Shown: positions 1 through 32,000 of the stretch, in pieces | Numbering within the stretch: the stretch's first letter is position 1 | Layout of the letters: each line of letters starts with the position of its first letter | Origin: Candidatus Saccharimonadota bacterium | Lineage (GTDB): Bacteria > Patescibacteriota > Gracilibacteria > BD1-5 > UBA6164 | Length of the DNA stretch: 32,000 nt | Direction: 5' to 3' | Assembly (NCBI GenBank): GCA_965229705.1 | Contig: OZ245922.1 | Span: forward strand, 360,001 to 392,000 | Made by a program: the position numbers and the translations under genes | Notes under the pieces: generated by a model | Told to the model about the DNA's origin: nothing | Databases searched by the model: none | Seen by the model: the letters and a program-made list of their open reading frames with translations, nothing else

Positions 1-1491
1 TCAGTGATTATCCAAACAGGTTGCGATAACTACTGTACATTTTGTATTGTTCCATACACGCGGTGAGGGGAAATATCTCGTCCAGAAGATGATATAATAA
101 ATGAGTGTCAAGATGCCGTCTCCAATGGAGCAAAAGAGATCACGCTTCTCGGGCAAAATGTCAATTCCTATGGGAAACAAAAAAATAGCAAACTTTGGAA
201 TAGTGAAAAATCGAGATGGAATACTGCTCAAAAAACTCTTAAAATAGGAGTCGATCTTGATGATACTCTCTTTGTTGTACTCAGTGAAGAAGTCATACAA
301 AGCTATAATGCCAAGTATCATAAGATTCTCGAGCTCGATGATGTGCGAACATTTAACTGCAATGGTATACCAGAGCTTATGCAGGAATATCACAACTATG
401 AACAGAGACACCGATGAGATATGTCTCTCCATGAGAATGGAAAAAAGGTATTGCAAAAATTATACGCTGCAGGACACAAAATATATGTGATCACCTCAAG
501 ACCAGCAAAAGAGAGAAAGACTACAGAAGCACTTTTGGAAAAATATTTTTGAAAATGATTTTTTTCTCAGATATGTTTTGTCAGTGAGCTTGGGCATGAT
601 AACAAGTATGAGATTGCCAATACTCTCCAGCTCGATGTGGTTATCGATGATGGACCACATCATATCCGTGCCTATCAAAAAAACTTTTCAGGAAAAATAT
701 GTATATTTACTCAACCATGGAACAAGACTATCTCAGAAGATGGGCAAAAAACCTATAGAGTCAACTGCTGGAATGAGTTTGCTGAAAGGATAGAGAGTTT
801 TCAGTTTTATTCGCCTTTTCGATCTCTCTTAGAAAAAATAGATACTCTACAAGGTCTTGATCGTATACGATTTACTTCCAGCAATCCACATGACATGACG
901 AGAGATATTTTGGATGCTCATAGTGAGCTCTCAAAAACCTGCAATTATCTCCACTTTGCTCTCCAGTCATGAAACAATAAAATGCTCAAAAAAATGAATA
1001 GGCGTCATAGTTATGAAGATTTTCGTGATATGGTAACGTATCTGCGAAAAAAAGATCCTCTCTTTTCTATTTCTACAGATATTATTGTATGATTTAGTGG
1101 AGAAACTGATGAAATGTTTGAGGATACTGTTCGCGCGTTTCGAGAGTGCATGTTTGACTTCTGTTATACAGCGAGGTACTCTGTGAGACCCAATACCCTT
1201 GCAGCAAAAGTTATGCCAGATAATGTTCCTGAGAGTGTCAAAGCTGAGAGGTGGCATATACTCAATGATCTTTTGTTAGAAAATATTTCTCAGAGAAACG
1301 AGCTCATGCTTGGAAGAGTAGAGAAAGTACTGATATCATGAAAAAAAGATGCCGTATTTTTTGGGAGAACACGTAACTTTAAAGAAGTTTTTTTCGAAGC
1401 TCCAGAGAGCTGTAATATCTGAGATTTGGTAGACATAAAAATAACCGATCGTGATAGATATGTACTCAAGGGAAAGTATACAAATACATAA
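1..1491 (+). CDS. miaB: tRNA methylthiotransferase MiaB (radical SAM), 5' end outside window, with a large in-frame insertion
   Basis: Frame +1 is open from base 1 to TAA 1489-1491 when TGA=Gly (8 in-frame TGA). Radical-SAM CDNYCTFC at 22-45. PYTR-G has its Gly encoded by TGA 64-66. Also [35 protein letters not shown] and a C-terminal TRAM-like segment (GRTRNFKEV...DIKITD). Confidence 0.85.
181..804 (+). other. HAD-superfamily (5'-nucleotidase/NT5C-like) domain nested in frame inside miaB
   Basis: About 200 extra residues lie between the MiaB motifs [11 protein letters not shown] and [12 protein letters not shown] motif I is IGVDLDDTL (from 241), motif II is VITSR, motif IV is VVIDDGPHH, followed by FTQPWN. 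No TAA/TAG occurs across either junction. Confidence 0.7.
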
Positions 1492-1497
1492 AATGCT

Positions 1498-1797
1498 ATG
1501 CAAATACCAAAGGAAAAATTTCAAGATCTTCTCCGTTCATGAGAATATATACTCCTGGATGTTCGTACGTTTCATGAGCAGGAAACCCATGGAGTGATAT
1601 CACAAGAACAAATACATATAGATATTATGGAAACTGATGCTTCGGAAAAAATCAAAAATCTTGACCATCAAAAAAAATACCTCATCTATTGCTGGCATGG
1701 CAGGAGAAGTGCGACAACAAGAGAATATATGCAGGCTCATGGTTTTAAGAATGTGTATGATCTCCAGTGAGGAATAGATGCTTGGAAAGAGCTTTAA
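1498..1797 (+). CDS. single-domain rhodanese (sulfurtransferase-like) protein, 99 aa
   Basis: ATG 1498 to TAA 1795-1797, with 2 in-frame TGA. Active-site loop CWHGRRS and C-terminal LQGGIDAW. Starts 7 nt after the miaB stop. Confidence 0.8.
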
Positions 1798-1851
1798 AAA
1801 AATTCTGAGAAAGGCATTTTTATTTTTCGAGACCGGTCTCGAGTTCATTAT

Positions 1852-1857
1852 TTTAAG
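1852..1857. repeat. left copy of 6-bp target-site duplication TTTAAG
   Basis: TTTAAG lies immediately outside the TGT terminus of the IS. An identical hexamer lies at 2754-2759. Confidence 0.75.
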
Positions 1858-2753
1858 TGTAAGAAACTCTAGGGTTGTTTACACTTTTGGATAATCTGTA
1901 CAGCAGAATATTTTAGAAGTTAAACATAAAGGAAATGAATATACATAAACGAACAAGGCTCACTGAAATGCAAAGAAAAGATATATGGGAGAAATATAAA
2001 AATGGTACAAGGGTGAGTAGCCTCTCAGAAATATATCTCACTTCCCGAGTCACGATATACAAAGTACTTTCTCGAGCTCGCAGACAAGAATTTAGACCAA
2101 GAAATTCTACAAATCATAAATACAGAACTCTTGAATGGTGACTCAAAAGATTGTGAAAGATAGAAAGAAAGATAGTTGAGAAGAAAAATAGAGAGGCTCA
2201 GAGATACAATAAAACATATCCTGGAGAAATGCTTCATGTAGATACTAAAAGACTTCCTCCAATAGTTTGAGATGTAGATAAAACACCAGAATACTTATTT
2301 GTAGGAGTAGATGACTATAGCAGAGAGGCATATGTATCAATACACAAAGATAAGAGTCAGTATTCTTCATCTATGTTTCTCAAACAAATACTTGATGAAT
2401 GCCCCTATGTGATTGAGAAGGTATATTCAGATAACGGAAAAGAATACAAATGAAGTAGTGAACATGAATTTGTGAAAGTTTGCGAAGAGCATGGAATTAC
2501 TCAGGGATTCACACGAGTAAAAAGACCACAAACAAATGGTAAAGCTGAGAGATTTATACGAACTGTAATGGAGATGTGGCATAAAAAATACCAATTTACT
2601 ACCCGTAAAGAAAGGAGAATATCTTTAAAAAGATTTGTAAATTGGTATAATACGGTTAAGCCTCATAAAGGTATTGAAAACATGACACCTTATGAACTTA
2701 TTGAACAATTTTATTATCCTGAAAAAGTGTAAATAACGCTCTAAGATTTAACA
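1858..2753 (+). mobile_element. IS481-family insertion sequence (896 bp), apparently intact
   Basis: Termini are TGT...ACA. Imperfect terminal inverted repeats of about 31 bp: left TGTAAGAAACTCTAGGGTTGTTTACACTTTT versus the reverse complement of the right end TGTTAAATCTTAGAGCGTTATTTACACTTTT. Perfect 6-bp direct repeats flank the unit, and it carries a single DDE transposase ORF. Confidence 0.8.
1935..2732 (+). CDS. IS481-family DDE transposase (rve integrase core), 265 aa
   Basis: ATG 1935 to TAA 2730-2732, with 4 in-frame TGA read as Gly. N-terminal HTH-like region. Catalytic-triad contexts are HVDTK, YSDNGKEY and TNGKAER. Confidence 0.85.
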
Positions 2754-2759
2754 TTTAAG
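2754..2759. repeat. right copy of 6-bp target-site duplication TTTAAG
   Basis: Identical to 1852-1857 and directly abuts the ACA terminus of the IS. Confidence 0.75.
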
Positions 2760-2771
2760 GACTCCGGTCTC

Positions 2772-3962
2772 TTAGGAAATTTTTTTCATCCGCAGTTTAA
2801 AAATCTCTCTTCAAACTATTTGCTGAGGTCTCTTATACAGGAGGCTCCCTGATCGAGTATGACGAAGTGTATCATGCTGAGGAAGCAGTGGAAGAATCTT
2901 ACAGCGCTCTTCAATGATATCGTATATTTCGGAGAAATAGTGGTATTTTCCTCGTATTTCCCAAAAAGGAAAAGATATCACTATGACTCATGAGTAGTTT
3001 GCTTTTTGTAATCCATAAAAAAACTTTGCATATATATCTGAGAGTTCTTTTTTTTCTTCTTGGAGTTTCTTTTCTGTTACACAGTATTTGTGAAATATCT
3101 TTCCAAGATATCATTCTGTTACGAGAATATCTGATTTTTTGAGAAAGGGTGAGCTGGAAATTCATCGCGCATCCAAAACACCTAGCATAGAAGTCTTAAG
3201 GGAAGTATCAAAATTTTTTCTGATAAAATTTATATTTTGCTGAGACTTTTTGGTATTCTCTGGAGAAATATCACTCCCATATACCTCTGTGTTTCACATA
3301 AGAGCAGACTCTATGAGAATAGTTCCTAGTCCACAAAATGGATCATATATACGAACCTCTTTTCTGTCACTTTGAGCAATATTTACCATGATCTGTGCAA
3401 GTTTTGGAGGGAGCATACCTACTTGCATATCACGAGTTTTCCCATAATCCCTCTTTGAGTAGGCATCTATATCTTGTACCCAGAGTGTTTTTCAAAAATA
3501 CTGAGCATCATCAGACTCAATAATACTATAGTCTGTTTGCCTTTCTATGAGTTGCTCTGAGAGGATTTGGGCACTATTGAGGTTTTGGAAATTTTTATTC
3601 ACAAAACGAGCAGATATACCTTTTTTTTGGAGAAATCTTTTTGTATCTTGTAAAATTTCTTTGAGTCCTGTCTCTGTTCATATGAAGGAAATACCATAAC
3701 GAAATTTTCACTCACATGACTCAGCAAAGGGGATAATGCTGTGAGCTGCTTGTCATCGATACCCAGGAATGAGCTCAATGAGTTTTATGATTCCTCACAT
3801 ATTTTTTACTCCTTGTAAAAGCTTTTCACGAAAATTTTCCTCAGAAGAAGGATGTATGATACAAATATCTCTATCAACATACTCTATATCAAGAGTAGGG
3901 AATAGCGAATGTATCTCTGCTAGAGAGAGTTTAAACTCTCTTCATAGTTGGAATGCAAACAT
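2772..3962 (-). CDS. class I SAM-dependent RNA methyltransferase (Trm11/UPF0020-like), 396 aa
   Basis: ATG (rc of 3960-3962) to TAA (rc of 2772-2774); 1191 nt open with TGA=Gly. Motifs: GMLPPKLAQIMVNIA, SAM-binding IYDPFCGLGTILIESA, VYGSDIS, and LVTEGYLG in the place of the DPPY-type motif IV. The standard-code ORF 2911-3165 is in a different frame and looks spurious. Confidence 0.7.
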
Positions 3963-4079
3963 AATAGAGCTCGTTTTAAAAATATAATGTTCGGATTTTA
4001 TATTGAGTAAAAATTGTTTTTTTTTAATTCATATTATACTAAAACACGTAGTAAACATTAAAAATTTTTTAAAAAAATC

Positions 4080-5132
4080 ATGTGAAACATTATTTCTTTT
4101 TTTAATCATAAAGGTTGAGTTTGAAAAACAACTCTTGTTCACAACTTAGCTTTTGCACTTGCAGATAATGGAATGAAGGTTTTACTCATAGATGCTGATC
4201 CTCAAATGAATCTTACATCTGCCATGTATGGTCTCTCAACAAGCATAGAATACTCAACTGATATACATTCTTTATGGAGTAAAAATATACAAAGATATAT
4301 ATCTATTTCTGAGCATCTACGTGAATATCTTGAAGATATTTCATGTCATAAAGAAAAATTTACGCAAAAAAGTAAAAATCTAAATGGAAAAATAGATCTC
4401 ATATCAGGAGATATAAATCTTACAAATATTGAAGCTGATTTGTATGGTATTATTAAGAATAGAAACAACTTTACTCAAGATATTCCATACAAGTTTGAAA
4501 AATCTATAACAGATTTTCGAGCAGACTATGACTTTATTTTGATAGATACTTCTCCTAGTGCAAGCAGTATTATAAATGCCTTACTGGTAATATCTAGTGA
4601 TTATTTTATTGCTCCTGTAGCTCCAAGTTTCTTTTCTTTACAAGCTATTGATAATCTTTCTACTATTTTTCAAAATTGGATACAACTTTTACAAGAATAC
4701 AGAACCACTCAATGATTTAGAAAAGGTCTTTCTTTTGATGTAAAATTTTTATGACTTGTTGTTCAACTTGCAAAAAGATTTAAGGGATATTCCTCCGCAA
4801 CTAATGCTTGGGTAAAAGATGTGAATGAAAGTGCAAAAAAATTTCAAAACTATGCTGCAACTATTGATAAATCAATTACGCACCAAGAGTTTATACAAAT
4901 ATTTTGAAATGAAAGTTCACCATTTATCATAGAAAAATGTTGTGATTTTACACCCAAGTTAAGAAGTATTGCTGAGAAAGAGGGAGTTCCCGTGATTTAT
5001 CTCACACAGAGTATATGTACAAAACATGATCCTACCGTGGATGTAACAACAGAAGAAGGTCAATATACAAAATCTCTCTATAGCATCAATACTGCTTATA
5101 GAAAAATAGCACAATCCTTAATGAATCTCTAA
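4080..5132 (+). CDS. ParA/MinD-family P-loop ATPase with C-terminal extension, 350 aa
   Basis: ATG 4080 to TAA 5130-5132, with 6 in-frame TGA. Deviant Walker A NHKGGVGKTT has two glycines encoded by TGA (4116-4118, 4122-4124). Also LLIDADPQMNLT and ILIDTSPS (Walker B-like). Confidence 0.8.
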
Positions 5133-5141
5133 ATCTTCAAT

Positions 5142-6074
5142 CTATCAGGGTAACTCTATACTATAAGGAAAAATCATTTTCTCTTCTTTTGTGATGATTT
5201 CTTTTACAAGGTTTCCGCCATGATTTTTAAGATATTTTAGGGTTTCTTGAACCAGTGAATCTGGAACACTCGCACCAGAAGAGACTCATAATGACTGTAT
5301 GTTTTCTAAAAATCATTTTGGTATTTCTGATGGATGATCAATCAAAAGAGAAGGAATTCACTTCTTTTTTCAGATATCTCTGAGTTTTTGAGAGTTGCTA
5401 GAGTTTTGTGATCATACGATGATAAGAGCATCTATATCTTGCGTTATGGTTTTTACTGCTTCTTGCCTATTTGTTGTCGCGTAGCAGATATCCGTAAAAC
5501 TTGGCAGCTGTATATCTGGATAGAGCTGTTGAACATATTCTATAAGATCCTTGGTATCATCAACGCTCAGAGTTGTCTGGTTGAGAAGCGCGAGTTTTTG
5601 TCATGGGGAGAAGCGGAGCTCCTTAGCATCCTGTTTATTACCAACAACATATATATTTTTGAGATCGTTATCTTGTACTCACAGGGCTTCTTGATGGTTC
5701 TTTTTTCAGATATATATGACTTTGTATCACTCTGAGATAAATTTTTTTGCTTCATTGTGAACTTTTATCACTAAAGGACAGCTGGCATCAAGAGTTCTCA
5801 GTCACTTCTCTTGGGCTCTTTTTACAAAACTTGGCGCTACGCCATGAGCAGAGAAAAGTATAATAGAGTTTGGAGGAATATTTTCTATATCATCAGAAAA
5901 GATAACACCTTTTTTCTGAAAATACTCTACAATAAGTTTGTTATGAACAATCTCATGATTTACATAAATAGGCCCTTCGTCTTTATAGGTCTCTACCACA
6001 TCATCCAGCATTCCTATAGCTCTTTCTACTCAGGCGCAGTATCATCGGGGTGAGGCAAGGTATATATCAAACAT
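5142..6074 (-). CDS. ispH: 4-hydroxy-3-methylbut-2-enyl diphosphate reductase, 310 aa
   Basis: N-terminus MFDIYLASPRGYCAGVERAI, with both Gly as TGA (rc of 6042-6044 and 6030-6032). Also SAHGVAP, DASCPLV, LNQTT, CYATTNRQ and VGSQNSSNS. Stop is TAG (rc of 5142-5144). Confidence 0.9.
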
Positions 6075-6427
6075 TATTTTTTACTGCGAGCATTAAGAAT
6101 ATTGACACAAATTTTTCGAAGTTCTGAAATGTACATGTAAGACCTAAGATATATATATCCATCTAATATTTTTTGGCATTTTCTCAAGACTTGTTTTACT
6201 CAGGCAGTAGTTGATTCAGAGAGATAGTATTCATACTCACTAAGAAAGTTTGTATCATCTGATCAAACTTCTTCAGTGATACTGAGTGCCCGAAGAACAA
6301 TCTTGTGAAAATCATTTTTTTCATCAGGGATTTTCTTTGTATCTTTTTTTCCTCACTGAATAACTCTCAACTGTGGGGGAGATTGTAGAGCCCTGTGAAA
6401 TTCAGAAAAGAGGATTACTTCTCACAT
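6074..6427 (-). CDS. hypothetical protein, 117 aa
   Basis: Open frame with TGA=Gly from ATG (rc of 6425-6427) to TAA (rc of 6074-6076). The stop overlaps the ispH start as TAATG. It starts 7 nt after the adk stop. No family recognised. Confidence 0.5.
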
Positions 6428-6433
6428 AGTTTT

Positions 6434-7045
6434 TTAGAGTCATAATGCATATACAAGATCACGGTGAACGGTATCAATATCTTGATCAGCGTTGATTTTT
6501 ATAAGTTTTCCTTCTTTCTCATACTCTTTGAGCAAAGGAAGAGCGAGGTCTATATATAACTGGATTCTTTTTTCTATCGCGCTTTCTTCATCATCACTGC
6601 GTTTTATGAGTGTTTCTTCAGAGTTTGGATCTCTCAGAGTTCCTTTAGGAAAAGTCTCTCCTGTTCTTGGATTGTACATGCGGCCGAGAAGTCTCTCTTT
6701 TGCTTTTTTTTCATTGAGTTCAAATACCACTACTGTATAGCCTCAGAGAGACATATCAGCGGTTTGCTTATTTCAAAGATTTCTGACGAATCCATCAAAT
6801 ATAGCATGTTCACGATCAAGCTTATTTTTGAGTATATCAAGCATGATTTCCTCTATTATTGAGGGAGAAACATGATTTCCCTCTTCAATAGTAGCTTTGA
6901 CACTTTGTCATAGCTGGCTATCCTCTATTGCAATATTCCTGAGTGCTACTCAAGACTCAAAAAGACGAAAATTATATCTCTGCTCCAAGAGTCGTGCTTG
7001 TGTTCATTTCCCTGATCACTGTATGCCTATAAAAACATAATTCAT
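6434..7045 (-). CDS. adk: adenylate kinase, 203 aa
   Basis: MNYVFIGIQGSGKGTQA P-loop, with two Gly encoded by TGA (rc of 7016-7018 and 7004-7006). Also DGFVRN and RSDDEE. The standard-code ORF ends at TGA 6440-6442; the true stop is TAA (rc of 6434-6436). Confidence 0.9.
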
Positions 7046-7167
7046 ATAACAAAACTCACAAAAAAAATAATCCCCCAAAGTATAGGGAATTATCTTCTTT
7101 TTCAAGAAAAACATTTATTCTTTCTGCCACTTTGTGATATTTTTTCAATCGAAAGGAAAAAATAAAT

Positions 7168-7506
7168 GTATTGAGAGTAATAAGCCGGATTCTGTACTTC
7201 GATATCAATCTATCTGGGACTCATATTGCTATGAGCCTCTAGCTGAGTATTCTGTTTCTAGCCAATAGAGAACAATGAGCTATCACAGAACCATTCCCAT
7301 TGCATCACCAGGGGTTTACCATCCTCTTCAAAGTTTGGAGAGGACCATCAAAATGGCGTTTCACATTACTCGTCTCTGCGGCACTTTCCGTATTTTGAGT
7401 TTATGTATTCTCCTCAAAACCAAAGCCGTTAGCTTTCTGGTTGTTCTCGTGATGTCCGGACTTTCCTCATCTCGTAAAACGAGACGTAGATATCTGCTCT
7501 CAATGA
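7168..7506 (-). ncRNA. rnpB: RNase P RNA (bacterial type A-like)
   Basis: On the minus strand: GAGGAAAGTCCGGAC (rc of 7454-7468) and ACAGAATCCGGCTTA (rc of 7181-7195). P1-like pairing between TTGAGAG near the 5' end (about 7497-7504) and CTCTCAA near the 3' end (about 7170-7178). Locally higher GC than the flanks. End coordinates are approximate. Confidence 0.85.
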
Positions 7507-7571
7507 GAAAGATTATATGACTAAAAAATGAAATTCAATAAGAATTCTTGTTACAATTGCAGCAATTAGGT

Positions 7572-9140
7572 TTACTTTTCGACAATAACCTTCTCAAACA
7601 TATTGAGTATTTTTTGGAGACATTTCCATTTACGATTCACTTGGTCAATAATCTGAAAATGTTCTATATCAATGAACCAATACTTCTTTTTAATATAGAG
7701 ATAATACTCCGACGGAGAAAATACAAAGTTCTCATCATCCAGCCTATGAGAAAGATAATAGTAAATAAGATCTGATATAAAAATAGGGAAGACAATATCC
7801 TCTTTTTTTTCAAATTGTGAATATATAGCACTAATATTTTCTACATCATGGAATCATACCTTTCCAAGAAATAGTTTATAAAAACTCCCTCCTGAAGAAA
7901 TATACTCACACATTCATGACAAACCCCGAAAATAGACTACATCCTTGTGCTGAACTCATATGTGATCAAAACTATAGTTTCGCTTTGCGCGAATAAGAGA
8001 CACCCTATAGTTCCTCTTGCACTGATACTCTTTTCCCATCACTCTCATAAACTCCTCCAGTTGGTCTCCAGATAAACACTCACCAGCCATGATAATAAAA
8101 AAATACTCTACAATATTATCAATATCTTCGTGAGAATGTCAGGAAAATATTTTCTCCATAAACATCGCAAGTCACTCTTCTTTTGGAAGATTTTTTGCTC
8201 CACGAAAATTTCATAAAAGTATTTTTCCATTATAAGAGTTAATATAGTGTGACTCTATCTCATGGGTAAGAAGCTTGAGAAGCCTTTCAAGAGAAAAAAC
8301 ACTGTGAGCATCATTGCGGGGAATTTCTAAAAAATGGTCTCCATCATAAATAGATCAAGCATTTGTGATTTTTGTTCTTTGAGGCAGATTATACAGCTCA
8401 CAAACACTATCAAATATCTTTCTATAGTCTTTTCTCTCTATAGGGGCTTTCATAAAAGATGCTTTCAAGGAAAAATTTTTCGTTTTTGGAGAGTCTTGCA
8501 CCGTAAAGTTTTTGTGAGACTGTATGACGTGCAAACACTCTCTCATAACCTTTTGATCACTCATAGAAAGTCTCTTCTTTTTTGTCTCGTGATTTCGAAT
8601 GACAAAGTTGTAACAATACGCAAACTCTTCAGGAATATCTGTTACCTTTGGACCAAAAAGTATTTCTTCTTTCTCTTCGATTTCACGAATTCTCTTAGGT
8701 ATTTGATTTTTCTTGAGTTTCAGGGGAACCCCAGCCTTTTCTAACTCAAAGGGGAGTCATAAAAGAGAAAGTTCCAAGACATGCTGTACATATACCAGAG
8801 CATCTCAGAGCATTCATCTTCGAAGAGAGGTATTTCGAGAATATACGGTTATTTTTTGAAGTTTTTTATTCACCCGCTCTATACACTTAATTTGAGTGCG
8901 TATTTTGTATTCATATGTCTTTCATAAAGTGTCTATATGAAAATCTCAAGATGACGCTCATACATATTCTTCAAATAAGGTTTCATTGAATAGGTTTGTA
9001 TCGTTAAATTCCCTATAACTATAGGTGACTTCTATAATCTTTTCAAGACTTCCATGAAAAATATACTTTTGACAAAGAGAAATAATATCTTCAAGACTCT
9101 TTGCAAAAAATAACTGTATATAAAATTTTATAGATCACAT
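7572..9140 (-). CDS. DUF1704 / QEGLA-motif family protein (putative metallo-carboxypeptidase-like), 522 aa
   Basis: 1569 nt open with TGA=Gly. HExxH-type THEIESH is followed about 25 residues later by EEGLAMF, matching the HE(I/V)GTH ... QEGLA pattern of this family. Stop is TAA (rc of 7572-7574). Confidence 0.6.
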
Positions 9141-9417
9141 ATTACTTTATTATCACAAAGAAAATAACACATATTATGAGAACTCCATACACAAAGAATA
9201 AGAGCTGATTATTTTTTAACATCTCTCAAAAAATAAAAAATATTTTTTTATAAAAATAGAGTAAACATTTATTGAAGCAATGCAAAAATATATATGTATA
9301 AAAAATATATACAATAAATAGTGTCAAATGTATTTTTCTCTTTGACCAGACACTCATTTTTTATATATTTCTTTTAAAGATTTTGTACTCCCTAAAACTG
9401 TTACTCTAAAAAAACCT

Positions 9418-10848
9418 ATGGAAAAACACTACCGATTAAAAAATATACTTTCGTCTCTTATCCAAGAACTCAAAAAACAAGACTTTCTCGTCTATTTTCG
9501 AAAGATTTCTATCCTCGAAGTCACTCATACAAAAGTTACTTTCTGAACGGTATCAAGCTTTATGAAAGATAATATTGAGGCAAAATTCCAAGATATTATG
9601 CTCTCAGCGACACAAGCAGAGTTTTGAGAAACGATAACAGAGATAGAGTTTGTTATAGATAACTCTATAGACAATCCTTCAAATATTGATGCCATTAGCT
9701 GACCTACATTTTATAAAGAAAATGAAAAAAGTGCAAAACAAGCAGAGAAAAAATCTCGCAGTAGCGTCACTGCTGGAGCAAAGGTTGCAGCCAGTGTTAA
9801 TGCTCGTTATTCTCTCACAAACTTTATCGTGGGCGCAGATAATCAGTTAGCGTTTTCTGCCTGTGAGGCAGTAGCTCGTAATCCAGGAAAATCTTATAAT
9901 CCTCTCTATATTTATGGTGATGTATGACTCGGAAAAACACACCTACTTCAAGCAACAGGGAACGAAATATTGAAAAAATCAAAAGATAAAAAAGTAGCCT
10001 ATACTACTGCTGATAAATTCATTACGGAATATGTTACCGCTGTAAAAAAGAGAAATGTAGAAAAAATGCGAGAAAAGTTTCGTGATATAGATGTGCTGGT
10101 TATAGATGACGTTCAATTTCTTTCACGAAAAGAACAAACACAAAACGAACTCTACAATATCTTTAATATATTGTATGATAGCAATAAGCAAATTATTATC
10201 TCAGGAGATAGAGCTCCAAAAGAACTTACAGAGCTTGAACCACGCCTTAGAAGTCGCTTTGAATGGGGAATAACAGTAGATGTAGGAAAACCTGATTTTG
10301 AAACTCGACTCGCAATTATTCAAGAAAAAGCCAGAGAAAAAGAATTTATGATTCCTCACGAGGTGGCAGAGTTTATTGCAGCAAACGTGACAGAAAATGT
10401 TCGTGAACTTGAAGGAGTGCTCAATCAAATGATTGCAGAATACGAACTCACGGGAAACACTCCAAGTCTCACGCGTATAGCACAAAAACTTCAAAAACTC
10501 AGCTTTACCAAAGATTTACTCTGAGAGTCAAAAACAGCAGAAAAGAGAACCACCACAACCATCAGAAGTTATGAAGATATTATTGATGCAGTAAGCGCGC
10601 ATTTTGGGATTGAAAAAGAGGGAATACTCTGAGAAAATAGAAAAAAAGAGTTTATGATTCCTCGCCAAGTCGGAATGTATCTTCTCAAAACAAAGATGAA
10701 TTATACTTATGAACGCATCGGAAATATCTTTAATGGAAGAAATCATGCCTCAGTACTCTATAGTTGCAACAAGCTTGATAAACTCCTCAAAAAAGACAAA
10801 ACACTTCTCTACGAGGTAAATGCAATCAAAGATGTGATAGGGATATAA
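9418..10848 (+). CDS. dnaA: chromosomal replication initiator DnaA, 476 aa
   Basis: ATG 9418 to TAA 10846-10848. FIVGADNQLA; Walker A GDVGLGKTHLL (first Gly of GLGKT is TGA); Walker B VLVIDDVQFL; sensor RLRSRFEWGI; C-terminal DNA-binding PRQVGMYLLK...NHASVLYSCNK. Confidence 0.95.
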
Positions 10849-10862
10849 ATACTTGTAAAAAG

Positions 10863-10890
10863 AAAAACTTCAGATTACTCTGAAGTTTTT
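10863..10890. terminator. bidirectional hairpin between convergent dnaA and the rlmCD-like gene
   Basis: Perfect 12-bp inverted repeat AAAAACTTCAGA / TCTGAAGTTTTT with loop TTAC. A/T runs form the stem ends and serve both directions. It overlaps the stop codon of the minus-strand gene. Confidence 0.55.
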
Positions 10891-12329
10891 TGTACAAAGC
10901 TCACCACCGTCTCTATATGATGAGTGTGAGGAAACATATCAACTGCCTGAACTTTTTCTATGGTATAATCAGAATTCTTGAGAATATACTCACTATCTCG
11001 AGCAAGTGTTGCAGGGTTGCACGAGACATAGAGTATTTGTCGCGTTTTAAACTTGAGTATATTTGGAAGAGCGCTTGGGTGCATGCCAGCTCGAGGAGGA
11101 TCTATGATGAGTAAATCTGCTCTTTGTCACTTATTGAGGTAGCTTTCGAGAAACTCTTCAACTTTCGCGTTTACAAACTCCATATTTGTGACTCTGTTCC
11201 TCTGAGCATTATTTCTTCCGTTTTCTGAAGCCTCTTTTACCAGCTCTACAGAAATAACCTTTTCAGCAATATCAGAAAACAGCATTCCTATAGTCCCAGT
11301 ACCAGCATAGAGATCAAGAATAATACTTTTATCTTGCTGAATCTTATATTCCTGCTTATGAGTAGAAGATGCTAAAAAGAAATCTTTTACAAGGCTGTAG
11401 AGTACCTCAGCCCCTTGAGAGTTTGTCTGAAAGAAACTCTGTGGTCATATATCAAAGCTATATCACAAAATATTCTCTGAGATAGTAGCCCTTCCATAAA
11501 CACACTCAAGGTTTCATATAAGTGTATCAGAACTATTGGTATTATGAGAGATATATACTGACTTTATAGCAGGAAATGTTTGTCATAGCTTTTCTATAAA
11601 GCAGTATATTTCATCTAAAGCACTTTGTAGCTTCTTGTCTCCTTTTGGAAAAAACTCTGGATTCAGAGAAAAAACAAGAAGTATCTCTCAAGAAAAATAC
11701 ATCTTCCTCATCATAAAATGACGCCAAAATCCTGTTCATATTTTTTGATCATATACAGGATATCCGCTTTCTTTTGTAAACTCTCGGACTTTTGCATATA
11801 TCTTGTTTTGCTCTTTATCTATCAAAAAACAATCTTCAAAATCTAACACTTTTGAAAATTCTCCTCGCTTATGAAAACCAATATGAAACTCCTCGAAAAC
11901 ATCTTCTTTATGAGAAATATATTTCCCAAAAGAAAATTCTATTTTATTACGATATCAAAACTGTTGCACTGCAGGAATAATAGGAAGAAAAGGAATATTT
12001 TTTTGAAATTTTTGAATATGAAAAAAAGCCTCCTCTAATTGCTGCTGCTTTATCTCGAGTTGTTTTTCGTAAGAAATATTGACCCAAGGAGCACCAGGAA
12101 GATGAGGGTGGAGCTCTGTTTCAAAAGGAGATTTTTTTACAATATTCACTATTTGCGCTTCATAATAATCTCTTCTTTTTTTGATGATTTTTATGTCTAC
12201 TATTGCTTCTGGAATAGCTCCTCAAGTGATAAAAATAACTTTATTATCATCATAGTTTCGAGCAAAACCCTTTCCTCCAAAAACGAGCTTTTCAATAGTA
12301 ATGTTATGAAGAATAGTTCCTTTTCTCAT
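10875..12329 (-). CDS. RNA (uracil-C5)-methyltransferase, RlmCD/TrmA family (TRAM + SAM MTase), 484 aa
   Basis: N-terminal TRAM-like ITIEKLVFGGKGFAR. Also GYRNKIEFSF, LDLYAGTGTIG, LIIDPPRAGMH, YVSCNPATLARD and VDMFPHTHHIE. Stop is TAA (rc of 10875-10877). Confidence 0.85.
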
Positions 12330-12409
12330 TTTTATAATGCAGTATACGGGCGAGCGTTTTTTGGATAATTATGAGAGGAGTATAAAAAAGAGAAAGAAAA
12401 TAGCAATGA

Positions 12410-12955
12410 CTATTTTATTGATCCTAAAAAGACAACTCCTATTTCGTCCTCTTGAGAATCTTTAAAACTATAGCCTTCTTTGACCATTTCTACTAATCAA
12501 GAGTAGTCAACAGAGTAATAAAAATAATATTCAGAGGATGTATCCAGAGAATTACTTTTCATAACTAGGGTATAATGCTCAAGACTCACTAATGCATCAA
12601 ATCATTCTGAGTCCATATCTCGCAAGTTTACAAGAGCTTCCAGCATAATTTTGTTAATATAATTTATATCTCCATTTTGAAGTTCTGGTATTTTGAGCTG
12701 AAAGCAATGATCACTCCCAGAAACTTCAAAACTCATAACAGAGCGTAACACCAGTTTTAATTGGGTATTAAGAGCTTCACTCCCTGTATCTGGAGAATAA
12801 TATTCTAACATACTTTGTATTATTTCTTCTCGAACTACACATGATTCAAGTTTCTCTTGAGTACTATTTCCTCGTTCTTCTCAAGTACTTGGTGTAACAT
12901 CAGATCCTTTCATATTTTTTTGTATAAGATATAAACAAGTCTCAGTATAATACAT
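12410..12955 (-). CDS. hypothetical protein, 181 aa (alternative start at 12913)
   Basis: 546 nt open with TGA=Gly, ending at TAG (rc of 12410-12412). No family recognised. Confidence 0.45.
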
Positions 12956-12971
12956 ATTTTTTTATAAAAAC

Positions 12972-12999
12972 AAAAATCTGAGCATACACCCAGATTTTT
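12972..12999 (-). terminator. intrinsic terminator downstream of groEL
   Basis: 9-bp stem AAAAATCTG / CAGATTTTT with a 10-nt loop. On the minus strand it is followed by a T-rich run. It lies 17 nt past the groEL stop. Confidence 0.5.
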
Positions 13000-13015
13000 T
13001 TTGTTACGAGAAGTG

Positions 13016-14668
13016 TTACATCATCCCCATTCCTGGCATTCAGCCCATAGCTCACATCCCTGGAGGCATAGCTGGAACTTCATCCGTTTTTCTCGACGCA
13101 CTTACTACAGCTGCCTCTGTTGTGAGGAACATTCCTGCAAGTGAAATAGCTTCACTCAGAGCAATTCTCTCAACTTTTTTTGGATCAATAATTCCATTCT
13201 CTAACATATTTACAAACTCATCTGTTGCGGCATTGTAACCAAAAGAAATACCTTTTGATTCAAGAACCTTATTGATAATCACAGATCCTTCTTTTCCCGC
13301 ATTTTCGACTATTTGACGAAGAGGATAAGAGAGCGCTCGTCTTACAATATCTAGACCAATATCTTGATCAGCATTTCCAAATGAAATACCTTTCAGAGCT
13401 TGAGAAGCCTTGAGTAGAGCAACCCCCCCACCTGCAACAACTCATTCTTCTACTGCAGCGCGAGTGGCATTGAGAGCATCTTCTATACGGAGTTTTTTTT
13501 CTCATGCTTCTACCTCACTCACAGCACCAACCTTGATAAGCGCTACTCATCATGCAAGTTTTGCAATTCTTTCAGTAAGTTTTTCTTTATCATAACTACT
13601 ATCAGTGTTGTTATGCTGCACTTTGAGTTCTTGAACTCGATCATCAATATCACTCTTACTCCCAGCTCCTCCTATAATAGTAGTATGTTCTTGAGATGAT
13701 ATCACGCTTCCCGCATGACCAAGTTCTTCAAGAGTGATATTTTCAAGCTTCATTCAAAGCTCATCAGTGACAAGAGTCCCACCTGTGAGTATCGCAAGGT
13801 CTTTGAGCATTTCTTTCTTTTTTTCTCCAAACCCAGGAGCTTTTACACCAAGAACATTGAGGACTCATTTCAGCTTATTGAGGATAATAGTTGTCAGAGC
13901 TTCACCTTCAATATCATCAGCAATAATTACTAGGTCTTTCTTCCCACTCCCAACAAGTTGTTCTAGTAGAGGAAGAAAATCCTTCATGTTAGATATTTTT
14001 TTATCAGTTAAAACAATAGGAACATCCTTCATCTCACAGATCATTTTGTCAGTGTTTGTTATCATATATGGACTCAGATATCAATTATCAAACTGCATTC
14101 ATTCTGTTATATCTACCTCCATACCAAATGTTTGCCCTTCTTCTACAGAAATAACTCCATCATTTCATACTTTTTCCATTGCCTGAGCAATGATACTTCA
14201 TACTTCTTCATCTTGCGCTGAGATAGTTGCTACCTGAGCAATCTCATCTTGGGAAGAAATTGTTTTTGTATTTTTTTCAAGTTCATTTGCGACAAGTTCT
14301 CCAGCCTTTTTCATTCCATTTTTGAGTTCAACCGAGTTTACTCCTGTTTTTATATTACGGAGTCATTCTTTTGCGAGTGCGTAGGTCAAAAGCGTTGCTG
14401 TTGTTGTACCATCACCTGCAAGGGTATTAGTCTTTTCTGCAGCTTCTTTCACGAGTTCTGCTCACATATTCTCAAAGTTATCTTCGAGTTCAATTTCTTT
14501 TGCAATAGTGACTCCATCATTTGTTACTTGTGGGGCACCAAATCATTTTTCAAGAATCACATTTCGTCCCTTAGGTCACATAGTTACAGTAACTGTTTGA
14601 GCAACTTGCTCAATACCACGAAACATTTGAGATCGAGCATCATCACTGTATTGAATTTTTTTTGCCAT
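13016..14668 (-). CDS. groEL: chaperonin GroEL, 550 aa
   Basis: [12 protein letters not shown]...[14 protein letters not shown]...[17 protein letters not shown]. The C-terminal Gly-Met tail MGAMGGMPGMGMM has two Gly encoded by TGA (rc of 13052-13054 and 13040-13042). Stop is TAA (rc of 13016-13018). Confidence 0.97.
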
Positions 14669-14706
14669 AGTTATAAATTTAGAAGTAAAAAAATAAGTAC
14701 AAAAAA

Positions 14707-14985
14707 TTATTGAACTTTTCACAATATGTACTCTATTGCGACTATTTTGTATTCTTGATCTCCAAGTTTTACTTCATCACCAGAGTATTGTCATGCAAGA
14801 ACCGTATCTCACAGGCTTATACAAGTCATATCCTTATCAACCTTTCCTGGTCCAATAGCAACTACTTCATACATAAAAGGTCTCTCTTTATTAACGCTAT
14901 CTGGGATATAAATGCCAGAGTTTGTGACACTCTCTTGCTCAAGAGCCTTGAGTACAACTCTATCAAATAGGGGAGTAATATTCAT
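14707..14985 (-). CDS. groES: co-chaperonin GroES, 92 aa
   Basis: MNITPLFDRVVLK...SGIYIPDS...VVAIGPGK...GDTVLAGQYSG. It lies 38 nt upstream of groEL. Stop is TAA (rc of 14707-14709). Confidence 0.9.
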
Positions 14986-15159
14986 ATAATATACTTAAAA
15001 TATAAAATATTTTTTAGGGCTTTTTAAAAATATAGGTAATTATTAGGAATCTCTAAGAAACAAAAATTTAGCTCTAGTGAAGAGTCTCTCCTTTTAACAA
15101 AGAGAGAAAAAAGCTTTCTCATGAGGTTTTTTTCATTAAAATAATACCAAATATTTTTT

Positions 15160-15186
15160 TAAGCACAGATATTATATAGGTGCTAA
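15160..15186. promoter_or_regulatory. CIRCE-like inverted repeat (possible HrcA operator)
   Basis: TAAGCACAG-N9-AGGTGCTAA versus the consensus TTAGCACTC-N9-GAGTGCTAA. Left arm matches 6/9 and right arm 7/9, and the AGCAC-N13-GTGCT core spacing is exact. It overlaps the -10 and spacer of the promoter above. Confidence 0.45.
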
Positions 15187-15198
15187 TTATTCTGTCAA
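15171..15198 (-). promoter_or_regulatory. sigma70-type promoter for groES-groEL
   Basis: On the minus strand: TTGACA (rc of 15193-15198), a 16-nt spacer, then TATAAT (rc of 15171-15176). It lies about 185 nt upstream of the groES ATG. Confidence 0.5.
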
Positions 15199-15320
15199 AA
15201 ATATTTTTTTGTATCATTTTTATTTTGCTTTCTGTGTATGAAAAACTCGCATAAAAAACTTTTGTAATAAAAAAATTTTCGTATATAATAGGTGTATATT
15301 TACTCCTGTTGTATAAATTT

Positions 15321-15647
15321 ATGGATGATAAAGAATTTCAAACTCAAGTACTTTGAGAACTAAAGTCTATTAAAACAGATGTATGAGAACTTAAGGCAGA
15401 TGTTTCAGGACTTAAAACAGACGTATGAGAACTTAAGGCAGATGTTTCGGGACTTAAAACGGATGTATCTTCACTGAAAAGCGAAACAAAAGGTCTTCAT
15501 CAGAAGTTTGATAGACTTGATGATCGGCTCGACAGTGTAGAATCAAATCTTTCTCAAGAAATACGCCTCCAATGATCCTATCTCAGTCAAGCTTTTGATA
15601 GAATGACCTACATAGAACAAGGACAAAATCAGTTCTCCAAAAGATAG
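15321..15647 (+). CDS. small coiled-coil repeat protein, 108 aa
   Basis: ATG 15321 to TAG 15645-15647, with 4 in-frame TGA. Heptad-like 14-aa units TDVGELKADVSGLK are repeated. A terminator hairpin follows. Confidence 0.5.
15375..15458 (+). repeat. 42-bp tandem repeat x2 (plus degenerate flanking copies) inside the coiled-coil ORF
   Basis: 15375-15416 and 15417-15458 differ at 2 positions (ACAGATGTATGAGAACTTAAGGCAGATGTTTCAGGACTTAAA). The TGA codon is conserved in each unit. Confidence 0.8.
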
Positions 15648-15680
15648 AGAGATCTAATAGAAAGCTGTATATGTAAAAAG

Positions 15681-15710
15681 AAAACTATTCTGTGTACAGA
15701 ATAGTTTTTT
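15681..15710 (+). terminator. intrinsic terminator after the coiled-coil ORF
   Basis: ACTATTCTGT / ACAGAATAGT stem followed by TTTTTT. Confidence 0.6.
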
Positions 15711-15762
15711 AGGCTCTAGTTTGGGTTTGACTTTTTTATTATCAACCCTTTATTATGACAAT

Positions 15763-16197
15763 CTAATTCTTACTTGCAAGAAATTTAGGATAGTGAAAGA
15801 AGAATAATAAACCAAAGACCAGAGACCAGGAAAGAGCATCAATAAATGTTTCTTTGAGTTCAATGGAACGTTGAGCAATAACCATCTTTTTTGCTTTTTC
15901 TTCACACAGTGCTATCTCTCATGGACTTTTTTCAACTGATTCATCACTTTTCCACTCTGGTTCGCTACATTGACGCACCTCCCACGCTCTATCAGAGAGG
16001 ACGTATTCTTTATCTGTGATCAAGATATAGTTTCCTATAGAAGAAGTGAGTATACCAATGTTCACACACAAAACAATGATAGAAACAAGTGATATAACAG
16101 CAAGATAGAGAGGGAAGAGTCCTTCTACAGAAAATAATCCTACGGATCATCTTGTATGAGTCTTTTTCGCAGTAGATTTCCTTCAAAGTAGTGACAT
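15763..16197 (-). CDS. hypothetical membrane protein, 144 aa (two predicted TM segments)
   Basis: 435 nt open with TGA=Gly. Hydrophobic stretches LFPLYLAVISLVSIIVLCVNIGIL and LSWSLVFGLLFFF. Stop is TAG (rc of 15763-15765). Confidence 0.5.
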
Positions 16198-16320
16198 AAT
16201 GTATAGAATATAGAAATAAGTAGAGAAAGTATAGTTTTTATAGGCAAAAACTCCACTAAAAAAATTTGACAAATATAAATCTTTATAAAAAAATATAATA
16301 TATAAAAATTTATATGTTGT

Positions 16321-16611
16321 ATGAATAAAAATGATACATTCTACCGAGTGAGAGAGTGTAGGGAAGGTGCAATACTTGAGAATCCAAGGTGATGAGAGCT
16401 TATTGGTAGTCTTGAAACAGAGACAAACACTGTTGTAGAAGTGTTTAGGTTTACATCTCAAAAATACAAAGATATTCTAAAAGAATCACTTATAATTGTG
16501 GATACCGATCCTGCGATGTTAAAAAGCCTTTCTGATAGGTTCTTGTGAACTGTCATGGATGAAAAAAATAAGAAACTTCTTGGCGTGTTTGATTACTCTT
16601 GAAGAAGCTAA
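16321..16611 (+). CDS. hypothetical protein, 96 aa
   Basis: ATG 16321 to TAA 16609-16611, with 4 in-frame TGA. No family recognised. Convergent with thrS. Confidence 0.4.
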
Positions 16612-16628
16612 AGTTTCCCCGCATTTTA

Positions 16629-18551
16629 CTATACCTCAAACTTCTCTATATATTCCCTTAATTTTCAGAGAGGAATAGTGATCTGTTCTTTTTTACAACG
16701 AAGACTCACAGTGTTATTTTCTACATCAGTATCTCACACTATACAGAGCAGTGGTACCTTTGCCAGCTCTGCTTGGCGAACCTTTTTTGCAAGAGAGTTC
16801 TCTGATACATCAAGGGTATACCTCAACTCGTTAAACTTCAAAGGCTTCATCAGGTAGATATCTTTTACAGTCTCTTCTACTTGCTTCGCATATACTTGAG
16901 CGTCAGGACTTACACTCATAATCCGAACCTGCTCAGGAGCAATCCAAAAAGGAAATCTCCCAGCATTCATCTCAATGAGAAATCACATAAACCTATCAAT
17001 AGAACCCATAAGGGCCATATGAATAATTGCTGGTGTTTCATCGCTTCCATCAGCAGATTTATAGCTAATACCAAATTTATCTGCAATAGAGTAATCCACC
17101 TGTATTGTCGAGAGTGTATCTTCTTTTCCATTAACATTCTTAACTTGAATATCTATTTTTGGACCATAAAACGCCGCTTCATTTGGAGCGTCATAATAGT
17201 CTACTCCTATCTCATCAAGAACTTTCCTCATAGCAATAATAGACTCTTTCCACTCCTGTGTTTCTTCACCATATTTTTCAGCATTGTTTTTAAAATCAGG
17301 AAGCGAGAAACGTATCTCATATCCCTGAATACCAAGAGCTTCATAGGCACGAATAAATCTCTCAAGAGCCTCACTAATAACTTCAAACAGTTGAGACTTC
17401 ATACAATATACATGTGCGTCATTTTGTGTAAAACCTCTCACTCGTATAAGTCCTGTAAGCGCTCCACTATCTTCATACCTATATACTGTTCAAAACTCCA
17501 TTAACCGAAAAGGAAGGTCTCTATATGAGCGAGGTTTATACAGATAAATATAATGATGCATAGGACAATTCATCGGCTTGAGATAAAACTCTTCTACCTT
17601 TCCATCTACTTCTCACTGACCATCAAGATTTTTCATCTCAAGAGGAGAAAACATTCCATCTTTATAATGATCCAGATGACCTGAACGGGCAAAAAGCGTT
17701 GATTTTCCAATATGTGGAGTATACACATATTGATATCCTGCATTCTCGGCTTCTTGTATCATATACTTCTCAAGGATTTGGCGAAGTTTTGCTCCATTGG
17801 GAAGGTAGAGTGGAAGTCATAAACCAATCTCTTCTTCAATAGAAAAATACTCTAACTGTTTTCCTAGCACTCTATGATCTCTTTTTTTTGCTTCTTCGAG
17901 TATTTTTATATGATTATCAAGAGCTTCTTTATTTTCAAAAGCGTAGGCGTAAATACGAGTAAGTTGCTTATTTTTTCCACTTCCTAGCCAATAAGCTCAT
18001 GCTACTCGAGCTATTTTAAAACTGTTTGAATCAAGAGAGGCAGTACTTGCGACATGCTGTGGACCTGCACACATATCTATGAATTTGAGGTTACGAATCT
18101 GATCACCATCAAGATGAGTAGAAAAATCAAAGTATCATTTTTCTTGAATCAGAGTTTGAGTTTCTGTTATCTCTCATCATTTTCCTGTGTTGATATAAAA
18201 AGAGATTTTTCCTGTTATTTTCTCAGAGTTTTTAAATTTTCCTGACTCAAGTGCATCTACAAGCTCTATCTTAAAGTCTTCATTCATTGTTGTGAGTATT
18301 TCTCGAGCCTCATCATAACTTACTTCAAAACTTTGGAAGTCTTGGTTTTGAGAAATGATTTTTTTCATAGATTTTTCAATTTTCTTAAAATCTTTATCAG
18401 AAAAATCTTGTTCTCAGAAATCAAAATCATAATAAAATCCATCATCTGTATATGGTCCTGTAGCAATTTTTGTTTCAGGAAAGTTTTGCTTGACTGCTTG
18501 AGCCATAATATGAGCAAGTGAATGTCTGCGTGTTTCTAGGGAGTAGTTCAT
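16629..18551 (-). CDS. thrS: threonine--tRNA ligase, 640 aa, starting at the editing/second-additional domain (no TGS domain)
   Basis: [28 protein letters not shown], class II motifs FRLMEFGTVYRYE and [14 protein letters not shown], and GSIDRFM. Stop is TAG (rc of 16629-16631). Confidence 0.95.
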
Positions 18552-18680
18552 AAATTAAGTTTAAAGGTTAAAATTTGCTTTTTTATAAAAATAAATATAA
18601 TGTGTATATGTTTGTGGTAGGCTGAAATATGCTCAACGAGGGATTAGACCCTGACACAAACTTTTTTTGTGCTCACTTTT

Positions 18681-19067
18681 CTATTCTAGAAAATCAAAAA
18701 ATACACTAATTAAAATAATTCATCCATCTTTTTTCTCACCCAAAACAATATAAAACTCAAAGTCTTTCATTTGGGATTTTATTTTATACGTTTTTCGAAA
18801 AAATCTTTTTTTATCTACTGTCACATCTGTGCGCTCTTCAACTATTTTTCAATCTATAGCTATTTTTTCAATCAAACTAATACAAGAGAGTCGTTCTATA
18901 ATATCTTCGAATTCTCGCTTTTTCGAACTTCCAGAAATATGACGCAAAAACAGATTTGTTACTCGAAAACTTTTTCAAATTCATTCGCAATAAATATCTC
19001 CGAGAGATTGTAGTTTACGAAACACTTCTTTAGATGAGAGACGAACAAGTTTGATCAGTTTTTTCAT
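18681..19067 (-). CDS. hypothetical protein, 128 aa
   Basis: 387 nt open with TGA=Gly, from ATG (rc of 19065-19067) to TAG (rc of 18681-18683). No confident family assignment. Confidence 0.45.
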
Positions 19068-19263
19068 TTAATAGTTTTTTACCATAATATAGCTCTCAAC
19101 CTCGAGTAAGAGATGTGACTGAAACTCAGTGCATCAAAAACTCTTTCAGAATATATATCTCAACAAGTCGGCTTCATCAAATAATAAATACTTTTTTCAT
19201 ATAAATTTATTTTTTTATTAAATTTTGATGTACTTACCTTAGTAAAGTAAAATCTTTACCCCC

Positions 19264-19297
19264 CCCATAGATCATGAGTCTATGGGTTCTTTTTTTG
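19264..19297 (+). terminator. orphan plus-strand intrinsic-terminator-like hairpin
   Basis: CCCATAGA / TCTATGGG stem, 7-nt loop, then TTCTTTTTTT. A promoter-like TTGATG-N17-TAAAAT lies at 19225-19253. No plus-strand ORF lies upstream. Confidence 0.45.
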
Positions 19298-19422
19298 TAG
19301 TATTTTTACGCGTTTAATTTTATTCTTATAAAATTCAAGAAATTTCTTCTCTTTATTCATTCATCAAATAACTTTTGATTCTTATTCATACTGCTTTTTA
19401 ATCTTTAATATAACAAATCTCT

Positions 19423-19454
19423 AAAAAAAATAAAAAAATCTCCCTAAAGGAGAT
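19423..19454 (-). terminator. orphan minus-strand intrinsic-terminator-like hairpin
   Basis: ATCTCC / GGAGAT stem (19438-19454) followed on the minus strand by T7-A-T8. A promoter-like TTGACT-N17-TATATT on the minus strand is the rc of 19572-19600. Confidence 0.4.
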
Positions 19455-19675
19455 ATTGAAAATTTCATATATTTTTGAAACCTAACAAACACCTCCTAAA
19501 AGGAAAGTCGTAGTAATAATGGTTTCAAGTTGTGCTAGCATGTACGTGCTTTCTGTAAAAAATACGATTATAATATAAGAAAGAACAATATGAAAGTCAA
19601 AATTTTTACTTCTGAAAAAAATTGTGATACACTAAAAGAGTATTTTGAGGAAAATATTTTTTTAACACCAACAAT

Positions 19676-20719
19676 ATGATCAAAGAAATACTCTTTTATG
19701 CCATTGAGAACCATGCTTCTGATGTCATTCTTGCAAGTGGAAACTTGCCTGCAGTAAAACAATTTTGAGAAATTGTATATTTAGATGAATATGATGTTTT
19801 GAGTAATAAAATTCTCTCAAACGAACTTAAAAATATCATGAGTGAAGAACAAAAAACTTCTTTACAAAAAAAATGAGAAATAGATTTTTCATATGAAATA
19901 TCAGAAATAGGAAGGTTTCGTGTGAATATATTTTCACAAAATCTTGGTCTAAGTCTTGTTTTTAGGGTTATTAGTCCAGAAATACCAAAAAAAGAAGAAT
20001 TGTGACTTCCTCTTCATATAACAGACTTATTGGAGAAAAAATCAGGGATTATCCTTGTGACTGGTGGAGTAGGATCTGGAAAATCTACAACACTTGCTTC
20101 ACTAATAAAACATATTAATCTTCATTATTCTCGACATATTATTACGCTAGAAGATCCAATAGAATATTTTCATGAAAGCCAGAATTCTCTCGTAGAACAA
20201 AGGGAAGTAGGGAAAAACACACAAAATTTTGAGAATGGTCTGATGTATGCTCTCAGGCAAGCAAGTGATGTTATCATGATAGGGGAGATGAGAGATCTTG
20301 AGACATTTCGCTTGGCTCTTCGAGCAGCAGAGACAGGGAACCTTGTACTTGCAACAGTTCATACAGCTTGAGCTGCAAGAACTATTGCTCGTATTATTGA
20401 TATGTTTCCTGGTGAAGAAAAAAACCATATTAGAACACAACTTGCAGAGTCCCTTATTGCGGTACTTTGGCAAGACTTGCTTCCAGCAAAAGAAGGGGGA
20501 AGAGTGCTTAGCTCTGAGCTTCTTATAAAAACAAAAGCTATTGAAAACATGATTCGTGAAAGTGTTGTTCATCAAATAAATGGCGCTATAGAAACAGGAA
20601 AGGACTTTGGTATGATTTCTATGAAGCATTCTCTTGAAAAACTACTTGAAGAAGAAAAAATATCGCAAGAAGTATTTGAGAGATACATGAATCTTTATGG
20701 TATCAGCCAGGATAGCTAG
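19676..20719 (+). CDS. pilT: type IV pilus retraction ATPase PilT, 347 aa
   Basis: ASDVILASG, Walker A GGVGSGKSTT, TLEDPIEY, Walker B-like VIMIGEMRD, LATVHT and AVLWQDLLP. Stop is TAG at 20717-20719. Confidence 0.9.
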
Positions 20720-20740
20720 ACAAAGATTTTTACACAAAAA

Positions 20741-20768
20741 AAATATTCCTTAGTAGTAGGGAATATTT
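20741..20768. terminator. bidirectional terminator between convergent pilT and the repeat-protein gene
   Basis: AAATATTCC / GGAATATTT stem with a 10-nt loop, an A-run upstream and a T-run downstream. Confidence 0.55.
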
Positions 20769-20792
20769 TTTTGTAACAAAGAATAAAGTAAA

Positions 20793-23462
20793 CTACATAG
20801 CAACTAAGACTCTTCATCGTTCATCTTTTCTGATTTGCAGTTTTAGTTTTAAATGTTCTTCAGCCATATTAGTAAAAATTCAAGACCCCCAGCTTTTGCG
20901 AAGTAACTGTTCAATAACTGGGTGTATATTTCTCCCTAAATTCTGTAAAAAAAGATTAAATCCTTCTGAATCAGGAGTATAGATAACCCACTCTTTTTGT
21001 TGCTGAGTTTTTGAGGAAGTGGGTACAGAAGGTTTTTTTGATGGACTTTGAAAAGTAGGAGTATTTGGCTTAGTTGTAGTAGAAATATCATGAGAAGAAG
21101 GTTTCGTTGATTGAGGAATTTTAGTTTCCTTTGTACTTGGCGTGGATTTGACTGTTGTTGAGGAATCTTTTTTTAGTTGTAAAGAATTATGTGAATCTGG
21201 TGATAGTGTCTTTTTCTTTGCTTGACTTGAAGCAGAGGGTGTAACTCAATTTTTTATAGATTTTTGTGGGGGAGTGGTACTAGATATGGTTTTCTTAGGT
21301 AATCTACCTTCTACTTTTTTTGCCAACATTGCATTTCAAACTTCTTCACCTAATAAATCAATGATACCTTCTTGGATACTATTATAGTTTCTAAGAATAT
21401 AACCCATAGAGTTTTTACCCTGTGATCTCTTCTCAAGAGTGTTTCTATTCCAAAATTGATTTCCTCACAAAGACACAGCAAAATCTTCTAAAAATCTTGT
21501 ATATCTTTCTCTTACTTGGGTATTCTTTGGTTTAAACTTTAACCATAAAGATTGGCCAGCCTCTTCACCTAATAAATCAATAATTCCTTGTTCGATATTA
21601 CCATAATTTTTAATAACGTAACCCATAAAATTTTTACCCTGTGGCTTCGATCTAAGAGTAACAGCACTCCAAACTTCACCCTCATTTAAAGATGCAGCAA
21701 AATCTTCTAAAAATCTTGTGTACTTCTCTCTTACTTGGATAGTTTTTCATTTAAATCTTGACCATAAAACTTGCCCCTTTTTCTCTCCCAATAAGTCAAT
21801 AACTCCTTCTTTTATACTACCAAAATTTCTAAAAATATAAAACACAAAACTCTGACCATGTGGTCTCATTTCAAGAGTGTTTCTATTCCAAAATTGATTT
21901 CCTCACAAAGACACAGCAAAATCTTCTAAAAACTTTGTATATCTTTCTCTTACTTGTATATTCTTCGGTTTAAATTTTAACCATAAAATTTTACCTTTTT
22001 CTTCTCATAACAAGTCAATTATGATCAATCTTAATCGCTGATTTACTGTAACTCATCACTTTCTCTTCACATTATCTCCTACATAACTGAAAAAAGTTTT
22101 TCATTTATCAGTAGCTGAAAGATTACCAGTATGCCAAAGTTCATCCTCTCACAATGATGCAGCAAATTCTTCTAAAAACTCTATATGCCTTTCTCTTACT
22201 TGCTCCTTTTCCGGTTTAAACTTTGACCATAAAATTTTACCTTTTTCCTCTCATAATAAGTCAATTATGATCAACCTTAATTGCTGATTTACTATAATTC
22301 ATCACTTTCTCTTCGTATTATCTCGCACATACTTCAAAAAAGCTTTTCCTCCATTAATAGTTAAAAAACTAGTAATACTCCAAAGCTCATTCTCTCATAG
22401 AGATGCAGCAAATTCTTCTAAAAACCTTATATGTTTTTCTTTTACTTGGATCCTTTCTGGTCTAAACCTTGACCACAAAGCTTGACCAGCTTCTTTACCT
22501 AGTAGGTCAATAATAGCGACTCGTAATCCTTCACTTGGAGTACTATTCTTCTCTCTTTTTCATTTTTCTTTAGCATATCAATAAAAAGATTCTCCCCCCG
22601 GGAATAGCTGGAGCTTCTTAATATTCCAAACTTCACCCTCATTTAAAGATACAGCAAAATCTTGTAAGAGCTTTGTGTATTTCTCTGTAATCTCGGTACT
22701 TTGTGACCTAAATTTTATCCAGAGAGATTGACCTTTTTCTTCACCTAAAAGCCTTTTGATAACAACTTCTAAGCCCCCATTTCTAGAAGCAAAATCACAA
22801 AAAAGCCTTCCTCATGAGCACTCCCTAAGCTTACTAATATTCCAAGTCTTCCATTTTTTCACAAGTTTAGTAAAATTTTCTAAAAAACTTTTATGTCTTT
22901 GAGGAGCTCCTTTATTACTTGGTCTTGCTTTTGCTTTTTTACACCATAATGCTTGTGCTTCTTTTTCTCCAAGTAGTTCGATAATAGCACTCTTCAAATC
23001 AATAGATGCACCTTGTCTTATCTTTTGTGCTATATTCTTATAAAAAGCATAACCTATTGGCGTAGCCCGAAGATCTTCTGTATTCCAATAAGTCCCCTCA
23101 GGAATTGAAGAGGAAAATAACCTAAAAAAAACTTTATAAAGTCTCTGTGTCTCTTCTTCTTGAGAAGTTTGAGACCCAGACAAAATAAGATGCACTTTGT
23201 TACTCGTAGTAGCAACACTTGCCTCCCATAAACCTTTTGCCGTTGGCAGCTCTGCATTAAGATGGCGAAGTAATGCAGTATCTTCTAACACTAGAGTCTT
23301 CTCAAATACCTGCTGACTTGTTGAACGTACAACCTCTAAGATTTTTGATAGCCCAGGCCCCTCTGATAAGAGTACTGCCAATTCTGGTTGAGACTGAATT
23401 GCTTCATGTAAACCTTCCATTATAGCTGAGTTGATATTCCTTTCTTGCCTTTTGAGTCCCAT
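20793..23462 (-). CDS. large tandem-repeat protein of unknown function, 889 aa
   Basis: 2670 nt open with TGA=Gly, from ATG (rc of 23460-23462) to TAG (rc of 20793-20795). At least 7 consecutive 73-82-aa modules have the consensus IIDLLGEEKGQxLWxKFKPxxxQVRERYTxFLEDFAxSLGExxxW...G..F..Y. A Ser/Thr/Pro/Lys-rich linker and a short C-terminal domain follow. No signal peptide seen. Confidence 0.75.
21330..22990 (-). repeat. in-frame coding tandem repeats (periods about 219-246 bp)
   Basis: The IDLLGE-encoding segment recurs. Near-identical blocks include 21434-21549 vs 21872-21987 (offset 438) and about 21967-22079 vs 22213-22325 (offset 246). Confidence 0.8.
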
Positions 23463-23588
23463 TTTTTTTTGTAAAATTCTATATATTATACTATATAATA
23501 TATGTATGTAATTATATTTTGTAAAGTTTTTTAGAAAGAATTTTTTACAAGTAACTTCTCCATTCTATATTTTCTATATAATATTCTT

Positions 23589-24698
23589 ATGAATACTTTC
23601 AAAACATTTTTTCTTGTTTTTTTGGCTGTAAGTCTTTGCTTTCCAAATAGCGTTTCTAGTATTTCTCAAAACTCTGAAATACCAAAAAAGCCTCTTATAA
23701 TATCTCGAGAAAGCTGGTGAGCAAATCCACTTTATAACGATATTGACTCAAAATATTGGAAAGAGATACTCAAAAATCGAAAAAAAAGACAGCAAGAACT
23801 TGAAGAAACACAAAGTATAGAGGATAAAAAGAAACAACAAGAAAAATCAGCAGTGATACAAAACTATCTCTATGGAAACTTTCTCAAGCAGTTTACTTCG
23901 CAGGAGATTATCTACTATCATCCAAAAACATGAGTGCGACTTGCTTGGCCATTTCAGTATACAGAAGAAGTAAACGCACTCATTATTCATCATACTCATG
24001 GAGAATATTCTCATAGCCTTGAGGGAATACAAGAAATACATAGATACCATAGCCTCACGAGAGAATGGTGAGATATAGGATATAACTATATTATCTGATA
24101 CAATGGAGAAATCTTTGAGGGAAAAGAGGGAGGTGACTATGTGAGATGAGCACATTCTTCATATAACAATTTCTGAACTATTGGTATTTCAGTAATGGGA
24201 AATTACCATACCAAGCCTATAAACAATACTCAGTATGAATCATTGGAAAGCTTGGTAAAATACCTCGCATACAAGTATGGTATAGACCTCAATAAGAAGC
24301 GATATTATCATATGAATTGTGCTAAAGAAAAGTGTGATACTTTTTATCTTGAGACCTATCTTGATAGCGTTATGGCAGGGCATAGGGACTCATGACACAC
24401 ACAGTGTCCATGAGATGAACTCTACAAGCAAATGGTACAAATACGCGAAGATAATTTGGAATTTACCAAAGGCTTTACACTCAAAAAAAGGGGAGAGTTT
24501 GACAGTAGGGAAACAGACACAGAAAAGGTCTTTCAAACCTCTTTAATACATGAGTTTCGAAAAAAACTTACCAAGTATGATTCAGAAAAACTTTCTGAGT
24601 TTCAGAAAAAACTTGACATTTTGATATGATCAGAAACTGATGAAGAAAAGAAAAAACATCTTCAAATTCTTGAACTTGCAATATTCTTAGAATATTAA
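23589..24698 (+). CDS. secreted N-acetylmuramoyl-L-alanine amidase (PGRP / Amidase_2 type), 369 aa
   Basis: Signal-peptide-like MNTFKTFFLVFLAVSLCFPNSVSS. Zn-ligand contexts IIHHTHG and GHRDSGHTQCPG. Also WGDIGYNYIIGYNGEIFEG and GAHSSYNNFGTIGISVMGNY. Stop is TAA at 24696-24698. Confidence 0.85.
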
Positions 24699-24743
24699 AT
24701 AAAATATTTTTATTTCTCAAGAGGTTCATTGAGATTCATTAAT

Positions 24744-24925
24744 CCGTAAATGAATTTGAATTTACGGTGAGTAAAAAGTTTCACATTGTATATACAATTT
24801 TGAGATACAAATCCTAAATAGCCAAAAACTCGGCATTATAAAAAGGTTGTTCCAATACAAAGTATGGAACCAAAGTAACGAATTAATGCCAACGAGGCAC
24901 TTAACATAAGTTATATTATGTTAAG
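24744..24925. other. cluster of four stem-loops in the convergent amidase/murD spacer
   Basis: Four elements: CCGTAAAT/ATTTACGG (24744-24767); palindrome ATTGTATATACAAT (24785-24798); a nested helix with CTCGGCATTA (24829-24838) pairing TAATGCC..CGAG (24884-24896) around GTTCCAATAC/GTATGGAAC (24849-24870); and CTTAACATAA/TTATGTTAAG (24900-24925). Confidence 0.5.
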
Positions 24926-24988
24926 TAATTGATAAAACTAAAACTCTCTACAATCCATGATATTTATTTTTATATTCCCTACAATGGT

Positions 24989-26335
24989 TTAATAATTTTG
25001 AACTTCATAAATAAATTCTTGTGCCTTATCCGTATAACTCTTCCAAAGAGAAAAACTTGGAGCAGCACATGAAAGTAATGCTATCCTTCCAGGTAAAGTT
25101 GTTTTGTAACAAAAGTCAACTCATTGACGCATACTCCGTGTTTTGATAAACTGAAGATACTTTCCATCAATTTCTATTTCAAAAGCTATTCCATAATCTC
25201 GCGATTTGATTTCTGGAAAAATAACCTGTGCAGTATCTGGAAAAGCAATAATATTTTGAATATGAGAATCAAGTATTTTTGTTCGTAATTCAGAAAAGTC
25301 AAATCAGCTATCTTCACCTCATACAAAAAGTGTCTGTATATCGCTTCAAAATGTATTTATAGCTGCTATAGTGCTTTGTGGAGTTGTAGCAATGGCATCA
25401 TTAATAAAGCGAATTCCTTCATATTTTCCAATATCTTCAATGCGATTTGGAAGTCATCAAAAGCTTGGAAGCACTTCTGAAAAAATACTTTTAAGAACAC
25501 TTGCATCACTGATAACTGTATGGAGTATAGCTAAAACTCAAGAAATATTAGCTCTGTTATGATTTCATAAAAGTCTCACTTCTCAGTCATATATACTTTC
25601 TCCATTTAAAGAAAATCCCTTTTTATCATAAGAATACTTCCCTTTTGTATCAAAAAATATTTTTTCTACATTGATATTGAGAACTTCAGGGTCTTGTGAT
25701 AGATCTCCATGTAAGATTTTTGTTTTTGCATTTTTTAAAATATTGAGTTTTGCTTCCCTGTATATATTAAATGAACCATAGTGCCAATCAAGATGACACG
25801 AATAAATATTATTTAAGAACCCTATTTCAAGTTTTGGCGAAAAGTCTTGTAACATATAGCTTGAAAGTTCATATATAATGTAATCATATTCATCTTTTCA
25901 TAGCTCTATTTCATCTAAAACAGGTCTTCCTATATTTCCAACAAGTTTTACATTGTACCCTCAAACTTTTAGGCATTCAAACAACAAAGTAGAAATAGTA
26001 GACTTCCCTTTTGTTCCAGTAATACCTATCACTTTTCCATCATAATTTGAGAAAAATATTTGTGTTTGAGAGATAATTCTTTCCTTGCAAGGAAGAATCT
26101 TTTCATGAAATGGAGAAATACCAGGAGTCTTAATAATGAGATCAAAATCTCTCAAGTTATCAAGATACGATTCTCATGAAACGATGTTTACTCAGATATT
26201 GTCTTCATGAACATTTGCATCTAAAATGGTAATATCACTAATACTATGACTTTGTAAAAAGTTGAGAGTACTTCTCCCCTCTTTTCCAAAGCCAAGAATT
26301 GCTATTTTTTTGTTATGTAGATTTTTTATTTTCAT
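24989..26335 (-). CDS. murD: UDP-N-acetylmuramoylalanine--D-glutamate ligase, 448 aa
   Basis: IAILGFGKEGRS, GITGTKGKST, NHNRANI, LPNRIE and INDAIATTP. Stop is TAA (rc of 24989-24991). Confidence 0.9.
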
Positions 26336-26337
26336 GC

Positions 26338-26802
26338 TTATATATTTTGACATACCTCTAAAGCTCTATGTACAAGTTTTTTAGTATGTTCCAAACTTGT
26401 TCCCCACTGAAAATTTTGTCCTCGAGATTCAAGGTCTCAAAGAGAAGTAAATATTTCTGCGTGTGTTATTTTTTGTACTTCATTTGAAGAAATAAGTAAA
26501 TAATATATTTGTGAAAAAAACCATCATTTCTCAAACCTCATAGGACCATCTTGGCATATGGGAACCAATCTATCTATTGCGAGGCAGAGACTTGCTTCGC
26601 TTGTTTCAGCAAGCTCTCTGATCGCAGTAATAAGTAAGTCTCCTCTATCTATAGACTTTTCTTTCCCTCCAAAAAGAGTGAGTTTTTCTTTTCATGTTTC
26701 TATAGAGGTGTTTTTATGAAAATACACAGATCAAGAACGGTCTTGCACAACGACTTGTGAAGATCTGAACGGATTTTCTTGTGTTCATATTTTTGCTATC
26801 AT
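26338..26802 (-). CDS. NUDIX-like hydrolase with degenerate Nudix box, 154 aa
   Basis: FGGKEKSIDRGDLLITAIRELAETSE resembles GGKxExGE...RELxEExG, but with a 2-residue insertion and an E-to-T change. The stop lies 2 nt before the murD start, and the start abuts the dedA stop. Confidence 0.4.
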
Positions 26803-27411
26803 TTATACTTGATGTTTCTTATAAAAAATATAGCCTCATATGCTCACTATGAGAACAATAAGTATCACAACAAAAGTTTGTGAAAGTAGCTGATGTATGA
26901 GTTCATCATTTTTTCCAGCTAGGTATCAAATCGAAAGGAGAATAGCGTTCCATAAACCTGCACCAATAAAAGTAAATAAGAGAAATTTCCCATAATTCAT
27001 ACAAAAAATTCAAGCAGGAATAGATATCAGTTGCCTCACTGCTGGTATAAATCTTCAAGCAAGGGTCGTGATAGATCCATGTTTTTGAAAGTACTTTTCT
27101 GAATACTCGTAGTGTTCAACACTCAAAAATATGTAGCTTCCATATCTTTTTATCAGCATTCTTACAATAGGTCATCAGAGTTTCCATCCAAGAATATAAT
27201 TCACACTTGCTCATACGAGAGCTCATCAAGTTCCAGCAAAAAAAGCATATACGAGGTTCATCTCTCAAAGCGCTGAGAGATATCATGCTGGAATCATTGC
27301 TATCTCACTAGGGAAAGGAACAAAAGAGGATTCTATCATCATCATGATAAAAATACCCGTATATCACATTCCGTCAACGAGGTTTAGTACAAAATCTACA
27401 AGTTGGTGCAT
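26803..27411 (-). CDS. dedA: DedA/SNARE-associated family membrane protein, 202 aa
   Basis: [56 protein letters not shown] and several further hydrophobic segments. Confidence 0.8.
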
Positions 27412-27524
27412 AAAAAATATCTATAATTTATCATCTATAGTGTAAGAAGTGATGAAGAAAAACCAAAACAATAATCTTGGTTTTATGAGTTTCGTTTATT
27501 AAGGAAGTTCTGAAAAACTCCTTT

Positions 27525-27551
27525 TTTCTCTCCTTTTCCAAAGGAGAGAAA
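27525..27551 (-). terminator. hairpin downstream of the purN-like gene
   Basis: 12-bp stem TTTCTCTCCTTT / AAAGGAGAGAAA with a 3-nt loop, 40 nt past the stop. There is no clean U-tract on the minus strand. Confidence 0.35.
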
Positions 27552-27590
27552 GCTCGATAGAGCCAGAGAGGATTAGAAATTTTTTGTTTC

Positions 27591-28322
27591 TTAAAGTTCC
27601 TTTAATGCTCATTTATATGGGAACCCTTCAGGGTAATGAATAGTAGTACCATCACTATCAAGGTATATTTCTTTATTGACTATCATGTTTGTGATTTTCC
27701 ACTGCCACTCATGCTCCACTGCATTAACAGCCCTTCCTACATCTATATCAGACTGGCAATTACTTATATCTACAGGTATTTGGCAAATAATCGGACCTCT
27801 ATCAATTTTATCAGTAACAAAGTGCATTGTTACACAACTTTGGGAAATATTTCAATTTTTGTAGTCTTCCCATACTTTTTTATGAACATTGCCTCCATGC
27901 ATTCAGTTTCACCCATATGGTGCTTGTGTAGGTCAAGGATGAATATTTATTGTTTTTTCTACTGGGAGTCATAACACATATTTGAGCCATCAAGAAAGAA
28001 AGATATACTCTAAGTCATATTCGTGCATAATGCTAATATATATTTCTCGTATTTCTTCTTTTGTATTGTCATCAAACTCTCAGTTTGTGTTTCTCTTTGG
28101 GAAATGTGGAATATGATGAAATCTTAATTTCCCAGGAATGATACCTTGCTCCACTATAAAATCTGAGAATACTTTGTATACTCATCATCTAGCGTGGTTT
28201 GTTATAAGAGTAATATTTTCAATTCCCGTGATTTCTCCTGTTTTTACTTTTTCAAGAATTTTTCTTGCACCACTTCCTCATCAATCTATTGAACCAGAAG
28301 CAAATATTCAAATATTTTTCAT
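27591..28322 (-). CDS. purN: formyltransferase-domain protein (PurN-like phosphoribosylglycinamide formyltransferase), 243 aa
   Basis: IGIFASGS, INIHPGP...YGGNGMHG and MHFVTDKIDRGPIICQ. The standard-code ORF stops at TGA 27609-27611; the true stop is TAA (rc of 27591-27593). Confidence 0.65.
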
Positions 28323-28344
28323 AATAAATAAAATTAAAAATATA

Positions 28345-29796
28345 TTATTTTTTCAGTGTTTTTTTCTGATAACATTTTTGAACTACCATATCAATAATCT
28401 CTCTACTTTGACCTATATATTTATGAGGATCTGTAATTTGAACTATTGTTTCCCTATCAAGACGTGAAGTAATCTCATCACACTCAAGTACAACATCTAC
28501 AAATAGCTTTCCTTGTTCCCAAGCACTTAGAGCCAGTTTTCATGTGAGATCGTGCGCGTATTCTCGAGACATAGGGTTACTCGTTCTGTTTGGGTCTGTC
28601 AGATAGGTCATCACCTGCTGAGATGTTACAACTCAAAAACTCCTCTCTACCCTTTCAGCACTTCTTTCACTGTTTATTTCTAACCAATAGATAGTACCTG
28701 CAAGGTTTCTTATCACATGATCAAGAAACTTAAATCCATCTTCAAAATTGATTCTTGCATTTGCTGACGCAGAAAGATTTCTCGCGTAGGGCATCTCACA
28801 ATTCATCATTGCTGTTACAAGATTTCATGAAAAATAATTTCTCAATGACATAGTTTGTTCCTCTGTAGTAGGATTTCCATTTTTTGCATCCTTATGAGGC
28901 ATAGCAGAAGAACCTTTCTTTCTATGAGGGTTTCCATTTATAAACACATTTACATCATCACTCCTTCCATTTGCAATAAACCTTGCAATATTATTGAGTG
29001 TTTCTGTAAGTCTCGCCATAGCAAAGAAAATATCAGCTTCAAATTCTAAACCAGGTATTTGACCTGCAGCATCCATATATCAGACCTGGAGTTTTGATGC
29101 AAGATTTTTTTGAAGTTCCTGTCAATCAATTCATAGAGCCGTTGCAGAATGATGATTTCCCGTCGCATCTCCCCATTTAGCCTTCAAAGAATTCTGGTAA
29201 ACAAAGTGTATGATATCTAAGTTTGACTGAAGCATCTCAACATAGTGTACCAGTGGTCTCCCTGCTGTTGTTGGAAGAGCATCATATAAGTGAGAAGTAT
29301 CCATAAACGCTATATCTCTCCATAAGACTGCTTTTTCACAAAGTATGTCTCTTACATTTTCTGTAACTCTTGCGATAATCTCAAGAGATGATTTGAACTG
29401 TAATGCTCTTACAGGTTGAGTAGTATCAGCGCTAGTTTTTGCTTTGTTAATATGTGTTTGAGCATCCTCTGATACTTTTTCTGCAAGAGCTCTATTAATT
29501 GCTATAACATCATGTCATGTTTGCTCTTCGATTTCTCTTACTCTTTCAAGATCTACTTGACCACTTGTAGCTACCCTGTAGATTTCATCTGCCAAATAAG
29601 GAGGAACAATGTTTGGATAGAGATCAGAGAGCACTTGTGCAGAGAGACCTTGAACCTTGAGTGAAAGCCCTATAGTCTTTTTTGCTCACCAAATATCAAT
29701 CATATCTGATGTTCCATACCTTCCTGCAGCAAGATCAGCTGTATCTGGTCTTTCTCACTCTGGAAAGCAAGAAAGTGGTAGTGTTTGTCAAAACAT
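28345..29796 (-). CDS. purB: adenylosuccinate lyase, 483 aa
   Basis: Signature GSSAMPHKDAKNGNP, TSHLYDALPTT, and fumarate-lyase-family N- and C-terminal regions. Stop is TAA (rc of 28345-28347). Confidence 0.9.
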
Positions 29797-29820
29797 AATA
29801 CTAGTATGTTAAAAAATATA

Positions 29821-31167
29821 TTACAAAATAATTGTCTCATCATGTACTCATACTCATCGTATGGTACTGTATGACTTCTTACTTTGGGAATATGTTTCTC
29901 CTATCACTCTTGCTGTTATTCCCTCTTCTCTTGCAAGAGATATAATTTTAGTTTCTTGTCCTTTATCACAAATAAGCGCGTATGGCAGTCACATATTCCA
30001 TCACTTGAGAGCATCTTTTCAGCTTATATCAATTACCTGTTGCAGGATGGCTATAATAGTCGGGATCGGCATCTGCGAAATATCTATATCAAGAAACACT
30101 CATGGAGCTCCATCTATAGTTTTTTTCAGAGGATTTCCTGTGACATGGATGAGAGAACTGAGTCTCACTTGGGGTTCTCCATCAACTCAACCAAGCAGTT
30201 TTCGAGAGATAAATGGATTAAATACCGTGCTCTTCCCTACCACTATCTCCCACATCTTTTTTCACTTACACAGAGAGCGTATATTCTTGTGAATCTTTTT
30301 GGCTCTTTGTCTGCCCAAACACTCAAGAAAATACTCAAAACTTTTATTCTCCCAGTTATCTCCTGTAAGATCTCTCATAGATTTTCGGATAGCTGTGATA
30401 CCGTTTGATCGAGGTCAGATAATACCGTTTTGTTCTTTTTCTTGCAGTCCAATGATGCTTTGTCATGGTCTCAGTGCAAAAAGTTTCTCTCAAGGCGAAG
30501 TAATACCTAGCGATGTCCCGGCTATATTGAACTCTATCTTTTGAAGTATATGTTCTATTTTTTGGAGGATAGCATCTTGCAGAGTTGTTTCTCGTCAATA
30601 TCAAAGACACATAGCAATGTTAAAAGTTCATTTGATACATTCTATTATTTCTTGAGTTGATTTTGAGTTTCATAAAACTGCTGTTTCTCAAGCAATAATC
30701 ATAATATCATTTTCTCGTATCACATTTGCCATAGCCTTTGCCATACTATCTGAAAAGAGTTTTCCTCTTTTCCCACTAAGATGGTTGATATCAATAATAT
30801 TTGTTACTGCAACAGCCATTTCTCATTTTCTGAGATCATCTGTATTCATCGCAATAAGATCATGAAGCATTCTCTCCCAAATATCAATAGATTTTTCAAG
30901 GAGTTGTTTATCGTTAATGACTCATCTTTCATGCTCTTGAATATATCACTCAAATGCTTGCGTGTAAATCTGCACTTTTGTTCCTACACCATCAATGCTT
31001 TCTTTTGTTGAGTATCATGGGAGTAAAATACCCGTTTTATCGAAATACTTTACCACGCTTGTCTCTTCATTTGCCGCTTGGCAGGCAGATAGAAAACTCT
31101 TCGAAACCTCATCTCCCGACTGTACTACTCATACGCTATAATCGTGCATTGTATTGCCTGTTTGCAT
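29821..31167 (-). CDS. purM: phosphoribosylformylglycinamidine cyclo-ligase (AIR synthase), long form, 448 aa
   Basis: SIDGVGTKV, AMNTDDL, IIAGETA and QSIIGLQEKEQNGIIGPRSNGITAIRK (PurM GL-SSG-HSNG-SL-RK pattern). Alternative in-frame start at 31149. Standard-code ORFs here are in other frames or on the other strand. Confidence 0.8.
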
Positions 31168-31189
31168 GTTTCTTAATAATAAAGATGTA

Positions 31190-32000
31190 CTAATTTCCTT
31201 TCATAGAATGAAATATTCCTTCAAAAAGAGGAAAGTGTTTCTCTCATGGGATATTTCTAAAAACATTTTTTCCTTTTCTCTCTGGATGTGGCATCATTCA
31301 AAGTATCCTTCCATCTGGACTCGTCAGTCCTGCAATAGCGTGATCTGAACCATTATACTCATCGGTTGGATTTCCTCTATAATCAACATATATCATTGGT
31401 ATCTGTCATTGCTGAGAGTACTGATCAAATCTTTGCTGTGGTATAACAACTCGTCATTCTCCGTGGGAAATAGGTATTGTATAATACTCTTGAAGATGAA
31501 CTTGACTCATTGCTGGAGAAAGAAGAGAACGAATCTCTAACTTTACCAGTTCTGTTTGATGACGCATACTGCTATTGAAAGTAAGCGTTTCGTCACTATG
31601 AGTGAGATAATCCTTTACTTTACCATTCTCAAAAACTCAGAGCTTTATCAGAGCCTGAAAACCATTACAGATACCCAGCGTCACGGTTCACTTTTTCTCA
31701 AGAAATGCTTGAAAACTCTCACGAATTTCAGAGGAACGCATGATATTTGCGATATATTTTGCACTTCCATCTGGCTCATCACCATTTGAGAATCCTCATG
31801 GAAATACCAGTAAATGAGTAGAGCTGAGTTTATCAGCAAAAGTTTTTCGTGATCTTTGAAAATTTTCTACTCCATGAAGTGTTTGAAATACAAATTCTTC
31901 TACCTCAAACCCCGCCTGCATCAAGGCGTGGCGTGTATCAAGCTCTGAATTTGTTCCCGGAAATACTGTTATAAGCGCTTTTGGTTTGCATGATAATATT
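31190..32000 (-). CDS. purL: FGAM synthase, glutamine amidotransferase region (C-terminus of large PurL; 5' part outside window)
   Basis: ALITVFPGTNSELD, triad contexts LGICNGFQ and HGEGR, and MMPHPER. Stop is TAG (rc of 31190-31192). No in-frame start lies before the window edge, so the protein continues upstream. Confidence 0.75.

Follow-up and report, generated by a model that had tools for sequence, protein, structure and literature searches.

The 32,000-nt stretch of DNA analyzed here (the window) almost certainly comes from the UGA-recoded Gracilibacteria/BD1-5 lineage, in which UGA serves as an ordinary glycine codon (translation table 25) and genes end at UAA or UAG alone. Glycine decoding of UGA is already a known property of this lineage: it was predicted in 2013, and proteomics validated it a year later, in 2014. 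The initial annotation had proposed it for the whole window, and the proposal is upheld by the residues aligned with TGA in Escherichia coli proteins and in diverse GroELs, by a sister strain, by internal protein repeats, and by amino acid composition.

Across 26 genes and 9,188 codons (Table 1), the coding frame holds 233 TGA codons and not a single TAA or TAG, and the two other frames of the same genes each contain 160-240 TAA or TAG; the excess of TGA over TAA and TAG in the coding frame is far beyond chance. No gene is without in-frame TGA (2-21 per gene), which makes up 2.5% of all codons in a window of 34% GC. Fragmentation under the standard code, already remarked upon in the initial annotation, extends to every gene, each of which code 11 would split into 3-22 pieces. 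The retranslation suggested at that stage left 33-42% of the window in ORFs of at least 100 aa under code 11 (longest, 250 aa) versus an ORF coverage of 94% with TGA as sense (longest, 923 aa), and at the TGA columns glycine came out as the most frequent residue. All coding sequences do end in TAA (18) or TAG (8), as had been claimed, but this is so by construction, TGA being read through; informative instead are the orthologue-like lengths of the products (GroEL, 550 versus 548 aa in E. coli; IspH, 310 versus 316; ThrRS, 640 versus 642) and the end-to-end coverage of Pfam profiles across many TGA codons, as in LYTB, Cpn60, and Bac_DnaA. With TGA read as glycine, it is the most used glycine codon (36% of the total) and the predicted proteins contain 7.0% Gly and 0.76% Trp; the alternatives would give 4.5% Gly under code 11 and 3.3% Trp under code 4. 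Within the 32,000 nt no tRNA gene was found, Pfam and profile searches of the window returned neither prfA nor prfB, and an oriC search around dnaA revealed no enrichment of DnaA boxes (8 matches versus 10 expected).

Table 1. Protein-coding genes of the window, with TGA read as a sense codon
Product	Position	Strand	Basis and remarks	In-frame TGA	Stop
MiaB methylthiotransferase, 5' end cut, inserted NT5C/HAD domain	1..1491	+	Pfam Radical_SAM (2 stretches), NT5C, TRAM	8	TAA
Rhodanese-domain protein	1498..1797	+	Pfam Rhodanese 3-101/102	2	TAA
IS481-family transposase	1935..2732	+	Pfam rve, rve_3; NCBIfam transpos_IS481 E 1e-54; 36-nt inverted repeats at 1853-1888 and 2723-2758	4	TAA
UPF0020/Trm14-like methyltransferase	2772..3962	-	Pfam UPF0020; NCBIfam TIGR01177	11	TAA
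ParA-family ATPase	4080..5132	+	Pfam AAA_31, CbiA	6	TAA
IspH (LytB)	5142..6074	-	Pfam LYTB 1-267/267	13 (vs 8 GGN)	TAG
Adenylate kinase (Adk)	6434..7045	-	Pfam ADK	7	TAA
MATCAP/DUF1704-like (QEGLA) protein	7572..9140	-	Pfam MATCAP 24.7 bits, weak, under cut-off; TIGR02421 partial	14	TAA
DnaA	9418..10848	+	Pfam Bac_DnaA 2-162/162, Bac_DnaA_C	6	TAA
RlmD/TrmA-like uracil-5 methyltransferase	10875..12329	-	Pfam tRNA_U5-meth_tr	9	TAA
Hypothetical protein, 181 aa	12410..12955	-	Kept in strain L010; without Pfam match	3	TAG
GroEL	13016..14668	-	Pfam Cpn60 1-487/490	16 (42 GGN, 0 TGG)	TAA
GroES	14707..14985	-	Pfam Cpn10 1-93/93	3	TAA
Hypothetical membrane protein, 144 aa	15763..16197	-	ORF, kept in L010	3	TAG
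Threonyl-tRNA synthetase (ThrRS)	16629..18551	-	Pfam tRNA-synt_2b, HGTP_anticodon	11	TAG
Hypothetical protein, 128 aa	18681..19067	-	Same gene in L010, 0 codon differences	4	TAG
PilT-like type IV pilus ATPase	19676..20719	+	Pfam T2SSE	4	TAG
889-aa repeat protein, ~8 internal repeats of 73-82 aa	20793..23462	-	Tandem DNA repeats of 219 and 246 nt	19 (19 TGG)	TAG
N-acetylmuramoyl-L-alanine amidase	23589..24698	+	Pfam Amidase_2	9	TAA
MurD	24989..26353	-	Pfam Mur_ligase_M, MurD-like_N	13	TAA
Hypothetical protein, 154 aa	26338..26802	-	ORF; without Pfam match	5	TAA
DedA/VTT-domain membrane protein	26803..27411	-	Pfam VTT_dom 1-122/123	12 (vs 11 GGN)	TAA
PurN-like formyltransferase	27591..28322	-	Pfam Formyl_trans_N	13	TAA
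Adenylosuccinate lyase (PurB)	28345..29796	-	Pfam Lyase_1, ADSL_C	10	TAA
Divergent PurM-like protein	29821..31149	-	NCBIfam purM over residues 328-419 only; without Pfam match	21 (vs 21 GGN)	TAA
PurQ-type glutamine amidotransferase, 5' end cut	31190..31999	-	Pfam GATase_5 1-241/260	7	TAG

The TGA codons initially singled out at glycines of universal motifs are all in frame: in MiaB at 64-66 (CIVPYTR[TGA]GE), in the Walker A motif of ParA at 4116-4118 and 4122-4124 (HKG[TGA]V[TGA]KTT), and, on the reverse complement, in the GxxGxGKGT P-loop of Adk at 7016-7018 and 7004-7006 (GIQ[TGA]SGK[TGA]TQA), in IspH at 6042-6044 and 6030-6032 (PR[TGA]YCA[TGA]VER), and in the GroEL tail at 13052-13054 and 13040-13042 (PGM[TGA]AMG[TGA]MPGMGMM, followed by the stop codon). 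With X for TGA, the ParA motif hkgXvXktt pairs with nkggvgktt and pkggsgktt in PDB homologues, and within the 889-aa protein TGA occupies columns in which the paralogous repeats have glycine (GGGXXGGG, AGGGGGGX, GGGXGGGS). When 10 E. coli K-12 orthologues were aligned, the residues opposite 80 TGA codons were Gly in 40 cases, Ala in 7, Ser in 5, and Trp in 1; against a Gly background of 7.4%, 40/80 corresponds to a P value of ~3e-24, and GGA codons match Gly at a similar rate (47/80; 59%). A codon-likelihood method that assigned 49/55 other codons correctly favors Gly for TGA over the next-best residue, Asn, by 46.6 nats and over Trp by 124 nats. The match is close in several proteins (Gly at 14/16 aligned TGA codons in GroEL, 8/12 in IspH, 4/5 in Adk, and 5/7 in ThrRS) and poor in more divergent ones, where Gly is found at fewer TGA than GGN codons (MurD, 3/13 versus 14/21; DnaA, 1/6 versus 10/16; PurB, 0/7 versus 5/13). 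Overall, GGN codons fall on Gly in 101/154 columns versus 40/80 for TGA (P = 0.02). A second meaning of TGA, considered on account of this weaker match, was rejected, GGA being nearly alike; GGA itself lies on Gly less often than GGG or GGC, and the low match in divergent proteins fits a placement of A/T-rich glycine codons at less constrained sites.

Two related proposals would qualify the glycine reading. One, to which we give a slim chance, holds that UGA is not purely glycine and also that the inserted-domain MiaB is tied to A37 of the UGA-reading tRNA. A wobble conflict between tRNA-Gly(UCA) and UGG, or an incomplete loss of termination, would then place some other residues at UGA or yield truncated products, most of all at TGA codons in non-Gly columns (GroEL codon 389 and most of those in MurD, PurB, and DnaA), and the lineage-specific MiaB with its nucleotidase-like insert might be linked to A37 modification of the new UGA-reading tRNA; the target of MiaB is A37 of tRNAs for U-starting codons. 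The other, slimmer still, is that UGA is mainly Gly but ambiguous, with low-level incorporation of Trp or other residues or residual termination. GroEL codon 389, a TGA where almost every homologue has Lys, could be read in this way, and Shulgina and Eddy pointed out that U34 wobble might make UGA and UGG ambiguous (PMC8629427). The proteomic study that validated UGA=Gly in BD1-5, carried out on a different bacterium of the group (Hanke et al. 2014; PMC4032931), had 97 peptides unique to the Gly translation, 3 to Trp, and 0 to a stop at UGA; at the highest stringency it retained 40 Gly peptides and single ones with Trp, Ala, Asp, or Lys. However, ambiguity is not a thing that sequence data can reveal, TGA and GGN columns show one and the same range of residues other than Gly (Ala, Ser, Lys, Asn, Asp), and TGG columns stay strictly Trp.

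Decoding of UGA as Trp (code 4) occurs in Mycoplasmatales, in some insect endosymbionts, and, according to recent reports, in a few Patescibacteriota. It shares with the glycine reading a sense UGA, an AT-rich small genome, and a collapse of coding density under code 11. ORF lengths and coding density do not separate code 4 from code 25, a public protein collection has translated this very genome with Trp at TGA, and the gTranslate preprint describes the first UGA-to-Trp cases in Patescibacteriota. The two codes part at the aligned columns. A set of 116 diverse GroEL representatives has 79% Gly and 0.06% Trp at the TGA columns of the window's gene, 10 of the 16 being at least 80% Gly, and 67% Gly at its GGN columns. 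We also compared groEL at the codon level in 80 genomes: the 31 genes lacking in-frame TGA, 18 of them from Proteobacteria or Bacilli, all have GGN at 12/16 TGA columns, and at those 12 columns 37 recoded relatives have GGN or TGA only and TGG never; Trp stands at 0% of the TGA columns in this set. UGA thus exchanges with GGN in relatives, whose groEL genes carry from 0 to 38 TGA (16 of 58 glycine codons in the window). Likewise, across 110 relatives 6/8 TGA columns of MiaB contain nothing but G or TGA(W); its TGA columns are Gly/TGA mixtures, whereas its true TGG columns are Trp in 60/60 relatives and never mixed with Gly. Code 4 would moreover put 16 Trp into a GroEL whose gene has no TGG, when 110/122 diverse GroELs have 0-2, and would lead to the Trp-rich proteome noted above. 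The initial statement that code 4 does not fit these positions thus agrees with the single Trp among the E. coli columns and the near absence of Trp from both GroEL sets; on the alignment columns, code 4 is already refuted, and we regard it as extremely improbable.

A sister strain (L010), ~96% identical to the window, bears on a still less probable alternative, namely that the standard code applies and that real TGA stops cut what are pseudogenes or products of faulty assembly, which would account for the fragmentation of nearly every gene under code 11. The strain retains 94 TGA codons of the window, 304/472 substitutions between the two are synonymous under code 25, and of the 6 changes in which TGA takes part, 4 lead to GGA or GGG (ThrRS codon 185, for example, is TGA in the window and GGA in the strain) and none to TGG, TAA, or TAG. 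Decay or misassembly is further contradicted by TGA being the sole interrupter, with no TAA or TAG at such a low GC content, by frames that run unbroken over their whole length, with Pfam profiles fully covered and no frameshifts found, and by TGA at the same GroEL Gly columns in relatives from many independent assemblies. Site-specific recoding of UGA as selenocysteine or by programmed readthrough, rather than as a general sense codon, is the least credible alternative and practically without weight: UGA is the Sec codon in many bacteria, and ARAGORN labels any tRNA(UCA) 'SeC', but TGA is spread over all 26 genes, none of the 80 TGA codons aligned with E. coli orthologues faces Cys, and the positions concerned are glycines in structural motifs such as P-loops rather than redox-active positions.

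The glycine reading sits well with the apparent origin of the window. The named top homologues of GroEL and MiaB are all Candidatus Gracilibacteria, in keeping with the initial placement by code 25, and the best GTDB representative has 80% GroEL identity, with 0 matches to an exact 30-mer of the window's groEL among the GTDB species representatives; by single-protein similarity, the window would belong to the Gracilibacteria(BD1-5)/Absconditabacteria clade. The lineage goes by the names class JAEDAM01, order BD1-5, in GTDB and 'Candidatus Gracilibacteria' at NCBI. Rinke et al. are said to have described genetic code 25 in Gracilibacteria/BD1-5 in 2013 and Campbell et al., reportedly in the same year, in Absconditabacteria/SR1. 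The code was also described in Gracilibacteria/BD1-5 by Sieber et al. 2019 (PMC6851277), and Codetta found UGA=Gly in 13/15 Gracilibacteria and 6/6 Absconditabacteria species, the two Gracilibacteria exceptions having RF2 and lacking tRNA-Gly(UCA) (Shulgina and Eddy; PMC8629427). The window differs in nothing essential from other Gracilibacteria/BD1-5, with which it shares a low-GC small genome, UGA as Gly throughout, UAA and UAG as the only stops, and, in its nearest homologues, TGA at the same Gly columns; its use of TGA is high. Absconditabacteria/SR1, none of which is among the named close homologues of GroEL and MiaB, also read UGA as Gly but are predicted by Codetta to have reassigned CGA/CGG to Trp as well (PMC8629427), and the window is without sign of such an arginine-codon reassignment. 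CGA=Trp and CGG=Trp were rejected: CGA lies on Arg in 12/20 columns, and CGG, with 8 codons too rare for statistics, occurs twice at invariant Arg, in MiaB PYT-R-G and ThrRS DLPF-R. From these columns, both codons appear to keep their Arg meaning.

We posit that UGA would be read by a dedicated tRNA with a UCA anticodon and Gly identity elements (G1:C72, C2:G71, G3:C70, U73) and that loss of release factor 2 would leave UGA unable to terminate; for this organism, we infer both from published work on the lineage. Scans reaching 10 kb from groEL in 60 relatives (~1 Mb in total) turned up tRNA-Leu and tRNA-Arg only, and no tRNA(UCA). A metagenome scan for tRNA(UCA) with a Gly acceptor stem gave 106 matches and 18 confirmed tca tRNAs, and the recoded contigs carrying such a tRNA (L148, L156, L158) resemble phage in their ORFs, which are of terminase, portal, and capsid-like types. 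These tRNAs were set aside as evidence for the window's organism, the contigs being unrelated, mostly phage-like, and not tied to it.

Scientifically, these results add nothing new to the known decoding of UGA in the lineage; their value is practical. Code-11 gene calls on the window's contig would leave every gene in pieces. Code-4 calls, which stem from the coding-density heuristic of CheckM and GTDB-Tk, would instead yield full-length proteins with Trp at ~2.5% of residues, invariant P-loop glycines included. The warning in the initial annotation, given for standard-code annotation of the contig, was warranted. The fault just described for code 4 is the state of the public protein collection for this genome, whose GroEL and MiaB are deposited there with Trp at every TGA. 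Trp-for-Gly sequences of this kind introduce distortions into alignments, into profile models, and into structure predictions for the lineage.

Under the standard bacterial code (table 11) the window, with a GC content of 33.9%, is poor in open frames: ORFs of 100 aa or more, measured stop to stop, span only about one third to 42% of it, with a maximum length of 250 aa. With TGA as sense, ORF coverage rises to 94% and the longest ORF to 923 aa; freeing TAG or TAA in place of TGA has a far smaller effect on ORF length and coverage. We define 26 protein genes (coding fraction 86%), all of which contain in-frame TGA codons, 2-21 per gene. Code 11 would cut each of them into 3-22 pieces, bearing out the warning in the initial annotation against standard-code annotation of this contig. 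Pfam and NCBIfam identify MiaB, a rhodanese, an IS481 transposase, a UPF0020 methyltransferase, ParA, IspH, Adk, a MATCAP/QEGLA-like protein, DnaA, an RlmD-like methyltransferase, GroEL, GroES, ThrRS, PilT, an amidase, MurD, DedA, PurN, PurB, a divergent PurM-like protein and PurQ. The Pfam LYTB profile is covered from 1 to 267 of 267 across 13 TGA codons and the Cpn60 profile from 1 to 487 of 490 across 16. With TGA read through, the proteins match their E. coli orthologues in length (GroEL, 550 and 548 residues; IspH, 310 and 316; ThrRS, 640 and 642).

Alignments to standard-code references show UGA to mean glycine. The initial annotation, which had proposed this meaning, cited ten TGA codons in conserved motifs as examples, and all ten are indeed TGA, in the frames and motifs it named. 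With TGA masked as X in the window proteins and ten E. coli K-12 orthologues aligned to them, the residues opposite 80 aligned TGA codons include 40 Gly, 7 Ala, 5 Ser and 1 Trp; given a Gly background of 7.4%, the probability of at least 40 Gly in 80 random columns is ~3e-24. In the same alignments GGN stands opposite Gly in 101 of 154 columns (GGA alone, 47 of 80) and TGG opposite Trp in 4 of 13. A Codetta-like likelihood derived from these alignments puts Gly ahead of Asn by 46.6 nats; the control, applying this procedure to 55 other codons, is right for 49, its six errors falling between similar residues, e.g., Ile/Leu/Met and Phe/Trp. Among 116 diverse GroELs (50% cluster level, from a library-wide HMMER search), the 16 GroEL TGA columns pooled are 79% Gly and 0.06% Trp, against 67% Gly for the 42 GGN columns; Gly reaches 80% or more in ten of the TGA columns, two of them having it in all 116 sequences and another two in 115. 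Both TGAs of the ParA Walker A motif pair with the GG of KGGxGKT in PDB ParA/ParF/Soj homologues. The window itself supplies two further lines of evidence, its amino-acid composition (below) and the 889-aa repeat protein, whose paralogous repeats, aligned with one another, have TGA in glycine columns. GroEL codon 389 is TGA only in this species pair; 116 of 120 close relatives and 81 of the 116 diverse GroELs have Lys or Arg at this column, which suggests a Lys-to-Gly replacement specific to the lineage.

The same meaning is visible in DNA. We aligned at the codon level 80 groEL loci from GTDB species representatives: 62 from MAGs labelled Gracilibacteria, Peribacteria, Patescibacteria or without a name (63-80% protein identity) and 18 from Proteobacteria or Bacilli (53-57%). 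At 12 of the 16 columns with TGA in the window groEL, all 31 genes without in-frame TGA have GGN; in the 37 relatives with at least three in-frame TGA codons, those columns are exclusively GGN or TGA, never TGG. All TGA codons of the 38 recoded groELs, set against the 31 TGA-free genes, pair with Gly in 83.7% and with Trp in 0% of 11,232 pairs. TGA use in the relatives' groEL (L011-L072) ranges from 0 to 38 of ~50 Gly codons. Thirteen MAGs at 63-67% identity, labelled Gracilibacteria, Peribacteria, Patescibacteria or without a name, have no groEL TGA, consistent with NCBI names that cover both recoded and non-recoded sister lineages. The clade with the recoding corresponds to GTDB class JAEDAM01 (BD1-5 plus Absconditabacterales), and Gracilibacteria-labelled relatives lack in-frame TGA because GTDB class Gracilibacteria is on table 11 (gTranslate preprint). 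Closer still, L010, an ENA metagenome contig from a ~96% identical sister strain, is syntenic over ~17 kb; across 4,401 compared codons 94 TGA are kept and six changes involve TGA, four of them to GGA or GGG, none to TGG, TAA or TAG, and the other two falling in the repeat protein, where the register of the alignment is uncertain. For MiaB, collection proteins are translated with code 4, hence W marks TGA: of the eight TGA columns in the window gene, six consist wholly of G and W, and at the five genuine TGG positions 59-60 of 60 sequences have W; therefore TGA swaps with GGN, not with TGG.

Low-level ambiguous decoding of UGA, alongside its reading as glycine, strikes us as very improbable. 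Code 4, under which UGA would be Trp, is excluded by the data: Gly beats Trp by 124 nats, and the window proteome would be 3.3% Trp. With TGA as Gly it is 7.0% Gly and 0.76% Trp, near the E. coli orthologues (7.4% and 0.94%), and omitting TGA leaves 4.5% Gly; the initial annotation was thus right to reject code 4, given Trp in 1 of 80 E. coli columns and in 0.06% of residues at the TGA columns of diverse GroELs. Also excluded is the view that these are pseudogenes, since 9,188 coding-frame codons contain 233 TGA, 0 TAA and 0 TAG; the two non-coding frames contain 160-240 TAA or TAG apiece. Selenocysteine or readthrough is likewise excluded by the data. As glycine, TGA is the commonest Gly codon (233, with GGA at 206, GGT at 121, GGG at 64 and GGC at 19). 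Codetta assigns Trp to CGA and CGG in Absconditabacteria, and to CGG in some Gracilibacteria, as a prediction (PMC8629427); we therefore examined these codons too and see no sign of further reassignment: in contrast to Absconditabacteria, CGA stands opposite Arg in 12 of 20 columns, and the rare CGG codons, eight in all, include the invariant Arg of MiaB PYT-R-G and ThrRS DLPF-R.

By analogy with the clade literature (PMC8629427, gTranslate preprint), UGA would be read by a tRNA-Gly with anticodon UCA and RF2 would have been lost. Proteomics of another BD1-5 bacterium validated the Gly reading: 97 peptides fit only the Gly translation, 3 only that with Trp and 0 only that with a stop (PMC4032931). 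There are no tRNA genes within the 32-kb window, and no tRNA(UCA) near groEL in 60 relatives. A metagenome scan returned 18 tRNA(UCA) with a Gly acceptor stem, which we set aside as evidence for this organism since the clearly recoded contexts are unrelated, phage-like contigs. Four low-GC contigs (L148, L156, L158 and L160) carry tRNA(UCA) with the glycine-type acceptor stem GCGG...CCGC-U73. In three contigs, taking TGA as sense lifts coding coverage from 0.11 to 1.00, 0.27 to 0.85 and 0.47 to 0.97; the same three carry terminase-, portal- and capsid-like ORFs and probably belong to phages that infect recoded hosts. On L160, tRNA(UCA) is flanked by tRNA-Tyr and tRNA-Thr in a Thr-Tyr-X-Thr cluster, the arrangement of E. 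coli glyT upstream of tufB.

Coordinates of individual window features
Feature	Position	Strand	Remarks
MiaB gene	1-1491	+	
NT5C/HAD domain, 5'(3')-deoxyribonucleotidase-like	235-807	+	191 aa, in-frame within MiaB
IS481-family insertion sequence	1853-2758		
IS481 inverted repeats	1853-1888 and 2723-2758		36 nt, imperfect, 72% complementary
IS481 transposase gene	1935-2732		TGA as Gly four times
Strain-specific insertion or deletion	3966-5149		~1.18 kb; L010 20169-20171
ParA-family ATPase gene	4080-5132		missing from L010
Bacterial RNase P RNA, class A, complete	7165-7505	-	159 bits, model positions 1-367 of 367
GroEL gene	13016-14668	-	
GroEL codon 389	13502-13504	-	TGA
Small coiled-coil ORF, LPP-like heptads	15255-15647	+	ELKADVSGLKTDV
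Tandem repeat, 21/42 nt	15370-15468		underlies coiled-coil ORF
Repeat protein, 889 aa	20793-23462	-	~8 repeats of 73-82 aa
Segment resembling L010 2098-2206	27494-27602		85% identity
Divergent PurM-like protein, 442 aa	29821-31149	-	21 TGA; between PurQ and PurB

In MiaB the inserted domain lies inside the radical-SAM domain, after GQNVNSYG and ahead of the RIRFTS.NPHD strand. Long MiaB (~660-685 aa) is common to ~60 Gracilibacteria protein clusters and ordinary ~480-aa MiaB occurs in ~50 others, both forms being found in recoded genomes; JGI names one long form 'MiaB/5'(3')-deoxyribonucleotidase'. In L010, IspH directly adjoins the UPF0020 methyltransferase. That contig has an extra 1.6 kb (16163-17772; 513-aa ORF) between the MATCAP-like gene and RNase P RNA, and an extra ~1.1 kb (1140-2232; 255-aa ORF) separating the repeat protein from PilT; its segment 2098-2206, which resembles window 27494-27602, may be a dispersed intergenic element. 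L010 also has the tandem repeat of the coiled-coil ORF, as several offset blastn matches to one 99-bp stretch. The repeat protein, with no significant match in Pfam, has motifs IDLLGEE.G..LW and FLE.FA.SL, DNA repeat units of 219 and 246 nt and a tail rich in Ser/Thr/Pro/Lys; 69 of 320 codons differ from L010, the greatest divergence of any gene. The PurM-like protein is very divergent: it has the DGVGTK motif, no Pfam match, and a TIGR00878 purM match limited to residues 328-419.

The named close homologues are Candidatus Gracilibacteria without exception, in agreement with the placement first proposed; the organism is a straightforward member of a known code-25 lineage, and the recoding itself holds nothing novel. 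The genome is already public. The best database GroEL (P0001, from a 1,006,762-bp NCBI/ENA contig) is the same as the window GroEL save at the 16 TGA positions, all Trp, and a MiaB entry (P0121) likewise matches save for Trp at TGA; the collection therefore translated the genome with table 4. Such translation also accounts for the high Trp counts among the 120 closest GroEL entries, of which 102 contain at least five, with a maximum of 41. It is the expected result of the CheckM/GTDB-Tk coding-density heuristic, which tells table 11 from UGA recoding, not table 4 from 25 (gTranslate preprint). In public collections, Trp thus replaces ~36% of the glycines in proteins from this genome.

Follow-up and report, generated by a model that had tools for sequence, protein, structure and literature searches.

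A complete NT5C-type HAD phosphatase domain lies in frame inside the radical-SAM core of a MiaB-type methylthiotransferase, encoded at the start of the 32,000-nucleotide stretch of DNA analysed here (the window), and this arrangement is conserved among other Gracilibacteria. We favour reading the product as a genuine, inherited, domain-in-domain bifunctional protein, in which a MiaB-type enzyme and a small-molecule, probably nucleotide, phosphatase are linked by tethering or co-expression and do not share an active site; we give this reading a probability of roughly 60%.

The window opens within the gene, whose 3' part occupies positions 1-1,491 of the forward strand, the strand of the domains, motifs and rhodanese gene described below (496 codons, followed by a TAA stop at 1,489-1,491). 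Frame 1 is open from nucleotide 1 only if TGA is read as sense, that is, as Gly under genetic code 25. Eight in-frame TGA codons occur in the window portion of the gene, three of them within the insert (415-417, 550-552 and 556-558), and the one at 550-552 specifies the Gly of YFGxxFF, a residue conserved in the family. The N-terminal 175 codons, which encode the UPF0004 domain, lie upstream of the window start. They are represented in the full-length protein P0002 (671 aa), which equals the window fragment except for W/G differences at the TGA codons and contains the UPF0004 domain (PF00919) with the three auxiliary-cluster cysteines, Cys11, Cys47 and Cys78, present and conserved in our alignment A4.

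The remaining host domains are all in place. The radical-SAM cluster motif CDNYCTFC (CxxxCxxC; 22-45) has cysteines that are invariant in alignment A4, as is LLGQNVN (145-165), a GGE-like SAM-binding motif. The latter belongs to strand β2, which together with a Gracilibacteria-specific hairpin spans 145-222, as judged from AlphaFold and sequence alignment (strands at residues 221-225, 241-242 and 247-248 in the P0002 model); the hairpin is found in insert-bearing and insert-less relatives alike. Beyond the insert, comparison with Pfam, NCBIfam and known MiaBs places the rest of the radical-SAM core at 811-1,305, including helix α2 and strand β3 (RIRFTSSNP, 862-888), followed by a TRAM RNA-binding domain at 1,306-1,476 (PF01938, E = 9.5e-7, fragment residues 436-492). 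The fragment scores 298 bits against the MiaB/RimO model TIGR00089 (cutoff 251), and 397 bits with the insert taken out. Without the insert, the host scores 351.5 bits against the MiaB model TIGR01574, compared to 278 for MtaB and 217 for RimO. By its sequence, then, the host is a MiaB-type enzyme, with MiaB clearly its best NCBIfam match over MtaB and RimO; the TIGR01574 equivalog cutoff (355.3) is narrowly missed, however, so that its tRNA target may be i6A or t6A.

Between the hairpin and α2 lie a five-residue linker, TAQKT (223-237), and the HAD domain itself (238-810; 191 aa, ending in ESFQFY), so that the chain runs from β2 (LLGQNVN) through the insert into α2 (SPFRSLL). We set these boundaries by reference to insert-less Gracilibacteria MiaBs, which read WN-xGxGK-SPFR and have five residues at the insertion site; TAQKT occupies the position of their xGxGK pentapeptide, a motif common to all insert-less forms. 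An earlier note, made from the window alone, had placed the domain at 181-804, which is about right except that its start is some 50 nucleotides early. That note's estimate of 200 extra residues agrees well with the 191-196 we find, but the usual spacing of 20 residues from which it argued is too short: without an insert, LLGQNVN and RIRFT are separated by 26 residues in Bacteroides uniformis MiaB and by 39 in insert-less Gracilibacteria.

Pfam assigned fragment residues 82-262 to NT5C (PF06941; E = 7.6e-11, 42.6-43.9 bits versus a gathering cutoff of 24.8) and matched Radical_SAM in two stretches, with NT5C placed between them. The nesting proposed in the earlier note is thereby borne out, as is the suggested resemblance to 5'(3')-deoxyribonucleotidases; the HAD, NT5C, Radical_SAM, UPF0004 and TRAM models all matched. 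A search of the PDB with the insert as a single sequence returned no match, and a profile search was needed to recover the Staphylococcus epidermidis enzyme 3BWV (E = 5e-19) and human mdN (E = 3e-13). In a search of representatives, insert residues 5-189 aligned to residues 1-190 of a stand-alone protein, and such stand-alone homologues are about 190 aa long.

The four HAD catalytic motifs (DxDx[TV]; [ST]; K; DD) occur in order, and every motif named previously (CDNYCTFC, LLGQNVN, DLDDT, VITSR, VIDDGPHH, QPWN and RIRFTSSNP) is present. Motif I, DLDDT (253-267), supplies the predicted nucleophile Asp85 and the predicted acid/base Asp87 (fragment numbering); both Asp residues are found in 64/64 aligned insert-bearing clusters. 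Motif II, VITSR (487-501), is likewise conserved across the 65 insert-bearing clusters (T and S in 64 each, R in all), and the motif III lysine, Lys202 (604-606), is K in all 65. Motif IV lies within the subfamily signature VIDDGPHH (640-663), which contains a predicted Mg2+-binding Asp pair: across the 65 clusters, position 216 holds D in 57 and E in the other 8, Asp217 is invariant, and His220 and His221 are retained in 64 and 63, respectively. Lastly, the QPWN motif of the NT5C family (712-723), with W in 63 and N in all of the 65 clusters, corresponds in the alignment to SHN/CHN in 3BWV and mdN. From these sequence features, the insert is a complete and apparently active NT5C-type phosphatase. 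Its GC content is 36.6%, versus 37.2% for the host, and its TGA-Gly codons show that it is translated under code 25 and has been resident for a long time.

Structure prediction gave a consistent picture. AlphaFold modelled the full-length protein with a pLDDT of 87.9 and a pTM of 0.81, the insert region reaching pLDDT 95-98, and the host part still superposed on MiaB (7MJZ/7MJV) with a TM-score of 0.83. Modelled alone (pLDDT 97.3), the insert adopted a Rossmann-like core topped by a helical cap, as in mdN/cdN, and its top Foldseek matches were 3BWV (TM 0.79) and human mdN (4L6A, TM 0.72). In these models, the insert is predicted to fold as an autonomous excursion from the radical-SAM barrel, and the pTM of 0.81 hints at a fixed packing between the domains, a point against the reading we favour.

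Compared to canonical MiaB from Bacteroides uniformis (7MJV/7MJZ), the host has the same UPF0004, radical-SAM and TRAM domains and the same CxxxCxxC and GQNVN motifs; the difference is that the 191-aa HAD domain replaces a short loop (approximately residues 224-231 of 7MJV) between β2 and α2. The insert, in turn, belongs to the same family (PF06941) as the NT5C 5'(3')-deoxyribonucleotidases, which include human mdN/cdN (1MH9, 4L6A, 2I7D) and 3BWV, and resembles them in fold (TM 0.72-0.79), in its helical cap and in possessing the four HAD motifs. It differs in its low sequence identity (only about 18%), its DDxPHH signature, an extra segment before the motif III Lys, and in being nested within another enzyme, whereas mdN, cdN and 3BWV stand alone. 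A Foldseek match to the Acinetobacter mannitol-1-phosphate dehydrogenase/phosphatase MtlD (7OCN) provides another case of a HAD phosphatase and a second enzyme in one polypeptide. In MtlD, however, the fusion is in tandem and both activities serve one pathway, whereas here the HAD domain is embedded in the catalytic domain of its partner, and we know of no pathway common to the two.

The nested architecture is widespread in Gracilibacteria and not unique to the window genome. Searching with the whole fragment as query, we recovered no fewer than 65 distinct clusters of proteins (46-98% identity), drawn from independent Gracilibacteria assemblies, that have roughly 196 extra aa inserted at this position, among them NCBI entries from metagenome-assembled genomes named Gracilibacteria. 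A word-indexed search with the insert alone as query returned one match (P0001), which reflects the limit of the word index and not rarity. All code-25 orthologues with the long spacing carry the HAD motifs, and the others have the pentapeptide. No host alignment column tracks the presence of the insert (maximum normalised mutual information 0.49). Insert-less MiaBs and stand-alone HAD proteins both exist in sister lineages. NCBI labels them simply 'radical SAM protein', and in several databases their translations use the wrong genetic code; the automatic JGI annotation of one member already reads 'MiaB/5'(3')-deoxyribonucleotidase'. The earlier note knew of no such architecture, and we found no description in the literature of a complete phosphatase nested inside a radical-SAM barrel.

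This distribution also bears on whether the segment could be an assembly chimera or a removable intervening element such as an intein or intron. Apart from the unusual length of the gene, nothing speaks for that explanation, and its likelihood is negligible. The junctions are common to independent assemblies from NCBI, JGI, ENA and Logan, which excludes the misassembly that the earlier note had raised as a concern. Pfam detected no Hint, intein or endonuclease domain, and the junctions (WN|TAQKT and FQFY|SPFR) give boundary residues N|T and Y|S, without the Cys/Ser and His-Asn signature of inteins. No Rfam family of group I or group II introns matched nucleotides 1-2,000, where the only match was a sub-threshold, chance one to a snoRNA.

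A further explanation holds that a foreign gene inactivated MiaB upon insertion, leaving a pseudogene or a decaying gene. Decay at this locus is possible, as one insert-bearing locus, L001, demonstrates: its insert lacks 167 nucleotides, including motif II, the locus has a frameshift, and the gene is split into two ORFs. Against this, the window gene and at least 64 other clusters have a frame that stays open across both junctions, no MiaB cluster or SAM motif is damaged, and pairwise conservation of the host domains is 60-74%. Among the matches listed, moreover, the window protein is the only MiaB-like protein on its 1.0-Mb contig. A pseudogene is accordingly very improbable, and the earlier description of the gene as a fusion and not a disrupted gene holds.

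The same locus offers an argument for a HAD domain that is non-catalytic, serving for example as an additional tRNA- or nucleotide-binding surface or as a scaffold that braces the barrel: although the L001 insert has lost motif II, the downstream MiaB half is intact (320 codons, 69% identity, no stops). Archaeal Elp3 fragments that end just past a related HAD domain (see below) also suggest a role at split points. Near-invariance of the four HAD motifs across sequences of 46-98% identity would be unexpected for a pseudo-enzyme, however, and the domain has kept a helical cap like that of small-molecule nucleotidases, a type of cap known in HAD enzymes to exclude macromolecular substrates. We regard a purely structural or binding role as improbable, if somewhat less so than gene decay.

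Turning to the history of the bifunctional protein, insert and host have diverged together: their divergences correlate with r = 0.76, a value close to that between two host domains (0.77). Presence of the insert is patchy on the host tree, with 6-11 state changes on every bootstrap tree. A single monophyletic origin on this tree can be rejected, given that no bootstrap replicate contained the insert/no-insert split and that 6-11 changes are needed. Nor did two paralogues per genome account for the pattern, as no pair of insert-bearing and insert-less genes could be traced to one contig among the matches listed. No target-site duplication and no terminal or flanking direct repeats were found at the insert, and a viral contig scan found nothing. 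In code-25 bacteria, three HAD proteins (P0124, P0125 and P0126) stand alone, each encoded by a gene with its own start and stop codon; they match the MiaB inserts from end to end at 30-51% identity and nest among them in the HAD tree. Our proposal is that a whole stand-alone HAD gene may have inserted in frame into a permissive surface loop of MiaB, and that insert and host gene would then have been inherited together, apart from several subsequent losses or fissions. The clean, repeated presence and absence of the insert, together with the common xGxGK motif, are awkward for simple vertical descent with loss.

HAD domains of the same subfamily are also nested in the radical-SAM core of archaeal Elp3, at two positions: after Elp3 residue ~185 in P0270, P0310 and P0335, and after residue ~227 in P0247 and P0271. 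Those of P0270 and P0310 are 32-40% identical to MiaB inserts (E = 1e-33 to 1e-39), and these two group with the MiaB inserts and at most six of approximately 80 stand-alone proteins in 70/100 bootstraps. These archaeal proteins stop near Elp3 residue 227, just past the HAD region; Elp3 is thus split or truncated near that residue. As in MiaB, the HAD domain lies in the second β/α unit of the radical-SAM core, and the host is a tRNA anticodon-loop modifier from a lineage with small genomes. Unlike the MiaB host, this Elp3 is archaeal, acts in the cm5 modification of U34 and is a GNAT-domain enzyme, and the insertion points differ: between β2 and α2 in MiaB, and after α2 but before β3 in Elp3.

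Gene neighbourhoods add some context. Directly downstream of the window MiaB gene is a single-domain rhodanese gene (1,498-1,797; PF00581, E = 2e-16), and a rhodanese gene follows the MiaB gene in 3/4 insert-bearing loci, including L001 and L005; it is absent at L006 and at insert-less loci. The rhodanese is a possible sulfur-relay partner, whose membership in the system we infer. The closest stand-alone homologue, P0124, follows sufS-like and sufU-like genes with a 1-nucleotide gap, a linkage seen in one organism only and rejected as a general pattern. Elsewhere in the window, an IspH gene (DMAPP supply) lies at 5,142-6,074, and the 32 kb showed no MiaA gene.

Because the same HAD subfamily recurs in Elp3, and because P0124 sits in a sufS-sufU operon, a real functional partnership may be argued for, as opposed to mere tethering. 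On that account the two activities would be coupled. The DDxPHH...PWN HAD clade would be a dedicated, recurrent and functionally meaningful partner of radical-SAM tRNA anticodon-loop modifiers, nested independently in MiaB (CPR Gracilibacteria) and in Elp3 (DPANN-like archaea, two sites), and found beside Fe-S/sulfur genes when free-standing. The phosphatase might remove a nucleotide that is inhibitory or hazardous, for instance modified NMPs from tRNA turnover, with nesting keeping it at the enzyme; alternatively, its substrate might be some other phosphorylated metabolite connected with Fe-S, SAM or sulfur chemistry. The rhodanese neighbours and the invariant or nearly invariant HAD catalytic residues also favour coupling. 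Several observations weigh against it. We know of no phosphorylated small-molecule substrate or product common to MiaB and Elp3, and their differing insertion points speak against one shared arrangement relative to the active site. In many sister lineages MiaB lacks the HAD domain, and for most of these our searches brought up no close stand-alone copy; the sufS-sufU context is that of a single organism. Other fusion partners in the wider HAD family, dNMP kinase and HD phosphohydrolase, point to ordinary nucleotide metabolism. Coupling is therefore a tentative idea, markedly less probable than the tethered bifunctional protein that we prefer. Of the pairing of phosphatase and tRNA thiomethylase envisaged at the outset, the physical fusion stands and mechanistic coupling of the activities is a possibility.

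The preferred reading of a tethered protein can be put in molecular terms. The chain would leave the radical-SAM barrel after β2 and the short hairpin, fold as a capped HAD domain and return into α2. The MiaB part would methylthiolate A37 of tRNA. The substrate of the HAD part would be a small phosphomonoester, most probably a nucleoside 5'(3')-monophosphate, hydrolysed by way of a phospho-enzyme intermediate on Asp85; Asp87 would serve as acid/base, and Asp216 and Asp217 would bind Mg2+. Both parts are most likely active; our analysis shows the architecture, the families and their conservation directly, whereas the two activities, the HAD substrate and any functional link between them are what we infer. 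By default, we would expect two self-sufficient enzymes that are tethered or co-expressed, and not a single shared active site.

MiaB-type enzymes and NT5C nucleotidases have each been studied in depth; their nested pairing is, as far as our literature search shows, undescribed. That an enzyme of 190 residues can be accommodated in the β2-α2 loop of the radical-SAM fold bears on enzyme engineering and on annotation. The nested, stand-alone, absent and split states found among close relatives constitute a natural experiment, and hence a good system for learning how domain insertions arise, persist and vanish in streamlined episymbiont genomes. Recurrence of this HAD clade in archaeal Elp3 further points to a phosphatase function that may be connected with tRNA modification. 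If the coupled account were true, there would be an unrecognised phosphatase step tied to radical-SAM tRNA modification, with the clearing of modified or inhibitory nucleotides and the regulation of the enzyme as its candidate roles.

Read with genetic code 25, in which TGA encodes glycine, frame 1 of the window (GC ~34%) remained open from nucleotide 1 to a TAA at 1489-1491. This reading yielded 496 residues, the 3' part of a MiaB-type methylthiotransferase gene (window 1-1491, + strand), and the in-frame TGA codons matched glycine positions of relatives. An earlier note had described an in-frame HAD-phosphatase-like domain within the radical-SAM core (181-804), and all of the motifs it listed were found in place in the translation. 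Pfam divided Radical_SAM into two stretches, with NT5C (PF06941) between them at residues 82-262 (42.6 bits versus a cutoff of 24.8) and a TRAM domain after them, while NCBIfam returned the MiaB/RimO family TIGR00089 (298 bits versus 251). The same protein is present at full length in NCBI/ENA (P0002; 671 aa, on a 1,006,762-bp contig), where it includes the N-terminal UPF0004 domain encoded upstream of the window and differs solely by W for G at eight TGA codons. In public protein sets, P0001, P0002, P0006 and many others have TGA read as Trp (code 4) or genes cut at TGA (code 11); such translation of code-25 genes leaves W-for-G errors and fragments in databases. NCBI names the nested proteins merely 'radical SAM protein'.

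The nested architecture recurs well beyond this contig. Two metagenome contigs (L005 and L006) encode it in a single unbroken frame with 68% identity across the whole protein, and a search with the 496-aa fragment recovered, at the 90% identity level, at least 65 clusters whose proteins (650-697 aa) match the query over its full length with 46-98% identity and each have an insert of ~196 aa at the same site. Named members are Candidatus Gracilibacteria (e.g., MCH8518218.1, NDK09685.1, NUJ97583.1, NRH20518.1), and the automatic label of one JGI record is 'MiaB/5'(3')-deoxyribonucleotidase'. This recurrence excludes misassembly. An intervening element is likewise excluded: the insert region had no Rfam intron match, the window protein had no intein features, and no repeats were found flanking the insert. 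The GC content of the insert equals that of the host, and conserved glycines inside it are encoded by TGA, which excludes a recent foreign insertion.

In a larger alignment, the site reads WN-xGxGK-SPFR in insert-less proteins and WN-N/T-x-x-x-K/T-[LKIGIDLDD ... LLPKLSFT]-SPFR in insert-bearing ones. Three insert-less Gracilibacteria MiaB genes on genome contigs (L002-L004) carry the motif RIRFTSSNP. Stand-alone homologues begin M-[PK]-K-I-[GA]-I-D-x-D-D and stop at the same point as the insert; in an exhaustive search of representatives, query residues 5-189 aligned with residues 1-190 of ~190-aa proteins. The insert (nt 238-810), preceded by a five-residue linker (nt 223-237, + strand), is thus a whole HAD gene product. 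It lies after radical-SAM strand β2 (LLGQNVN, a GGE-like motif) and a clade-specific hairpin, before helix α2, at approximately residues 224-231 of Bacteroides uniformis MiaB (7MJV). At exactly this loop (window nt 223-237), the insert-less Gracilibacteria MiaBs P0076, P0099, P0106 and P0083 have unrelated 19- to 24-residue expansions (19-24 aa), which suggests that the loop is an insertion-tolerant hotspot.

The insert evolves faster than its host (mean pairwise identity 47.5%, versus 60-74% for host domains), but its HAD catalytic residues have been kept. Asp85 and Asp87 occur in 64/64 aligned insert-bearing clusters, Thr165, Ser166 and Arg167 in 64-65/65, and Lys202 and Asp217 in 65/65; Asp216 is conserved as D or E throughout, and His220, His221, Trp240 and Asn241 are nearly invariant. 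AlphaFold modeled the insert alone with a pLDDT of 97.3 and a pTM of 0.92. The top structural matches were 3BWV (deoxyribonucleotidase-like; TM 0.79) and human mitochondrial deoxyribonucleotidase (mdN; TM 0.72), and the family profile matched both by sequence (E 5e-19 and 3e-13, respectively). The predicted fold retains the helical cap that small-molecule HAD phosphatases typically have.

In the host, every cluster cysteine and SAM motif is intact, and the full-length model (pLDDT 87.9, pTM 0.81) superimposed on MiaB crystal structures with a TM of 0.83. After in silico excision of the insert, the MiaB equivalog model scored 351.5 bits (cutoff 355.3), outscoring MtaB (278) and RimO (217); the host is thus MiaB-like, with i6A or t6A as the candidate tRNA target. 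A single-domain rhodanese gene (window 1498-1797) lies 7 nt 3' of the MiaB stop codon and could supply sulfur to the methylthiotransferase. This neighbor is also present in L001 and L005, and absent from L006 and the insert-less L002-L004. Between the rhodanese and UPF0020 methyltransferase genes is an IS-type transposase (rve/rve_3 integrase core, in-frame TGA codons; 1935-2732) that is missing from the otherwise syntenic L001. DMAPP is the prenyl donor for i6A, and an IspH/LytB gene for its synthesis occurs at 5142-6074 (- strand). With this gene and, for purines, purN and purB (27591-29808, - strand), the genome is not wholly salvage-dependent. The window probably adjoins the replication origin: dnaA (9328-10848, + strand) has adk, a TrmA-like methyltransferase, groEL and thrS nearby, in a gene order common to L001. 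An 889-aa ORF (20793-23462, - strand) without a Pfam match comprises about eight tandem units of ~70 aa (...IIDLLGEEKGKILWSKFKPE..VRERYTRFLEDFA.SLG...) and then a tail rich in Ser, Thr, Pro and Lys.

Divergence of the insert correlates with that of the host (r = 0.76) at the level seen between two host domains (0.77); the insert travels with the gene. Its presence is not monophyletic on the host tree: 6-11 gains or losses were required on each of 100 neighbor-joining bootstraps. No host alignment column is diagnostic of insert presence, and an independent 1-aa indel (KQ-KN versus KQFVD) cuts across both states. In the HAD tree, three genuinely stand-alone genes (P0124, P0125 and P0126, each bounded by stops at either end) branch from within the MiaB inserts. 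The simplest history is that the domain was inserted once, in frame and long ago, and that losses, fissions or allelic replacements occurred several times afterwards; simple deletion does not account for the uniform xGxGK of all insert-less forms. In L001 (10001-11828), a 167-nt deletion within the insert has taken out motif II and the cap; together with a frameshift, it leaves two overlapping ORFs, of which the second begins at GTG 10869. The downstream C-terminal MiaB half is intact (320 codons). Either this is a split enzyme of natural origin, or decay set in very recently. One Gracilibacteria MAG, RXS1_metabat.bin.34, has two different insert-less MiaB genes (L002, JANJUN010000065.1; L004, JANJUN010000044.1), through either duplication or a bin that mixes strains.

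Archaeal Elp3, another tRNA anticodon-loop modifier, also has a HAD of the same subfamily nested within its radical-SAM core, at two different positions: after Elp3 residue ~185 in P0270, P0310 and P0335, where residues 190-227 resume after the HAD (alignment score 83 versus a shuffle maximum of 54), and after residue ~227 in P0247 and P0271. The HADs of P0270 and P0310 share 32-40% identity with MiaB inserts (E down to 1e-39) and cluster with them in most bootstraps. The loci (L091 5001-7312; L092 4001-5278; L093 563-1825) have a DPANN-like context (EF-1alpha, S10, CDC48). These nested-HAD proteins stop near Elp3 residue 227; the remaining Elp3 lies in another frame at 6281-7309 of L091 and does not follow in L092. 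The end point of P0270 is real, since all 11 members of its cluster are 423-425 aa long and come from contigs of up to 948 kb. MiaB and Elp3 host the HAD at topologically different points, which argues against a common active-site geometry, but the recurrence is hard to dismiss.

Two self-sufficient enzymes on one chain would be the default reading, because MiaB functions in sister lineages that lack the insert, the HAD also occurs as a free gene, and no host residues co-vary with the presence of the insert. Fusion partners in the wider HAD family (dNMP kinase, HD phosphohydrolase) point to nucleotide metabolism. A real partnership between the HAD and radical-SAM tRNA modifiers is kept alive by the Elp3 nesting and by the context of P0124, the nearest free-standing homologue of the insert (191 aa, 36% identity). 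In the one organism in which this linkage was observed, P0124 lies directly 3' of genes for a sufS-like cysteine desulfurase and a sufU/nifU-like scaffold, with a 1-nt gap (L085 4386-6576, a code-25 contig). Any mechanism linking methylthiotransferase and phosphatase is a candidate only. Methylthiotransferases of the MiaB type and HAD phosphatases of the NT5C type are both known families; we found no description in the searchable literature of a HAD nested in a MiaB-type enzyme. Together, the results indicate an architecture that is solid, widespread and unreported, with the Elp3 parallel as a testable lead.
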